Assembly: GCA_964384105.1 (NCBI GenBank)
Contig: CAYLJV010000008.1
Coordinates: 1-49,827 of the forward strand
Source of the DNA: Candidatus Hadarchaeota archaeon
GTDB taxonomy: Archaea > Hadarchaeota > Hadarchaeia > Hadarchaeales > JAGGTB01
DNA length: 49,827 nucleotides
Reading direction: 5' to 3'
Part shown: in pieces, positions 1 to 49,827 of the stretch
Layout: every line of letters starts with the position of its first letter
Position numbering within the stretch: the first letter of the stretch is position 1
Program-made: the position numbers and the translations under genes
The notes under the pieces: model-generated
What the model saw: only the letters and a program-made list of their open reading frames with translations
What the model was told of the DNA's origin: nothing
Databases searched by the model: none

Positions 1-219
1 AACCCTGGGCGAAACTAGAGACGAGAATCTCCATCAAGATTTACGCAACACAGCACTGAATCCAAAAAATATTAAAAGATAATAAAAAGGAGTTTGATGA
101 GGTGGATTTTCAGTTGAATGTTTTATCCCTGCTTAAAAACACGAATTCTAATTTATCTCCTGATTGTACCTTAGAATCATTTTTTATCCCCAACTACAAA
201 ATATGGAGCGTCGAAAAAA

Positions 220-483
220 ATGCGTAGGGGTAGACTGGAGATCTTAGGCGACATCCTCTCCGCCACGAAAAAACCCTCCACAAAGACAAGGATTGTCTAT
301 CATGCTAACCTAAGTTTCTCTCAAGCGGAAAGATATCTCAAACTTTTAATCAAGGAGGATCTCATCGAATGCGACGAAGAGGGTAAGAACGATAAATATG
401 AAATAACGGAAAAAGGCAGAAAATTCCTCAATGGTTTCCAAGAATTAGAGAACCTAATGGATGATGGAAAGTTTTCAAAGTAA
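220..483 (+). CDS. winged helix-turn-helix transcriptional regulator (ArnR1/HTH_45-like)
   Basis: RRGRLEILGDIL...KTRIVYHANLS...YLKLL...YEITEKG pattern typical of small archaeal wHTH regulators. Confidence 0.85.
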   Translation: MRRGRLEILGDILSATKKPSTKTRIVYHANLSFSQAERYLKLLIKEDLIECDEEGKNDKYEITEKGRKFLNGFQELENLMDDGKFSK

Positions 484-533
484 ACTTCATTCCAATTTTA
501 GAAACTGAATCAATCAAATTTTGAACTTGAAGA

Positions 534-728
534 TTATTTCGCTTTCTTTGCTTCTAACTTCATCAGTTCTCTAGCGAAATCTGTAGGTTGGAAGAAACAC
601 TCGAGTAGACCCATCTTCTCAAGCTGTTTTAAAACCTTTTCAGACTCCCTTAAGTTTAAATTAAGACCACTAGATATTTCTTTGGCATTAATTGGTTTCA
701 ACGTAGACTGAGTTAAAATTTGGCTCAT
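534..728 (-). CDS. small wHTH-like protein; start revised from 851 to ATG 728
   Basis: INAKEISSGLNL..EKVLKQLEKMGLL HTH-like motif; a minus-strand operator and TATA at 843-805 lie inside the longer ORF, favouring the later start; resembles 8405..8626. Confidence 0.55.
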   Translation of the reverse strand: MSQILTQSTLKPINAKEISSGLNLNLRESEKVLKQLEKMGLLECFFQPTDFARELMKLEAKKAK

Positions 729-804
729 TAATTTTGATATTTCCAAATATAAATCTCCCTTAAATTCATTTTTTCTAATCCCCTTACTAAAATTGAGATT
801 TAAG

Positions 805-843
805 CTTTTAAAGCAATGAGAAATTAGATTCTGAACATAATTC
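805..843 (-). promoter_or_regulatory. operator plus TATA for the divergent wHTH gene
   Basis: 821-843 AAAT TAG ATTC T GAAC ATA ATTC, then on the minus strand an 8-bp spacer and TTTAAAAG. Confidence 0.6.
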
Positions 844-878
844 TTATCCATTAACAGGAATTAAATTTATTCTACCCC

Positions 879-919
879 GAATAACATTCTGAATGTAGTT
901 TAGTATTTCTTTTTATTAA
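879..919 (+). promoter_or_regulatory. operator plus TATA of the TasA-like operon
   Basis: 879-901 GAAT AAC ATTC T GAAT GTA GTTT, 8-bp spacer, TTTTTATTAA. Confidence 0.7.
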
Positions 920-1027
920 AAAGAGACAGTGTTATTTTTGGCTGGGCCAATGATTGTAAATTTCCTTAGATATAACTATTTCGAAGTGAATCTGATTTCC
1001 AGTCTCATATCACGCTCACAAAATGAG

Positions 1028-1075
1028 GCCGCCGAGGGGGGGCGGCATATAAATTCCCGAAAATAAGGGGAGGTG
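1028..1075 (+). promoter_or_regulatory. conserved 5'-leader hairpins, copy 1
   Basis: GCCGCC-GAGGGGG-GGCGGC, then a TCCC/GGGA stem overlapping the RBS GGAGGTG. Confidence 0.6.
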
Positions 1076-1084
1076 AAAAACGAA

Positions 1085-1798
1085 ATGATTAATTCAAAAA
1101 TCTTGGGAAGCATGATGGTCATGGGAATCGCAATAGTTCTAGCAGGTGCTGGAACTATGGCATATTTCAGCGATACTGAAACGAGCAGTGGTAACAACTT
1201 CACAGCTGGACAACTCGATCTTATGATCGACTTCGATGGTTACTACAATATGTATCCACTCGATGGAGAACCAAACGCCGGTTCATGGATGTATAAGGAC
1301 TTAGTAGAAGGTGATAAATTCTTTGACTTCGACGACATCAAGCCAGGTGACTGGGGAGAAGGAACAATCAGTATTCACGTCTACGATAATCCAGCCCTTT
1401 TATGGATTACAGCCGACAATATAATGGATAACGAAAATGGTATGAACGAGCCAGAAAATGAAGTTGATGACACACCTGAAGAAGGTGAGTTGTCTCAAAA
1501 TATACTGTTCACCATATGGGTGGACTGTGACGGAAGTAATACTTTAGACGAAGGAGAAGTTGTTCTTTGTGAAGGTGAACCACTAGCTACAGCTGAGGTA
1601 GGTCCAGTTTACATAGAAAACTGCACTGATTACTACTTAGGAGTAATGTGGGAAGTTCCATGGGACACGGGAAACATAATACAGAGTGATAGCGTGACGT
1701 TTGACATTACATTCTATGCCGAACAGGCAAGACACAACCCAGACATGGAAATTGCCGAAAATGTACCTTGCAACGGAGAACCAGTTATCGACTTATAA
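1085..1798 (+). CDS. TasA/CalY-like fibre subunit with SipW-cognate signal peptide (probable major pilin)
   Basis: GAGTMA|YFSDTETSSGNNFTAGQLDL signal/donor strand; DIKPGDWGE and GNIIQSDS TasA-family motifs; RBS favours ATG 1085. Confidence 0.85.
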   Translation: MINSKILGSMMVMGIAIVLAGAGTMAYFSDTETSSGNNFTAGQLDLMIDFDGYYNMYPLDGEPNAGSWMYKDLVEGDKFFDFDDIKPGDWGEGTISIHVYDNPALLWITADNIMDNENGMNEPENEVDDTPEEGELSQNILFTIWVDCDGSNTLDEGEVVLCEGEPLATAEVGPVYIENCTDYYLGVMWEVPWDTGNIIQSDSVTFDITFYAEQARHNPDMEIAENVPCNGEPVIDL

Positions 1799-1822
1799 AC
1801 GACGTTAATCAATCGGTAGAAA

Positions 1823-3343
1823 ATGAGAAGAGCACTTTTTTCAATAATGCTGATAGGTATCGTGGCGGTGGGAGCCACCGTTGGTGGACTTGCTGCCTTC
1901 CACGATACTGAATCCAGCAAAGGAAACACATTCCAAGCAGGTGACTTAGATCTAAAGATAGACTGGGAAACCTCTTACAACGGAAGCGAACCAGTAATAA
2001 CATCGTGGAACGACCTAGATGCAAGCGGAGATGGACCAATATTCAACTTCACCGACGTTAAACCGGGTGACTGGGGAGAAACAACCATAAGCGTACACGT
2101 CTTCACTAACGACGCGTGGGTTTGTGGAGAAATCGTCCCATACTCATACGATGACGTAAGCAGTAACGAACCCGAACTTCTAGTGGACGACAACAACATA
2201 GAAAATGATCAATGGGACGGTGAACTCGCTCAGAATTTGGATATAACGATCTGGCTAGAGAACGATGGAAACAACGAATATAACGACGATACGGACAGAC
2301 AACTGTTCTCAGGTAAATTTAGCGAACTCGACATTCCATTCTACTTCAACATGGATCAAAACCTCAACCCGGACGATGGCATACAGCCACTAATCGGGTG
2401 TGAGAACTATTATGTTGGCGTAAGCTGGAGTATCGATTCATCAGTTGGTAACGAGATTCAATCGGACGAGATAATGTTCGATATAATCTTTGACGCATAC
2501 CAGTACAGGCACCAAGAAGACAACAATCCATGTGTTCCTTGTGTAGACATAGAGGAGCTTTACTTGAGTGATTCTGGATACCCCAACAATGATGGTGGGG
2601 GAACCGAACTTTACTCAGTAACACTCGATGATACTGATAACAAGGCTTACTTAACATGGCTTGGACATCTGCCCGCAACGAACTTTGATGTAGTGGCAGC
2701 CTTAGCTTGTTCGAAAGACTTTGAGGAGCTTTACGCGATAGACATGGTCTCGAAGCACTTGGGAATCTTCAATCTCGGCACGAGTACTTTCGCCGACATG
2801 GGTGTAATCTCAGGTCTTCCAGATGGTGTGGTACTGGCATCATTCTCGCCATTCGATGACAATCTATACATAGCAAGCATGAGTACTGACGAGTTGTTTA
2901 CTCTAAATGTTGATAGTTTAGCTTTGAACAACCTAGGCACTATTACAAAGGAAGGCACGGCTGAGTCCCTCAACATCTGGGGGGCAGACATAGTCTTCGG
3001 TGCTGACGGAACACTCTACATTTGGATAAACGAAGCACCAACTACACCATCAGAACTAGGAGTATGGGCTGTAGACATTTCAACAATGACTGCCGAGCAC
3101 AGGGGAACACCCGAGAATGCTTTAGAGTTCAGTGGACTAGCAATCAGAGCCGGTGGTACTGGTGACTTAGTCGGTTCTGTAAAAGGCTGGTATCTAGATG
3201 ATCCAGTGCCGGAGAGATCCGCCATCTGGACTGTGGATCCAACTGACTCCACAATAGGAAAGAAGTACCCAACCTACCTCGACAATGACGAACGCCACAC
3301 ACTAGGAAACGGAGACATGGCAGTTGGTACCATATGCCGATAA
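1823..3343 (+). CDS. TasA-like subunit with C-terminal beta-propeller-like domain
   Basis: GGLA|AFHDTESSKGNTFQAGDLDL, DVKPGDWGE, GNEIQSD; C-terminal repeats (ALACSKD..LYAI, SFSPFDDNLYIA, DIVFGADGTLYI) resemble propeller blades. Confidence 0.8.
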   Translation: MRRALFSIMLIGIVAVGATVGGLAAFHDTESSKGNTFQAGDLDLKIDWETSYNGSEPVITSWNDLDASGDGPIFNFTDVKPGDWGETTISVHVFTNDAWVCGEIVPYSYDDVSSNEPELLVDDNNIENDQWDGELAQNLDITIWLENDGNNEYNDDTDRQLFSGKFSELDIPFYFNMDQNLNPDDGIQPLIGCENYYVGVSWSIDSSVGNEIQSDEIMFDIIFDAYQYRHQEDNNPCVPCVDIEELYLSDSGYPNNDGGGTELYSVTLDDTDNKAYLTWLGHLPATNFDVVAALACSKDFEELYAIDMVSKHLGIFNLGTSTFADMGVISGLPDGVVLASFSPFDDNLYIASMSTDELFTLNVDSLALNNLGTITKEGTAESLNIWGADIVFGADGTLYIWINEAPTTPSELGVWAVDISTMTAEHRGTPENALEFSGLAIRAGGTGDLVGSVKGWYLDDPVPERSAIWTVDPTDSTIGKKYPTYLDNDERHTLGNGDMAVGTICR

Positions 3344-3373
3344 GCGAATAAAGTAAAACACCAAAACAACATT

Positions 3374-3395
3374 CCTTTCTTTATTTTTTATTTTT
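3374..3395 (+). terminator. oligo-T terminator
   Basis: T-rich run directly after the 1823..3343 stop. Confidence 0.5.
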
Positions 3396-3435
3396 AATCG
3401 CCCGGTCAGGGCAAATCAGAAGTCGCGATCAAAGA

Positions 3436-3479
3436 GCCGCTGAAGAGGGGCGGGATAAAAATACTTCAAAAAAAGGAGT
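3436..3479 (+). promoter_or_regulatory. conserved 5'-leader hairpins, copy 2
   Basis: CCGCT-GAAGAGG-GGCGG, then an ACTTC/GGAGT stem over the RBS. Confidence 0.55.
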
Positions 3480-3489
3480 TGAAAAAAAG

Positions 3490-4035
3490 ATGAGAACAAA
3501 AGCAATAGTCGGCTTGATGATCCTGGGAGTAACCATATTCCTAGTCAGTACAAGCAGCATGGCTTACTTCCACGATACCGAAATCGGAAAAAACAATTTC
3601 TTCGGGGTTGGAACCTGGGGTGGTACCGAAACCGCATGGGCAGGATCTGATAATACACCCGAAGTAAACCCAGACGGATGGACATGGTTCGGCACAGGAT
3701 GGGGTGGGTACTTCCCTTACAATCCAGAAGATGGGATTACACTAGTTCCCTTAATCGCTGCCAGAAACATACCCGTTGGGGAATTACTCATAGACTTCGA
3801 TGATACAGATAATACCCTATTAGTTGAATTCTTTGTCGAGGAAAATTTCTACCTAACAGAAACACACCTTCATGTAGGAACAACAATCCCCGGCTCCGCA
3901 CCTGGATTATACCCCCTAGGAGACGATGAACTACCTGAGGGAACCTGGCATAAATCCTATGAAATAGACTTAGGATCCAATCCAGAAAACCAATACATAG
4001 CCGCACATGCAGTCGTTTATTCCGACAACTGGTAA
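3490..4035 (+). CDS. SipW-cognate signal peptide protein with non-TasA beta domain (possible tip subunit)
   Basis: SSMA|YFHDTEIGKNNFFGVGTW; lacks the xKPGD and GNxIQ core motifs. Confidence 0.75.
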   Translation: MRTKAIVGLMILGVTIFLVSTSSMAYFHDTEIGKNNFFGVGTWGGTETAWAGSDNTPEVNPDGWTWFGTGWGGYFPYNPEDGITLVPLIAARNIPVGELLIDFDDTDNTLLVEFFVEENFYLTETHLHVGTTIPGSAPGLYPLGDDELPEGTWHKSYEIDLGSNPENQYIAAHAVVYSDNW

Positions 4036-4207
4036 ATCCGATAATATTTCAAACGGATAGACCAGTTGTCAAGGAATAAAAAGAGTTAGATATGCTCTAG
4101 CAGGCACAGGGAGAGATTTTTAACTCTCCTACTAATATTAACTATTTCAATTTTAGAGAACATAGGAACATTGATTTACAATTACTGAATAAGAATCAAG
4201 CGAAAAA

Positions 4208-4651
4208 ATGAACGCTAAAGACAAGCTCATCTATGGATCTATCATTGCCCTTTTTTGCACCCTACTTATCCTATACATTGCCCCGATTCACTTCATAGTG
4301 GTAAGAGGACACAGCATGGAACCTACTATAGATGATGGTGAAATCGTTGTCTTATTACCAGTGGATAAAAACGATATCCAAACTGGAGATATAATCGCCT
4401 TTAGACATGGAGAAAAGCAAATCATTCACAGAGTCGTAAATTTCGAGAACGGGATGATAATAACGAAAGGAGATAATCTACCAGCCACAGATCCCTATCT
4501 CATTTCTAAATCCGATGTAGTAGGAAGATATGCCACAGAAATACCCTATCTGGGATTAGTGGTTCAATACGGAAGATCCCCCCTTATCTACATATTCCTG
4601 ATTTTAGTTCCGGCCGCTTTGCTAATTTACAGCGAAATCAGAAGGATTTGA
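4208..4651 (+). CDS. sipW: signal peptidase I, SipW/ER type
   Basis: GHSMEP, GDIIAF, IIHRV, TKGDN Ser-His-Asp motifs; N- and C-terminal TM helices. Confidence 0.9.
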   Translation: MNAKDKLIYGSIIALFCTLLILYIAPIHFIVVRGHSMEPTIDDGEIVVLLPVDKNDIQTGDIIAFRHGEKQIIHRVVNFENGMIITKGDNLPATDPYLISKSDVVGRYATEIPYLGLVVQYGRSPLIYIFLILVPAALLIYSEIRRI

Positions 4652-4668
4652 ATAAAGAAAATGAAACA

Positions 4669-4708
4669 GAAAAATATTCTGAGTTCAATTACTCCCTCAC
4701 TTATATTC
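4669..4708 (+). promoter_or_regulatory. degenerate operator plus TATA upstream of the second sipW
   Basis: 4669-4691 GAAA AAT ATTC T GAGT TCA ATTA, 8-bp spacer, CTTATATT. Confidence 0.45.
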
Positions 4709-4810
4709 AGAACTTATTAAACATACAAAAGGGAATCTAGGTGGAAAATATAATCTATTCAATCAGGTTTTTGAATCTCACACCGCGGATAAAGAGGACG
4801 GATCCTTCAA

Positions 4811-5761
4811 ATGAATAAGAAAGATGCCTTAGTTGCCGGAGTCGTTATAGTAATAATTGCCGGACTTGGGCCACCATTGATCTCAGGATCTCTACAGCCT
4901 TTGATAGTACTAAGTGGAAGCATGCAGCCGATAATGAATCCTGGAGATACGGTAATCATTAGAGAAACATCTCCTACAGAGATTAAAAGAGGAGATATAA
5001 TTGCATTTGACGACCCATCCGGAAGGTCAAATGTCTTGATAACCCATAGGGTAATCAACGTAAATAGCAATGAAGATAACCTATCTTTTAAAACAAAAGG
5101 CGATGCTTCAGAAGACCCGGACCCATTCGTTGTCAGTAGAGAAGATGTGGTCGGAAGAGCTGTATTTTCTATTCCCTATTTAGGCTACCTCTTCCACTAC
5201 GGGAGTCACCCCATCGTTCTAGTCTTGCTTATACTAATTCCTTCAATTCTGATAATCCTCAGCGAAATTCGAAAAATCAGCGAATACACGGACCCGATTA
5301 AGATACGAAAGAAGGAAAGAGAGGATAGAAAAAGTGGGAGTAGAACAAAGAGGATAAAAATAAATTATAAAAAATCAAGATTGTTAGGAATTCTGATCAT
5401 AAGCTTCCTGATATTCGGAATACTCTCCATCCCAACCTTGCAAAAGAGCGGAGAAAACACTACAGCTAGATTTTCTGGGGGGGATCTTTCTACCACCCTA
5501 GTTTATATGGAAGAAGAAAATCAGATACCACAATACAATATAATATCAAAAGGGGAGAATATTAGCCTGGAAAACAACCAGATGCACATGGTATCCGCCG
5601 CACCTCACATAATTCCCACATTCATGGTTGCCATTCTAGCGGAAGCAAATCCAAAATTACCGTCATTATTCACCCTCCTAGTACCACCCATATTCCTGAC
5701 ATTTCTACTATATCCCGTGTGGAGAAGACCTTCTAAAAGAGGAAAATCCAAAAGAAGATAA
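4811..5761 (+). CDS. sipW: signal peptidase I, SipW type, with C-terminal membrane extension
   Basis: SGSMQP, GDIIAF, ITHRV, TKGDA; extra domain of about 150 aa with TM segments. Confidence 0.88.
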   Translation: MNKKDALVAGVVIVIIAGLGPPLISGSLQPLIVLSGSMQPIMNPGDTVIIRETSPTEIKRGDIIAFDDPSGRSNVLITHRVINVNSNEDNLSFKTKGDASEDPDPFVVSREDVVGRAVFSIPYLGYLFHYGSHPIVLVLLILIPSILIILSEIRKISEYTDPIKIRKKEREDRKSGSRTKRIKINYKKSRLLGILIISFLIFGILSIPTLQKSGENTTARFSGGDLSTTLVYMEEENQIPQYNIISKGENISLENNQMHMVSAAPHIIPTFMVAILAEANPKLPSLFTLLVPPIFLTFLLYPVWRRPSKRGKSKRR

Positions 5762-5778
5762 AAATGGTTAATGAACCC

Positions 5779-5817
5779 GAATATTTTTCTGAACTACGTT
5801 TCCTGATACTTTTAAAC
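5779..5817 (+). promoter_or_regulatory. operator plus TATA
   Basis: 5779-5801 GAAT ATT TTTC T GAAC TAC GTTT, 8-bp spacer, TTTTAAA. Confidence 0.7.
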
Positions 5818-5876
5818 CTATTAAGCATTAAAATACATAGAAAGTTAGGAAAAATCTTCTCAGGATTTATGATATA

Positions 5877-6896
5877 ATGAATTACCAAGTAGCTTCTGCG
5901 ATTTCAAAGTACTACATCGTTTTTGCCGTAATATTAATTGCATTAGCTGGTATAGGAGGCTTCTGGCTTTATCAGAACTCCCAAACGGAGCTAGCAACCA
6001 GAAACGTGAAGCAAACAGCTTATATTTACGAAGGAGGGTTTCAGCATAGCGCAGAGGTTACCGAACCGAACGAGCTATGGCAAGTCGGTGCTATTCTAAA
6101 CAACCGACCAGCTTATTTCCTTTCGATCACTCCCGAGCTTGAAACAAACTTTAGGTTCAATCTTTACCAAGCCTCTGCTGTACAAGCAGATGCGAGAGTA
6201 GATACTGAGCTAGTAATATCTACAGTTCGCGATCAGATGGAATACTGGAAGGAAACCCGATATCTGGAAGGAGACGTTTTTTCTCTTCAAGAAAGATCTT
6301 CTACATTAAACATAACTCTCAATCTCCCTCAGATAAAAGAGAGAATTGAGAATATACAGGAAAACATCGGATATCGAGGTGGATCCACGAACGTTAAACT
6401 CATATCTACCGTCGAAATAGATGGTAGAATAGAGGGGAATGACGTCGAAATTAGCGAAACTTATGAAATGCCCCTCAATCTAGGTGAAACTATAGTTACC
6501 TTGTCGCCTAATATTTCACGTACACAAGAGGTCACTGAAACGATAACGAGAGAAGTTGAAGTTAAACCCACTCTATTCGAGAGATTATATCCCTCAATAC
6601 TCTTGGCAGCCAGTTTGATTGCGCTAGGCTTCGTTACACTAGAAAAAAGAAGAATCAATGAATCCGAACTAACACTGCTCAAAAAACAGCAGGAATTAAA
6701 CGAGTTCAAAGAGTGGATCTCCCGGGGTAAACTACCCGAAATAGACTCAAAAACCACCGTAAAAATGAACTCGCTGGAAGATCTCGTAGACACATCAGTA
6801 GACATGAACAGAAGAGTTATCTACGACGAAGAAAGGAACATTCACTTCTTCATACATGAAAACTACCTTTACACTTATGAACCGGAGGAGTACTAA
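5877..6896 (+). CDS. DUF5305-like membrane protein
   Basis: two TM helices; HSAEVTEPNELW, NRPAYF, EWISRG and SLEDLVDTSVDMNRRVIYD motifs; family typically found beside archaeal sipW. Confidence 0.7.
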   Translation: MNYQVASAISKYYIVFAVILIALAGIGGFWLYQNSQTELATRNVKQTAYIYEGGFQHSAEVTEPNELWQVGAILNNRPAYFLSITPELETNFRFNLYQASAVQADARVDTELVISTVRDQMEYWKETRYLEGDVFSLQERSSTLNITLNLPQIKERIENIQENIGYRGGSTNVKLISTVEIDGRIEGNDVEISETYEMPLNLGETIVTLSPNISRTQEVTETITREVEVKPTLFERLYPSILLAASLIALGFVTLEKRRINESELTLLKKQQELNEFKEWISRGKLPEIDSKTTVKMNSLEDLVDTSVDMNRRVIYDEERNIHFFIHENYLYTYEPEEY

Positions 6897-6903
6897 AGGG
6901 TAA

Positions 6904-6941
6904 GAATAAACTTCTGAACTACATTCCTTATCCTTTTAAGA
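6904..6941 (+). promoter_or_regulatory. operator plus TATA
   Basis: 6904-6926 GAAT AAA CTTC T GAAC TAC ATTC, 7-bp spacer, TTTTAAG. Confidence 0.7.
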
Positions 6942-7047
6942 ACCATGTTTTGGAATATAAAACTGGAAATCCTGGAAAATGGAAGTTAAAGCATAATATG
7001 ATATTATTTTAACTTTAAACGAGATAAAACAGAAAGGATAACAAAAA

Positions 7048-8370
7048 ATGATGAAAAACGTACCGCTTGCTCTTTTAATAATCGGTTTGGCGGCCGCCGG
7101 ACTAGGTACGGGTACCTACGCCATCACAAATGGCGATAACGGAGAAGATCTCCTACTGGAACTCGATTCGACAGATGAAAACTTCACTGTAACAACACAG
7201 GAAATAAATTGGACGGGAAGCTCTGTAATAAACCTAGAAGATATGAAACCCGGCGACACGGGAGATTTCGATGGAACCATTCAAAATAGCGGAGCAAACA
7301 GCGGAAACGTGTACTTTATTTTGAATATAACGAGCAATCTCGAGGGCAGTTGCCCCGAACCCGAGATGGTTGCTGAAGATGGCGATTGCGGGGAAAACGG
7401 GGAACTACCTTCAAATCTCAAAGTAAAGATCAGTTACGACAAAAACGGTGACGGAAATCTCGAAACCGTTCAAGATTGGACACATCTGTCTGATATTGAC
7501 AATACCCAGCTCTACTTCGGAACTATTTCCCCGGAGACCACAAGAAGCTGGGAATTAAGCTACAAGATCGAGCCCTGGGTTGGTAATATAATACAAGGAG
7601 ACATCTGTGAGTTCTCCATGACCGTTGGATTCTCGGAAACCGAACCAACAAGCCCCACCGGAACCACAACTACTACCAATAGGCCACCCTACGCAGACGC
7701 TAACGGCCCTTACGCCGTGAACGAGGGTGAGACTATTCTACTGGATGGATTCGGAAGCTGGGACCCCAATGGGGACATCCTAACCTACAACTGGTCTATT
7801 ACCGGGGATCCAACGGGTGCAGCGAGCTTGACTAACACTAGTTCAGAAACTCCAACATTCCACGCACCAACAGTTGACACCGACACGAACGTCACAGTCG
7901 AGTTAACCGTGAATGACGGCCATGGACACAGCGACACTGACACTGCTACAGTCACCGTGAGGGACATCGCCTCACCATCATCGGCCGAGTTCAGTATCGA
8001 AGACTTCACCATAACTCCAAACCCCGCCAACGTCGACGAAACAATCACAGTCTCCTTCAGAATCACAAACACGAGTGGTGTAACCGGTGATTTCACTGCG
8101 GGACTCTCGATAAACGGAGAACCTGTAGACAGCAAAACGGAGAGTTTCGATCCGGGGGACAGCAGGATGATGTCCTTCGAGGTAACAATAAGCGAACCCG
8201 GAACCTACGAGATTGACGTCAACGGAACCAAGGGAACTCTGGAAGTTACCGCACCGCCAACGCCCTTCCCAACACTCTCGGTGCTGGCAATAGTACTGAT
8301 AATCCTCTTATTAATCCTGATAGGAGCGTACTACAGAAAAAAGAGGCGAGAAGCGGCAAGTTCCTCGTAG
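7048..8370 (+). CDS. membrane-anchored TasA-like protein (TasA domain, Thr linker, PKD-like, CARDB-like, C-terminal TM plus basic tail)
   Basis: GTGTYA signal; DMKPGD, GNIIQGD; NRPPYADANGPY..SWDPNGDILTYNW PKD motif; TM followed by YYRKKRR. Confidence 0.8.
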   Translation: MMKNVPLALLIIGLAAAGLGTGTYAITNGDNGEDLLLELDSTDENFTVTTQEINWTGSSVINLEDMKPGDTGDFDGTIQNSGANSGNVYFILNITSNLEGSCPEPEMVAEDGDCGENGELPSNLKVKISYDKNGDGNLETVQDWTHLSDIDNTQLYFGTISPETTRSWELSYKIEPWVGNIIQGDICEFSMTVGFSETEPTSPTGTTTTTNRPPYADANGPYAVNEGETILLDGFGSWDPNGDILTYNWSITGDPTGAASLTNTSSETPTFHAPTVDTDTNVTVELTVNDGHGHSDTDTATVTVRDIASPSSAEFSIEDFTITPNPANVDETITVSFRITNTSGVTGDFTAGLSINGEPVDSKTESFDPGDSRMMSFEVTISEPGTYEIDVNGTKGTLEVTAPPTPFPTLSVLAIVLIILLLILIGAYYRKKRREAASSS

Positions 8371-8404
8371 GTAAAAAACAGAGAATACAGGAGGTCATTC
8401 AGCG

Positions 8405-8626
8405 ATGACCAAAAATGGAAGAAAGTGTAAATTGCTAAAATCAGTAGAAAAAATAATTTCGCACACAGCAAATGCGAGGTCGATAGACACCCATGAAATC
8501 CGCGATCTAACCGACCTAGAAATAAGTAGCATAAAGAAAATTATCCCAATACTCATTGGAATGGGACTACTACAGGATTCATTAACACCAACTGAGCTGG
8601 GTCTATTTATCATAGGACAAGTCTAA
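8405..8626 (+). CDS. small wHTH-like protein
   Basis: GGAGG RBS; IDTHEI..LIGMGLL..PT parallels the 534..728 product. Confidence 0.5.
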   Translation: MTKNGRKCKLLKSVEKIISHTANARSIDTHEIRDLTDLEISSIKKIIPILIGMGLLQDSLTPTELGLFIIGQV

Positions 8627-8637
8627 AACACTGTAAT

Positions 8638-9714
8638 TCATCCACTCATTGTGTTTAAGTAGTCCCTGATCTTCCCCATGCTTTCATTCCAACTTGGGAG
8701 CTCCTCAAATCTTTCTCGTGCATTCTCGCTCATATCCCCCAGCTTTTCGGGGTTTTCCTTAATCCACTCTAGACACTCGATAAGAGAATCAATGTCCCCC
8801 GGTCCGATTAGAAAGCCCTGCTTCCCATCGGTTATGAATTCACTCGCTCCACCTTTTTTCGAAGCAATAACCGGCAGCCCATGCCCCAACGCCTCCACAT
8901 AGACTATTCCAAATCCTTCGTAGAAGGAAGGAACTGCCAGAAGGTCGCTACTTCCATACAGATTCGAAAGTCGTTCCTCTGAGACAAAGCCGAGGAGTTT
9001 CACTCTTGAATCCAAAGACTCCTCTCTGATCATTCTCCTTATATGTCGGGAGTAACCTTCATCGGTGCCCATTTTTCCCACTATTTTCAACGAGAAACCC
9101 TCAACCCGAGAAAGCGCCTTAATCAATACGTCGAGGCCCTTATGAGGATGCATATTTCCGACAAAAAGTATCGTAAGATCCTCCTTATCTCCTGGTGAAG
9201 CCACTTTCTTTGGTGAGATATGGTCCTTGCCTGGATAAGCCACGACGCCATCTGCTTCATTCACGAGTGAAATCACGTCATCTCTCGTTGCTCGGCTATT
9301 GAAAACGAATCCATCGAGGGTCCTGAGGTATCTTTCCTCGAAGTACTTGTACATCTCACTCCTTTCTATTTCTCTGGTTGCTAAAAACGACAGGTGATGA
9401 ACTATGGATACAAGAGGATATTCGACCTCGCCTTTTAGTTTCTGATTCAAGTAGAATAGAGAAGAATGGTTTAGTTCATCTTGTAAAAGTACATCTACAT
9501 CTAATCCCCGAAGTCTCTCGTAGAGATTCTCATCAAAATTGTTGGATACATTTCCCAGATAATCTTTCCTTGGTATCGAAACGACTTCGACTTCGTCTCC
9601 CTTTTCCTCAAGATAACTGATCAGCATCCTATCGTAAAGATAGCCGCCTGTAATCTGCCTCAAGTCACCATAAATCAGAAGACCTACTCTCATTCGAACA
9701 CCCAAGATTCTCAA
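8638..9714 (-). CDS. glycosyltransferase family 4
   Basis: TGGYLYDR, FVGN..PHKG, EGFGIVYVEAL (EX7E). Confidence 0.9.
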   Translation of the reverse strand: MRILGVRMRVGLLIYGDLRQITGGYLYDRMLISYLEEKGDEVEVVSIPRKDYLGNVSNNFDENLYERLRGLDVDVLLQDELNHSSLFYLNQKLKGEVEYPLVSIVHHLSFLATREIERSEMYKYFEERYLRTLDGFVFNSRATRDDVISLVNEADGVVAYPGKDHISPKKVASPGDKEDLTILFVGNMHPHKGLDVLIKALSRVEGFSLKIVGKMGTDEGYSRHIRRMIREESLDSRVKLLGFVSEERLSNLYGSSDLLAVPSFYEGFGIVYVEALGHGLPVIASKKGGASEFITDGKQGFLIGPGDIDSLIECLEWIKENPEKLGDMSENARERFEELPSWNESMGKIRDYLNTMSG

Positions 9715-9762
9715 TCAGTTTTCTAATGAAATAAAGAGTTTTAAAGATAGTCAGATATTTTG

Positions 9763-10650
9763 TTAACACCTTTTTACTCCCGCTATATCTATCTGATGTG
9801 CTATGAAGATTAATTCTCCATTAGCTATCTCCCTCTGACGCTCCGAAAGCCATTTTTCGAGAATATTATCAAGCTCTCTTCCCGAAATGGATTGATTTAT
9901 CATTTCTAATATACATCGAAGGAAGTATTTTTCTTCAGGAACATATTTCCCATATCTTGGAAAAACTATCCAATCAGAACTACCTACATCAATTATTTTC
10001 ACATTACTCTCGAATGAGAGTTCGAGAAGTTTACGACCTGTCTGGCTATCTCCCGGACCAGAACTCATCTCTTCATGATATGTTCTAATTATTTCTTCGT
10101 CACCCTCGATTTTTGGTCTGAATATAGTAACACCATCAAAATTAAGAGTTAAGTAAAAAAATCCATCTTCGGCAAGCAAAGAAAGAAGCGGATCTAAGGT
10201 CTCTTCCAAATCTACAAGGTCCATAAAAGAATTTGCTATCAGAAGATTCCACTTACCCTTCTCAGATTTTGTAAAATCGAAAATATCTGCATTTTTCAGT
10301 CTAAGTCTAATTTCAATATCCTCGTCTTCCAAAAAAATGTTCGTAGAATCGAGATAGTTTTGCTCAATACCCCTCTCCTCACACCACCTCCTAAGATAAT
10401 TTTTCGCTTTCGAAATCAAATCACTATCATTTTCTACGAGGGTATATTCCCCTCTCTTCAGTACTCCCCAATCTAGAAGTCTAACAACCATCGTACCTAT
10501 TCCACCACCAGCCTCAATTATTCTAAGATCCGAACTGGGTAAATGACTTTTTAAGGAGTCAAAAACTCTTCTATTCAAAGATCTATCATCGACAATCTTC
10601 TTAGCCTTGAGATAATGAGCAAAGTCAAAGTCTTTCACAAAAATCGCCAA
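9763..10650 (-). CDS. class I SAM-dependent methyltransferase-like protein
   Basis: YLKAKKIVDDRSLN, IIEAGGGIG SAM motif, SSDW. Confidence 0.75.
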   Translation of the reverse strand: MAIFVKDFDFAHYLKAKKIVDDRSLNRRVFDSLKSHLPSSDLRIIEAGGGIGTMVVRLLDWGVLKRGEYTLVENDSDLISKAKNYLRRWCEERGIEQNYLDSTNIFLEDEDIEIRLRLKNADIFDFTKSEKGKWNLLIANSFMDLVDLEETLDPLLSLLAEDGFFYLTLNFDGVTIFRPKIEGDEEIIRTYHEEMSSGPGDSQTGRKLLELSFESNVKIIDVGSSDWIVFPRYGKYVPEEKYFLRCILEMINQSISGRELDNILEKWLSERQREIANGELIFIAHQIDIAGVKRC

Positions 10651-10798
10651 ATGATATTATGTCAAAATAAACTGTTAATTTTTGTTTTTTGTAGAAGGAT
10701 TAATTCCTATTTATTAACAGATACTTGTCTTATTTAATAGAAATTAAAAGTAATTTAGAAATTCTTCTTTTTTTATTAATTAAAACTAGTTAAGAGCA

Positions 10799-10838
10799 GA
10801 ATTATATTCTGAACATAACAAACTACTAATTTTTATTT
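10799..10838 (+). promoter_or_regulatory. operator plus TATA
   Basis: 10799-10821 GAAT TAT ATTC T GAAC ATA ACAA, 8-bp spacer, TTTTTATT. Confidence 0.6.
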
Positions 10839-10870
10839 TCAAACTTCAATTTTTAATCAACTGCCTAGGA

Positions 10871-11059
10871 GTGGCAGATAAATTAAATATATCCAGAATG
10901 AGGGGGGTGATTAAACTGGTTAAGTGTGGAATTTGTGGAAAAGAAGTAGATGAGCAACCGAAGATAACATCAGATGGTAAATGTTCTATTTGTGGAAAGA
11001 ACTTGATGCCTTGTGAGGTAGTAGCAAAGGAAGTTAAGAAATATTATACAGGCTTCTAG
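10871..11059 (+). CDS. small zinc-finger protein; true start probably CTG 10916
   Basis: CGICG and CSICG; GGGGGTGA RBS precedes codon 10916. Confidence 0.65.
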   Translation: MADKLNISRMRGVIKLVKCGICGKEVDEQPKITSDGKCSICGKNLMPCEVVAKEVKKYYTGF

Positions 11060-11403
11060 GAAATTCATTTACCTACGTTAGAGATCTAGAAGTTGATTGA
11101 GCAAAAATAATTTTGAAAGTAAAGTTACATTCTCAGTAAATCTCAAAAATTTTTCTTCTTTTTTCTTTCTTTTGTCTCTAAATCATCTAAGACTTGTAAT
11201 AGGACCTATTCCGTTTTCTCTTCTTCCCGTATCTGCCTAATTTTTTTCATTCTCCAGTATTCGATTCAAGTAACTCAGAACTCCTAATTCTTCCCTTACT
11301 TTTCGTTTCATGCGAAAAGCACCACCAGATTTCTTAATTCTAATCCAAACCATAATTTGTGAATAAACTAAAGGATAAATAGTAGTAATCTTCATTGAAA
11401 AGA

Positions 11404-12204
11404 TCATAGTCTCTTGATGAAATCCTTCAGCACTCGGTTAAATCTGGAAAATTCCTCAATGAATGGACAATGTCCACTATTCTCAAAACGGATCAATTCA
11501 GAGTTTGGCATATGTTCAGCAGCATATTCGACTCCATCGGGAGGAACAAATTTTTCGTCTTCACCTAAACATACTAAGGTGGGTACATCCACTTTCAGTA
11601 ATATCTCTCGGTAGTCCCGAATTGTTTGATCAAATAATATTGCACTTTTTATAGAAGGTGGCACTCGAGAGATTTCATCGAACATCATGGATTTAATTTC
11701 TTCAGATGGTGGCTCTTTTAACATATGTTCAATTAATGAGTCTGCTAACTTGTCTGGGTCGGTTTGTATGAGTTCCATAGTGTCTATAAGTTCTTGAAGA
11801 TTGAATAACCCGTGGTTGTAGTCAGACCATTTATAATCGGAAGGGTGCTGATCCACATCGACAAACCCTTTTAGTTTGTCTGTTCCGAATTGGCTAATGT
11901 AATCCCAGCCGACCAAAGCGCCCATCGACCAGCCAACCAGTACAAAATCTTCAATTGAAAGATGCTTTAAGAATGTATTTAGGTCAGCGGCATATTGGGG
12001 CACAGTGTGACCAGTTTCTGTTTTCTCTGATCGTCCATGTCCCCTAAAATCAATAGCAATTATTCGAAAGTCATCTTTAAGTTCTGAGATTTGTTTAGTG
12101 AAGAACCGACTTCCCATTAAAACTCCATGGAGAAAAACTATTGGGGTCCCATCACCTTCATCCTCATAGTAAAGCCTCGCGCCGTTACAGCTAATATTTG
12201 ACAT
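11404..12204 (-). CDS. alpha/beta hydrolase (non-heme chloroperoxidase-like)
   Basis: FLHG, DFRGHGRS, GWSMG nucleophile elbow, SGH. Confidence 0.9.
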   Translation of the reverse strand: MSNISCNGARLYYEDEGDGTPIVFLHGVLMGSRFFTKQISELKDDFRIIAIDFRGHGRSEKTETGHTVPQYAADLNTFLKHLSIEDFVLVGWSMGALVGWDYISQFGTDKLKGFVDVDQHPSDYKWSDYNHGLFNLQELIDTMELIQTDPDKLADSLIEHMLKEPPSEEIKSMMFDEISRVPPSIKSAILFDQTIRDYREILLKVDVPTLVCLGEDEKFVPPDGVEYAAEHMPNSELIRFENSGHCPFIEEFSRFNRVLKDFIKRL

Positions 12205-12440
12205 ATGTTAACTTGCTCAGTATTGAAAAATAAATCTTTTTAAATAATATTTAGTGTTTGAAAGTTTTTTCAGAATAAATTGTCCGAGCCATTATAAGTG
12301 AAAGAAGAATAGCTTTGATAATCTCTATAGATCTAACATTTAATCTATTTCGACTTGAATATAGAATACTTTAGTCTTATTTCCAATTATTCAGAAGGTC
12401 AATTCTAGTTTTGTAAGAAAATAACATATTTTAATGGGTA

Positions 12441-12560
12441 TGGTGCGGGGGCGGGGACTCGAACCCCGGAAGGACTTATCCACTAGGTCCTAAGCTTGGC
12501 CTTTTCCCAACCATCCGATTGAGGAAAATCTAGCCCCTTTGACCACTTGGGTACCCCCGC
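12441..12560 (-). tRNA. tRNA-Leu(TAG) with 34-nt intron at position 30/31 (12496-12529)
   Basis: GCGGGGG/CCCCCGC acceptor plus ACCA, long variable arm, TTCGAGT T-loop; removing the intron restores CTAGG-CTTAGGA-CCTAG; BHB GGCT-AG^A / GGCC-AA^G. Confidence 0.92.
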
Positions 12561-12606
12561 AAATCTTGATACTAATCTGGTATACTAACGTAAAACTGTC
12601 ACTCCA

Positions 12607-12801
12607 TTAACCTCTAAACGCGCGGTCTCTTCTGGCCATCTTCTCATATCTAGACTTCTTCTTTGCCTTTTTCTTACAATTTTTACAGTACCACTCACCT
12701 GACAGTTTCTTGGCACAGGTTCTGTGAACATCACTCCCACAAATAGAACAAGTAACAACTGCATCTTCCAATTCCTTCCCGCAAACCGAACATTCAACCA
12801 A
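12607..12801 (-). CDS. small Cys-rich zinc-finger protein
   Basis: CxxC, CxxC, HxxC, CxxC; GAGGTG RBS. Confidence 0.75.
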   Translation of the reverse strand: MVECSVCGKELEDAVVTCSICGSDVHRTCAKKLSGEWYCKNCKKKAKKKSRYEKMARRDRAFRG

Positions 12802-12972
12802 CTAATCCACCTCACTAGAATCTTTTATCAATGACATTTTTAAATAAAATTCCTAGCCTATAATTATTAGGTAACTATTAAAAAAGATTGAATAAAGTAA
12901 AAAGAAGTCTAAGTAAGAAATAGACTATACCAATAGTAAAAATCAATAGAAAAATAACAGAAGGTTGCCGAT

Positions 12973-13596
12973 ATGGAATATCTTGAGTTCTTTGCAAAAG
13001 CCTTTGTGACCATTTTTATCATCGTGGACCCACCCGGCAACATTCCCCTGTTCATCTCCCTAACCGATACTGCATCCGACGAGGAAAGAAACGTTATTTC
13101 AAAAAAGGCTACTATAATAGGAGTTGTTCTGCTACTAATTGTAGCGGTTACAGGTACTTTCATACTCGATATCTTTAGAATTACTATAGACGGTCTGAGG
13201 ATAGCTGGTGGCATCCTTCTTTTCATAGTCGCAGCCGACATACTCATGGGGGACAGAAGGAAAAGAAAATACATCGAGGCGAAGGATGGAACCACCGATA
13301 CGGACGCCTTAGCCACATTCCCAATAGCACTACCGCTCTATACCGGACCGGGCGCCATCACCGCAGCTATAGTCCTGTATTCGACAGCCGAAACAATACT
13401 GCTAAAAGCCCTAGTTCTCGTAGCCATAGTCCTTACCTACATCATTGTGAGAATAACTCATATGTACAGGAATCAAATCTTGAGAGCTCTCGGTAGAAGT
13501 GGATCGAATATTTTTGCAAGATTGATGACAATATTCATCGCAGCTATAGCAGTAGAGTATTTCTTTACGGGGCTTCTGAACAAAATACCGCTTTAA
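12973..13596 (+). CDS. MarC family membrane protein
   Basis: IVDPPGNIPLF, RIAGGILLF, FPIALPLYTGPGAI. Confidence 0.92.
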   Translation: MEYLEFFAKAFVTIFIIVDPPGNIPLFISLTDTASDEERNVISKKATIIGVVLLLIVAVTGTFILDIFRITIDGLRIAGGILLFIVAADILMGDRRKRKYIEAKDGTTDTDALATFPIALPLYTGPGAITAAIVLYSTAETILLKALVLVAIVLTYIIVRITHMYRNQILRALGRSGSNIFARLMTIFIAAIAVEYFFTGLLNKIPL

Positions 13597-13750
13597 ACCA
13601 TCGATAAGGTACTGGTCATTAACTGATTCATATTAAAGGAATATCGGATGGATAGAGAATCTTAGCCATACCGATATGATAATTAATCTCTCCGATTGAG
13701 ATTTAACAACAAAATTCTAAATAAAAAAATAAAAGCAACTTTGATAAATT

Positions 13751-13954
13751 CTAGAGTTCCTCATCTTTCTCGTCTTCAAACTCTGCGAGTTCTTCTTCAA
13801 GCTCTTCTATCTCCGACTCTAGTTCTTCGACTTTGTTTACACTTTCAATTAGCCTCTTAACGAGATTGTCCATAGGTTCATCTTCCTCTCGAATATCCAT
13901 TAGTGCATTGTAGATTCCTTCGCTCAACTCCAAAGTCTTACGTTCATCCGACAT
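13751..13954 (-). CDS. small acidic RHH/antitoxin-like protein
   Basis: RKTLELSEGIYNAL..EPMDNLVKRL; GGAGG RBS before ATG 13954. Confidence 0.55.
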   Translation of the reverse strand: MSDERKTLELSEGIYNALMDIREEDEPMDNLVKRLIESVNKVEELESEIEELEEELAEFEDEKDEEL

Positions 13955-14172
13955 AGTATCCTCCTTACTTTTAATCTGAGAGGACAGCATTGCTGGCCCT
14001 CTCGACTTTTTGCTGTCACTGGGTGTATTTAAGTATATAATGATTATCTTTCTGAACCCAATAAAGATTTGAAAGACAGGGGGAAAATTTTGAATAGAAC
14101 TGCTTTAACAATAAACAAAGAAATCAGACAAATTTTTAGGAAATGAGTTTTAATATAGGGTGGTGATTTTGT

Positions 14173-14376
14173 ATGGTAGATAAAATCCCAGAATATGAAG
14201 ATTACTGTAACGAATGCGAAAGCAAAACAAGAATGAAATTCGTAAAGCGAGAAGACGAATACCTTATTTACGAATGCTCGTTATGTAGTCATAAAGAAGA
14301 GCTTTCCGAGGCCGAAATGGAGGAAAAACTCTCTGAAGAGGACTGGGAAGAGTGGAAAGACGAATGGGAAGAATAA
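14173..14376 (+). CDS. small zinc-ribbon protein with acidic tail
   Basis: CNEC and CSLC; GGTGA RBS. Confidence 0.65.
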   Translation: MVDKIPEYEDYCNECESKTRMKFVKREDEYLIYECSLCSHKEELSEAEMEEKLSEEDWEEWKDEWEE

Positions 14377-14542
14377 CTTCAAAAAAATAGAACACTTAAA
14401 AACAGCTCATGAGGCTTTAAATGAACAAAATGAGCTGAAAAAAACATAAAAATTCGTTCTCTTAAATTTTACGCTCAAAATAGGATAATATCTCAATCCT
14501 TTTACTCTTGAATGTACATAGTTAACTCAGATGATCTAGGAG

Positions 14543-14902
14543 TTGTATATTTTGGAACTAATAATCCCTCCATCTCAAGTGAAACGCTATAGGAAAAAGA
14601 AAGGCCTAAGCATCGAAGAATTAGCCAGAGAAATAGGCTGGACACCAGCTTATATAGAAAATCTAGAATCCGGTAATGTCAATCCACCATTTTCTCGTTT
14701 AATGAAAATAACTAAAGCCTTGAGAGAAGATCTTCCCTATAAATGGAAATTTGAAGAAAATCTCGAATTCGTAAGAAAAGTATATTACAAATGGACGTGC
14801 CCTCAATGTGGAAATCAAGTAGAGGGGGAAACAGAAGAAGATGCAAAGGATAGAGCAAAAAAACACGTTTTCTTACAACATGAAGGGGATTTAAACCTCT
14901 AA
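14543..14902 (+). CDS. XRE-family HTH protein with C-terminal C2H2-like finger
   Basis: RKKKGLSIEELA..IENLESG; CPQC...HVFLQH. Confidence 0.8.
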   Translation: MYILELIIPPSQVKRYRKKKGLSIEELAREIGWTPAYIENLESGNVNPPFSRLMKITKALREDLPYKWKFEENLEFVRKVYYKWTCPQCGNQVEGETEEDAKDRAKKHVFLQHEGDLNL

Positions 14903-15086
14903 AATTTTAGGAACCCTCATTTAATGAGAAGTTTATAATGTAAATTCCATTCAATATTTGGGTTCTAAAAAAGGTAAGTAGAGATTCCAATTTTCTTCTT
15001 CGGTCTGGATAGTGATATCAATAACAAAAAATAAAGGTACAGAAATTGCAAACAAACCAACTCAAATCACTGAAATACACGTGCGA

Positions 15087-15680
15087 TCAATAAAACTTCT
15101 CTTCGATTATATTATTAGAAGTATCCAGATACAACCACCAAGAAAGAGCAAAAGTAACCGCTATTGTAGTAGCGCCACCTACAAACCACATCCTCCCAAA
15201 TAAGGCAAAGAAATTATTCGAAAAATGAAGAAGTACCGCAAGAAAATAAAAAGCAGCAGATTTCTTCTTAGCTATCCCGTATGCAGCGATTGATGTTAAC
15301 GCAGCGTGAAAGAATATCCCTGGCAACCTTATCATAACTGGAGCCCCATAGGAAAAAACATAGATAAAGAACTCAACGATTCCAAATCCCAATCCAATAA
15401 GAAAACCAAAAATAAATATAGACCGCTCGGTCTCGCCGTGTCGGTAGAAAAGAGGGTAAGCTTTTGCGAACTCTTCTATTAAAGGAGCTGATATCGCTAT
15501 AGAGAAAAAAGCCGCATAGAACGCGGGTAGTGATGATGATAAAATATTAGAAAATCTTTCAGCAAATATCGTAAGTGGAACACTCAAAACTATTCCGGAA
15601 ATAAAGAAAAAGAACTTTTCTTTCAAATCTGGTTCGTGAACTTTGATAGTTATTCTTTTCCTTACCAAAAATCTACCCAT
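15087..15680 (-). CDS. PrsW family intramembrane metalloprotease
   Basis: APLIEEFAK, GLGFGIVE, FFH and LLHFSNN motifs. Confidence 0.85.
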   Translation of the reverse strand: MGRFLVRKRITIKVHEPDLKEKFFFFISGIVLSVPLTIFAERFSNILSSSLPAFYAAFFSIAISAPLIEEFAKAYPLFYRHGETERSIFIFGFLIGLGFGIVEFFIYVFSYGAPVMIRLPGIFFHAALTSIAAYGIAKKKSAAFYFLAVLLHFSNNFFALFGRMWFVGGATTIAVTFALSWWLYLDTSNNIIEEKFY

Positions 15681-15795
15681 ATTATTAATCTTGAATATGC
15701 TTTATAACTGCCGATATCATTAAAGATTTGAAAATAGAATTGTAGTTGATAAAAATTAATAGTCATTGCCAAAATAGAACATTCCCAATAAGAAT

Positions 15796-15957
15796 ATGGC
15801 TAAAATGAAAATCTGTAAAAAATGTGGAAAAAAGACCGAGTACCTGACCGATGGACTCTGTGATGACTGCTACATAGAAGAAAACGAAGGGCCGTGTGAT
15901 TGTTTTACAAGACTAGAATGGTTTGGAAAAGAAGAAGATGACAGATGGAAAAAATAA
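15796..15957 (+). CDS. 53-aa Cys-rich microprotein (not in ORF track)
   Basis: translated by hand: MAKMKICKKCGKKTEYLTDGLCDDCYIEENEGPCDCF...WKK*. Confidence 0.65.
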   Translation: MAKMKICKKCGKKTEYLTDGLCDDCYIEENEGPCDCFTRLEWFGKEEDDRWKK

Positions 15958-16226
15958 TCAATAAATCAATGATATTTAAATTATAGAAAAAGAAGGGGGA
16001 TCGACCGGCCTTTCATACCTCGGATGGTAATTAGAAGAGGATATAGATTGCATTGGTAGAAATGGAATTTCCAAACCTTCTTCAATTTTGATATCTGCTC
16101 GGACATCTAAATAAGGAAGTCACTGTAATTCACCAAAATATTCGTAAATTCAGGAATCGGAAAATACTATTGCTTTTACTTAAACTTCGATCTAATCCTT
16201 ACATCCAATTTTTGTGTCCATGGACA

Positions 16227-16267
16227 GAACTACGTTCTGAACAGAAGGTAGTATTCCTTTTTATATT
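16227..16267 (+). promoter_or_regulatory. operator plus TATA of the orphan TasA-vWA gene
   Basis: 16227-16249 GAAC TAC GTTC T GAAC AGA AGGT, spacer AGTATTCC (cf. AGTATTTC at 902), TTTTTATATT. Confidence 0.7.
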
Positions 16268-16377
16268 GACTTAATCATACGTTTTTTAGATTTGAGGGGG
16301 GGTAAAAATAGATTTCAATGAAGTAGGAAATATGAGTTTTCTACTTCTTTAGTGAATAAACTTACACATTTCTCGTT

Positions 16378-16425
16378 GCCGTTGAAGGGAGAGGCGGCCT
16401 GAAAATATCCAAATTTAGGGAGGTG
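16378..16425 (+). promoter_or_regulatory. conserved 5'-leader hairpins, copy 3
   Basis: GCCGTT-GAAGGGAGA-GGCGGC (G-U pairs), then TCC/GGA over the RBS GGAGGTG. Confidence 0.6.
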
Positions 16426-16435
16426 AAAATAAAAA

Positions 16436-18040
16436 TTGAATTCAAAATTTCTAGGAAGTTTACTAGTTATAGGTATCGCAATTATGGCCGCGGGAGCAGG
16501 CACTATTGCCTACTTCCACGACACAGAAACAAGTAAAGGAAATACATTCACAGCTGGTGAGCTAGACCTTCACATAGATTGGACAGAATACTACAACGGC
16601 GAGTTAATAGAGGAAAGAGCGCTCGGGGACCTAGATGGAGAACCGATCTTCATGCTGGAGGACATTAAACCAGGAGATAATGGTGAAGCTACGATAAGCA
16701 TTCACGTTGCCAATAATCCGGCATTGCTCTGGATAACTTTAGAAAATATAGTTGACAACGAGAACGGAATGAACGAACCCGAGATGGAAGTAGACGATGA
16801 CAATACTGGTGATTTATCAGAACATATGATGTTCACGATCTGGATCGATGATGGAAACAATATCTTGGACCCGGGAGAAACCATCATATGTGAAGACACG
16901 CTAGCCGACGTCGGTACCATTGGCCCAGCATACATAGAAAACTGCTGTGTATACTATCTAGGAGTACACTGGTGGGTTCCTTGGGATACAGGAAACGTAA
17001 TACAGAGTGACAGTCTCTCCGCAGACATATCGTTCTATGCAGAACAAGCACGTCACAATCCAGCAATGGAAGACGCATATTTCCCACCATGCCCAAGTGA
17101 CAATATGCCAGTAGAATGCCCCGACTGCCCATACGGCGACAACTATCTAGAGTCTGATAACATTAGCGTCCTTAGCATGGAAACTTCCGGTTTTCCAAGT
17201 ATCTCGGCCTTCGTTAGAGTAAACACATCGGCTGGAATAGCAGGCGACCTTGTTGACGACTTCGAATTATGTGAACAAGGTAAACAACCACTCGATCTCA
17301 ACGTCTCTTTCACATCAGGGACCTCTGCCGATATCGTGTTCGTCTTTGATGACACCGGCAGCATGTACGAAGAAATCGATGGAATGAAAACTGCAATCTC
17401 CAGCTTCGTTGACAAAATAGACAACGCGGGAATAGATGCTAGGTACGCACTGATCTCATTCAAAGATACAGTAACTCTAAGACAAGATTTCACAGATAAC
17501 GAGGAAGTAATCCAATCAGCAATAGGCACTTTATCCGCATCCGGCGGCGGTGACTATCGTGAAGACGATTTCGATGCAATAGCAGCAGCTACAAGAGATA
17601 AAGCACCAGACGTCGGTGGGTCATTATCGGCTTACCGAGCAGCTGCACAGCGCGTGATAATCGACATTACCGATGCTCCAGCACAAGTCAGCAACTCTAT
17701 CTCGAGCTATACGATGGGTGATATCGAAAATATGCTTGAGGGATACACTTACATCGCCATATCTCCAGAACTATCCGCTACCTATGCAGACGGCGACAAG
17801 AAGGTCCTAGCTAGCAATATTGGGGCCACATGGTTTGAACTACCAACTACCAGTTCTAGCGAATTCGTTGACACTTTAGTCGATGAAGTAGGAGGCTTGT
17901 TAACAACTACCTACACTCTAACCTACACTACATGCTATCCAGCAGAAGATGGAACCTTGAGGAATATCCTCATAGTTGTCGATGATCCGGACGAAGGGAT
18001 GCTCTACAAAACGGCAAGTTACACAGCTCCCGCTCCTTAA
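16436..18040 (+). CDS. TasA-like subunit with C-terminal von Willebrand A domain
   Basis: GAGTIA|YFHDTETSKGNTFTAGELDL; core closely matches 1085..1798; ADIVFVFDDTGSM MIDAS and DITDA. Confidence 0.88.
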   Translation: MNSKFLGSLLVIGIAIMAAGAGTIAYFHDTETSKGNTFTAGELDLHIDWTEYYNGELIEERALGDLDGEPIFMLEDIKPGDNGEATISIHVANNPALLWITLENIVDNENGMNEPEMEVDDDNTGDLSEHMMFTIWIDDGNNILDPGETIICEDTLADVGTIGPAYIENCCVYYLGVHWWVPWDTGNVIQSDSLSADISFYAEQARHNPAMEDAYFPPCPSDNMPVECPDCPYGDNYLESDNISVLSMETSGFPSISAFVRVNTSAGIAGDLVDDFELCEQGKQPLDLNVSFTSGTSADIVFVFDDTGSMYEEIDGMKTAISSFVDKIDNAGIDARYALISFKDTVTLRQDFTDNEEVIQSAIGTLSASGGGDYREDDFDAIAAATRDKAPDVGGSLSAYRAAAQRVIIDITDAPAQVSNSISSYTMGDIENMLEGYTYIAISPELSATYADGDKKVLASNIGATWFELPTTSSSEFVDTLVDEVGGLLTTTYTLTYTTCYPAEDGTLRNILIVVDDPDEGMLYKTASYTAPAP

Positions 18041-18069
18041 TAGATATGAAGTAGATTAGGAGAGCACAG

Positions 18070-18091
18070 CTTTTTCTTTTTTATTTTTTTT
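18070..18091 (+). terminator. oligo-T terminator
   Basis: long T tract after the stop codon. Confidence 0.55.
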
Positions 18092-18365
18092 ATATTTCGT
18101 TCAAGCTAGTTGAACTTTTAAGATTTACAATCGTAAATTCAAAAATTAATCAAAGGAAGATTGGCCGAAGAGTCTCATTGCAAATTTTTTAAAATATTTT
18201 GAAGATAGACTAAATATCCCCGAAAATGCCAAGTAATCTGAATCGAAAAAAGACTTATCAGTTATCTGTCTTTGGCCAAATGAAAGTCTTTATTGTAAAT
18301 TTCTTTGATTAAAAAAATCTAAACTGGCCCTAAGCTTTCACGATTAATATAAAAAATAAAAAATG

Positions 18366-18443
18366 TGGTGCCCCGACCGGGATTTGAACCCGGGTCACCG
18401 GCTCGAAAGGCCGGAATGCTTGGCCGGACTACACCATCGGGGC
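18366..18443 (-). tRNA. tRNA-Glu(TTC)
   Basis: cloverleaf GCCCCGA...CCGGC-CTTTCGA-GCCGG...TTCAAAT...TCGGGGC ACCA. Confidence 0.96.
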
Positions 18444-18589
18444 ACAGTTGTAAATCACTACACTACATACAATAACATTAGACTACTAAAACCTTTTAAT
18501 CAAAAGTTTTTCTGTTTTATTTTTCCTGCCCCCTCCTATCTTTTAAGACTTTTAATTCAGGAAAAATAATTTCGTTCTGAGGGCGTATT

Positions 18590-19109
18590 TTGAGAAATAA
18601 CCGAGTCAAAAAACTCGGATTGGGACTCTTGGTTATAGTAGTTATCTTAGCGACAGTTGGGGGATACCTTCTCCTCTCCGGAGGGACTGCAGGAAACAGT
18701 AGGGAAAACGGCGAAATCATTACCAGCATAGATTTTCGACTCCAAGGTTTCGAGGCAGGCAACCTAGGTGGGGATATACGCTATCGGGGCAAGGGAATCA
18801 ACACCGACTCACCAAAATTAAGAATTGACACAATAGGAGCTGAAGATGTCCTCATTTTTAACTACGACGAAAACATCGAATACACATACACGGGAAGCTC
18901 TTGGATCAAATTTCTATCGCTCAAACTGGCCCATACACGGGACTTGGGGAATGGATCACAGAAATATCTCAAGAAGGGGAGGAACTTACGAAGAAACCTA
19001 CAGCGAATGGACCGTAAAAGTTACGATAAACGGAGTGAATCCCAATTTGCAAGATGATTTGTTCTCACCACACGAGAATGCTACTGTAGAAGAATTTGAT
19101 ACAACATAG
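18590..19109 (+). pseudogene. frameshifted membrane-anchored secreted protein (LolA/DUF4412-like fold suspected)
   Basis: N-terminal TM ORF 18590 continues in the +1 frame near 18911; C-terminal VNPNLQDDLFSP motif. Confidence 0.55.
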
Positions 19110-19306
19110 ATTATTTGAAACTAACCAGCTGCTGAAATAGAAACAACGAGTCACTCAACTATAGCACTTTACCTGCCCATCCTATTCAAAAATATAGTTC
19201 AGTAAAGATACAGTCAGTGGCATTCACTAACTTCGATTACCAATAATATTTGTGAAAATCCAAGTACTTCGATAGTTAATCTGATATGCTATAAAGAGAA
19301 AATAAA

Positions 19307-19549
19307 TTGGGGAGTGAACTGAACGAAGCGTATATTTTTGTAAAAGCCGGGATGGGAAAAGAATCCAAAATCAAGGACGAAATAAGAAAACTAAAACGTG
19401 TAGAAAGTATACGCATGGTCGTAGGAATTTACGATTTCATAGTTTTCGCAAAAGCAGGAAATTTAGACGAGATAACTAATCTAGTAGTCAACGAAATCCA
19501 AGAGATAGAAGGGGTAAAAGACACTTACACATCAATAGTAACAAGATAG
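19307..19549 (+). CDS. stand-alone Lrp/AsnC ligand-binding (RAM) domain protein
   Basis: AYIFVK..G.YD....IEGVKDTYTSIV. Confidence 0.85.
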   Translation: MGSELNEAYIFVKAGMGKESKIKDEIRKLKRVESIRMVVGIYDFIVFAKAGNLDEITNLVVNEIQEIEGVKDTYTSIVTR

Positions 19550-19593
19550 ATTCGGAACCGCTAATTTCACCATATTTTCTTTTAAAATTCATA

Positions 19594-20526
19594 TTAAGTG
19601 TTTAATTCTATCTCTAGTTCATCCGCTACTTCCTTGTATCTGTTTCTAACAGTAACCTCGGTCACTCCTGCAACTTGTGCAACTTCCCTCTGAGTTCTTC
19701 TTTCCCCACATTTTAAGGCAGCTATATACAAACAGGCAGCAGCCATTCCACTGGGACTTTTTCCAGACGTCAATTTTTTCTTCTGGACCCTCTTTATCAG
19801 GTTAACGGCCTCGATTTGAACCTCACCAGAAATATCAAGCTCACTTCCAAATCTCGTCACATAGCTTGCCGGATCAGTCGGAGGAAGGTGGATATCCAAT
19901 TTCCGTGTTAAAAACATGTAACTACTGGTTATTTTTTTCATCTTAACACGGCTTACCGCCTCGATTTCTTCGAGAGTTCTCGGCATTCCTGATTCCCGAC
20001 ACGCTGCGTACAAAGCAGCCGATGCCACGCCCTCAATAGATCTCCCCCGAACCACACCCTCATCTACAGCCTTTCTGTAAATTTTGGACGCAATCTCTTG
20101 AGTACTTCGAGGAAGGCCAAGTTGAGAGGTCATTCTGCTCATTTCGTTAAATGCAATAATTAAATTTCTATCACCCGAGCTGGTGATCTTGCTTCTATTA
20201 TCCCATTTCCTCAGCCTATACATCTGCTGGGACCGCTTTGGAGTAAGATTCTTGCCCCTCGCATCTCGATTCTTCCAGTCTATCCGAGTGGAAAGTCCCC
20301 TATCATGGATCGTTTCTGTAGAAGGTGGTCCCGCTCGACTTTTTTCTTCTCTCTGTTCGTTGTCGAAGGCCCTCCATTCTGGACCCCGGTCTTTCATGTC
20401 CTCCTCTACGATTCTGCCGCAATCGGCACATACTCGAAAGTTGTGCTGATAGTCCCTAACTATGGAATTACTGCCACAGGCGGGACATCCCCTGGATTCC
20501 TTCTCGGAACCCTTAATAGAACTCAC
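19594..20526 (-). CDS. tfb: transcription initiation factor IIB
   Basis: CPAC/CADC Zn ribbon, GPEWRAF B-finger, GRSIE, GKSP, VTEVTVRNRYKE. Confidence 0.97.
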   Translation of the reverse strand: MSSIKGSEKESRGCPACGSNSIVRDYQHNFRVCADCGRIVEEDMKDRGPEWRAFDNEQREEKSRAGPPSTETIHDRGLSTRIDWKNRDARGKNLTPKRSQQMYRLRKWDNRSKITSSGDRNLIIAFNEMSRMTSQLGLPRSTQEIASKIYRKAVDEGVVRGRSIEGVASAALYAACRESGMPRTLEEIEAVSRVKMKKITSSYMFLTRKLDIHLPPTDPASYVTRFGSELDISGEVQIEAVNLIKRVQKKKLTSGKSPSGMAAACLYIAALKCGERRTQREVAQVAGVTEVTVRNRYKEVADELEIELNT

Positions 20527-20613
20527 GTTATTAACTATTTTCTTACTACTTGATAGCGTTATCCCAAAAAGACCGCTTTAAATTCGACATTATCTGTAAA
20601 GCGCCGAAATTTT

Positions 20614-21165
20614 CTAAGAGATTTTACTCATTAAATCCTTCGCAACAGCTTCATGTATTTCCAAAGCCTTGCTGCTATGCAACACAAAGCCAACTTTTTC
20701 AACATTGGTAAGACTCTCTGTCTCTTGAACCACCGTCTGTAATGCTATTTCCGCCGCCTCATCCATTGGATAGCCGAACGCACCTGTCGAAATTGCTGGA
20801 AAAGCAACAGAGTCAATCTCCTCCTCTTCGGCTATTTGAAGGGCGTTTTTGTAGCAATCGGCTAGTAACTTATCTGAAGGCTCATCACGTCCGTAAATAG
20901 GCCCTAAGCAATGAATGACTTTGTCATTGGGCAAGCTGAACGCATCAGTTATAACGGCCTGGCCCGGTTCTATCGGAGCTAATGGCCGGCAGGCTTTATC
21001 CAGTTCCGGTCCAGCAGCTCGGTGTATTGCTCCAGCAACGCCACCGCCGGGTCTTAGCCGAGCATTTGCAGCATTGACAACGGCTGTATAATCTTCTTGG
21101 GAGACTATATCCCCTTGTCGTAACTCCAAAACTATTCCTTTAATCTTCTTTTTCATTTCTATCAT
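20614..21165 (-). CDS. macro domain (ADP-ribose binding/hydrolase) protein
   Basis: GDI, VVNAAN, GGGVAGAIH, FPAISTGAFGYP. Confidence 0.93.
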   Translation of the reverse strand: MIEMKKKIKGIVLELRQGDIVSQEDYTAVVNAANARLRPGGGVAGAIHRAAGPELDKACRPLAPIEPGQAVITDAFSLPNDKVIHCLGPIYGRDEPSDKLLADCYKNALQIAEEEEIDSVAFPAISTGAFGYPMDEAAEIALQTVVQETESLTNVEKVGFVLHSSKALEIHEAVAKDLMSKIS

Positions 21166-21343
21166 TGAATGTTTCTTTCCAAAAAGTTAAAAATCTTCAA
21201 ATTCCACAGTCCACCCACCATTAGCGATCGGTGTTTACGAAACAATAATCCCCATAGCAATAGCTTCGGTGGCAACCTCTAGTAAAACTATATAGTTATT
21301 TTTCTTCCCTTTTTATTTTCTAAAAAGATGAAAGTATATTGGG

Positions 21344-21463
21344 AGTGTGAAGAGCCGGCCGTCTGAGTCTCCGAGCCCTGTTGATGGACCTTACCAGATC
21401 TCGACTAAACCCCCTGGTTAAAAGGGCATTCCGTCATAATTTTTCCGGCCGGCCACTCTCACT
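21344..21463 (-). ncRNA. unidentified structured RNA closed by a BHB motif
   Basis: GC-rich intergenic island; minus strand AGTG-AGAG-TGG-CCGGCCG ... CGGCCGG-CTCT-TCA-CACT; internal hairpins with G-U pairs on the minus strand. Confidence 0.6.
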
Positions 21464-21587
21464 TAGACAAAGTAAAAAAGGAAACGAGAAAAGATCATTC
21501 TTTACCTTTCCTGAAATTTTCTTCTAAAAAAATCGAAAGGAGACAGCACATTCCACCATATCTTAAGACTTGGAGAGTAAAAAATTC

Positions 21588-21603
21588 TAGTGGGCCTGGT
21601 GAG
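21588..21603. repeat. degenerate copy of the tRNA-Val 3' end (att-like)
   Basis: TAGTGGGCCTGGTGAG vs TGGTGGGCCCGGTGGG at 22686-22701, 13/16 identical, same orientation. Confidence 0.5.
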
Positions 21604-21789
21604 CTCCCTGCAAATAGGTTCGAACTTCCCTCTCAAATCAATCCTATGTTTTAGAACCTCCTTGAGAGAAATATATTTTCCAAAAAAACAAGTAATTCCA
21701 GAAAATTCATTGTTTTATCTATTGGACCATATCGAACCTAGATCAAACTTATTAGTATTTACTTACACATACATGCACTGGTGATTAGG

Positions 21790-22017
21790 ATGCCAAATAT
21801 GACGATAAGAATCCCCGAAGATCTGAAAAAAGAGATTGATAATCATCCAGAAATAAACTGGAGCGAGGTCGCCAGACAATCCATGTGGTCTTACATACAC
21901 AAGCTAGAAGTTGCGGAAAAAATAGCCTCGGAAAGCAAGTTGACCAAAAATGGAGCAGAAGAACTGAGCAAAAATCTCAAACACAAAATAGCAGAACACT
22001 ACAGGGAAAACACATGA
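21790..22017 (+). CDS. RHH antitoxin (VapB-like)
   Basis: MPNMTIRIPEDLK..EINWSEVAR; overlaps the toxin start (ATGA). Confidence 0.85.
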   Translation: MPNMTIRIPEDLKKEIDNHPEINWSEVARQSMWSYIHKLEVAEKIASESKLTKNGAEELSKNLKHKIAEHYRENT

Positions 22018-22430
22018 AGCTGGTCCTAGACACAAACGTCCTCTTCTCAGCCCTAATAGCCGGAGGAAAAACGAGAAAAATCATTATTACAGAAAATCAA
22101 AATCTATATGCACCCGAATACACCTTCATCGAGCTCGAAAACCATCAAGGCATGATTGAGAAAAAGACGAAACTAGACGAATCCGACCTACAACTACTAC
22201 TCAACATCCTTCTCGAAGAAATCAACATCGTGCCGAAACCAGAATTCGAAAATCAACTGCCAGAAGCCGAAAAGATTATCGGAGAAATAGATCCGGACGA
22301 TGTTCCATTTCTCGCACTGGCACTACATCTAAACGCAGATTTATGGTCGGACGACAAACACTTCCAAAATCAAAAAAAGGTAAACGTCTGGAAAACATCA
22401 CAACTCATCAAACACCTAAAAATTGAGTGA
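22014..22430 (+). CDS. vapC: PIN-domain toxin (VapC-like)
   Basis: MKLVLDTNVL, DPDDVPFLALA, LWSDDKHF. Confidence 0.9.
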   Translation: MKLVLDTNVLFSALIAGGKTRKIIITENQNLYAPEYTFIELENHQGMIEKKTKLDESDLQLLLNILLEEINIVPKPEFENQLPEAEKIIGEIDPDDVPFLALALHLNADLWSDDKHFQNQKKVNVWKTSQLIKHLKIE

Positions 22431-22685
22431 GACCATTGAAGAACATAGATGTCACACGACCCGTGAGATATTTTTTGGAATGCACAAGATAGAACTACAC
22501 ATCTCTTTTCTTTCCAATAATCAAAAGATACGCTTTCATATCGGTCAAAAATTTATGAGTATATCCAAACTTCAATCTTACATTAAATCAATCGTGAATT
22601 AACCGAAAAAATAATTATCTTCATTGCCTGTTGTAAATCTTTATTTTTGAGAGTTTTTACGAAAAGACTCCAAAGGAAAGGATTA

Positions 22686-22762
22686 TGGTGGGCCCGGTGG
22701 GATTCGAACCCACGGCCTTCGCCATGTGAAGGCGACGTCATAGCCAACTAGACCACGGGCCC
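22686..22762 (-). tRNA. tRNA-Val(CAC)
   Basis: GGGCCCG...TCGCC-TTCACAT-GGCGA...TTCGAAT...CGGGCCC ACCA. Confidence 0.96.
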
Positions 22763-22852
22763 TCTTAATACCTGACAATTACTTACCTTAAACTCATTTT
22801 GTTACTTAAGTAGAAAAGAAAAACTTGAGCAATTTATGATGTACAATCTCAT

Positions 22853-23248
22853 TTACTTCTCTAGAATGTTAACGTCCATGTCTTCAACTGCAGGTATCAT
22901 ACAAATAAACTGAGCTTCTCCTTCACCAATATTTTCATATTTATGAGGGATTCCTTCTGGTATTAAAAGAAAGCTTCCTTTTCGAACATCATACTTCTCA
23001 TTCCCGATAGTAACTTCCATTTTTCCTTTGAGAACGTATTGGATATGATGTAAATTATCGTGTTTATGTAGGACCATTTTCCCTCCTGGTGCTAAAGTAT
23101 ATTTCCGCATATAACAATCTACATCGCAATCTTTTCCTATCAACCATTGAACAAAAAATCCATCTGCTCGTTCAACTTCTTCCTTTTCCACGTTATCAGA
23201 ATGGGACACCACATGCAATTTTGAGTTTTCTTCAGTCATCACATTCAA
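22853..23248 (-). CDS. cupin domain protein
   Basis: LHKH...YVLKG, IPEGIPH. Confidence 0.88.
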   Translation of the reverse strand: MNVMTEENSKLHVVSHSDNVEKEEVERADGFFVQWLIGKDCDVDCYMRKYTLAPGGKMVLHKHDNLHHIQYVLKGKMEVTIGNEKYDVRKGSFLLIPEGIPHKYENIGEGEAQFICMIPAVEDMDVNILEK

Positions 23249-23297
23249 AATTAAACTATCAGGTTAAAAGACTTCCTTTATTCCAATCTCCCGATAG

Positions 23298-24344
23298 CTA
23301 GATTATGGCTGGGTAGAAGTAGATAATAAGAGCTAAGAGAACTAGTAGAAGTCCCCAAACCACCACTGCTCTTTTAACAAATCTTTTAGCTTTCTTTTTC
23401 TCCCACCATTGTCTCGGGTCAATTCCCTGAATAACAAAAGTGATTATACCTGACAGGTTAAGACTAACCAGATACACAAGAAACAGCAATGTGGCCCCAA
23501 GAGCACTAATCCAATTATATGAACCTATCAGCAAGCCAATAATAACAAGCGGTGGCAAAAGGGCCACTGCAACCATAACACCGACTAAAGCTCTGGATAC
23601 ATCTCTCGTTATAGATAGGGACCCTGCCACTCCAGCCGATAAAGCGAGGAGTATATACAGCATGCTCACCTGAGTTCTCGCTGTGATCTGTGGATTTGAA
23701 ACACTAACATTGAAGAATAACCCAAAGAGAATGCCTACACCAACTGCAAGCGCAAATCCTACAGCACCCGTTGCCAACGCGCTTTTTGCGAGTTTGGAAT
23801 CTGCAAGAGTTGTGGCAAAGGACAGTGCCATAATTGGAGTGATAAGAGGAGCAATAACCATAGATCCAATAATAACTGCGACATCATTCCGAAGCACCCC
23901 AATGGCCGCCACGACGGAGGCAAGTAAAATGAGAACCACATACGTTTTGGAAATTTCGGCATCTTCCATTATATTCTGATAAATCTCCTGTACCGATTTT
24001 CTCTCTGCCGATTTTTTCTCGGATTTCTTTTTTTCTTTCTCTTTTTCATCTTCCTCCTCTTTTTCCTGTATCGGTATTGTAGCCTCCGGCGACAGAATTA
24101 TGATTCTGAAATCTTCCAAATCAGAAAACTTATTTTGAAGAATATCCAAGGCTGCTTCGGTACATTCCGAAGGAAGCAATACTTTAGTAATAACTTCTTC
24201 GTCAGTTTTCTCTCGCCAAATTTTTATTATGCTTATGTCATCAAACAAGCCCTCAATATCTGCCTTAGCTGGGGGGGAATAATCCTTACTCGCCTTAGGG
24301 TGATGTATTTCCAATAATCTTAGTGGCATCTTCAATAAACCCAA
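23298..24344 (-). CDS. TIGR00341/DUF389 membrane protein
   Basis: AVIIGSMVIAPL, LVGVMVAVALLPP; multiple TM helices. Confidence 0.85.
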   Translation of the reverse strand: MGLLKMPLRLLEIHHPKASKDYSPPAKADIEGLFDDISIIKIWREKTDEEVITKVLLPSECTEAALDILQNKFSDLEDFRIIILSPEATIPIQEKEEEDEKEKEKKKSEKKSAERKSVQEIYQNIMEDAEISKTYVVLILLASVVAAIGVLRNDVAVIIGSMVIAPLITPIMALSFATTLADSKLAKSALATGAVGFALAVGVGILFGLFFNVSVSNPQITARTQVSMLYILLALSAGVAGSLSITRDVSRALVGVMVAVALLPPLVIIGLLIGSYNWISALGATLLFLVYLVSLNLSGIITFVIQGIDPRQWWEKKKAKRFVKRAVVVWGLLLVLLALIIYFYPAII

Positions 24345-24418
24345 AAATCTATCGATTTCATTTTACTATTTAGTAGAATGCAAATAATACAATTTTCCAA
24401 ATTATTTAATAAAAAGTG

Positions 24419-25159
24419 TTATCTTTTGATTGAATCGACCAGATTTTCTACCATCTCAAACTTATCTTCTGCTCTTTCCACGAGAGTCCCAGTAACAATA
24501 ATATCCGCACCCGCCTCAACTATCTCAACAGCTTGTTTCGACTCTCTTATTCCTCCACCGACGATCAAAGTAGAATCCACTGACTCCTTTACAGCTTTGA
24601 CCATTCTAGGAGGAACGGGTTTCTCCGCGCCGGAACCAGCTTCCAAGTAAACGGAACTCATTCCAAAATAATATGAAGCGAGGGAATAACCCACAACTGA
24701 TTCCAGATCATCACGAGCTATTAAATCGGCTTTTCCAACCTTTCCAACCGTACCACCAGGCTCTATAATCAGATAAGCCAGAGAGATTGGCTCGATACCA
24801 AATTTCTTAACAAAAGGAGCTCCTCTCCTCTGGGCCCCAGTTATATAGAAAGGATCTTTGGAATTTAAAAGACTCATAAAAAATATTGCATCCGCTTTCC
24901 TGCTTATCCCACCTTCACTCGCTGGAAAAAGAATGGTAGGTTTATCCGTGTTTTTCTTTACATTCTTAACCGTTTCATCGAGTATAGAACCCTCCGCGCT
25001 GGTTGAACCTCCGATCATGATACCGTCCGTACCCGCTGAATCCGCCTGCGAAGCTATAGTTCCAGCAACCTCCGGCTCTTGCTCATCTGGGTCTATGAGG
25101 GTAAGATGGACTGCACCCTCTTCGGAAACAATCTTTTCCAAATATTTCCGAACCTTCAT
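24419..25159 (-). CDS. geranylgeranylglyceryl phosphate synthase
   Basis: [36 protein letters not shown]. Confidence 0.95.
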
Positions 25160-25302
25160 CCACGAGGCTCCCTAGATTTCATCCTTAGACGACCATAACC
25201 ACACTTACGGCACTTTGTGGCTCTGGGTGGATTTCTAGCATTGCATCGCATGCAGATCTTTTTATTAAATATTCTAGCTTCTGCTTCTTTGAATCTAGCC
25301 AT
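25156..25302 (-). CDS. rpl40e: 50S ribosomal protein L40e (not in ORF track)
   Basis: [48 protein letters not shown]; known synteny with GGGPS. Confidence 0.95.
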
Positions 25303-25307
25303 TATTC

Positions 25308-26822
25308 TCACCAATACTCCTTAGCTCTTAATATCGCTGTTGGTATTTTATCTTTTACATCTGTTGCAATAAATTGATAGCCCGTCTCCAGCTCACATAT
25401 ATCGCCTGCAAGGCCATTTAAGAACAATCCTGCTGCACCCGCTCTAAACAGGTCAGCCCCCTGCGATATTAGCGCACCAACAACGCCTGCAAGAACATCC
25501 CCAGTTCCCCCAACTGTCATCCCCGGATTGCCTGTATCGTTCAAAATGACCCGCCCATCTGGCCCAGCACAGATATCAATAGGAGATTTAAGCAAGATGA
25601 CAACATCATATTCTTCAGCAACTTTTGAGACCTGCTTTATCTTTTCATCCTGATCCTTTGATAAACTAAACCCCGAGAGATATTCAAATTCCTTGGTATG
25701 GGGTGTAACTATGCACTCCAAATCACTCAAAAGTTTCGGTTCCTTGGAAGCAAGTTTAAGCCCATCTGCGTCCAGAAGCACTGGAACCTTGGAGTATTCC
25801 TCGACCAAAAGATTTAGCAATTCAAAAAGTGCCTGTTCCGTATCATCGGAGGTACCCAAACCCGGCCCTAAAACGACCGAAGGGGATTTTTCTAACTCTG
25901 ATTCGAGGAGCGGAATACCTTCCGGGCTAAAATCCTTCCCGGGAAGGCCCAAAGCGATTAAATCAGGAGAAAAAGAACTCACTATCTCGGCAGTCTTTGC
26001 GGGAGCAGCTACCGTAGCAAGGTCCGCCCCAGTGTTCAAAGCAGCAAGAGCTGCATGAGCTGGTGCTCCAGCGTACTGTGAACCACCACCTATTACGAGT
26101 ACCCTCCCATTTTGCCCCTTGTGAGAAGTAGGCTTCCTGTGATGTACGGCCATTTGAACATCTCCCGGGCCAGCAAACTCCTCAGCAGTTTTCGGAATCC
26201 CTATATCTGCGACTACCATATAGCCAGTAACGTCTTTCTTCGTATTTTCCAAACCCGACTTAGTATCGTGGAAGGTCACCGTGAGGTCACACTCAACAGC
26301 ACTTCCCTGAACGGATCCCGTCGCAGGGTCCAAACCAGTAGGAACATCCAGAGCCACCTTATAAGCTTCGATTTTATTTATGAAAGAAACAGCAGAAGCT
26401 GCAGGTTCTCTTAACTCTCCGCTAATTCCCGTGCCCAACATTGCATCGACTATAACGTCTGCATCTACTTCCAATTCATCAAAATCCTTGGAATCCCTTA
26501 TAAATCGAATATTTACATTTCGCCGCATCTGAGACAAAATATCCCAGTTTGCCCGGGCATCATCAGTATATATGTCTCTGGGTCTGCCCAAAAGGAAAAC
26601 ATCCACCCCAACGCCCATATTAACTAAATGTCTGGCGACGACAAAACCGTCTCCCCCATTATTACCAGTCCCTGAAAAAATAGCCACCTTTTTCTTTGAA
26701 GAACTATGTTCCATGATCGTCCTAGCCGTTTGAGCCCCGGCATTCTCCATTAATAAATATCTGGAAATGCCTCTCCATTCAGAATTTGCCTCCAGGGCAG
26801 CCATTCGTTCCAAAGTAATCAT
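25308..26822 (-). CDS. nnr: bifunctional NAD(P)H-hydrate epimerase/dehydratase
   Basis: [32 protein letters not shown]. Confidence 0.95.
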
Positions 26823-27040
26823 GATTACACCTATGAAAAGAAGTCATCAAACCTAATTAAAAAGGTATGGGAAATTATCTGAACGTTTTTCTGCAAAATA
26901 AAGGGAATAAAAGTACTGTAACTCCAAAAACTAATTCAAAAATAGAACTAGAGAAACAAAAGCTCAACTTATAATGGGTATTTAAAGTAATTATTTAAAC
27001 GTAACTGTAAAATTCGTTATTGCGAATCAAGGTAGGTTAA

Positions 27041-28351
27041 ATGAGTTTCAAACCACACTTAGAAATAAACGAAAATGGCGAACTCACGATAGGAGATATA
27101 GAAGCCGCTCAGATAGCTGAAAAATTTGGTACTCCCCTCTATGTAGTCGATGAAAACCGCCTCAGAGAAAATTACAGGAGGTTTTACGCCGCATTCGATA
27201 GTCAATGGGATGATATATCTGTTTGCTATGCTTACAAAGCTAACTCAAACTCGGCAATCTGTAAGGTTCTGGAAGACGAAGGCTCCGGAGCCGAAATAGG
27301 ATCTATGTGTGAACTCAAAATAGCTCTTGAAATAGAGACCCCTGGAGAAAAAATAGTATTCAATGCCAATAATAAGTCTGAGTCCGAGATAGAACTCTCG
27401 ATAAAAGAAGGAGTACTAATAAATATAGACAATCTCCAGGAACTCGACTTAGTCAATAGAGTAGCCAACAACTTGAATAAAAAAGCGAATGTCGGGTTTA
27501 GAGTTAACCCGGACGTAAAAGCTCCAACTCACCCTCATATATCTACCGGCTTAAGGGAAAGCAAATTTGGTCTAGACGTTCCAAGTGGAAAAGCACTCAA
27601 AGCATATCAAAAGGCTTCAAAAATGGAAAATATAGAAATTAAAGCAATTCATTCTCATATCGGTTCTCAGATACTCGATCCGGATCCCTTTGTAGAACAA
27701 GCGGAAAAAATGATGGAACTTCGAGCGGAAATAGAGCAAAAAACGGGAATAGAACTGGAGGTAGTAGATTTAGGTGGAGGATTAGGAATTCCGTACAGAC
27801 CGGAGGAAAAAGAGCTGCCACCAGAAAAACTAGCTTCGAAGGTTACGACCCAATTGAATGAATCTCTAGAGAAACATGGGCTTTCCAAACCAAAACTAAT
27901 ATTAGAACCAGGTCGATCGATAGTGGCTGACTCGAGTATACTTCTCGGGAAAGTGGGCTATATAAAAGAGAGGAAAAACATTCCTACTTGGATTTCGATA
28001 GATGCCGGAATGAATGCTTTAATCAGACCAGCCCTCTACGATTCATACCATCATATTGAAGTTGTTCAAAAGATGAAAGTCGAAAAGACCGAGGATATCA
28101 ACATAGCCGGTCCCTTATGTGAATCAGGCGATTATCTAGGTAAAAATAGAAAACTTCCTTCAGTCGACCAGGGGGATATCATAGCTGTATATGATGTCGG
28201 AGCTTATGGCCTCTCAATGTCTAGTCAACACACCGGAAACCGTCGCCCTGCAATGGTAATGGTAAAATCGGGTGAGACAGAAATTATTAGAAAAAGAGAA
28301 AAGTGTGAAGACTTAACTAGACTCGATAGAATACCCCGGTGGTTAAAATGA
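27041..28351 (+). CDS. lysA: diaminopimelate decarboxylase
   Basis: YAYKAN, SKFG, HSHIGSQ, EPGR, CESGD. Confidence 0.96.
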   Translation: MSFKPHLEINENGELTIGDIEAAQIAEKFGTPLYVVDENRLRENYRRFYAAFDSQWDDISVCYAYKANSNSAICKVLEDEGSGAEIGSMCELKIALEIETPGEKIVFNANNKSESEIELSIKEGVLINIDNLQELDLVNRVANNLNKKANVGFRVNPDVKAPTHPHISTGLRESKFGLDVPSGKALKAYQKASKMENIEIKAIHSHIGSQILDPDPFVEQAEKMMELRAEIEQKTGIELEVVDLGGGLGIPYRPEEKELPPEKLASKVTTQLNESLEKHGLSKPKLILEPGRSIVADSSILLGKVGYIKERKNIPTWISIDAGMNALIRPALYDSYHHIEVVQKMKVEKTEDINIAGPLCESGDYLGKNRKLPSVDQGDIIAVYDVGAYGLSMSSQHTGNRRPAMVMVKSGETEIIRKREKCEDLTRLDRIPRWLK

Positions 28352-29583
28352 GAAGATTAGTTGTAAAATTCGGAGGTACTAGCCTAGAAAACGGCGAACT
28401 TGTCAGAAAAGCGGCAAAATCCATTAAAAAAGAAATAGATAAAGGAGACACCCAGATAGCCGTAGTGGTCTCCGCTATGGGGGGGACTACTGATACTCTC
28501 ATAGAAGGTGCAAAAGAGAGTACTCAAGGAAACGTGTCAAAGAAAGACCTTGATGCAATCATGGCAATGGGCGAAAAAATAAGCGCCAAAATATTTGCTG
28601 CGTCTTTAAGATCTCTCGGAGTAGACTCAATCCCTGTTACCACAGAAGATCCAGAATGGCCGATAATCACAGATAATACAGCGGGAAATTCTGAACCCGA
28701 TTTGGAAAAGAGTCAGAAAATAGGCAAAGACAAAATAAAACCCCTACTCGAAAAAGGCATCGTTCCGGTCATATGTGGATTTATAGGCCGGGACGAAAGC
28801 GGAACTGTTACAACCCTAGGGCGGGGAGGAAGTGATATCACTGCTTTCTTAGTGGCCCGAATAATAGACGCAAAAGAGGTGATTTTAGTAACTGATGCGG
28901 AGGGGGTAATGAGTGCAGATCCAAGAAAAGTAGAAAATGCTAGATTACTCAAAACAATAAACGCGGAGGAACTCTGTGACCTAGCAAGATATGGATCACA
29001 AATAATCCACCACAACGCTTTAAGATACAAAGCCCCAGATATAGACGCAAAAGTTATACATTTCAGACATGGTAATCTTTCTGAGGAGGGAACAATCATA
29101 GAAGGATCAATACCTGAGGCTGAAAAGGTCAATGCAAAGCTGCACCCTGAGCCACTAGCGATGTTAACTGTAGTTGGAGAGGGAATGCAAACCACATCAG
29201 GAATTCTAATAAAGGTAATGAATCCGCTAAGCAATGAGGGTATAAACGTTTTTGGTATTTCTATCGGGCCTAGATCATTTTCACTTTATGTAACGGAAGA
29301 AATGGCACAAAGTGCCCTAGAGCTGATCCATGGAGCCCTAGACATGAGTGATACTATGAAATCTGCAACTATCGAAAAAGGAATTGCAATGATTGTAACC
29401 GAAAGCGAGAAATTCATCGACACACCTGGTGTAATTGCCAAATTATCAGATTCACTCGCTGAAGAAGGTATTAACGTTATTGAGATTTACTCAAGTCAAG
29501 CTTCAATAAGTTACTTTGTTAACTGGGAAAACGGAGAAAAAGCCTTTGAGTTGCTTAAAGGAAGTATCAAGGACCTGATTTAA
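28348..29583 (+). CDS. lysC: aspartate kinase
   Basis: VVKFGGTS, VVSAMG, TLGRGGSD; two ACT domains. Confidence 0.95.
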   Translation: MRRLVVKFGGTSLENGELVRKAAKSIKKEIDKGDTQIAVVVSAMGGTTDTLIEGAKESTQGNVSKKDLDAIMAMGEKISAKIFAASLRSLGVDSIPVTTEDPEWPIITDNTAGNSEPDLEKSQKIGKDKIKPLLEKGIVPVICGFIGRDESGTVTTLGRGGSDITAFLVARIIDAKEVILVTDAEGVMSADPRKVENARLLKTINAEELCDLARYGSQIIHHNALRYKAPDIDAKVIHFRHGNLSEEGTIIEGSIPEAEKVNAKLHPEPLAMLTVVGEGMQTTSGILIKVMNPLSNEGINVFGISIGPRSFSLYVTEEMAQSALELIHGALDMSDTMKSATIEKGIAMIVTESEKFIDTPGVIAKLSDSLAEEGINVIEIYSSQASISYFVNWENGEKAFELLKGSIKDLI

Positions 29584-30462
29584 ATGGACTATACAGGAGC
29601 TTTTACTGCGATAATTACTCCATTCAGTAGTAACAACGATCTAGACGAAGAGGGTCTTCGAAAAAATATAAAATCTCAGATCAAAGGTGGAATCGACGGA
29701 ATAGTCCCAATGGGTACGACTGGAGAATGCGCCACTGTATCTCATGAAGAGCATGAAAGGGTAATTGAGATATCCGTAGATACAACAGGAGGCAAAATTC
29801 CAGTAATAGCCGGGACTGGAAGCAACAGCACAAGAGAAGCCTTAAGGTTAACCACTCACGCCGCGGAAGCGGGAGTAGATGCCGTGTTACTCATTTGTCC
29901 TTATTATAATAAGCCGACACAGCGAGGCATATACGAACACTACAAAAAACTGGCTAAGAAAATTGAGATTCCCCAAATAATTTACAACATCCCCTCTAGA
30001 ACGGGTAGAAACATTGAACCTGAAACAATCATAAGATTATCTAAACTCGAAAATATCGTAGGAGTAAAAGAAGCCAGCGGAAGCCTAAAACAAATAATGA
30101 AAATAATCAAAAACACCGACAATGACTTCTACGTACTCTCTGGCGATGACAGTCTCACTCTACCGGCTCTTAGTCTAGGTGCGACAGGAGTTGTCTCTGT
30201 AGCCTCAAATCTTATCCCCGGGAAAATCTCTGAAATGATAAACCTATATCTAGATGGAAAAACCGAAGCATCTAAAGAAATCCATTACGAGCTCACTCCA
30301 CTATTCGAATCACTCTTTATAGAAACGAATCCTGCTCCGGTAAAAGCCGCTATGGACCTGCTAGGAAAGCCTGCAGGTGGACTCCGACTACCACTAGTTG
30401 AAGTAAGAGATGAAACTAGAAAACATCTAAAAAAAGTACTTTCAGATATTAAATTACTTTAA
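29584..30462 (+). CDS. dapA: 4-hydroxy-tetrahydrodipicolinate synthase
   Basis: GTTGE, PYYNKP, YNIPSRT, GVKEASG, SGDD. Confidence 0.96.
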   Translation: MDYTGAFTAIITPFSSNNDLDEEGLRKNIKSQIKGGIDGIVPMGTTGECATVSHEEHERVIEISVDTTGGKIPVIAGTGSNSTREALRLTTHAAEAGVDAVLLICPYYNKPTQRGIYEHYKKLAKKIEIPQIIYNIPSRTGRNIEPETIIRLSKLENIVGVKEASGSLKQIMKIIKNTDNDFYVLSGDDSLTLPALSLGATGVVSVASNLIPGKISEMINLYLDGKTEASKEIHYELTPLFESLFIETNPAPVKAAMDLLGKPAGGLRLPLVEVRDETRKHLKKVLSDIKLL

Positions 30463-30505
30463 GAAAAACTTCACACTTCTCTGAAATATAAAAAATAAAC
30501 TCCTT

Positions 30506-31165
30506 TCAGAACTGTTTCCTATCAAAAAAGAATATAGATACTAGAAGCAGAATTAGGGTAAAAAATACCCCAAGAATAACCGTAAAGAGAAGATGATGTG
30601 ACATATTAAGCATAGAAGGAAGAGCAGGTAGAATAGAGATCTGATTTGCCCCATAAATAACAAGAATAGCTCCCGCCAGGACAGAAGGAGCTAGTACACC
30701 TATTAAAACACCAGCAGAACTTGATATAGCCATCATGGACAAACTAGTGGCCATAGATTCTGCAGAGTTTCCCAACACCGACCCTGGCAGCCCACCAACA
30801 CGAACAAAATCTATAACCAATCCAACTAAAAGAGCCAAAAAACTCGCAATAGCTATACATAGGTAAACGGCAGAAAATTTGCCAATAAGGAGACTTCTCC
30901 GTTTTATGGGCCTTATAAGAAACAAATTATAGACTTGTTTATCCCTCTCGTTGATTATAGAAACGGCTAGCATCACTGCAGCCAACGTCCCGCCAATGCT
31001 CGACACCATAAGGGCTGACAGTGTAGTAAACGACATCCCCTCAGCCTCAGGCCCCCATAATCTCAATATGATAACCAGTAGAGGTAGTCCAACCCAAAGG
31101 ATAATCATTCCCTTCGATTTGTAAAAACCCGTCAATTCATCTTTAAATAATAGTGGCAGACTCAT
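30506..31165 (-). CDS. ABC-2 type transporter permease
   Basis: six TM helices; ERD..Y.LFLIRPI.R..L.GKF. Confidence 0.85.
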   Translation of the reverse strand: MSLPLLFKDELTGFYKSKGMIILWVGLPLLVIILRLWGPEAEGMSFTTLSALMVSSIGGTLAAVMLAVSIINERDKQVYNLFLIRPIKRRSLLIGKFSAVYLCIAIASFLALLVGLVIDFVRVGGLPGSVLGNSAESMATSLSMMAISSSAGVLIGVLAPSVLAGAILVIYGANQISILPALPSMLNMSHHLLFTVILGVFFTLILLLVSIFFFDRKQF

Positions 31166-32121
31166 TCTCTTTCCTCCGCTCCGAGATATTTAAGATACAA
31201 CTCATCTAAATCTGGGGAAACGGGACTGAAGCTCCTAATTCTACATCCGAGATCCATTAATTCAGAGATAATACTATGACTAACTTCATCCTGATTCACG
31301 TCCTCTTTTATATTCACTATAAGCCGTTCCGGAGTAGGCCTATCTAATTTTTCAACACCTTTTATCGACTCTACTCTATCGTATTTTTCTGAATATTTTG
31401 ATAGAACAACTTCAATTTGATTAGTTCTAGGAAAACGAGATTTTAGTTCTTCAAAAGCACCAACATCTAAAATTCTTCCAAGATCGATTATACCAATCTT
31501 AGTCGCAACGTCCTCCACATCACTCAATATATGGGAGGAAAAGAAAACCGTGGTACCACCTTTAGCGAGGTCTTTTATTATCTCTTTTACCCGATATCTA
31601 CTAGCCGGGTCTAACCCACTCAAAGGCTCATCCAAAACCAGAAATTTTGGATTGTGAATAAGTGCCTGGGCCATACCCAACCTCTGTATTGTTCCCCCAG
31701 ACAACTCCCCGATTTTTCTATATCGTGAGTCTGATAAATTAACCAAATCTAGAACCTCTGATATTCTTTCATCGATATAGTCGTCACCTTCCAAACCGGA
31801 TAACTTTGCGAAAGTACTAAGGGCATGATCCACAGTACGCCACTCCTGAAATGAAACTTTCTGAGGCAGGTAACCAATGAGTTCATGGGCCTTGTCTTTC
31901 TCTTCGGGTAAGGAATGATCTCCTATCCTAACGGTTCCCTGAAAATCCGTCAGGAGACCTACCATTATTTTTATAGTCGTAGTTTTTCCAGCACCATTAG
32001 GTCCTATATACCCAAAATTTTCGCCTTTTCCGATGCTAAAACTGATTTCATCTAATGCTTTAAAATTGCCGAACCTCTTCGAAACGTCTTCAAATAAAAC
32101 GAATTCGCTGTCTGATGTCAA
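31162..32121 (-). CDS. ABC transporter ATP-binding protein
   Basis: GPNGAGKTT, LSGG, LDEP, SSH. Confidence 0.95.
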   Translation of the reverse strand: MTSDSEFVLFEDVSKRFGNFKALDEISFSIGKGENFGYIGPNGAGKTTTIKIMVGLLTDFQGTVRIGDHSLPEEKDKAHELIGYLPQKVSFQEWRTVDHALSTFAKLSGLEGDDYIDERISEVLDLVNLSDSRYRKIGELSGGTIQRLGMAQALIHNPKFLVLDEPLSGLDPASRYRVKEIIKDLAKGGTTVFFSSHILSDVEDVATKIGIIDLGRILDVGAFEELKSRFPRTNQIEVVLSKYSEKYDRVESIKGVEKLDRPTPERLIVNIKEDVNQDEVSHSIISELMDLGCRIRSFSPVSPDLDELYLKYLGAEERE

Positions 32122-32291
32122 TTCTTATCCCCAATTTATCAAATAAACGCTCAAAAATGATAAACATACCGATTAAAAACGATAATCACAAAACTTAAAA
32201 TCACCAAAGTCTGGAATATTCTATCCCAACTCAAAATAGAATTATACTTTTTAAAAGCAGAAAGTATACCATATTCAAAGGGTTGAATAGT

Positions 32292-33125
32292 ATGATTAAA
32301 GTAGCAGTTTGCGGTGCATGTGGCCGTATGGGCCAACGTATAGTCAAATCTGTAAACAGTCAAGAAGACATGAAAATCGTTGCAGCTATAGATCGGCCAA
32401 ACGTATCTGAAGCCGGAAAGGATATCGGTGATATAGCCGGAATAGGGAAAATAGATGTTGAAGTAGTAGGAGCAGAAAAAATCGAAGAAACTTTAAAAAA
32501 ATCCAAACCTGACGTGCTCGTGGATTTTACGGTTGCTGAATCTGCTGTGAAAAACGTAAAAGCCGCTACAAAAAATGGAGTATCAGTAGTAGTGGGTACT
32601 ACAGGATTTACAGAACAACAGCAAAAAGAAATGGAAAAAGCAATAAAAGAAAACAAAACCAGAGCAGTTATTTCATCAAACATGTCTATCGGAGTAAATC
32701 TATTTTTTAAACTGGTTGAGATGGCAGCAAAAAAACTGAAAGATTATGACATGGAGTTCGTAGAAGCTCATCACAATAAAAAAGTTGACGCACCAAGTGG
32801 AACAGCCCTCACGGCTGCAAAGATAGCAGCAAAAGCATCGGGAAAAGATTTCGAAAAGGTAGCAAAATTTGGAAGACAAAGAGGTAATGTCGGAGAAAGA
32901 TCGAACGAAGAGATCGGAATTCATTCCGTCAGAGGAGGAGATATAGCCGGAGACCACACCTTTATCCTAGCTGGACCCTCCGAGAGACTGGAACTAACCC
33001 ACAGAGCACAGAGCAGGCAGGTTTTCGTAACCGGAGTTCTAAAAGCCATTCGCTATATCACAAAAGATGGAGAGCCTGGAAAGGTACAAGATATGCAGGA
33101 TATTTTATTCAAAAAAATGGAATAA
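32292..33125 (+). CDS. dapB: 4-hydroxy-tetrahydrodipicolinate reductase
   Basis: GACGRMG, DFT, GTTG, EAHHNKKVDAPSGTA. Confidence 0.96.
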   Translation: MIKVAVCGACGRMGQRIVKSVNSQEDMKIVAAIDRPNVSEAGKDIGDIAGIGKIDVEVVGAEKIEETLKKSKPDVLVDFTVAESAVKNVKAATKNGVSVVVGTTGFTEQQQKEMEKAIKENKTRAVISSNMSIGVNLFFKLVEMAAKKLKDYDMEFVEAHHNKKVDAPSGTALTAAKIAAKASGKDFEKVAKFGRQRGNVGERSNEEIGIHSVRGGDIAGDHTFILAGPSERLELTHRAQSRQVFVTGVLKAIRYITKDGEPGKVQDMQDILFKKME

Positions 33126-33226
33126 TAAAAATTTTCTATTCGTAGTTTCTGACTAAATATCATTGAACCCTATTTTCGGTAATTGGTCGAATTCACTCGA
33201 AATATAGCTATTAATTACTTCTATTC

Positions 33227-33388
33227 CTAAGGTTTCCTTTCAGAAACAGAAGTACCTTTATCCTTACTTTTTTTATCTTCGAAATCAAAACCGCAATTCC
33301 CGCACTGGCTAACTTCTGGATTCTCTATTCTTGACCCACAACTGGGGCAGAATTTTTTCTTTCTAACATCAAACTTATCCTTTGGCAA
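33227..33388 (-). CDS. 53-aa zinc-ribbon microprotein (not in ORF track)
   Basis: GGAGG RBS plus TTG; ..KKFCPSCGSRIENPEVSQCGNCGFDF.. Confidence 0.7.
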   Translation of the reverse strand: MPKDKFDVRKKKFCPSCGSRIENPEVSQCGNCGFDFEDKKSKDKGTSVSERKP

Positions 33389-33504
33389 TTTAACCCTCCC
33401 AAAAAAGATATGGTTTTGGTAACTTAAAAAATAAATTGTAAACTCTAAAAGATAAAGGCAAACTTAATCAAAACTTCGACAAATAAAGTATAGGGGATAA
33501 AAAA

Positions 33505-34161
33505 ATGCATATTATTCTTGTCGGTGGTGGAAACTTGGGAAAAAACCTTTCCGCCAGATTAGATAATCTGGGCCACGAAATCGTAGTGGTAGAAAAAGAG
33601 AAAGAAACAGCCGATGAACTAGCGAGCAACTCAGATTTTACAGTAGTTTATGGTGACGGAACAGATATTGAAATTTTAAAGGATGCTGACGCAGAGAGTG
33701 CCGATGCACTGGCCGCAATAACTGATAGCGACGAAACAAATTTGATGGTCTGCAAAATAGCAGAGGATTTAGGAATATCTCGGATAGTAACTAGAGTTAA
33801 TAAATCAGAAAACGTTCGAATGTTCGAAGACGTCGGGGCAGATACAGTAATAAATTCCGTTAGTGCCACAACTGGATTATTCGAAAAAGCACTCACAGGA
33901 CCTAGTTTATATGGAATTTTGAGTCTAGGCAGTGGAAATGTGGAAGTAACAGAAGTAAGAGTTTCGGGAAATTCAAAAAGTATAGGTAAGCCAATAAAAG
34001 ACCTAAAACTTCCAGAACTCTGCACAATAGCGATAATCACCCGCAATGATGAGATAATCCCTGCAAGGGGTGACACTAAGCTTCTTGAAGGTGATCGAGT
34101 AATTCTCGCAGGAAAATCGGAGGATATCCAATCTGTAAGCAAAGATCTCGGTGGTAATTGA
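33505..34161 (+). CDS. trkA: TrkA family potassium-uptake NAD-binding protein
   Basis: GGGNLG, GDGT, DETNL; TrkA_C domain. Confidence 0.9.
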   Translation: MHIILVGGGNLGKNLSARLDNLGHEIVVVEKEKETADELASNSDFTVVYGDGTDIEILKDADAESADALAAITDSDETNLMVCKIAEDLGISRIVTRVNKSENVRMFEDVGADTVINSVSATTGLFEKALTGPSLYGILSLGSGNVEVTEVRVSGNSKSIGKPIKDLKLPELCTIAIITRNDEIIPARGDTKLLEGDRVILAGKSEDIQSVSKDLGGN

Positions 34162-34267
34162 CAACCCTCATATCGTTAGAGCATATTTTTTGTATAATCA
34201 AATTCTTTACGACTAACAAACCTAAAAGTAATAAATGAGTTTATCCGAGTAAGCTAAGAGGATTAAA

Positions 34268-35332
34268 ATGAAAAAGATTTCAGTTGGAGTACTTGGAGCC
34301 ACCGGGCTGGTGGGGCAGAGATTCATACAGTTATTGACAGACCACCCATGGTTTGAGCTAGAAGCATTAACCGCATCTAAACGCTCAGCGGGTAAAAGAT
34401 ACGAAAAAGCTGCAAAATGGTACTTGTACCCCCCCATGCCTGACGAAGTTAAAGACATAGAAGTGAGAACAACCGAACCCGAATCTGTAGAAGGTATAGA
34501 TATTGTATTCTCTGCTTTGCCGTCTGATGCCGCAAAAAACGTTGAGCCGGAAATGGCGAAGGCTGGTCACATAGTGGCCTCAAATGCGAGTTCTTATAGA
34601 ATGGAACCAGACGTTCCACTGATGATTCCAGAGATAAATCCTGAACATTTGGGATTAATAGATGTTCAACGAGAAAAAAGAGGATGGGACGGCGCGATAG
34701 TTACAAATCCTAATTGCACTACCATAATACTTCTACTAGCGCTACAACCACTCATCAAAAAGTTCGGAATAAATAAGGCATTCGTTTCTACAATGCAAGC
34801 GCTTTCAGGAGCAGGTTATGGCGGCGTGAAATCAATGGAGATAGAAGACAATCTCGTTCCATATATCGGTAAGGAAGAATGGAAAACTGAGAATGAACCT
34901 CTGAAGATACTAGGCAAATTCAAGGACGAAAAAATAGAAAACGCCGAGATAAGTATCAGCGCCAGTTGTAATAGAGTAGCTGTCCTGGATGGTCATACGG
35001 AATCAGTATTTTTAGAACTAGGAGAGAAAGCATCCCCCGAAGAAGTAGCCGAAGCAATGCGAAAATTCAGACCTGAGCCCCAGAAACTAGGATTACCAAC
35101 AGCACCAAAACAACCGATCATAGTCTCCGAAGAAAAGGATATGCCCCAACCAAGATTTGCAAGACATGCAGGAAGCGTCCCAGGAATGGCAGTCGTAGTT
35201 GGAAGAATTAGGAAGGACAATGTCTTTGAAAACGGAATAAGATTTTTGGTATGTGGAAACAACGCAATCAGAGGAGCAGCAGGTGCCTCGGTAGTAAATG
35301 CAGAACTGATGAAAGCCAAAGATTTGCTCTAG
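34268..35332 (+). CDS. asd: aspartate-semialdehyde dehydrogenase
   Basis: GATGLVG, NPNCTT, QALSGAG, RGAAG. Confidence 0.96.
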
Positions 35333-35432
35333 AATACCTCTTATTATTTTTCTTATTTTTACCTTATTTTTTGCTAATTCAACTAATGTAACCTCTATCT
35401 CAGAAATCGGAAATAGTATTAAAAGTGAATCA

Positions 35433-35567
35433 TGGTAGCGGGGGCTGGATTTGAACCAGCGACCTCCGGGTTTCTCAAGTGGTTTCAAATCCCACGTTCT
35501 TAGTGATTTTTCTCAACATGAGACACCTTATGAGCCCGGCGGGCACTCCAGACTGCCCCACCCCGCT
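35433..35567 (-). tRNA. initiator tRNA-Met(CAT) with 57-nt intron at 37/38 (35472-35528)
   Basis: A1-U72 pair and three G-C pairs in the anticodon stem; BHB CTCA-TA^A / TGAG-AA^A; CCA encoded. Confidence 0.93.
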
Positions 35568-35861
35568 ATCATTAACCTTTCTTTTACAAACTCCTCTTTA
35601 AGAGTTTTCTCGAAAGTTTTTTAAATATATTCAAATACTGAACTCAACTCAATAGTAAAATAGATTGTCAGGATTAAATCCTATTAAAAGCAATATTGAG
35701 ATAGTCAAAAAATTCGAAGATTACCAAAAAAGCCAATATAGTACAATAAAACTCTAATCTAACTCATTCGGACAAATAAACTTAAAGTGAATTAACAAGA
35801 GAAAAGTATCAAGTATAATTCTAATCCAATTTCAAATTAAATTTCATGATACCTGAAACAG

Positions 35862-37649
35862 GTGGTTAAAGTCCCTAAAAGCAAGATTATCAAGGAATAC
35901 CCTTGGATATTTGCGGGAATTGCAGCATCAGTTTTTTATTGGTTTTTAGAATCTACGATAGATGCATTCTACGTCCAAGATGATAGTCTTCTGCACGAAA
36001 TCATCAACCCCGCCTTACATGAAACTTGGATGCGATCCGTAGTAATCGCCCTGATCATGGGATTTGGAATCTATGCACAATATTCAACGGCAAAAATAAA
36101 AAGATCCAAAACTCGCTCCGAGGAATTAAAAGCATTACTTTCCTCGATAAGAAATATAAATCAGTTGATAGTCCAAGAAACCGAACTTGAAACTTTACTA
36201 GAAAAATCCGCAAGAATACTCCAGAAAACAAGAGGGTATTTGGATGCATCTATTGCTATACTCGAGAATAATAGGATAAAGCCGATTGCCCATTTTGGAA
36301 GTCATGAAAGAAAGGATTGGTCAATAAAAACCGGGGGCAATGGAGACGCACCTCAATGCATAAAACAGGTAATCGAATCCAAATCCTTGAAAATAATTGA
36401 AAATACCGAAGAAGAATGTAAGGATTGTGACTACTGTAACCATGGAAGAGATCACAGGTCCGTAATTGTTCCTATGCTTTACAAAGAAGATGTTGTAGGA
36501 ATTATCAGTGCATGTTTCGAAAAGTATAGAACGGTAGACGATAAGGAAATTGAATTACTAAAAGAAATAGCTAACGATCTAGCCTTTGCTAGAGAAAAGC
36601 TACGTATGGAAGAAAGAATTAGAGAGCTCAATCAATTTAGAGAAACAATAATCGAAGACGCAAATGTATGGCTTAGTGTGTTTGATAACGAAGGAAATAT
36701 TATAGTGTGGAACAAAGCAGCGAAAAGAATTAGTGGCTACCCAAAAGAAAAAGTAATTGGTAATGATGAAATATGGGAAAAGATATACCCGAATGAAAGA
36801 CACAGAAAAGAAATAAGATTCGTATTAGAGAAGATCATTCGTGGAGAAAAGGTGCTTGAAAATTTCGAGACCGCGATTATTAGCAAAAGTGGTGAAGAAA
36901 AAATAATCTCTTGGAACTCGAGGCAGTTAAAAGATCGAGATGAAAACCCGATAGGGGCAGTAGCTGTAGGAAGGGATATAACAGAACATAAAAACTCTGA
37001 GGAGAGACGAGAGTTCCTGAATACCTTGCTTAGACAAGATCTATTGAGCAAAAGCCAGATCGTGGCTGGATACCTCCAGTTACTAGAAACTGTAGATCTA
37101 TCTAAAGAAAACCAAAAACATCTAGAAACTGCTCTAAAAAATGCAAAAGATGGAATTGACATCATAGAGCAAGTAAAAATACTGAAAGAAATAGAGGAGA
37201 CAGACCTCGGGAAAATAAAAATTACTAAAATTCTAAAAGATATCAAAGAGGAAAGTGAGAAGTTTATCGAGGATCGGGAAATAAAAATAGTAATCGATAA
37301 GGAGATAGAACCAGAATACATCCTCGGAGAATACTCTCTCAAGAATTTATTCATTAACCTGATAAAAGCAAGAAGACTGGATCCAGACTTCAACAAAATA
37401 GAAATCTCTTTTGAAGAGACGGCCAAAAAGATTATAGTAAAAATGGAAGACAACGGGAGTAGAATTCCAGATAAGATTAAACAAAATATCTCAAAGGAGA
37501 GTTACAAAGGAGACACTTCGGGAATAGAAGGATTTAGATATTATATTGCTAGAGAAATAGCAGCTCATAATAAAGCGAAAATAGAAATAAAAGACTCCAA
37601 ATTAGGCGGAACAAGATTCGATATACATCTCAAGAAATCAAAGAAATAG
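35862..37649 (+). CDS. membrane GAF-PAS sensor with degenerate histidine-kinase module
   Basis: two TM helices, GAF, PAS (WNKAAKRISGY..GRDITE); H box reads LRQD; EDNG and GGTRF remain. Confidence 0.85.
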   Translation: MVKVPKSKIIKEYPWIFAGIAASVFYWFLESTIDAFYVQDDSLLHEIINPALHETWMRSVVIALIMGFGIYAQYSTAKIKRSKTRSEELKALLSSIRNINQLIVQETELETLLEKSARILQKTRGYLDASIAILENNRIKPIAHFGSHERKDWSIKTGGNGDAPQCIKQVIESKSLKIIENTEEECKDCDYCNHGRDHRSVIVPMLYKEDVVGIISACFEKYRTVDDKEIELLKEIANDLAFAREKLRMEERIRELNQFRETIIEDANVWLSVFDNEGNIIVWNKAAKRISGYPKEKVIGNDEIWEKIYPNERHRKEIRFVLEKIIRGEKVLENFETAIISKSGEEKIISWNSRQLKDRDENPIGAVAVGRDITEHKNSEERREFLNTLLRQDLLSKSQIVAGYLQLLETVDLSKENQKHLETALKNAKDGIDIIEQVKILKEIEETDLGKIKITKILKDIKEESEKFIEDREIKIVIDKEIEPEYILGEYSLKNLFINLIKARRLDPDFNKIEISFEETAKKIIVKMEDNGSRIPDKIKQNISKESYKGDTSGIEGFRYYIAREIAAHNKAKIEIKDSKLGGTRFDIHLKKSKK

Positions 37650-37739
37650 AAACACGGATACATGTACTTCCGTGATCAAATTAATTATTTCTAAACTTGA
37701 GAATAGTTATCAATTATACAAGAAATGTGATGATTAAAA

Positions 37740-38414
37740 ATGAAGGAAAAAGTAATAGGTTTAGTTTCAGGTGGAATAGATTCGCCTGTGGCAAATTTAA
37801 TAATATCCAAAAAATTTGAGCTCGTACCACTACATTTAAGCCTATACCCAATGGCAACATTAGAAAATTCCATCAAATCAATAGAAATTCTGAAAGAAAT
37901 CAAAGAAAGTACAAACTTCAAGAAAGCAATCATATATCCTTGGGCAGGAATACTCAAGAAAATTAAGAGCAAAATAAGACAGGAGTACGCATGCGTAATA
38001 TGCCGGAAAAGCATGCTCTTCACAGCATCAAAGTTTTGTGAAAAAGAAAAGGCAAAAGGAATCGTAACAGGTGAATCTCTAGGGCAAAAAGCATCTCAAA
38101 CTTTGGATAATATTTCTGCAATAACATCAAAAACAGGTTTTCCTGTGCTTAGACCACTCATTGGAATGAACAAAAGAGAGATTATAGCCCGCTCCAGAGA
38201 ATTCGGCATATGGAACCCGGACCATGCAGGCTGTTGTTTAGCAGTTCCTAGTAAGCCAAGAACCAAAGCAAGAACTTACGAAATAGAAAGAGAACTAGAA
38301 AAAATTGATCTCCCAAAACTTATCGAGAAAAATATGGATCTATCGCTGGAAATCAAAGATTTAGACTGGAAATATGAAGAGTATTTATTCGAACTAGCGA
38401 GCAAATTTGATTGA
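37740..38414 (+). CDS. ThiI-like PP-loop sulfurtransferase, catalytic domain only
   Basis: SGGIDS, CVICRK, TGESLGQKASQT, RPLIG; no N-terminal THUMP. Confidence 0.85.
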   Translation: MKEKVIGLVSGGIDSPVANLIISKKFELVPLHLSLYPMATLENSIKSIEILKEIKESTNFKKAIIYPWAGILKKIKSKIRQEYACVICRKSMLFTASKFCEKEKAKGIVTGESLGQKASQTLDNISAITSKTGFPVLRPLIGMNKREIIARSREFGIWNPDHAGCCLAVPSKPRTKARTYEIERELEKIDLPKLIEKNMDLSLEIKDLDWKYEEYLFELASKFD

Positions 38415-38430
38415 CTAAAAAGAACATGAA

Positions 38431-38694
38431 TCAGCCAGCAGTATAGAACAAAAACTTCCCTTCTGGAGGTGGAACGATTTCAAGTCGGACTTCCTTTCTT
38501 AAAGTGTAATACTTCCTTCTTCCCTTCTTGTAGCTACTTATTATTCCTGAATCTTCCAGTTTCTCGAGGTGAAACTTCGCATTTTTTCCATCGAGTTTGG
38601 CCAATTTCATTATCTGGGAGACGTACCGATCCTCATCAGACAAAAGCTTTAGTATTTCCAATCTCTTTTTTGATCCCAATATTTCCAACATCAA
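38431..38694 (-). CDS. ArsR family regulator
   Basis: [25 protein letters not shown]. Confidence 0.85.
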
Positions 38695-38758
38695 GTATAA
38701 AATTACTAAAAAGTTTTATATATTTTACTAAATTTCTCCTAATTTGAGGTGATCAAAA

Positions 38759-39040
38759 ATGGAGATATCAACCGAAGGAACTCCCAAGGGCAAAAAAGTA
38801 ATACAAGGAGAGTTCTCGCAGGAATTCTATATGAACAAAGGCCAAGTGGCTAACTTCCTCAGAAAACTAGCAGATGAAATAGAACAAGGAAACCAGCTTA
38901 AGATATCCACAAATGAATGGGAACTTCCATTCCAATTCAGAGACGAGATTGAAGTAGAAATAGACGTAGACCACGATGAATTAGAGATAGAACTAGAATT
39001 TGAGAAATACCGCGGCGAAGACAGTCTTTCTGTCGAGTAA
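38759..39040 (+). CDS. amphi-Trp domain protein
   Basis: [13 protein letters not shown]...ELEIELEF. Confidence 0.7.
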
Positions 39041-39086
39041 CCTAAAGAAATCAGAATGATTTAATTTTTTTGTTTTCTACAATTTT

Positions 39087-39947
39087 TTAAAAAGACCCAA
39101 GAAGTTCTTTAATAGAAAACTTAGTAGCCCGAGCAACATCATAAAAACCAATAGAGTGAGATGTCTTACGAATATTATCTATTTTTTTAACATCGTCCCC
39201 CTCCAATTCCCAATCAAAAATATTGAGATTTTCTTCAAGATGTGCTTTAGAACGGGATTTGGGAACTACAACAACACCCTTCTGTAATTCCCACCTTAGA
39301 GTAATTTGTGCTGGAGTCTTATCGTATTTATCACTCAACTTGGCGATAGTCTCATCATCAAAGACCTTAGTTCGAGCTAATGGACTATAAGAAATCGGGG
39401 TTATATCGTTGTTCTTACAGAAATTCAAAACTCCCTCATCATAATAATATGGGTGAAACTCGATCTGATTTGCAGAAATAGGTGCTTTAGCTGAGTTCAT
39501 AGCTTCCTTTATCTGAGCTATATCAAAATTACTGATTCCTATACTGTTCACCTTGCCTTCCTCTACCAAATCAGCCATGGCGTCCAAGGGCTCTTCAAGA
39601 GGTATGTTGAACGGTACTGTCTCCGGAGGCCAATGGATCAAATATAAATCGATATAATCGGTTCCGAGCTTCTTCAGCGACCTATTGAACGATTCTTTGA
39701 GATCCTGATAATGTAGATTAATCGGCCAGACTTTTGTGGTTATAAACAATTCCGAACGATCAAACCCTTCTATAGCCCTCCCAATCTCAGACTCATTACC
39801 GTATACCTCAGCGGTATCTATCAACGTATACCCTAACTCAATCGCTGTCCTTACAGCTTCCTCACACACGTCACCCATCATGCCGAAAGTACCTAGACCA
39901 ACAATCGGAATCTCATTTCCATCCTTCATTTCAAGTTTCGATATCAC
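39087..39947 (-). CDS. aldo/keto reductase
   Basis: GLGT, IDTAEVYGNE, DLYLIHWP, IGISNF. Confidence 0.95.
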   Translation of the reverse strand: MISKLEMKDGNEIPIVGLGTFGMMGDVCEEAVRTAIELGYTLIDTAEVYGNESEIGRAIEGFDRSELFITTKVWPINLHYQDLKESFNRSLKKLGTDYIDLYLIHWPPETVPFNIPLEEPLDAMADLVEEGKVNSIGISNFDIAQIKEAMNSAKAPISANQIEFHPYYYDEGVLNFCKNNDITPISYSPLARTKVFDDETIAKLSDKYDKTPAQITLRWELQKGVVVVPKSRSKAHLEENLNIFDWELEGDDVKKIDNIRKTSHSIGFYDVARATKFSIKELLGSF

Positions 39948-40053
39948 TAACGACCCCTATTTCTATTAATAATGCTCAACTTAACAGCTTGTTCATTGAA
40001 CTCAAATATTTTGGAAGCCGGAAAATTTCTTCAATATAGCAGTTTATACTCAA

Positions 40054-41127
40054 ATGAAACCTATGGTCAAAAAGAAACGGATATACTTTCCAGCGGTAAT
40101 TGTAATTATTGTAATTTGTATTTTTGCTCTCTACCCCTACCTTACCTCGAATGGATATCCAAGTTCGATAGATTATTTCAATAGAGGAAAAACAGAAGAA
40201 AATTTGAACATTCTATTTTTCGGAGATATCATGCTCGACCGAGATGTAAAAGAAAAAATAGAATCCAATAATGGTAATGTGAAATACTTGTTGGATTCGT
40301 TAAATGAGAGAAATATTTTCGACAATAGGGATATTATATGCGCCAATCTGGAAGGGGCCGTAACTCCCGAGGGCAAACACTATCCACCACAGAACAAGTA
40401 TGATTTCGCCTTTCCTATCGACTACCTGAAAGATCTCAAACTTCTTAATTTCAATTTCTTTAACTTAGCAAACAATCATATTTTGGACCAGGGAAACGTC
40501 GGGCTCAAAGAAACACGAGAACACTTAGATAAAATTGGATATGATTATGTTGGATGCCCCGATGGAGTCGCCGGAGACCATAGCATCACTACCCTAAGGA
40601 AAAAAGGGTATAATATAGGAATGATAGGTGTCAGCAACGTCTATAGAAAACTGGATAGTGAAGCACTTAAAGAGAAAATTAAACGTCTAGAAAGTTCTTC
40701 TGATATAGTTATCGTCAATGTCCACTGGGGGGAAGAATATGAACACCAATTTAATAAGGAACAGAGAAGCCTAGCTTACAGCCTGATAGATAGTGGAGCT
40801 GATATCATTATCGGACACCATCCTCATGTCATCCAAGGCATGGAAATACATGAAAACAGGCCTATTTTCTATTCTCTGGGAAACTTCATATTTGATCAGT
40901 ACTTTTCACAAGATACACAAGAAGGTCTAGCCGTAGAGCTGGAATTCAAAGGTGGAAAGGCCGAATTCAATCTATTGCCGATTATCTCAAGAGAGAGTTT
41001 AGTAGACTTACCAGATGAAAACAAGTCTCAGGAGACCTTAAATCACTTTGTTAAATGGTCAAACTTAGAGAAAAATCCTAAAGAAAACATAAAATCTGGT
41101 AATTTCACACTTTCCTTTGCAGGCTAA
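40054..41127 (+). CDS. CapA/PGA_cap family metallophosphoesterase
   Basis: GDIM, NLE, LANNHILD, HWG.EY, GHHPHV, YSLGNF; N-terminal TM. Confidence 0.9.
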   Translation: MKPMVKKKRIYFPAVIVIIVICIFALYPYLTSNGYPSSIDYFNRGKTEENLNILFFGDIMLDRDVKEKIESNNGNVKYLLDSLNERNIFDNRDIICANLEGAVTPEGKHYPPQNKYDFAFPIDYLKDLKLLNFNFFNLANNHILDQGNVGLKETREHLDKIGYDYVGCPDGVAGDHSITTLRKKGYNIGMIGVSNVYRKLDSEALKEKIKRLESSSDIVIVNVHWGEEYEHQFNKEQRSLAYSLIDSGADIIIGHHPHVIQGMEIHENRPIFYSLGNFIFDQYFSQDTQEGLAVELEFKGGKAEFNLLPIISRESLVDLPDENKSQETLNHFVKWSNLEKNPKENIKSGNFTLSFAG

Positions 41128-41152
41128 ACATCTTCCGTAAAAGCTAATTCGT

Positions 41153-42094
41153 TCAGCGCCCTGGGAGTTTTCTCATATAGAATTTTTTATCTCCGTAGTC
41201 TAATTCGACTATCTTGTCCTCTTCTATTAATCCTTCAATAATACTCCAATCAGACCCGGTCTTAGATAATAGCTTTTCTACTCCCTCCCTTCTCATAGGA
41301 TGAACTGAGGTAATATTCAGCAAATCCTCTCTTGGATCTTCTGTAGAAGAGAACTCGTTTCCTTCATATCCTATCAAATATTCGACCTTACTTAATTTCT
41401 CGCTGAAAGTCTGATAGGCCAGATTTATGGACCTTTCATCTGCCGGTAGAACACCTTCTTCAGCTGGAGGCCGAGTCGGAATCGCAACGTATGATTCATC
41501 AGGATCTAACTCCACCAGGAAATCAACTATATCCTCAATTTCCTTTTCCGCATCGTTTACATCCTGTATTAGCATAGTTTCTGTCGAAAGGGTACCCTCA
41601 AAAAAATCTGCAAAATCTTTCATTCCTCGCAAAACTTTTTCGAACTCCAATGATTCATGTGGTCTATTCACACTCCTCCAAGTCTCCTCATCAGAAGCAT
41701 CTACTTTTAATGAAACCCAATCCGCATCCGAAAGGTCTTCTCTGACATCTTCCCGCCACAGCAAAGAGGCGTTAGTAATCACAGCGATATCTATATCTAA
41801 AGATTTCAAGAGATCTATTTCCTTACCTAAATTAATATCTAGAGTCGGCTCACCGTCAGGCACAAAACTCAAGTAATCGATAGATTCACCTTTTTCCTTT
41901 GTATCAAAAACCTTACTTTCAACATCTTTAACGATATCTTTGGCATCGTAGAATTTCCCCCTTTCGACTCTTGTTTTGAGGGTTCTTCCGAGCTGACAGT
42001 AAATACACGAGTAGGTGCAAACTTTGGGCGGGATATTGTTTATTCCCAAACTATGACCCAATCTTCTAGAGGGAACTGGTCCATACGCTCTCAT
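41153..42094 (-). CDS. radical SAM protein
   Basis: YGPVPSRRLG, CTYSCIYC, GEPT. Confidence 0.92.
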   Translation of the reverse strand: MRAYGPVPSRRLGHSLGINNIPPKVCTYSCIYCQLGRTLKTRVERGKFYDAKDIVKDVESKVFDTKEKGESIDYLSFVPDGEPTLDINLGKEIDLLKSLDIDIAVITNASLLWREDVREDLSDADWVSLKVDASDEETWRSVNRPHESLEFEKVLRGMKDFADFFEGTLSTETMLIQDVNDAEKEIEDIVDFLVELDPDESYVAIPTRPPAEEGVLPADERSINLAYQTFSEKLSKVEYLIGYEGNEFSSTEDPREDLLNITSVHPMRREGVEKLLSKTGSDWSIIEGLIEEDKIVELDYGDKKFYMRKLPGR

Positions 42095-42098
42095 TATA

Positions 42099-42752
42099 TC
42101 ATTTCACCTCTATCTCCAATCCGACTCTCCCTTCCATAGACCGTTCTGGATATTTAGCAAAAATTTCCTTCTTATGAGAAGTACAATGAGTAGGAACTAT
42201 TATCGAAAGACTTTCTAGAACCTCGTAATCCTTAAAGTCGTGGAATCCGCCCACCAAACCATATAGCTCCCCCAACTCCGAAGCCTTCTCAAGAATTTTT
42301 CTCACACCAGGATGAGAACAGCCAACGATTACAACTAATCCCTCACGAGTTTCGACAATGAGTGACTGTTCTTTTGGCTTTTTTCCTAGCTCCCCCGTAG
42401 ACCAGGCATTATTCGAGATCTTCTGAGAACTCTCTACTTCATGTAGTTTGAAACGATTGGACAGTTCACCCTTCATATTTTTGGAGAGTGACTTTGGGAC
42501 GTATAGATCAGCGTTATTATTTTTGATACAGGAAATCCCGCCGACATGATCCCAATCAGAATGGGATAGGAATATCTTATCAATTTCTTTGATATTGCAA
42601 CCTATTTTTCTCAAATTGGAAAGCAACAGAAGACCATCCCATCCTGTATCAAAAAGTATCTTTTCTCTATCCAGTTCCACGAGCGCTGCGAAACCCCAAC
42701 CTTTCTTGTAAGGCGGCTCAGCAACATTATCATAAACTATCTTTACTTTCAT
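42099..42752 (-). CDS. MBL-fold metallo-hydrolase
   Basis: LFDTG, SHSDWDHVGG, GCSHPG, GGFH, HCT. Confidence 0.9.
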   Translation of the reverse strand: MKVKIVYDNVAEPPYKKGWGFAALVELDREKILFDTGWDGLLLLSNLRKIGCNIKEIDKIFLSHSDWDHVGGISCIKNNNADLYVPKSLSKNMKGELSNRFKLHEVESSQKISNNAWSTGELGKKPKEQSLIVETREGLVVIVGCSHPGVRKILEKASELGELYGLVGGFHDFKDYEVLESLSIIVPTHCTSHKKEIFAKYPERSMEGRVGLEIEVK

Positions 42753-42764
42753 AGTTTCACCTCA

Positions 42765-43526
42765 TCAGAGCCTCAAAGAAACTTTAGTAGAAACTGATCC
42801 AAGCTTTTTAGTCCCCCCACCTTGACTAATTATCTTTAGAGCTTTTTCGGGATCGTTCACAATTATTCCCGCCAAAAAGGTAACTCCTCTTTTTCTAAAA
42901 GTCTCAGGAGCTAAAGGCGTAGTGGGACCTAGAATAGCGATCTCTCTTGCATTACTAGATAGATCAACAAGATGACCTAGAGTCTTATTCGCAACGGATG
43001 TTCCAGTTATTATGGAAACATCGACCTTCGGCAATATCTGCTCGACCGCCCAATCCGGATAAACATTTTCTTCATCCTGGTGATTTCTCTCAAAAACGAA
43101 TAGCTCGATATCCTCCTCTATTTTTTCGACCACCGGCCTAAAATTTCCGACCATCCCCACCTTGTCACCTTTTCTAATCTCTAAAAAGTCCAAAAGCGGT
43201 CCTTCCTCGCCTTCTACATTGCGATTGATCAAAGAGTTGATAGTGGCCAAACCAACTACCGAATTTATTGTTCGAGGTGAACTAGCAAACTTCGCTAATT
43301 CCCAAGCATTTCCCTCCAACTCACCAGCAGACTCCAGAACCTGGCAGCATCTAGAAGATTCATTTCTAAAAGAATAAGATACTCCTAAGTTTCCATCATC
43401 CAATAAAACTCCAGTATACCCTAATCCTATTCTCAGGTCGACAACTTCCTTTTTTCTCAATTCGTTTTCTACAGAATTCAATAGTTCCTCGACTACGGTT
43501 GATCTCTTCCGCTCAGTCTCTTCCAA
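42765..43526 (-). CDS. DUF364 family protein
   Basis: KVGMVGNF, ITGTSVANKT, GPTTP. Confidence 0.8.
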   Translation of the reverse strand: MEETERKRSTVVEELLNSVENELRKKEVVDLRIGLGYTGVLLDDGNLGVSYSFRNESSRCCQVLESAGELEGNAWELAKFASSPRTINSVVGLATINSLINRNVEGEEGPLLDFLEIRKGDKVGMVGNFRPVVEKIEEDIELFVFERNHQDEENVYPDWAVEQILPKVDVSIITGTSVANKTLGHLVDLSSNAREIAILGPTTPLAPETFRKRGVTFLAGIIVNDPEKALKIISQGGGTKKLGSVSTKVSLRL

Positions 43527-43531
43527 TAAAA

Positions 43532-44389
43532 TCAGCTCCCCTCAAGAAATTTTTTTACTTCATTCCATACGTTTCTAATACCTTCTGACAGAGCCGATTC
43601 TGAATACTCTATTACAGTTTTCTCTTCTATCATCGCTTCAGTTGCAACATCGTCATAAGGTAATTCACCTGCAATAGGTATTTTCTTCTCTTCGCAGAAA
43701 CTTCTTATTTCACTCGTCTTACTCGTATTGATATCATATTTGTTCACACAAACAGAGGATTTTATTCCAAAATGATCTGTAACCTCTAGAACCCGCTCTA
43801 GATCGTGAATACCTGAAACAGTAGGCTCGACCACTATCAAAACATGATCTACTCCCTTTATTGAAGCTATTACGGGGCAACCAATGCCCGGAGAACCATC
43901 CACTATCAGGAAATCCTTATCATTGGTTAATTCCTTCGCCTTGCTTCTAACTTGTGTAACCATTCTACCAGAAGCTTCTTCCCCTATACCTAATTCTGCG
44001 TGTACCATCGGTCCAAACCTGGTCTCGGAGATGAAAACTTTTCCGGTTTTTTCTTCTCTCAACTCGATAGCATCATCTGGGCAGACAAACACGCAAGCTC
44101 CACACCCTTCACACTTCATCCCGCTTATAACAATATTCTCGTCTATGGCCCCAAAGCGACAGACCTCCCTGCATCTCCCACACATAGAACAGTCTTTAGT
44201 TTTGACAGCAACTGAGGTACCAAAATAGTCCACTTGATCGATAACATTCGGCGCCAATATCAATTGCAGGTCTGGAGCATCAACATCACAATCAGCCAGA
44301 ACTGGATCATTGGCAAGGGGCGCAAAGGCAGCAGTTAGAGTGGTCTTGCCAGTACCACCCTTCCCAGAAATAATTGTCAACTCTTTCAT
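43532..44389 (-). CDS. MinD-like P-loop ATPase with inserted 4Fe-4S ferredoxin (COG1149)
   Basis: SGKGGTGKT, two CxxCxxCxxxC motifs, DGSPGIGCP. Confidence 0.9.
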   Translation of the reverse strand: MKELTIISGKGGTGKTTLTAAFAPLANDPVLADCDVDAPDLQLILAPNVIDQVDYFGTSVAVKTKDCSMCGRCREVCRFGAIDENIVISGMKCEGCGACVFVCPDDAIELREEKTGKVFISETRFGPMVHAELGIGEEASGRMVTQVRSKAKELTNDKDFLIVDGSPGIGCPVIASIKGVDHVLIVVEPTVSGIHDLERVLEVTDHFGIKSSVCVNKYDINTSKTSEIRSFCEEKKIPIAGELPYDDVATEAMIEEKTVIEYSESALSEGIRNVWNEVKKFLEGS

Positions 44390-45216
44390 TTTATCATATC
44401 CTCTATACTCTTGTAAAGATCGATGAACTTATCCTTCCATTCAGGCATTTCTCTAACGAAAGGAATTCCCTCAGAATAAAGTTCCGCTATCCTTCTGCTA
44501 TTTGGAATCTTCATCAATATCGGAATTCCCTCTTCCTCGCAATATTTTTCAACTCTATCGTCCCCAATTCCCACCCGGTTAATCAAAACAGCAAATGGAA
44601 TGTTTAACCTATTCAGCATTTTGACGGAAAATTTCAGATCATGAAGCCCAAAAGGTGTAGGTTCCGTGACGAGAATACAGAAATCTGTTCCATCCACTGC
44701 TTCTACCGCAGGACACGCATTCCCCGGTGGTACATCAATTATTGCAACCTTATCGGGATCTATATTTTCTTTAACTGCCCTGATTACAGGTGGAGCTAAA
44801 GGTTCGCCCGTAGTCAATACTCCCTGGAAAAATTCTATATCATCAACTCCTTTCTCGACTACTCCTATCGTCCTGCTGCTTTCAGTAATAGCATCCAAAG
44901 GACACGCTATCATACATAATCCACACGAATGGCAAAGCTCGGGGAAAACTATGGTGTCTTTTGGAGTAACCACAATCGCGTTGAACTGACACAATTCAGC
45001 GCATTTTCCGCAATGGTCACATTTTTCTTCATCAATTATTGGGAGACCAGACTTTATCTCCTTCATCACTTTCAGGTCCGTATCTAAAAAGAGATGGCAA
45101 TCTGGCTCTTCTACATCACAATCAAGCAGCTGTACTTTCGGGAGAGAGATGGCCAGATTTAATGCAACGGTAGTTTTACCTGTACCACCCTTACCACTAG
45201 CTACAGAAATCTTCAA
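44386..45216 (-). CDS. MinD-like P-loop ATPase with inserted 4Fe-4S ferredoxin (COG1149)
   Basis: SGKGGTGKT, DCDVEEP, two ferredoxin motifs, TEPTPFGLHDL; TTG start inferred. Confidence 0.9.
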   Translation of the reverse strand: MKISVASGKGGTGKTTVALNLAISLPKVQLLDCDVEEPDCHLFLDTDLKVMKEIKSGLPIIDEEKCDHCGKCAELCQFNAIVVTPKDTIVFPELCHSCGLCMIACPLDAITESSRTIGVVEKGVDDIEFFQGVLTTGEPLAPPVIRAVKENIDPDKVAIIDVPPGNACPAVEAVDGTDFCILVTEPTPFGLHDLKFSVKMLNRLNIPFAVLINRVGIGDDRVEKYCEEEGIPILMKIPNSRRIAELYSEGIPFVREMPEWKDKFIDLYKSIEDMIK

Positions 45217-45230
45217 GATATCTACTCCAA

Positions 45231-45587
45231 TCAGTGTCGATGTTCTTGACAAGCATTCTTATCAGAAGCTTCCTTTAATTCCCCGTTTTCCCACTTCTCC
45301 AAAGTATCCTGAATAGTACCTTCAGCTCCGAGAAAAACCTCGATGCCAAATTGCTCAAACATCTTTATCGCTCTTGGTCCCATACCAGAGCAGAGTACTA
45401 ACTCAACCCCCTTTTCGGAAAGTTGCTCTGGTGGCTGTTCATTTCTGCCGGTTCTCTTTACGTTAACAAGAGTTTCACATTCTTTCGTCTCGGAGTCGAC
45501 TACAACAAAAGTTGGAGCTCTGCCAAAGTGAGAACTCACCTGCTCATCTAATCCTGAATCACCCATTGCGGGTATTCCAATCTTCAT
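45231..45587 (-). CDS. NifB/NifX family protein
   Basis: HFGRAP, GMGPRA. Confidence 0.9.
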   Translation of the reverse strand: MKIGIPAMGDSGLDEQVSSHFGRAPTFVVVDSETKECETLVNVKRTGRNEQPPEQLSEKGVELVLCSGMGPRAIKMFEQFGIEVFLGAEGTIQDTLEKWENGELKEASDKNACQEHRH

Positions 45588-46426
45588 TTATTATCACCCC
45601 TTGAGGAATCATTTAGAGAGTTAACGAGTTTATCAACAGCACGTCTAAAAAATTCGGTAGATTTTGAATTATTCTTCATAACGAAAGGCCTTCCAGTCTC
45701 ACCGCTTTCCACAACATCCGGATCGAGCGGAATACTTCCCAAAAATGGAATATCCAACTCTTCGGCCAGACTTTCTCCACCACCTGATTTGAAAATGTTT
45801 ACTTGAGTTCCACAATGAGGACACACGAATCCACTCATGTTCTCAATTAACCCAAGAACCGGCAGTTTAACCTCTTTGGAGAACTTTACGGCTCTTCTAA
45901 TCGTCTGAAGCGCCACTTCCTGAGGGGTTGTAACAATAACCGCCCCATCAGGATTTGAAATAAGTTGAACTATGGTCAGAGGTTCGTCTCCTGTCCCTGG
46001 AGGTAAATCAAAAATCAAATAATCCAAGCTACCCCAATTAACATCACCTAAAAATTGCTGGATGGTTTTCATCTTTAATGGCCCTCGCCAAATAACTGGA
46101 GAATCCTTTTCTGGGAGAAATGGAGACAAAGAAATTATTTTAGGACCAAATTCCGTAGCGATTGGATCGATAGACGAATCGTTTTGAGATGGACCCACAC
46201 CTTCATCAATTCCCAAGATCTGGGGGATGCTCGGACCATGCATATCACAGTCGATCAACCCCACATTGTGTCCCCTCCTAGATAGCTCGGTCGCCAGATT
46301 TGCGGCTACGGTACTTTTCCCCACTCCACCCTTGCCACTCATAACAATAATCTTATGCTTGATATCGCCCATTCTTCGAGAGATTTTCTCTCTCTGTTCC
46401 TTCTGTCTTGATTTCATATCTTCCAT
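45584..46426 (-). CDS. Mrp/NBP35 (ApbC) Fe-S carrier ATPase
   Basis: SGKGGVGKS, VIWRGP, DLPPGTGD, ENMS..CPHC; start revised using the RBS GGAGTGA. Confidence 0.93.
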   Translation of the reverse strand: MEDMKSRQKEQREKISRRMGDIKHKIIVMSGKGGVGKSTVAANLATELSRRGHNVGLIDCDMHGPSIPQILGIDEGVGPSQNDSSIDPIATEFGPKIISLSPFLPEKDSPVIWRGPLKMKTIQQFLGDVNWGSLDYLIFDLPPGTGDEPLTIVQLISNPDGAVIVTTPQEVALQTIRRAVKFSKEVKLPVLGLIENMSGFVCPHCGTQVNIFKSGGGESLAEELDIPFLGSIPLDPDVVESGETGRPFVMKNNSKSTEFFRRAVDKLVNSLNDSSRGDNK

Positions 46427-46448
46427 AATACAATCACTCCAACTTTTC

Positions 46449-46745
46449 TCATTCTTCTGAAGCCAATCTGTAGTTTCCGCCCTTGACCCTAATCGTTTTC
46501 CCGTTAACCAAAGCATCAGCGATCTTCCCTCTAGCAGAAACGAGGATTCTGTGAAAAGTTGGCTGAGATACATCCATCTCTTGAGCAGCCTCCTCCTGAG
46601 TCAAACCTCGAAAATCCTTCAACCTGATCGCCTCAAATTCCTCCATTTTTAGAACAACTTCACCTTCAGCTGATCCTACTCCCGGCTTAAAGTAAGAAAA
46701 GTCCGGCTCTCTACCTACTCTTCTCCTTCTCCGACGTCTAGGCAA
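46449..46745 (-). CDS. DUF134 DNA-binding protein
   Basis: MPRRRR, EEFEAIRLKD, QEEAA..M.VSQPTF.RIL..AR.KIA. Confidence 0.92.
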   Translation of the reverse strand: MPRRRRRRRVGREPDFSYFKPGVGSAEGEVVLKMEEFEAIRLKDFRGLTQEEAAQEMDVSQPTFHRILVSARGKIADALVNGKTIRVKGGNYRLASEE

Positions 46746-46800
46746 CTGACCAACTCCTGATAAACATTATTATCGATCGAATAAATTTCTATTACCGATT

Positions 46801-47178
46801 TTAACCTCCGCTTCCGGCGCCCGTAGGTCTAGTCGGACTTTCGACCTTTTTTAATTCGCCTCGTAAAAACCTATTCACGTTCTCCTCAACAGAACCAGGC
46901 TCACCCTCATACACACCTATATCCCACTTCTTAAGCGCCAGGAATGCCTTTGGTCCTACACCACCAGAAATAACCGAGTCGACATTCTTATCCCCGATCA
47001 GCTGCGTCGCTGCAGTGCCGGCACCGCCGGATTTCTCCATGGCCTTATTCTCTACTACTTCATAGTTCTCAATTTTCTCATTCTCAACTTCGACGATCAA
47101 AAAATATGGACACCTTCCAAAAATTGGGCTGACTCTACTACCCAGTTTCTGACCGTCCGTACTCACAGCTATCTTCAT
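46801..47178 (-). CDS. NifB/NifX family protein
   Basis: MKIAVS, FGRCPYF, GGAG, VGPKA. Confidence 0.9.
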   Translation of the reverse strand: MKIAVSTDGQKLGSRVSPIFGRCPYFLIVEVENEKIENYEVVENKAMEKSGGAGTAATQLIGDKNVDSVISGGVGPKAFLALKKWDIGVYEGEPGSVEENVNRFLRGELKKVESPTRPTGAGSGG

Positions 47179-47182
47179 AATT

Positions 47183-47356
47183 TCACCTTTTTCCAATCAT
47201 TACAGACCCACATTCCGGACATGTCTTTTCCGCACAGGGGACTCCCCTCTGATGTGGCTCTTCATGCCCACATTTAGGACAGACACATCTATCGACTCCA
47301 CCGCCTCCACGGCCTGCACCTCTACCTCTTCCAGAATTTTTACCATTTGGCAACAT
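47183..47356 (-). CDS. small Gly-rich double CxxC protein
   Basis: CVCPKCGH..H.RGVPC...CPECG. Confidence 0.8.
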   Translation of the reverse strand: MLPNGKNSGRGRGAGRGGGGVDRCVCPKCGHEEPHQRGVPCAEKTCPECGSVMIGKR

Positions 47357-47375
47357 CTTCACCTCCAAAATAATA

Positions 47376-47954
47376 TTACCTTTTCAACTCTTCTATAGAT
47401 TTCTTTATTTCCTCGATTAAATTCTCAAGTTTGTTAACTCGATTCTCAAGACTCTCAATTTTTTCTCCTGGCTTCCCTGACCCCGTCTGAGAGGAAGACC
47501 TTTCGACCTCTCGTCGGGAAAAGCTACCTGAACCCTGCTGGGATAACATTCTCCTTCCTCCACCTCGACCTCTACCACCACCTGAACCAGACATAGCTGG
47601 AGTTGTAGCCTGAGTTACTGGCTCGATTTCACCCTTGAGGTACTTATTAACAGCATCTCTAACACTAAGGTTTGAAGCGGGTACCATTTCTATTCCTGAT
47701 TGACTGAAAACCGAAGCAACATTTGGTCCGAAGTTACCCGCGATAACTGCCTCCGCACCACTATTGGCCACCAAACTTGCAGCCTGAATCCCTGCACCGC
47801 TTCGCTCATTAGCATATTTATTCTGTATAACTTCTGAATTCTTTATTTCACCCTCATCGGTCTCCACTATGGTAAACGTCTGGCATCGACCAAAGATCGA
47901 AGAAACCTTATCATCCAGCCCCCCATTCTGAGTAGCAACAGATATTTTAGTCAA
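47376..47954 (-). CDS. NifB/NifX family protein with Gly-rich linker and coiled-coil tail
   Basis: FGRC, GAGIQAA, GNFGPN. Confidence 0.88.
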   Translation of the reverse strand: MTKISVATQNGGLDDKVSSIFGRCQTFTIVETDEGEIKNSEVIQNKYANERSGAGIQAASLVANSGAEAVIAGNFGPNVASVFSQSGIEMVPASNLSVRDAVNKYLKGEIEPVTQATTPAMSGSGGGRGRGGGRRMLSQQGSGSFSRREVERSSSQTGSGKPGEKIESLENRVNKLENLIEEIKKSIEELKR

Positions 47955-47993
47955 ATTTCATCACCTCACTTGGTTCAATTATCATTAACTCTT

Positions 47994-48335
47994 CTATTCC
48001 TGCAACTGCTTAATTCTATCCTTAATTTGCTTTACCTGATCTTCAAGGGCTCGGGCCTGATTCTCTAGCATTTGAATTTCATGCTCCCTTGGTATTTCTG
48101 GCGGTTGGAACTGCTGGGGTTCTGAAGGCAACTGTTGATACATAGGCTGCGGAACCGAACGTGTCTGTGCAGATGCCTGCTGTTGGAACCAATCCACCGC
48201 CTGCGGTAACTGATCTGTCTGGGTAAGATATTGAGCACCAGGAGGCATTCCTCCCCATCCTGGACTGTAACCGAATCTCATCCAACCCGGCAAGCCAGTT
48301 GCGTAAAACATATTTCTATGTCCATGTTGTCCCAT
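47994..48335 (-). CDS. DUF5320-like protein (C-terminal-type part)
   Basis: HRNMFYATGLPGWMRFG; terminal coiled coil. Confidence 0.7.
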   Translation of the reverse strand: MGQHGHRNMFYATGLPGWMRFGYSPGWGGMPPGAQYLTQTDQLPQAVDWFQQQASAQTRSVPQPMYQQLPSEPQQFQPPEIPREHEIQMLENQARALEDQVKQIKDRIKQLQE

Positions 48336-48350
48336 CTCAATCACCTCTTT

Positions 48351-48695
48351 TCACCAAATCCCATATGTTGGTCCAGCGGGGTAGGCTGGATACTGATATG
48401 GTCCAAAATACCCGTAGTTGGGGTTGAATGGTCCCTGATAGGCCACTGGTCCAAAATTAGGTGTTTGCCCCCGAAACGCCATTCCTCGTCCGAAATTACC
48501 GAATCCTCTACCTCGGCCTAATCCACGGCCAACGCCAGGGCCTCTGCCATAAAATCCGGCTCCACGGCGAAATCCCATACCCATTCGGGGAGCATGGTTC
48601 ACAAATCCCGGAGCACTGAATCCTGCGCAGTAACCTGCAGCTCTTCCAGTCATAGGGCCCATTCCCATGGGTCCTGTTCTATCTCCTCTTGGCAT
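48351..48695 (-). CDS. DUF5320 family protein
   Basis: MPRGDRTGPMGMGPMTGRAAGYCAG; RG-rich. Confidence 0.85.
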   Translation of the reverse strand: MPRGDRTGPMGMGPMTGRAAGYCAGFSAPGFVNHAPRMGMGFRRGAGFYGRGPGVGRGLGRGRGFGNFGRGMAFRGQTPNFGPVAYQGPFNPNYGYFGPYQYPAYPAGPTYGIW

Positions 48696-48713
48696 TTTTA
48701 ATTACACCTCTTT

Positions 48714-48768
48714 TGAATATTTATTCATTTCAATTAAAGAATATATATTCATTATATTTAAAGCTTTC
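48714..48768 (-). promoter_or_regulatory. promoter of the NifX/DUF134 operon with two palindromic sites
   Basis: minus-strand GGAAAGC TTTAAATA; palindromes TGAATA-TT-TATTCA (48714-27) and AGAATA-TA-TATTCA (48738-51). Confidence 0.6.
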
Positions 48769-48781
48769 CTAGTGGGCGGCT

Positions 48782-48841
48782 TTGCACAATAATACCTTTT
48801 CTGCACAATAATTGCACAGTAAATAGCGTCTTGCACAAAAT
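48782..48841. repeat. four TGCACA direct repeats
   Basis: at 48783, 48802, 48813 and 48832 (spacing 19/11/19). Confidence 0.7.
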
Positions 48842-48916
48842 AATTAGATTAATTGTTAAAAAATTACAAAGAGGTAAATGATTTTTATTATTTCACTATA
48901 ACCTTATTTTGATATC

Positions 48917-49312
48917 TTGAAGAAAATTTGTTTTTCTCGAGAAGAGCTGCTAATACCCATTTTTCTAATAATAGGTCTAATTTTAATTTCGGCTGGGCTA
49001 TTAATACATGGAAAAGACGCTTTTTTACCATTTCTTGCAATCGAACGGCCGCATATAATACCAAAGCTAGATGCAATTATTTTTGGTATAGGTGGAATCC
49101 TCTTAATATTTGGAGTTCTAAGCTTCGTTATAAACAGACTAGTGCAGAAAAGAACAGACCAGCAACTTGATAAGGTTGAGGAAGATCTTCAAATTATACA
49201 CGATAGGATGGACAGCCTCGGCGACTTATTTACAGCTGTTGAAGAGTTATCCGAAACAATAGAAATTATGGATAAGAAAATCAAATCTCAAGGAGACAAG
49301 GATAGTAAATAA
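48917..49312 (+). CDS. hypothetical membrane protein (two TM helices plus coiled coil)
   Basis: hydrophobic helices followed by a heptad-like acidic tail. Confidence 0.55.
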   Translation: MKKICFSREELLIPIFLIIGLILISAGLLIHGKDAFLPFLAIERPHIIPKLDAIIFGIGGILLIFGVLSFVINRLVQKRTDQQLDKVEEDLQIIHDRMDSLGDLFTAVEELSETIEIMDKKIKSQGDKDSK

Positions 49313-49317
49313 GCTTT

Positions 49318-49455
49318 CTAGCATCTTTCCTTTTTATGTTCCTTAAAGATTTTTCTAGCTCTCTTTCCACCTTCGTCGAGCTTCTTTTTACCTGCTTCTA
49401 GCTTTACTTTTATTGACTTCACTTTTTTCTTTATTTCGTCTTCAGATCTGCTCAT
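49318..49455 (-). CDS. possible 45-aa basic microprotein
   Basis: GGAGA RBS; MSRSEDEIKKKVKSIK...ERC*. Confidence 0.35.
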   Translation of the reverse strand: MSRSEDEIKKKVKSIKVKLEAGKKKLDEGGKRARKIFKEHKKERC

Positions 49456-49575
49456 AGTTTCTCCATTTTAACATAATCTCAAAGATTAATAATAAAGTTA
49501 AGTGATGCCAAAACATTAAAAATAAAACACGAGTAATAAATGAGTTCTCGTTTTCCTATTCTTCTTTACATCTAA

Positions 49576-49815
49576 CTAAGCAGTAACGTTTTGTATCCTA
49601 ATCTTTTGAAAAGAGCTTTGAAATTCAAGTCCAGTTTTTTTCCTGTAGGACTCCTCTTTGAATTTGTCTTTAAGAAGCCTAAACAATCCTTCAACATCCG
49701 TATCTTCGGAGAAAAAAGGAATTGCTTTCATTTCTTCTATGGTAAGCTCTCCCTCGCTCAACAGAATAGCACCAGCCAATTTAAGACCTAATTTATCATT
49801 ATCTTTCAATCTCAT
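49576..49815 (-). CDS. hypothetical protein
   Basis: ORF with GGAG RBS; no family recognised. Confidence 0.5.
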   Translation of the reverse strand: MRLKDNDKLGLKLAGAILLSEGELTIEEMKAIPFFSEDTDVEGLFRLLKDKFKEESYRKKTGLEFQSSFQKIRIQNVTA

Positions 49816-49827
49816 TTTCCCGACTCC

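Follow-up and report, generated by a model that had tools for sequence, protein, structure and literature searches.

A TasA-superfamily surface fibre locus with candidate tip, shaft and anchor subunits predicted in a Hadarchaeota genome

A gene cluster in Candidatus Hadarchaeota archaeon (contig CAYLJV010000008.1; the window is the whole stretch of 49,827 nucleotides analysed) very probably encodes a surface fibre of the TasA superfamily. We moderately favor the full model, in which the locus supplies the fibre together with its tip, shaft, anchor, peptidases and regulator, and lean a little less firmly toward the specific roles of tip for 3490 and anchor for 7048 (genes and their proteins are named by start position). 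Every testable point agrees with a division into tip, shaft and anchor and, because this reading mirrors the TapA/TasA, Tafi and AbpX models, the locus is no new kind of system; its layout was published between 2022 and 2026 for related archaeal and bacterial fibres. Judged from its genes, the locus appears distinct by its mix, with PF12389-type subunits found together with DUF5305 and a TM-anchored subunit that has no donor strand. The TFB of the host, an uncultured archaeon, is most similar to MSBL1/Hadarchaeota proteins. All genes of the original prediction are present at the coordinates given below, on the + strand with the exception of 534–851 (− strand).

A search of the 245 six-frame ORFs of the window (≥40 aa) with A2, a profile of the 1085 family (59 sequences), matched exactly 1085, 1823, 3490, 7048 and 16436, even at E≤10, and F[SH]DTE occurs near the N-terminus in exactly four of the 245 ORFs. 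This exclusive pattern is not chance. Alignments to A2 divide the five proteins into those with strand and core (1085, 1823 and 16436), strand only (3490), and core only plus a TM segment (7048). Fifteen of the 29 columns that are invariant or nearly so in the A2 alignment fall within residues 24–46, the strand region. As predicted, all the features of a full TasA-like subunit, signal, donor motif and core, are present in 1085, 1823 and 16436. SipW-type signals had been claimed more widely; with the TIGR04088 cutoff at 19 bits, 1085 (37.9 bits), 1823 (26.7 bits) and 16436 (35.2 bits) score above it, 3490 (14.6 bits) scores below it and 7048 has no match. The subunits are acidic (D+E 16–22%).

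In the mechanism we propose, a Sec-exported filament would be built by donor-strand complementation. Each subunit precursor would be anchored in the membrane by its SipW-type signal peptide, and the SEC11-type peptidases 4208 and 4811, aided by the DUF5305 protein 5877, would cleave after a small-x-A site and so release an N-terminal strand in which position 2 of the mature protein is aromatic and position 4 is Asp (Y/A-F-x-D-T-E). The 3490 protein, a strand on a closed, foreign beta-sandwich, would give the first strand to 1085 and end at the distal tip, like TapA or TafC. The 1085 subunits would chain by passing the strand of each to the next, while 1823 and 16436, having strand and core, could be inserted anywhere and would display propeller-like and vWA domains. 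Growth would end when 7048, an acceptor core with no strand, accepts the last strand, and its PKD/CARDB-like stalk and C-terminal TM helix would tether the fibre to the membrane as in TafF. The HTH_45 protein 220 would control the locus.

The candidate major (shaft) subunit is encoded at 1073..1798 (+), where GTG 1073 opens the ORF and ATG 1085 is the likely start (237 aa). Cleavage of its signal peptide is predicted, by likeness to TasA, after ..GTMA, which would make YFSDTETSSGNNF the mature N-terminus; the core is a TasA-like beta-sandwich. PF12389 matches 1085 with 31.0 bits over only the N-terminal 40 profile positions and 16436 with 36.0 bits over profile positions 16–174; in 7048 its score stays under the cutoff, and a Pfam search of 1823 did not return it at E≤0.01. 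Most of the 124 homologues of 1085 were already annotated with PF12389. An AF2 model of 1085 (pLDDT 80.7), in which residues 26–39 are unstructured, has as its best Foldseek matches in the PDB donor-strand filaments, namely 7ueg AbpA (E 9.5e-4), the 8aur TasA fibre (1.1e-3), the 7pnb thread, the 9h8b cannulae and FimG/FimA, with the first two at the top. The similarity is weak (TM 0.32–0.39, E about 1e-3), and the family profile matched none of the TasA or AbpA chains among PDB sequences at E≤1. The evidence for a TasA fold in 1085 is thus modest.

The Pfam name of the family, 'Camelysin metallo-endopeptidase', would suit secreted camelysin-like (Peptidase_M73) proteases in place of filament subunits, and monomeric adhesins typically carry vWA, PKD and propeller-like domains. 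We regard either reading as very improbable: the structurally characterised Foldseek matches are filaments, the five paralogues differ precisely in strand and core content, and a dedicated peptidase, a DUF5305 protein and a regulator are the composition of filament loci.

The strand-only protein, 3490 (3490..4035, +, 181 aa), joins a signal peptide and YFHDTEIGKNNFF to about 115 aa of unrelated beta-sandwich. A2 aligns to residues 1–42 only (hhalign prob 92), and the AF2 model (pLDDT 79) had no Foldseek match in the PDB at E≤1e-3 and none to TasA- or AbpA-like structures, in keeping with the prediction of a donor strand on a protein that lacks the TasA core. The C-domain is a module that has no Pfam entry and occurs in 70 other representative proteins, two of them TasA-like subunits. 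The F-x-D-T-E segment lies inside the TIGR04088 signal model; its conservation could therefore reflect peptidase recognition and not strand donation. By that account 3490, whose YFHDTE motif falls within the same model and whose C-domain is found in many unrelated surface proteins (SdrD_B, He_PIG, Fib_succ_major) outside a TasA context, would be merely another secreted substrate of the dedicated peptidases, for instance a carbohydrate- or surface-binding protein. We consider this unlikely, since the family-profile match runs 16 residues beyond the predicted cleavage site, through N-N-F-F-G-V-G, strand-only proteins recur at related loci (see below), and TapA, whose N-terminus nucleates TasA, is exactly such a protein in the parts of PMC9674648 and PMC10151520 drawn on here. 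The same parts identify TasA residues 28–38, equivalent to the strand region here, as the donor strand, and report AFHDI in TapA for AFNDI in TasA and that TapA, a complete Ig fold, can only start a filament. The original prediction called 3490 a terminal cap; the protein reads better as a candidate TapA/TafC-like initiator that ends at the distal tip.

The donor-less subunit, 7048 (7048..8370, +, 440 aa), comprises a TasA-like core (residues 1–195), PKD, a CARDB-like domain, PTPFPT, a C-terminal TM segment and a basic tail. A2 aligns to residues 1–195 (hhalign prob 99, E 4.6e-18); the donor motif, segment FSDTETS, is deleted, and a C-terminal hydrophobic segment lies at residue 405, which bears out the predicted TasA core with a TM segment and no FxDxE strand. 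The predicted stalk is supported in its PKD part (Pfam E 2.5e-12), and for CARDB only the Hadarchaeota orthologue gives a Pfam match. A chain terminator would be expected to keep the core and specifically lose the strand segment, as seen here, and 7048 is a candidate terminator and membrane anchor similar to TafF.

We compared the locus with 76 related loci. All 76 have at least one strand-plus-core gene, 65 have at least two, and a signal peptidase adjoins in 71. Strand-only proteins occur in 33, a count to which at least one fragment at a contig end (L061) and three fusions with a peptidase (L029, L046 and L070) contribute. Cores without the motif are present in 8 (strict) to 17 (loose) of the loci and all three classes occur together in five, while DUF5305 was found in none of the 76. 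A TM-anchored donor-less subunit is present in one locus, L001, from a Hadarchaeota MAG, with the gene order HTH_45, a 241-aa subunit, a 472-aa propeller-type subunit, a 377-aa subunit and a 547-aa donor-less core protein. This last protein (P0192), the orthologue of 7048, combines the donor-less core with two PKD domains, CARDB and PTPFPT-TM. L001 is the closest syntenic locus, and a signal peptidase, DUF5305 and a 3490-like gene were not found in the 20.7 kb of it that the analysis covered. Synteny in related MAGs thus agrees with the prediction, in that a donor-less PKD/CARDB/TM subunit follows the subunit genes in L001 and donor-only and donor-less paralogues recur in relatives.

These comparisons also bear on whether the fibre is anchored at all. 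It might be released into a biofilm matrix as in Bacillus TasA, with 7048 either a platform or chaperone for assembly, tethered to the membrane and holding the proximal donor strand transiently, or an independent Ig-rich surface protein that shares the TasA-like domain by chance. PMC9245690 describes fibres of the TasA family as scaffolds of the matrix and presumes archaeal PF12389 proteins to be biofilm factors. The restriction of the C-terminal-TM donor-less subunit to L001 implies that most relatives do without such an anchor, and the 7048 N-domain has diverged so far that a word-indexed search across 5.8 billion proteins returned nothing but 7048 itself. We hold a released fibre to be rather unlikely, given that 7048 retains the family core and specifically lacks the strand segment, that L001 has the same architecture at the same operon position, and that the published Tafi model assigns the anchor role to the analogous TafF.

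Two full subunits carry additional C-terminal domains. The 1823 protein (1823..3343, +) has a signal, an AFHDTE strand and a core in residues 1–233, which A2 aligns throughout (hhalign prob 100, E 8e-52), followed by a 270-aa C-terminal domain; the 472-aa orthologue in L001 aligns over residues 1–450. The propeller predicted for this domain received an Atlas lead (DUF4394/NHL, score 0.90) and no match in Pfam, and the domain is possibly beta-propeller-like, making 1823 a candidate decorated or adhesive subunit. The fifth subunit, 16436 (16436..18040, +, 534 aa), sits 8 kb off amid unrelated genes. It carries a signal and a YFHDTE strand, its core shares 66% identity with that of 1085, and it also has a vWA domain and a C-terminal tail. 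Its predicted vWA domain is confirmed by Pfam (VWA_4, E 4.7e-13), and 16436 is a candidate adhesive subunit.

Three genes for processing follow 3490. The first, 4208 (4208..4651, +), encodes a short archaeal/ER-type signal peptidase I of 147 aa with two hydrophobic segments (TIGR02228, archaeal-type signal peptidase I, 97.8 bits; cutoff 51.85), and the second, 4811 (4811..5761, +), a long signal peptidase I of 316 aa (115 bits) with a SEC11-like catalytic domain, which matches PDB SEC11C 7p2q (E 6.9e-12), and a C-terminal extension of ~150 aa bearing further hydrophobic segments. The two are 38% identical and share S-M-x-P, H-R-V and K-G-D motifs. They had been predicted to be SipW peptidases; they are signal peptidases, and both fall below the cutoff of the Bacillus SipW equivalog (67.5 for 4208 against 190). 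Hydrophobic segments of 4811 lie at residues 6, 134 and 191, an architecture that appears TafD-like by comparison with the description of TafD in PMC11821415. The third, 5877 (5877..6896, +, 339 aa), is a membrane protein with hydrophobic segments at residues 12 and 237, and its predicted DUF5305 assignment is borne out (PF17231, E 1.6e-42). By analogy with TafG (PMC11821415, PMC12337348, 10.64898/2026.01.04.697558), it is a candidate accessory subunit of the signal peptidase.

Like the locus, Bacillus subtilis tapA-sipW-tasA (PDB 8aur, 5of1/5of2) has subunits of the PF12389 and TIGR04088 type, an operon with an ER-type signal peptidase dedicated to it, and a second protein, TapA in Bacillus and 3490 here, in which the same strand is joined to another, complete beta-sandwich. 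The locus differs in its archaeal host, its two peptidases and DUF5305 protein, its three strand-plus-core paralogues, two of them with adhesin-like C-domains, and its donor-less, TM-anchored paralogue, which Bacillus does not have. The 3490 domain showed no similarity to TapA, with no TapA chain among the Foldseek matches listed, and in sequence the core is too far from TasA itself for HMMER to match the two. Tafi (Tat-fimbriae; Haloarcula hispanica, Natrinema; tafA-G) and the Sec-type taf-like clusters known from Thermococcales and Archaeoglobales (PMC11821415, PMC12337348) agree with the locus in both their components and their proposed logic. There, TafC is the tip that donates the first strand to major and minor pilins, TafF, with a pilin-like N-domain and a C-terminal TM segment, accepts the last strand as the anchor, and the signal peptidase TafD, which has extra TM segments and a C-domain, is accompanied by the DUF5305 partner TafG and the small regulator TafB (PMC11821415, PMC12337348). 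Unlike Tafi, the locus has PF12389/TIGR04088 subunits, with none of the TafA/TafE or DUF1102 type by Pfam at E≤0.01, export signals that look Sec-type and not Tat, two peptidases, a PKD/CARDB-like anchor stalk and a minimal single-domain tip.

The AbpX loci of Pyrodictium abyssi (10.64898/2026.01.04.697558) likewise join TasA-superfamily subunits to signal peptidase I, DUF5305, minor subunits, a predicted tip and transcription factors, and their subunits are acidic with a donor strand that is aromatic at position 2 and acidic at position 4. The AbpX-linked peptidase is described with ten TM helices, as compared to 2 and about 3–4 hydrophobic segments in the peptidases here. According to this preprint, archaeal TasA-like proteins cluster apart from AbpX and none is experimentally characterised. 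The Pyrobaculum ABP system (AbpA/AbpB, PDB 7ueg), source of the best Foldseek match of 1085, resembles the locus: its filament is of the donor-strand type, its second protein is similar to TapA, and its operon includes a wHTH gene. Its operon differs in being described, in the part of the account drawn on here, without a dedicated signal peptidase or DUF5305, and AbpA is related to PF12389 at the profile or structure level only.

Of three predicted wHTH genes, one is well supported. The 73-aa ORF at 8405..8626 (+) has no Pfam or NCBIfam match even at E≤10 and no BLASTP similarity to the 220 protein. The small divergent ORF at 534..851 (−, 105 aa) has a weak Rrf2 match (E 0.007, below cutoff) and BLASTP similarity to the 220 protein (2e-5 over 46 residues), and is a possible second wHTH protein. 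The 87-aa protein 220 (220..483, +) is an HTH_45/Sso10a-type winged-helix protein (HTH_45 E 2.8e-23; NCBIfam Sso10a_fam 86.4 bits) and likely the regulator of the locus; in four of the seven related loci that are archaeal (L001, L004, L008 and L064), an HTH_45 gene immediately precedes the first subunit gene.

The cluster opens with an HTH_45 regulator at 220-483 (+; Pfam E 2.8e-23) and encodes four secreted proteins, referred to by gene start, at 1073/1085-1798, 1823-3343, 3490-4035 and 7048-8370, two signal peptidases I at 4208-4651 and 4811-5761, and a DUF5305 protein at 5877-6896 (Pfam E 1.6e-42), all on the forward strand. A further secreted protein, the fifth, has a vWA domain and is encoded at 16436-18040. 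All genes that the original prediction listed between 220 and 8626 are present at the locus. Of the three wHTH genes it named, the regulator at 220 is secure, the ORF at 534-851 (-) is a weak wHTH-like match (Rrf2 E 0.007), and the 73-aa ORF at 8405-8626 (+) matches no family. The window derives from an archaeal chromosome, with genes for TFIIB, PcrB/GGGP synthase and lysine biosynthesis and a GC content of 0.34-0.45. The TFB encoded at 19594-20526 (-) has a relative at 81% identity, and its best named relatives (60-67% identical) are proteins of "candidate division MSBL1 archaeon" and Hadarchaeota/Hadesarchaea, which places the host, an uncultured archaeon, close to these lineages.

To define the subunit family we built a 59-sequence alignment of 1085 homologues (A2) from a search that gave 124 matches at E<=1e-3 among 343 candidates, most of the 124 carrying a precomputed PF12389 annotation. 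The A2 HMM matches 5 of the 245 six-frame ORFs of the window (>=40 aa), even at E<=10, and these are exactly the five secreted proteins. Proteins 1085, 1823 and 16436 match A2 end to end. The match of 3490 is restricted to residues 1-42, comprising the signal peptide and YFHDTEIGKNNFFGVG. Residues 1-195 of 7048 match A2 (hhalign prob 99, E 4.6e-18), and in the alignment 7048 lacks the approximately 8 residues that bear the F-S-D-T-E-T-S of the family; a word-indexed protein search with its residues 1-205 returned a self-match only. The division into proteins with donor strand and core, strand only, and core only, from which the subunit roles had been predicted, is a real sequence property. Fifteen of the 29 invariant or nearly invariant A2 columns fall in residues 24-46, and the mature proteins are strongly acidic (D+E 16-22%). 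This conservation and acidity fit a role at the subunit interface, and possibly a calcium-assisted complementation of the kind described for AbpX (10.64898/2026.01.04.697558, preprint text). The precursor of 1823 is the only one that starts with two arginines (MRRALF, 1823-1843), a faint twin-arginine likeness; the other four have single basic residues.

By Pfam score, two of the secreted proteins belong to the TasA family. PF12389 (Peptidase_M73, TasA/camelysin; gathering score 22.5 bits) recognizes 1085 at 31.0 bits, over profile positions 10-48 only, and 16436 at 36.0 bits, over positions 16-174; 7048 falls below the cutoff at 19.8 bits, and neither 1823 nor 3490 has a match at E<=0.01. TIGR04088 (SipW-dependent signal peptides; 19-bit cutoff) recognizes 1085 (37.9 bits), 1823 (26.7) and 16436 (35.2), leaves 3490 below the cutoff (14.6), and gives no match to 7048. 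We count 1823 and 7048 in the TasA family because both match the A2 profile. Pfam found nothing in the C-terminal domains of 1823, 16436, 4811 and 3490.

The AlphaFold2 model of 1085 is a beta-sandwich (pLDDT 80.7, pTM 0.72) in which residues 26-39 are unstructured. With the signal helix included in the query, its best PDB matches by Foldseek are donor-strand filaments: the AbpA bundling pilus (7ueg, E 9.5e-4) and the TasA fibre (8aur, E 1.1e-3), both at probability 1.00 and TM 0.32-0.39, followed by the Sulfolobus thread (7pnb, E 6.5e-3), the TasA monomer (5of1 and 5of2, E 1.5e-2 to 4.5e-2) and cannulae (9h8b, E 5.3e-2), with several Fim subunits also among the matches. These scores are weak, with E<=1e-3 for one match only, and a search of PDB sequences with 1085 alone or with the A2 profile recovered no TasA, AbpA or other relevant chain. 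A TasA-like fold of 1085 is therefore consistent with the model, short of being proven by it. The model of 3490 is a separate beta-sandwich (pLDDT 79) with residues 24-48 disordered; against the PDB it gave no Foldseek match at E<=1e-3 and no TasA-like match. This 115-aa domain, which has no Pfam family, recurs in 70 other representative proteins, among them surface proteins with SdrD_B, He_PIG or Fib_succ_major domains and two TasA-like subunits that contain it internally; an Atlas lookup placed it in unnamed clusters only.

The two peptidases are of the archaeal/ER type, scoring 97.8 (4208) and 115 bits (4811) with TIGR02228 (cutoff 51.85), and the best PDB match of 4811 is SEC11C (E 6.9e-12). 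Identity between the two is 38%, and both have the S-M-x-P, H-R-V and K-G-D motifs. Neither reaches the cutoff of 190 bits for NF046067, the SipW equivalog model from Bacillus (67.5 and 108.2 bits). By these sequence criteria the SipW peptidases of the original prediction are SipW-like in presumed role and are not SipW orthologues. Counting of hydrophobic windows gives two segments in 4208 and three, with a possible fourth near the C-terminus, in 4811, a 316-aa protein with additional hydrophobic segments in a C-terminal extension of about 150 aa. In the DUF5305 protein such segments occur at residues 12 and 237; this protein matched nothing meaningful among PDB sequences, and a locus search with it alone gave 20 pattern matches, none of which was confirmed.

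To place the cluster among its relatives, one genome per GTDB species was scanned with a 16-sequence alignment (A3), and the best 80 of 613 confirmed matches were kept, yielding 76 loci. Sixty-nine of the 76 are labelled bacterial, overwhelmingly Patescibacteria/CPR. The seven labelled archaeal come from a Hadarchaeota MAG (L001, 47% identity), an assembly labelled "archaeon" (L004), Thermoplasmata (L008 and L064), Nanohaloarchaea (L015), Woesearchaeota (L020) and Aenigmatarchaeota (L065). HMM matches were classed by their hmmalign columns. Within this set (best 80 of 613), all 76 loci have at least one gene with strand and core, 65 have at least two, and 71 have an adjacent signal peptidase. 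Proteins with signal and strand and no core occur in 33/76 loci, a count that includes a contig-end fragment (L061) and three peptidase fusions (L029, L046 and L070). Cores without the strand motif occur in 8/76 loci by a strict count and in 17/76 if cores whose match begins just past the strand are included; all three classes occur together in 5/76.

In the three fusion loci, all from Patescibacteria, the genes at L029:4408-6237, L046:13757-14983 and L070:13617-14744 (+) encode a SipW-like peptidase that has S-M-E-P and H-R motifs and two TM segments. It is followed by a third hydrophobic segment, the donor-strand motif of the family (..GGTISYFQDIE..) and a long stretch that is extracellular and in part of low complexity. 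Judged from this layout, the products resemble fusions of a peptidase with a strand-bearing substrate of its own. In other Patescibacteria loci, an FN3-like Pur_ac_phosph_N domain was found in 9 of the 30 scanned membrane proteins adjoining TasA-like genes (L007, L009, L010, L013, L019, L021, L038 and L071). These proteins are 395-469 aa long with hydrophobic segments near both ends, are often encoded just after a large strand-only protein, and form a recurrent unnamed component of those loci.

Gene order supports the predicted arrangement in one relative. In L001 an HTH_45 gene (83 aa) is followed by subunits of 241, 472 and 377 aa and then by a 547-aa protein. The match of the 472-aa subunit to 1823 extends through the C-terminal domain. 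In the 547-aa protein a TasA-like core without the donor strand (hhalign prob 97) is joined by two PKD domains, a CARDB domain and the PTPFPT motif with a TM segment and basic tail that is also seen in 7048, and the protein is 41% identical to 7048 over PKD and 31% over CARDB-TM. Among the 76 loci (best 80 of 613), this anchor type was seen in L001 alone. No peptidase, DUF5305 or 3490-like gene lies within the 20.7 kb covered at L001, and an IS605 OrfB fragment follows the anchor gene. The PTPFPT motif, hydrophobic helix and basic tail that end 7048 (8236-8370) and its L001 orthologue (L001:14980-15108) have a tripartite shape reminiscent of sortase/archaeosortase sorting signals. No known CTERM/LPXTG model matched the 7048 tail at cutoff (LPXTG 13.9 vs 15.9 bits), and the window showed no sortase-like gene.

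In L001, L004, L008 and L064 the first subunit gene is immediately preceded by an HTH_45 gene. The HTH_45 proteins of L004, L008 and L064 carry a fused N-terminal region resembling a response-regulator receiver (L004:4068-4751, L008:34-654 and L064:9153-9833), and L004 has a further receiver-domain ORF past its peptidase gene; these domain matches suggest two-component control of the fibre genes in L004, L008 and L064.

A close described parallel is the Tafi pilus (PMC11821415, PMC12337348). As described there, TafC is the tip protein and activates the pilin by its N-terminal strand; TafF has a pilin-like N-domain and a C-terminal TM segment and accepts the TafA strand; TafD is a signal peptidase that has four TM helices and carries an additional domain; TafG is a DUF5305 protein and TafB a regulator, TafE and TafA also belonging to the system. 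Sec-type taf-like clusters are described there for Thermococcales and Archaeoglobales. By description, the TafD-TafG pair is matched here by 4811, with its 316 aa and at least three hydrophobic segments, and the adjacent DUF5305 gene. The subunits differ: the Tafi pilins TafA/TafE are DUF1102-related and Tat-exported, whereas those of the window are of the PF12389/TIGR04088 type, with no DUF1102 or Taf-type Pfam match in any of them at E<=0.01. AbpX loci, in the preprint text, likewise contain a signal peptidase I, DUF5305, minor subunits, a tip and transcription factors, but their peptidase has ten TM helices as compared to two hydrophobic segments in 4208 and three to four in 4811 (10.64898/2026.01.04.697558). 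The processing module of long peptidase and DUF5305 that the window shares with Tafi and AbpX was found in none of the 76 closest subunit loci (best 80 of 613). Phmmer with the DUF5305 protein over their 5,622 ORFs gave nothing at E<=1e-3, the best match under --max having an E of 0.014, Pfam found the domain in 0/30 TM-filtered neighbouring ORFs and in 0/18 ORFs downstream of archaeal peptidases, and no relative of the 3490 C-domain or the 4811 C-extension was found in these loci.

In mature TasA, residues 28-38 (AFNDI...) are described as the donor strand, by which the following subunit is completed, with F29, I32 and F39 as key contacts (PMC9674648, parts consulted); TapA has the N-terminus AFHDI and a complete Ig fold (PMC9674648, PMC10151520, parts consulted). 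By analogy, predicted cleavage after ..GTMA, ..GLAA, ..SSMA and ..GTIA would expose YFSDTE, FHDTE, YFHDTE and YFHDTE, respectively. Polymerisation by N-terminal donor-strand complementation would accord with the conservation of the strand region and with its disorder in the 1085 monomer model, both of which speak for it indirectly. Protein 3490 would start the fibre in the manner of TapA and finally occupy the distal tip, the shaft would consist of 1085, and 1823 and 16436 would be incorporable subunits displaying adhesin-like domains. Because 7048 has the core and lacks the strand, it would receive the final strand and anchor the fibre to the membrane. We infer that growth is coupled to cleavage at the membrane with DUF5305 as an accessory. 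The domain layouts of 3490 and 7048 fit a tip protein that would donate the first strand and an anchor that would accept the last. Tentatively, and with somewhat less than even confidence, we propose that the TasA-type fibres of MSBL1/Hadarchaeota-related archaea are true cell-anchored pili in which a TasA paralogue that lost its donor strand and acquired an Ig-like stalk and a TM helix forms the terminator and membrane base and a complex of SEC11-type peptidase and DUF5305 couples assembly to cleavage. [quoted passage not shown]

The fibre logic of tip, anchor, peptidase, DUF5305 and regulator is already published. What differs here, as read from the genes, is that subunits of the PF12389/TIGR04088 type are joined to a Tafi/AbpX-type processing module with two peptidases; that the putative anchor, borne on a PKD/CARDB-like stalk, is a TasA paralogue without the donor strand, a type found elsewhere in one Hadarchaeota MAG only (among the best 80 of 613); and that the candidate initiator is minimal, a strand and one small domain. 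PF12389 was earlier mapped to several archaeal orders and Patescibacteria (PMC9245690). Archaeal TasA-like sequences cluster next to bacterial TasA, and the preprint states that experimental characterisation is lacking for all of them (10.64898/2026.01.04.697558); by these two sources, archaeal PF12389 (TasA-proper) proteins are widespread and still uncharacterised by experiment. Among the full-text matches listed for TasA together with Hadarchaeota, Hadesarchaea or MSBL1, none mentioned TasA, and among those listed for TasA in Patescibacteria only the ABP paper (PMC9245690) was relevant; loci of the present kind may already stand in supplementary tables. The locus is a compact and complete candidate that combines a single shaft gene with two subunits bearing adhesin domains, a minimal initiator, an anchor lacking the donor strand, a pair of peptidases, a DUF5305 protein and a regulator. 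Its value is that of a clean test system, and it reveals no new principle: it could be used to study what starts a TasA-type fibre, what ends its growth and what holds it to an archaeal membrane, what DUF5305 does, and whether the donor-only and donor-less paralogues recurring in Patescibacteria and DPANN loci have the same roles.

Immediately past the cluster, the opposite strand carries a GT4 glycosyltransferase gene at 8638-9714 (-; Glycos_transf_1 E 5.7e-39) and an ORF without a family match at 9763-10650 (-). The mature part of 7048 contains 8 N-x-S/T sequons, and the GT4 gene may be linked to glycosylation of the fibre. The distal vWA subunit gene at 16436 is flanked upstream by an XRE-type HTH_3 regulator (14543-14902, +) and a PrsW-family intramembrane protease (15087-15680, -), and on its other side by a 155-aa ORF with no family match (18590-19057, +). 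Elsewhere in the window and unrelated to the fibre cluster are a PGA_cap gene (CapA-like, poly-gamma-glutamate capsule) at 40054-41127 (+) and a run of Nitro_FeMo-Co (NifX/NifB-like), Mrp/ParA-type and 4Fe-4S P-loop ATPase genes at 42099-48695 (-), which is accompanied by radical SAM and DUF364 genes.

Follow-up and report, generated by a model that had tools for sequence, protein, structure and literature searches.

A composite palindromic element at seven promoters of a TasA-like fibre gene cluster in an uncultured Hadarchaeota archaeon as a predicted transcription factor binding site

TasA/tafi-type strand-donation fibres have recently been recognised as widespread biofilm structures of archaea (PMC9245690, PMC11821415, PMC12337348), and in the available sections of these reports their regulation has so far only been guessed at, with the proposal that TafB "may activate tafD" (PMC11821415, PMC12337348). 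A small putative regulator also adjoins taf-like clusters in Thermococcus and Archaeoglobus, according to the same partial text (PMC11821415). For other surface filaments, box-1 and box-2 of the archaellin (flaB) promoter of Sulfolobus acidocaldarius are bound by the activators ArnR and ArnR1; extracts of that study describe them as two inverted repeats, at -43 to -84, that are both required for binding (PMC6396743). The fla promoter of Methanococcus maripaludis is likewise activator-dependent through its EarA sites (6-bp consensus TACATA, as quoted in PMC6396743), and a BRE bypass mutation showed the link to a weak BRE (PMC5512572). According to the accessible part of the same source, the usual place for an archaeal activator is next to the BRE on its upstream side, at promoters whose BRE/TATA is weak (PMC5512572).

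We analysed a 49.8-kb stretch of DNA (hereafter referred to as the window) from an uncultured Hadarchaeota/MSBL1-like archaeon, in which the genes served by the element described below are, as judged by profile matches, a Sec-type tafi/TasA-like surface-fibre cluster encoded on the plus strand. The pilin block (1085..4651) starts with a TasA-like pilin (1085-1798), followed by a 506-aa (1823-3343) and a 181-aa protein (3490-4035), all three with SipW-type signal-peptide N-termini, and ends with an archaeal-type signal peptidase I (4208-4651). The next gene encodes a TafD-like signal peptidase (4811..5761) with an S26 domain and about four hydrophobic segments (residues ~4-29, 124-157, 187-213, and 282-304), an arrangement of the two-domain TafD type (cf. 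the cluster description in PMC11821415); it scored 115 bits against the archaeal signal peptidase I model (cut-off 51.85) and 108 bits against the SipW model, which is under the cut-off of 190. Further downstream are a DUF5305 (TafG-like) protein (5877..6896; PF17231, E = 1.6e-42, 145.8 bits vs. a cut-off of 29), a TasA-like + PKD protein that has a hydrophobic segment near its C-terminus (7048..8370, segment at residues 402-432; a possible anchor subunit), a 62-aa CxxC...CxxC zinc-ribbon ORF (10871..11059; alternative start ATG at 10898), and a TasA-like + VWA protein whose signal peptide is likewise of the SipW type (16436..18040; a possible adhesin subunit). The SipW-dependent-type signal peptide model (TIGR04088) was matched over its cut-off in 1085-1798, 1823-3343, and 16436-18040, the N-termini of four proteins are alike, and the profile search also found Peptidase_M73 matches among the cluster proteins. 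The cluster thus shows the several secreted, pilin-like subunits of shared signal-peptide type that characterise strand-donation fibre clusters. A conserved GC hairpin whose loop is purine-rich lies in the pilin leaders, and a distant Hadarchaeota relative has it too.

A pattern scan of the window for the 23-bp motif GAAY-N3-RTTC-T-GAAY-N3-RTTY recovered all seven positions listed in the original prediction, namely 821-843 (minus strand), 879, 4669, 5779, 6904, 10799, and 16227. Counts in the window were set against expectation and, for the full pattern and the tight core, against 100 shuffles. With up to three mismatches, the full pattern gave 15 strand-matches vs. 5.27 expected (at least 15 in 0/100 dinucleotide shuffles), the tight core GAAY-N4-TTCWGAAY (GAAYNNNNTTCWGAAY) gave six exact matches vs. 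0.15 expected (at least six in 0/100 shuffles; shuffle maximum, 2), and GAA-N5-TTC-N-GAA gave five, every one intergenic, vs. 0.79 expected. When each site was scored with a leave-one-out weight matrix built on the other six, it ranked 7th to 16th among 99,610 positions. The position table of the seven sites revealed strongly kept triplets GAA (positions 1-3), TTC (9-11), and GAA (13-15), a TT (21-22) that is kept less well, and free variation at the N positions. The motif had been described as two tandem 11-bp palindromes; both are recognisable and abut in a 12-bp register, but they are not equal halves, with 3 mismatches in the distal and 11 in the TATA-proximal palindrome summed over the seven sites, and we read the element as a strong distal GAAY-N3-RTTC palindrome to which a weaker proximal one is directly joined. 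Because the lone 11-bp palindrome was not enriched in the window (10 vs. 6.0 expected) and core-only counts barely so (25 vs. 18.0), we dropped the idea of scattered single half-operators; the unit is the composite of both palindromes. Look-alikes upstream of a hydrolase gene (matrix score 6.5) and an Nnr gene (2.1) were dismissed as too weak.

The individual copies were then assigned to genes and to neighbouring T/A-rich boxes. On the minus strand, the copy at 821..843 (no mismatch in the distal and one in the proximal palindrome) faces a small winged-helix (wHTH) gene (534..746) across an 8-bp spacer and a box at 805-812. The remaining copies lie on the plus strand. That at 879..901 has the top score, with no mismatch to the full pattern, and faces the major TasA-like pilin gene; its box (910-917, 8-bp spacer) is 175 nt ahead of the ATG at 1085. 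The copy at 4669..4691, which starts 18 nt past the codon that terminates the first signal peptidase gene, is degenerate, as had been claimed (three mismatches); its box, TTATATTC, begins at 4701 after a 9-bp spacer, and a second TTCAGAAC core (4698-4720) overlaps this TATA-like box. The copies at 5779..5801 (8-bp spacer, box 5810-5817) and 6904..6926 (7-bp spacer, box 6934-6941) face the DUF5305/TafG-like gene and the TasA-like + PKD gene, respectively, the latter with 8405..8626 behind it. A poor proximal palindrome with three mismatches is found both at 10799..10821 (7-bp spacer, box 10829-10836), which faces the 62-aa zinc-ribbon ORF, and at 16227..16249 (8-bp spacer, box 16258-16265, 178 nt ahead of the start codon), which faces the TasA-like + VWA gene. 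On the minus strand, the matrix also picks up the distal palindrome of the 10799 copy (at 10787, with a score of 14.3), toward methyltransferase/glycosyltransferase genes. The highest matrix score outside the seven (16.4) belongs to a near-motif on the plus strand at 14042..14064, an uncertain eighth site directly downstream of a TATA-like stretch and ahead of a 67-aa zinc-ribbon ORF and an XRE gene.

All seven copies lie in intergenic DNA, which makes up only 21.8% of the window, and all face the next gene downstream with the weak palindrome end toward the T/A-rich box. The box that had been announced after 7-8 bp is present at every copy, but the gap ranges from 7 to 9 bp (7, 7, 8, 8, 8, 8, and 9 bp, the last at the 4669 copy). 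A TATA-like word at this distance (+7 to +9) was found at 7/7 sites vs. 839/21,680 (3.9%) intergenic positions, a comparison in which the boxes were taken as TATA boxes by eye and the word list was picked post hoc, with the sites already in view. A purine-rich BRE had been said to be lacking, in contrast to the tRNA-Glu and NifX-operon promoters. Where such a BRE would be expected, the spacers are pyrimidine-rich (purines 16/55, 29%, vs. 291/609, 48%, for DNA preceding other TATA-like words; P about 0.006, against a noisy background that includes non-functional TATA-like words in a lineage without a known BRE consensus), but the contrast itself was judged by eye on guessed TATA boxes. Fixed distance from the putative TATA box and promoter orientation, the hallmarks of archaeal upstream activator sites of the ArnR-box, EarA, and Ptr2 kind, hold at 7/7 sites. 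Together, these results confirm the motif as a real, non-random, direction-bound element at seven promoters of fibre genes.

We further searched for related loci with seven DUF5305 proteins and obtained a single one, in a Hadarchaeota MAG, with a 41% identical DUF5305 protein and a syntenic cluster. In this locus (L001), the motif was not enriched (11 matches at up to two mismatches vs. 12.2 expected) and its intergenic regions yielded no common word, so that conservation at the promoters of relatives was not found in this one locus; its contig breaks off 176 nt ahead of the first pilin gene, which leaves the main promoter and any regulator genes outside the comparison. The suggestion that the motif defines the fibre regulon is therefore borne out within the window, but not in this related locus. 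A proposed kinship of the zinc-ribbon ORF at 10871..11059 with that of L001 was rejected (non-significant, E = 0.022).

The original prediction named the wHTH protein encoded at 220..483 (plus strand, 87 aa) as the obvious candidate regulator. This protein belongs to the Sso10a/HTH_45 family (PF14947, 82.2 bits vs. a cut-off of 25.5; NF053610, 86.4 vs. 60; PDB 1r7j, E = 1.1e-10), whose members are described in the accessible text of one study as chromatin/architectural proteins in Sulfolobus (PMC4941522), and the NCBIfam name says likewise. Calling it obvious is too strong, as the 219 bp upstream of it hold no motif (best matrix score 2.2) and three further local HTH genes compete. One of these, 534..746 (minus strand; 70 aa from its likely start, the TTG at 746, which is preceded by GGGAG at 8 nt), points away from the pilin operon, carries a motif copy of its own, and is at least as good a candidate. 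Another small wHTH-like protein (8405..8626, plus strand, 73 aa) is encoded 34 nt behind the putatively motif-driven 7048..8370 and is 29% identical to 534..728. These two appear to be distant relatives of the Sso10a-like family, a link drawn by profile-profile comparison only (hhalign of their joint profile with that of 220..483: probability 71%, E = 3.6e-5), since against the NF053610 cut-off of 60, 534..728 reached 15.9 bits and 8405..8626 gave no match. The AlphaFold model of 534..746, built on a 4-row alignment, has a mean pLDDT of only 62.8, and thus its low confidence does not establish the fold; for both proteins the ESM Atlas offered leads at 0.88-0.91 only, in mixed MarR/ArsR/HTH_45-like clusters. 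A word-based search with 220..483 returned three relatives, on contigs of 673-7,861 bp, and an exhaustive search with 534..728 returned two, none of them placeable beside a DUF5305 gene. The third competitor is an XRE-type HTH protein (14543..14902, plus strand, 119 aa), for which SinR chains are the best matches among solved structures (E = 6.5e-5 to 1.2e-4, with the alignment spanning HTH residues 12-60 only and not a C-terminal multimerisation helix pair of the SinR type); its matches are generic HTH_3 ones, and membership of the SinR/SlrR family is not supported (SlrR model, E = 1.1e-5, 25.5 bits vs. a cut-off of 250). We consider it most likely that the factor is among the three Sso10a-like wHTH proteins encoded at the locus. 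Taken singly, 220..483 and 534..746 are equally tentative choices, each well short of an even chance; a factor encoded elsewhere is somewhat less probable, and 8405..8626 and the XRE protein are both doubtful.

On balance, and with slightly better than even confidence, we read the element as a predicted transcription factor binding site common to the seven tafi/TasA-like fibre promoters that would activate the cluster jointly. The activator reading is the best one because the position of the motif matches that of archaeal activator sites (ArnR boxes and EarA sites); activation, TFB/TBP recruitment, and the start sites are all predictions. Taking the T/A-rich box as the TATA box would put the element at about -38 to -61 from the start site. 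A small winged-helix protein, as two dimers or a tetramer, might bind cooperatively, first at the strong distal palindrome and from there at the weak proximal one, and the loaded dimers could then assist TFB/TBP at a poor BRE/TATA. The fibre genes would all be switched on together with the regulator gene 534..746, which would amount to positive feedback. Two dimers only 12 bp apart, centre to centre, may clash, and occupancy 7-9 bp from the TATA box could just as well obstruct TFB.

This last point leads to the rival that deserves most attention, a repressor operator at which the XRE protein or a wHTH protein would cover BRE-proximal DNA and exclude TFB/TBP until a signal arrives. With the weak proximal half ending 7-9 bp from the T/A-rich box, such a footprint could cover the BRE, and the near-motif at 14042, downstream of a TATA-like stretch before the XRE gene, occupies a repressor-type position. 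In Bacillus subtilis, SinR represses tapA-sipW-tasA, and a repressor here would parallel it; the kinship of the XRE protein to SinR chains and the SlrR match noted above point the same way, but its scores are far under the family cut-offs and fit a generic HTH_3 protein. Moreover, the pyrimidine-rich, non-consensus spacer fits a promoter that needs help rather than silencing, and archaeal repressors occupy the core promoter itself or DNA beyond it on the downstream side, whereas sites upstream of the BRE go with activation (available text of PMC5512572). We therefore regard repression as unlikely, though worth serious consideration.

The copies might instead be leftover promoter cassettes, duplicated with paralogous fibre genes and alike by shared descent, with no dedicated factor. 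TasA-like paralogs do lie downstream of 3/7 copies, and the spacers are alike in two pairs (879 with 16227, and 5779 with 6904). However, the other four downstream genes (wHTH, peptidase, DUF5305, and zinc ribbon) are mutually unrelated, so that a common origin of the promoters cannot account for how alike the motifs are, and in a 121-nt alignment of the seven regions conservation is confined to the motif and the T-rich box, ending at their edges with no graded flank similarity visible. Symmetric GAA/TTC triplets are kept around free N positions, which is what selection for binding leaves behind and recent duplication does not. We regard this explanation as very improbable. Still less credit is due to an RNA or DNA-rearrangement element, either a terminator/processing signal or a recombinase target that flips fibre promoters (phase variation). 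Such a role might be suggested by the copies at 4669, 5779, and 6904, which sit 8-18 nt past a stop codon, and by the mutual inversion of the 821 and 879 copies. Against it, the palindromes would form only 4-bp A/U-rich stems, the copies at 821, 879, 10799, and 16227 are not behind a gene read in the motif direction, the 20 ORFs scanned (1-19 kb) include no recombinase gene, and an Rfam scan of the window gave two tRNAs and nothing else.

Within the activator reading, a bolder combination is conceivable, in which Sso10a-type proteins, catalogued as chromatin proteins, have been recruited as a dedicated, sequence-specific switch of the fibre regulon. The mini-wHTH paralogs 220..483, 534..746, and 8405..8626 would assemble on the four-half-site array and act from the upstream side of a crippled BRE to activate the seven promoters, with feedback on two of the genes that encode them; the copy at 14042, downstream of TATA, would serve for repression, and the GC hairpin in the pilin leaders would add a second, post-transcriptional layer. 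As a whole we hold this combination to be improbable; if true, it would give archaeal TasA/tafi-type fibres their first cis-regulatory code.

A defined 23-bp element together with four candidate proteins makes the earlier guess about fibre regulation directly testable at the bench, and the short list of archaeal activators would gain one case. Should an Sso10a-family protein be the factor, the result would bear on the question of architectural vs. gene-specific roles, as framed in the accessible part of PMC4941522. The value of these findings is limited because the host is an uncultured archaeon and because the motif was not seen in L001, the sole relative compared.

A literature search found no published description of the motif or of a regulator site for such fibre clusters, in agreement with its having been called undescribed. 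SinR, a bacterial repressor acting at a sigma-A promoter, has the consensus GTTCTYT. Its operators resemble the present element in that a TasA-type operon with a SipW-type peptidase has repeated short promoter sites and a small HTH protein encoded nearby; RTTCT within the core recalls the SinR consensus, but the full consensus is matched at 0/7 sites, and the XRE protein is only generically similar to SinR. The NrpR operator (GGAA-N6-TTCC, placed at or after the TATA box) was ruled out, the present site being GAA-N5-TTC with no flanking G/C kept and lying upstream of the T/A-rich box. The likeness to taf and taf-like clusters extends to putative strand-donation pilins, a two-domain TafD peptidase, a TafG DUF5305 protein, and an adjacent small regulator (PMC11821415, PMC12337348). 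The available portions of these descriptions give no cis element, and the haloarchaeal TafB they describe is predicted to be membrane-bound and annotated as Lrp/AsnC-like (PMC11821415, PMC12337348); the present pilins have Sec/SipW-type signal peptides and match TasA/camelysin models, not DUF1102. The EarA sites, too, are short repeated elements that directly precede the BRE/TATA in a filament operon, but EarA, from another protein family, recognises four 6-bp direct sites in an archaellum regulon, while the present motif consists of palindromes; no EarA-like gene was identified in the window. The ArnR boxes likewise pair two neighbouring inverted repeats upstream of the BRE/TATA of a surface-filament gene, and ArnR carries an N-terminal HTH domain, with 220..483 weakly matching the ArnR model (E = 0.0049, far under the cut-off). 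ArnR is a membrane-bound one-component protein (269 model positions), whereas the local candidates are soluble proteins of 70-87 aa. As far as the extracts of the ArnR work describe them, the boxes follow TCGAC-N5-GTCGA (15 bp) and serve one main promoter, whereas the present element, a predicted binding site, is built of 11-bp GAAY-N3-RTTC palindromes abutting in a 12-bp register and serves seven.

We confirmed the 23-bp element GAAY-N3-RTTC-T-GAAY-N3-RTTY, composed of a distal and a TATA-proximal palindrome, at all seven positions where it had been claimed (821 on the minus strand, 879, 4669, 5779, 6904, 10799, and 16227), with 0-3 mismatches at each site. Allowing up to 3 mismatches, the full pattern yielded 15 strand-matches in the window against 5.27 expected, a count reached by none of 100 dinucleotide-preserving shuffles. 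The tighter core GAAYNNNNTTCWGAAY had 6 exact matches in the window (0.15 expected; shuffle maximum = 2), corresponding to the listed sites without the degenerate 4669, and GAA-N5-TTC-N-GAA had 5 (0.79 expected), every one of them intergenic. These enrichment counts rule out a chance origin of the element. When weight matrices were built from six sites in a leave-one-out design, the seventh ranked 7th to 16th among 99,610 positions in every round. All copies (7/7) fall in intergenic DNA, which makes up 21.8% of the window on our gene map, and all seven face the next gene. The single 11-bp palindrome alone was not enriched in the window (10 vs 6.0 expected) and the 7-bp centre TTCWGAA only slightly (25 vs 18.0), which argues that the composite is the functional unit.

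At the level of single positions, GAA (1-3), TTC (9-11), and GA (13-14) were each present at 7/7 sites, T at 12 and A at 15 at six of the seven, and TT at 21-22 at only five. Summed over the seven sites, the distal palindrome carried 3 mismatches and the TATA-proximal palindrome 11; the element is therefore asymmetric, with its weak end facing the promoter, and the sole exception is site 6904, where the proximal half is better. The predicted spacing of 7-8 bp to a TATA-like box held at six sites (7, 7, 8, 8, 8, and 8 bp) and was 9 bp at one. The T/A-rich words following the spacer, which begin at 812 (minus), 910, 4701, 5810, 6934, 10829, and 16258, include TTTAAAAG, TTTTTATT, TTATATTC, TTTTAAAC, TTTTAAGA, ATTTTTAT, and TTTTTATA, and a word of this kind at +7 to +9 was found at 7/7 sites vs 839 of 21,680 (3.9%) intergenic positions, a difference whose nominal probability is too small because the word list was picked after the sites had been seen. 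The spacer is pyrimidine-rich (purines 16/55 vs 291/609 in the 7-nt stretches that precede TATA-like words elsewhere; p ~0.006, against a background that includes many TATA-like words that are no promoters). When the seven regions were aligned over 121 nt, conservation was confined to the motif and to the T-rich box. At the degenerate 4669 promoter, a second TTCAGAAC core (4698-4720) overlaps the TATA-like box, so this promoter may have a different architecture from the remaining six. Elsewhere in the window, purine-rich GGAAAGC precedes TTTAAATA in the putative promoter at ~48760, the "NifX promoter" with which the fibre promoters had been contrasted; behind it, 43532-47954 encodes a series of ATPase-ferredoxin fusions of the MinD/Mrp type along with several small domains resembling NifX/NifB.

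These promoters serve the following genes: 534..746 (minus) encodes a small wHTH-like protein; 1085..1798 encodes a TasA/camelysin-like pilin and precedes genes for two further proteins with a SipW-type signal-peptide N-terminus and for signal peptidase I; 4811..5761 specifies a signal peptidase of 316 aa with some four hydrophobic segments; 5877..6896 is the DUF5305 gene; 7048..8370 codes for a TasA-like protein with PKD, and 34 nt behind it lies a second small wHTH-like gene (8405..8626); the remaining two are a 62-aa zinc-ribbon ORF (10871..11059) and the gene for a TasA-like protein with VWA (16436..18040). The C-terminal hydrophobic segment of 7048..8370 (residues 402-432) would be in keeping with a role as membrane anchor or terminator subunit, comparable to TafF of tafi. 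In the parts of PMC11821415 and PMC12337348 drawn on here, a two-domain peptidase together with a DUF5305 protein forms the TafD/TafG signature pair of Tat-fimbriae clusters, the pair also occurs in Sec-type relatives in Thermococcales and Archaeoglobales, clusters of this type also hold a small putative regulator, and no cis element is described for them, their regulation being a guess. The window is archaeal chromosome, with genes for TFB, GGGP synthase, and lysine biosynthesis; the nearest named relatives of its aspartate-semialdehyde dehydrogenase are from Hadesarchaea/Hadarchaeota (72-74%) and MSBL1 (72%), and the best relative overall is 80% identical. The distal palindrome of site 10799 also scores on the minus strand (10787-10809, 14.3), is followed there by a T/A-rich stretch after 6 bp, and faces methyltransferase/glycosyltransferase genes (9763-10650 and 8638-9714) that may be co-regulated fibre-modification genes. 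The best matrix match outside the set (14042, score 16.4) lies within 14027-14064 directly 3' of a TATA-like stretch and precedes a 67-aa acidic zinc-ribbon ORF and then an XRE HTH gene (the two spanning 14173-14902); such a location would be compatible with the same factor acting here as a repressor.

Using 7 DUF5305 proteins as query, we recovered a single related Hadarchaeota locus (L001), with a syntenic cluster of pilins, zinc-ribbon ORF, PKD protein, two peptidases, and DUF5305 protein. Closer relatives of the window's DUF5305 protein share 45-46% identity with it. Neither motif enrichment nor any word common to its intergenic regions was found in L001, yet only 176 nt of its contig precede the first pilin gene, leaving the main promoter and any regulators outside, so either the motif is lineage-specific or this locus is unfit as a comparison. 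L001 also has a repeated ~45-nt stretch with a GGGAGGA...TCCTCCC hairpin (~2395-2440 and 3440-3492) trailing two pilin-block genes that end at 2376 and 3356, which resembles a terminator or processing signal common to both. Moreover, a GC hairpin (GCCGCC / GGCGGC) that has a purine-rich loop and precedes ATAYAA was found in the window at 1026-1056, 3436-3462, and 16376-16400, ~35-60 nt ahead of the start codons of the pilin-type genes at 1085, 3490, and 16436, and in nearly identical form before two pilin genes of the distant L001 locus (118-145 and ~2530-2555). Its predicted 6-bp stem showed compensatory change at 0/6 pairs, its 3' arm is kept better than its 5' arm, and it had no Rfam match. 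This hairpin may act in mRNA stability or processing or as a ribosome-standby site, and suggests a second, leader-level control layer with conservation exceeding that of the operator. A similar hairpin (CTGCC, loop TAGGAGT, GGCAG), followed by ATAAATT, lies at 10861-10884, where the zinc-ribbon transcript is predicted to begin; because it overlaps the GTG at 10871, the ATG at 10898 is a possible true start.

As the candidate factor, the original prediction named the wHTH protein at 220..483 the obvious choice. It is a clear Sso10a-family protein and weakly resembles the HTH of ArnR, an activator (E 0.0049, below threshold), but the motif is absent from the 219 bp upstream (best matrix score 2.2) and it cannot be ranked above 534..746. 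The latter is oriented divergently to the pilin operon and carries a copy of the element itself, the arrangement classically seen for a local regulator under autoregulation. Its translation probably starts at the TTG at 746 (70 aa), since two known relatives share the N-terminal KISKLM and GGGAG lies 8 nt upstream; the mechanical ORF (534-851, minus; 105 aa, ATG at 851) would overrun the operator at 821-843. A profile of 534..746, its two relatives, and 8405..8626 matched that of 220..483 (hhalign, probability 71%, E 3.6e-5), and 534..728, the shorter form, and 8405..8626 shared 29% pairwise identity (E 0.003), so the three proteins appear to be distant Sso10a-type mini-wHTH paralogs in one locus. 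Relatives are few: three for 220..483, all on short contigs, and two for 534..728 among 1.84 billion representatives in an exhaustive search. The AlphaFold model of 534..746 is of low confidence.

Several other origins of the repeated element were considered. Shared descent of duplicated promoters is unlikely, given that 4/7 target genes are unrelated and the likeness ends at the motif edges, and a terminator, RNA element, or recombination site would clash with the placement of four copies and with the gene content. An Rfam scan of the window returned two tRNAs and nothing else. The NrpR operator consensus is GGAA-N6-TTCC and that of SinR is GTTCTYT; the element matches neither. The main rival is a repressor acting through the same site, whose footprint could extend to the BRE and for which the local XRE protein (14543..14902), with SinR chains as its best solved relatives, might be considered; however, these matches are confined to the generic HTH part and fall far under family cut-offs, and we regard repression as rather improbable.

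The activator model is the best explanation of the element and, on present analysis, a moderately probable one; it is preferred because of ArnR-like placement, the two-palindrome logic, and the surface-filament target. With the T/A-rich word taken as the TATA box, the element would lie at roughly -38 to -61 and transcription would start ~25 nt downstream of that word; a factor would load first onto the strong distal palindrome and spread cooperatively to the weak proximal one, and, once bound, would compensate for a poor BRE. The original prediction is partly supported: the element is real and its anatomy is directly visible, and we infer binding, activation, and start sites. In the part of PMC6396743 drawn on here, the Sulfolobus archaellin promoter carries its ArnR boxes as two inverted repeats between -43 and -84, both of which are needed for binding, and our element is alike in placement, two-palindrome logic, and surface-filament target. 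The element is genuine, and while its sequence is new, its kind is known: an archaeal upstream regulatory site at filament promoters.

Follow-up and report, generated by a model that had tools for sequence, protein, structure and literature searches.

The window analysed here is a stretch of 49,827 nucleotides at the start of contig CAYLJV010000008.1, from the genome of a Candidatus Hadarchaeota archaeon (GCA_964384105.1). The site of interest has genes for TFB, a macro-domain protein, a VapBC-like pair and GGGP synthase on its flanks; in public genomes, the closest relatives of this GGGP synthase come from MAGs labelled Hadarchaeota. The site stands out as G+C-rich within a spacer of 720 nt, which runs from the macro-domain gene on the minus strand (start at 21165) to the VapB-like gene on the plus strand. 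The G+C fraction is 0.53 in 21350-21449 and falls to about 0.3-0.4 in the more distant 100-nt windows of both flanks. On the minus strand, the window copy of the element spans about 123 nt (21341..21463), from an outer AGUG to the CCC that ends its closing stem. Its minimum free energy (MFE) is -48.9 kcal/mol and the self-score of its covariance model is 152.8 bits.

Two further features of the spacer and its margin lie on the plus strand. At 21563-21640, a unique segment of the form UGGAGAG ... GGUUCGAAC ... CUCUCA looks faintly tRNA-like, with a T-loop-like GGUUCGAA; it has no match to the Rfam tRNA model at E<=10 and repeats no tRNA gene of the genome. The region 21742-22000, which includes the start of the VapB-like gene (21781-22017, followed by a PIN_2 gene to 22430), recurs in many contigs of a brine run at ~85-90% identity with a summed depth of up to ~100, so that the VapBC-like pair belongs to a multi-copy or widely shared family there.

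The closing stem of the element can be drawn as a bulge-helix-bulge (BHB) of the hBHBh' type, which the initial annotation had described and which we find in the minus strand only. All 15 pairs (4 + 4 + 7) are Watson-Crick. The 4-bp outer helix h joins AGUG (21463-21460) to CACU (21347-21344), the 4-bp central helix H joins AGAG (21459-21456) to CUCU (21354-21351), and the 7-bp inner helix h' joins CCGGCCG (21452-21446) to CGGCCGG (21361-21355). The two bulges, UGG (21455-21453) and UCA (21350-21348), both lie 3' of the central helix, and the order along the minus strand is AGUG-AGAG-UGG-CCGGCCG ... CGGCCGG-CUCU-UCA-CACU. The motif thereby has the polarity of archaeal BHB sites, which we took from the canonical 37/38 tRNA intron, where the 5' splice site comes after the anticodon side of the central helix. 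The choice of the minus strand in the initial annotation was correct, because the plus strand yields the mirror geometry, with the bulge 5' of the central helix. The length given there for the enclosed fragment is likewise right: cuts after the second base of each bulge would delimit 21453..21349, which is 105 nt.

To judge by our own scan of the whole 1.6-Mb genome (both strands, spans of 12-300), this is the best BHB that the genome contains. The scan gave 4876 raw matches, of which 33 have no G-U pair, 12 have in addition at least 15 pairs, and a single one, the window motif, also has at least 10 G-C pairs. When the genome was shuffled four times in blocks of 40 nt, the class with at least 15 pairs and no G-U had 2, 2, 2 and 2 matches, and 0, 0, 0 and 0 were left once at least 10 G-C pairs were also required. 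The shuffles indicate that the long-range pairing is non-random; they are no proof of selection on the bulge geometry.

The element has one significant non-self match, at G000:C9:9215-9326 on another contig of the same genome (81% identity, E 6e-24; 8 matches at E<=10). Blastn and MAFFT alignments define a unit that is common to both copies, from 21286 to 21460 on the minus strand of the window and from 9206 to 9380 on the plus strand of C9. The homology begins at GAGUG of the 5' strand and extends 55 nt beyond the 3' end of the stem, and pairwise blastn of the copies finds 132 of 168 positions identical over 21452-21286 of the window. The neighbouring genes of the C9 copy are unrelated to those of the window copy.

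Several of the differences between the copies fall on paired positions of the stem. In the inner helix, G21453-C21354 of the window copy has become A-U in the paralogue, with both sides changed. Three further changes there are wobble-compatible and affect one side each (C21448-G21359 to U-G, G21446-C21361 to G-U and G21454-U21353 to A-U). The two copies look like two genes under structural constraint.

What the paralogue does not share is the BHB. In its fold, the six pairs of GGAGUG/CACUCC stack directly on the nine of AACCGGUCG/UGGCCGGUU, and a 5-nt bulge, CUUCA, protrudes on one side. A relaxed scan (h>=2, h'>=3) found two overlapping BHB registers in the window copy and none at the closing stem of C9:9206-9325. 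Conservation of the bulge geometry, on which the initial annotation had let its proposal depend, is thus absent from the only homologue (n = 1), and even a relaxed EndA would find no bulge-helix-bulge there.

The 5' strand of the closing stem (21446..21463, minus strand) suggests how the motif came about. It carries the direct repeat AGUG-AG-AGUG (21463-21454), so that CACU of the 3' strand (CGGCCGGCUCUUCACACUC, 21343..21361, minus strand, defined by sequence and by the alignment of the copies) is able to pair with either AGUG in a slipped register; three pairing registers are possible in all. On the 3' side, UCUUCACACUCCC (21353-21341, minus strand) is the same in both copies. The outer AGUG (21463-60), which the BHB requires, lies beyond the region that can be aligned between them. 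The window copy therefore has a BHB because its 5' strand repeats AGUG, and since the paralogue lacks the motif, the shape looks like an accident of a short repeat. In our view the hBHBh' shape is best explained by register slippage in a repetitive stem, and would then be no conserved processing signal.

Folding energies add little to this argument. Constrained folds of the window copy give -42.9 kcal/mol for the forced BHB and -46.5 kcal/mol for the paralogue-like register, compared with -48.9 kcal/mol for the free MFE, in which two 1x1 loops are all that interrupts the stem. In the ensemble, the probability of the central BHB helix is below 0.01. The same model was applied to two genuine strict tRNA-intron BHBs of the host genome, for which it gave a central-helix probability of 0.0 (tRNA-Arg TCG) and of 0.13-0.81. 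The energy model is unable to exclude a BHB, because one true tRNA-intron BHB also receives 0.0, and the energetic case against the motif is accordingly a weak one.

At the inner end of the CCGGCCGG helix, both copies have a GA after the 5' strand and a GA before the 3' strand (21445-21444 and 21363-21362, minus strand). At the junction, these dinucleotides could pair with each other as tandem sheared G.A. A kink-turn was considered here and rejected, as the G.A pairs are not accompanied by a 3-nt bulge.

Inside the stem, the most conserved part is a core, GUAAGGUCCAUCAACAGGGCUCGGAGAC (21367..21394, minus strand), in which 27 of 28 positions are identical in the paralogue. A candidate hairpin in this core pairs GGUCC (21390-86) with GGGCU (21378-74) and presents the 7-nt loop AUCAACA. 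The sole difference in the core, C to U, leaves the pair intact in the minus orientation only. A second candidate helix, ACCA(G)/(C)UGGU (21393..21418, with 21418-21415 opposite 21396-21393, minus strand), encloses GUCGAG. One of its C-G pairs is replaced by U-A between the copies (alignment columns 46/67), a compensatory change that gives ACUA/UAGU. The enclosed GUCGAG is invariant in both copies and could pair downstream with CUCGGAGAC, in which case an H-type pseudoknot would form. The internal hairpin GAUCU/AGGUC of the initial annotation does not survive the comparison: it is broken in the paralogue by a C to A change, and the competing ACCA/UGGU is kept by a double change. Every internal helix is provisional, because only two sequences contribute to it.

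The direction of transcription can be approached from the termini and flanks. As the initial annotation had seen, a TTTTT run follows the element on the minus strand (21326-21322). Both copies have it, at a distance of 15-17 nt from the stem, and it is likely the archaeal terminator of a minus-strand transcript; T-runs follow many tRNA genes of the host genome. For the window copy, the z-score of the fold is -3.09 on the minus strand versus -1.44 on the plus strand. For the paralogue it is equal on both (-1.32 and -1.38), and the consensus fold of the two copies has -25.05 kcal/mol on the minus versus -23.4 kcal/mol on the plus strand. The minus reading also has a purine excess, G>C with A>U, as do the SRP and RNase P RNAs of the host. 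Wobble pairs make for compatible changes in each orientation. Those of the plus orientation concern GGGAGUG, paired with CACUCUC or CACUCCU, and the helix GAGCCCU/AGGGCAUUC. On balance we lean toward the minus strand as the more probable one.

Further along the minus strand lies a conserved A/T box (within 21288..21321) that consists of AGAAAAUAAAAAGG (21321-21308) and ACUAUAUAGUU (21299-21288). In the minus reading it resembles the BRE/TATA boxes, GAAAA plus an A/T stretch, upstream of host tRNA genes. With a weak position weight matrix built from 44 ncRNA upstream regions, the box scores 8.6 on the minus strand, and its counterpart in the paralogue scores 6.8. We infer that it is the minus-directed promoter of a second transcript, which would start at about 21286, where the homology ends, and that it is not the promoter of the element itself. 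Upstream of the element in the minus orientation, we found no convincing promoter whose position is conserved, and the matrix is too weak to place one. The sole conserved A/T box adjoins the opposite side of the element.

From the promoter-like box to the start codon of the macro-domain gene (21166-21286, minus strand), such a second transcript would have a leader of about 120 nt. At its end, within 25 nt of the AUG, the segment carries two T-runs (UUUUU twice). It recurs in contigs from the brine run and from a run of oil-field origin, where the identity is ~85-93%, and it folds no better than its shuffles (z -0.51). A riboswitch-type leader of the macro-domain gene was considered and dropped, because the paralogue has no downstream gene.

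The element belongs to none of the familiar RNA classes. At gathering thresholds, Rfam reports only two tRNAs in the window and nothing at the element, and a permissive scan of 21150-21650 (E<=10) returned three matches, all with E-values of at least 2.1. Rfam and ARAGORN place no tRNA or rRNA in the flanks, as the initial annotation had maintained, and no other Rfam family. Its wider description also holds: the element is free-standing, G+C-rich and structured, and is not a tRNA, rRNA, 5S, SRP RNA, RNase P RNA, MITE or ORF. The 5S rRNA, SRP RNA and RNase P RNA of the host are found elsewhere in the genome (96.9, 190.1 and 219.8 bits), so the element is no hidden or permuted copy of any of them. 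Neither ARAGORN nor the Rfam tRNA model finds a tRNA, split tRNA or permuted tRNA at the element. Such RNAs would show parts of a cloverleaf, namely a T arm whose UUCRAAU-type loop adjoins the acceptor strand and an anticodon stem of 5 bp; the junction hairpin of the element would instead pair over 7 bp and place a pyrimidine at the equivalent of position 37.

A C/D-box reading of the plus strand, offered in the initial annotation as an alternative, is contradicted by the paralogue, where the D' box CUGA is changed to CUAG and the D box CAGA to UAUA. On the plus strand, GUGAAGA matches the C box RUGAUGA in 6 of 7 positions, and no CUGA adjoins the 3' strand of the stem. No terminal C/D kink-turn can be drawn, no tandem G.A pair lies beside a 3-nt bulge, and Rfam gives no C/D match. 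An H/ACA reading was rejected on sequence. A MITE or other repeat was rejected as well: there are just two copies, the homology runs 55 nt past one arm and stops at the other, and the unit has no match in plasmids or phages. A Ro/Y RNA was discarded with 0 matches to PF05731 (TROVE) in a genome that is 90.2% complete, and an integrated element bounded by a tRNA repeat with no tRNA-fragment repeats found.

The distribution of the element is narrow. BLAST in 60 relatives yielded only fragments of up to 29 nt, and the flanks of the two best (24 nt in G040 and 21 nt in G003) show no similarity. A covariance model (R1) had 0 matches at E<=0.1 in 100 relatives under strict filters, a top score of 14.5 bits at E<=10 in 8 genomes from the family of the host, and a top score of 9.7 bits at 5 syntenic macro-domain-gene loci with filters off. 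At one syntenic locus, that of G001, homology ends at the start of the macro-domain gene. A 23-mer with up to 3 mismatches was found 0 times in 64 other genomes of the order. Exact-pattern scans gave 0 matches in genome_contigs, 0, 1 and 0 in viral_contigs (the single match being to a 17-mer only) and 0 and 1 in metagenome_contigs (to a 20-mer only, without the structure). Blastn against plasmids and phages found no match.

The one other occurrence comes from a brine metagenome, in which a contig of ~93% identity spans 21124-21377 with 18 differences. Among the 15 differences listed, 14 fall in 21172-21266, one is at 21334 and none lies in 21335-21377, with at most 3 unplaced. The listed differences leave the conserved box untouched, and likewise the element's 3' part. 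The contig covers that 3' part, which indicates that a close relative carries the element too.

The enzymes for BHB processing are encoded in the host genome. EndA is found at one locus (PF01974, 119.1 bits, a 181-codon frame in the region of C1:105875-106132) and RtcB as one gene (PF01139, 594.1 bits); with both genes present the pathway is available, yet it is not implicated. Rnl3-type ligases could circularise end-paired RNAs without any BHB. The single, short EndA gene suggests an alpha4-type enzyme. Enzymes of this type are classically strict for the full motif. Some alpha4 EndA enzymes, those of Hadesarchaea included, may nevertheless accept relaxed motifs, according to the available text of one report (PMC5829648). 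Four tRNA genes of the genome are of intron-bearing length (89-97 nt; G000:C1:104435-104530, C1:351151-351247, C1:581189-581277 and C5:3039-3130). ARAGORN leaves the anticodon unnamed in two of the four. Our own scan finds a strict hBHBh' in two of the four, one of them at a non-canonical position.

Taken together, the site holds a real, unclassified and lineage-restricted structured element, present in two copies. The sequences show the element and its paralogue, compensatory changes in two helices, a paralogue that lacks the BHB, and no match to a known family. The reading that we prefer, if by a modest degree, is that the element is expressed as a linear small RNA from the minus strand. We infer its transcription, strand, ends, linearity and mode of action from the DNA. 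Under this proposal, two paralogous genes would encode a small structured RNA of no described family, ~115-125 nt long, or ~140 nt if it reaches the T5 run (21322..21326). A bipartite G+C-rich stem, made up of GAGUG/CACUC and the 8-9-bp CCGGCCGG helix, would clamp the ends together and enclose a core of several helices, with a 28-nt centre that hardly differs from copy to copy. The linear minus-strand transcript would terminate at the T5 run. The conserved core, as a loop-presenting hairpin or possibly a pseudoknot, may act in protein binding or in base pairing.

The central claim of the initial annotation, that EndA and RtcB release a 105-nt circle, fails as a general account of the element, for the sole homologue keeps the stem and has no BHB. 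The claim can be narrowed to the window copy, where EndA would cut at 21454/21453 and 21349/21348 and RtcB would close the 105-nt circle, with a junction hairpin of a 7-bp stem (CGGCCGG/CCGGCCG) and a 7-nt loop (CUCUUCG), while the paralogue would be linear or inactive. We consider even this narrower version improbable. The perfect geometry, with 15 Watson-Crick pairs, is the top BHB of the genome and is matched by none of the four shuffles; a coincidental origin is uncommon for an all-Watson-Crick motif of this quality, which counts against the linear RNA. The host also has EndA and RtcB and strict motifs in two of its four intron-length tRNA genes, genuine BHBs need not be the predicted MFE, and the 5' UTR of HVO_1309 is a precedent outside tRNA and rRNA, as far as the available text of that report goes (PMC7714728). 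Against these points, the paralogue has retained the stem by compensatory change with the BHB absent, so the function of the family would be independent of EndA. Furthermore, the 5' strand of the outer helix is non-homologous flank, two more stable registers compete with the BHB, and the joined 'exons' would be a few tens of bases long and make an RNA without function. It is similarly doubtful, and we would expect it to prove wrong, that the window copy is a newly arisen free-standing EndA substrate, derived from a linear small RNA through a 4-nt repeat, with the 105-nt circle as its sole product. If true, a circular RNA that depends on a BHB would here be seen to emerge from a linear ancestor, while the same genome still has the linear paralogue.

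A transcript from the opposite strand is unlikely in our estimation, though it deserves attention. It would start at GGGAGUG (~21341) on the plus strand, the A/T box would supply a TATA element (TTTTTATTTT, 21310-21319) 22-31 nt upstream, and the paralogue would be the structured 5' leader of a 119-codon gene. The 55-nt extension of homology lies only on the side of the A/T box, the distance from box to GGG is the same in both copies, and the consensus fold is comparable to that of the minus strand. The 119-codon ORF begins 14 nt beyond the stem of the paralogue on the same strand and is real: 8 of 61 genomes match it, its own included, and in four relatives the match is near full-length (E 1e-13 to 3e-9). 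This ORF (G000:C9:8836-9192; L002 1119-1478, minus strand) belongs to no Pfam family, and its homologues in four related genomes are 38-43% identical. Nevertheless, in the plus reading the box lacks the purine-rich GAAAA that precedes the A/T box of most host tRNA genes and that the minus reading has, and neither copy has a T-run after the element on the plus strand. The window copy has no plus-strand gene for ~330 nt. In the relatives, homologues of the 119-codon gene lack a long leader and have a TATA-like box ~45-50 nt ahead of the start codon. The promoter of the 119-codon ORF is probably inside the element, where a TATA-like CAUAAACUUU could serve the gene in place of a leader.

We give little credence to the view that the site is a duplicated DNA segment with no RNA gene, namely a G+C-rich inverted repeat with a portable promoter, acting as a regulator site or cruciform or having no function. 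The genomes searched yielded just two copies, both from one species, and the common unit includes the promoter-like box, which would fit such a segment. The compensatory changes in two helices and the wobble-compatible changes, in contrast, suit RNA pairing better than protein half-sites. The near-invariant 28-nt core sits between the repeat arms, and the 3' part is conserved in the 93%-identical relative next to variable spacer. The linear minus-strand RNA remains our preferred account. Were the BHB in use, an uncultured archaeon of brine and microbial mats would have a gene of a rare kind, one that stands alone and yields a circular RNA, and would show how such signals arise. As matters stand, the weight of the site is smaller: a lineage without RNA data gains a candidate small RNA that fits no class, together with a paralogue that allows covariation to be read. 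A textbook-looking BHB can arise by register slippage in a repetitive stem, so BHB scans need the support of homologues before a circle is called.

How does the element compare with known archaeal systems? The BHB intron in the 5' UTR of Haloferax volcanii HVO_1309 is cut by EndA in vitro and its circle has been sequenced, as the available text of the report describes (PMC7714728). With this intron, to the extent that the same text covers it, the element shares a canonical 3-4-3 BHB outside tRNA and rRNA in an organism with EndA and RtcB. It differs in that it is known here from DNA alone, in the absence of the motif from the homologue and in having no functional host transcript. In Thermoproteus, a circularly permuted SRP RNA is restored by BHB cleavage and circularisation, according to the accessible portion of the paper (PMC4731332). 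Judged by that portion, it too is a stand-alone ncRNA whose termini form a BHB and whose excised and ligated piece is the product, as would be the case here. The Hadarchaeota host, unlike Thermoproteus, has an unpermuted SRP RNA (190.1 bits), and no fragment of the element matches Rfam models.

The circular C/D-box sRNAs of archaea are guide-type RNAs of ~100 nt that are released as a circle. Their occurrence, together with that of a C/D-box sRNA in the tRNA-Trp intron, is mentioned in the available parts of two reports (PMC12558985, PMC9014305). The element is similar in size (~100 nt), and its plus-strand GUGAAGA resembles a C box (6 of 7). However, it has no D box by the terminal stem, D' and D are lost in the paralogue, its BHB geometry and its C/D reading lie on opposite strands, and it has no Rfam C/D match. 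The HgcC/E/F/G class of Methanocaldococcus and Pyrococcus consists of lineage-specific intergenic sRNAs that appear as G+C-rich islands in A+T-rich spacers. Although the element has no sequence or covariance-model similarity to these RNAs and consists of two diverged paralogues with a common downstream promoter-like box, it resembles them in being a G+C-rich island with paired ends, a downstream oligo-T, a narrow distribution and no assigned function.
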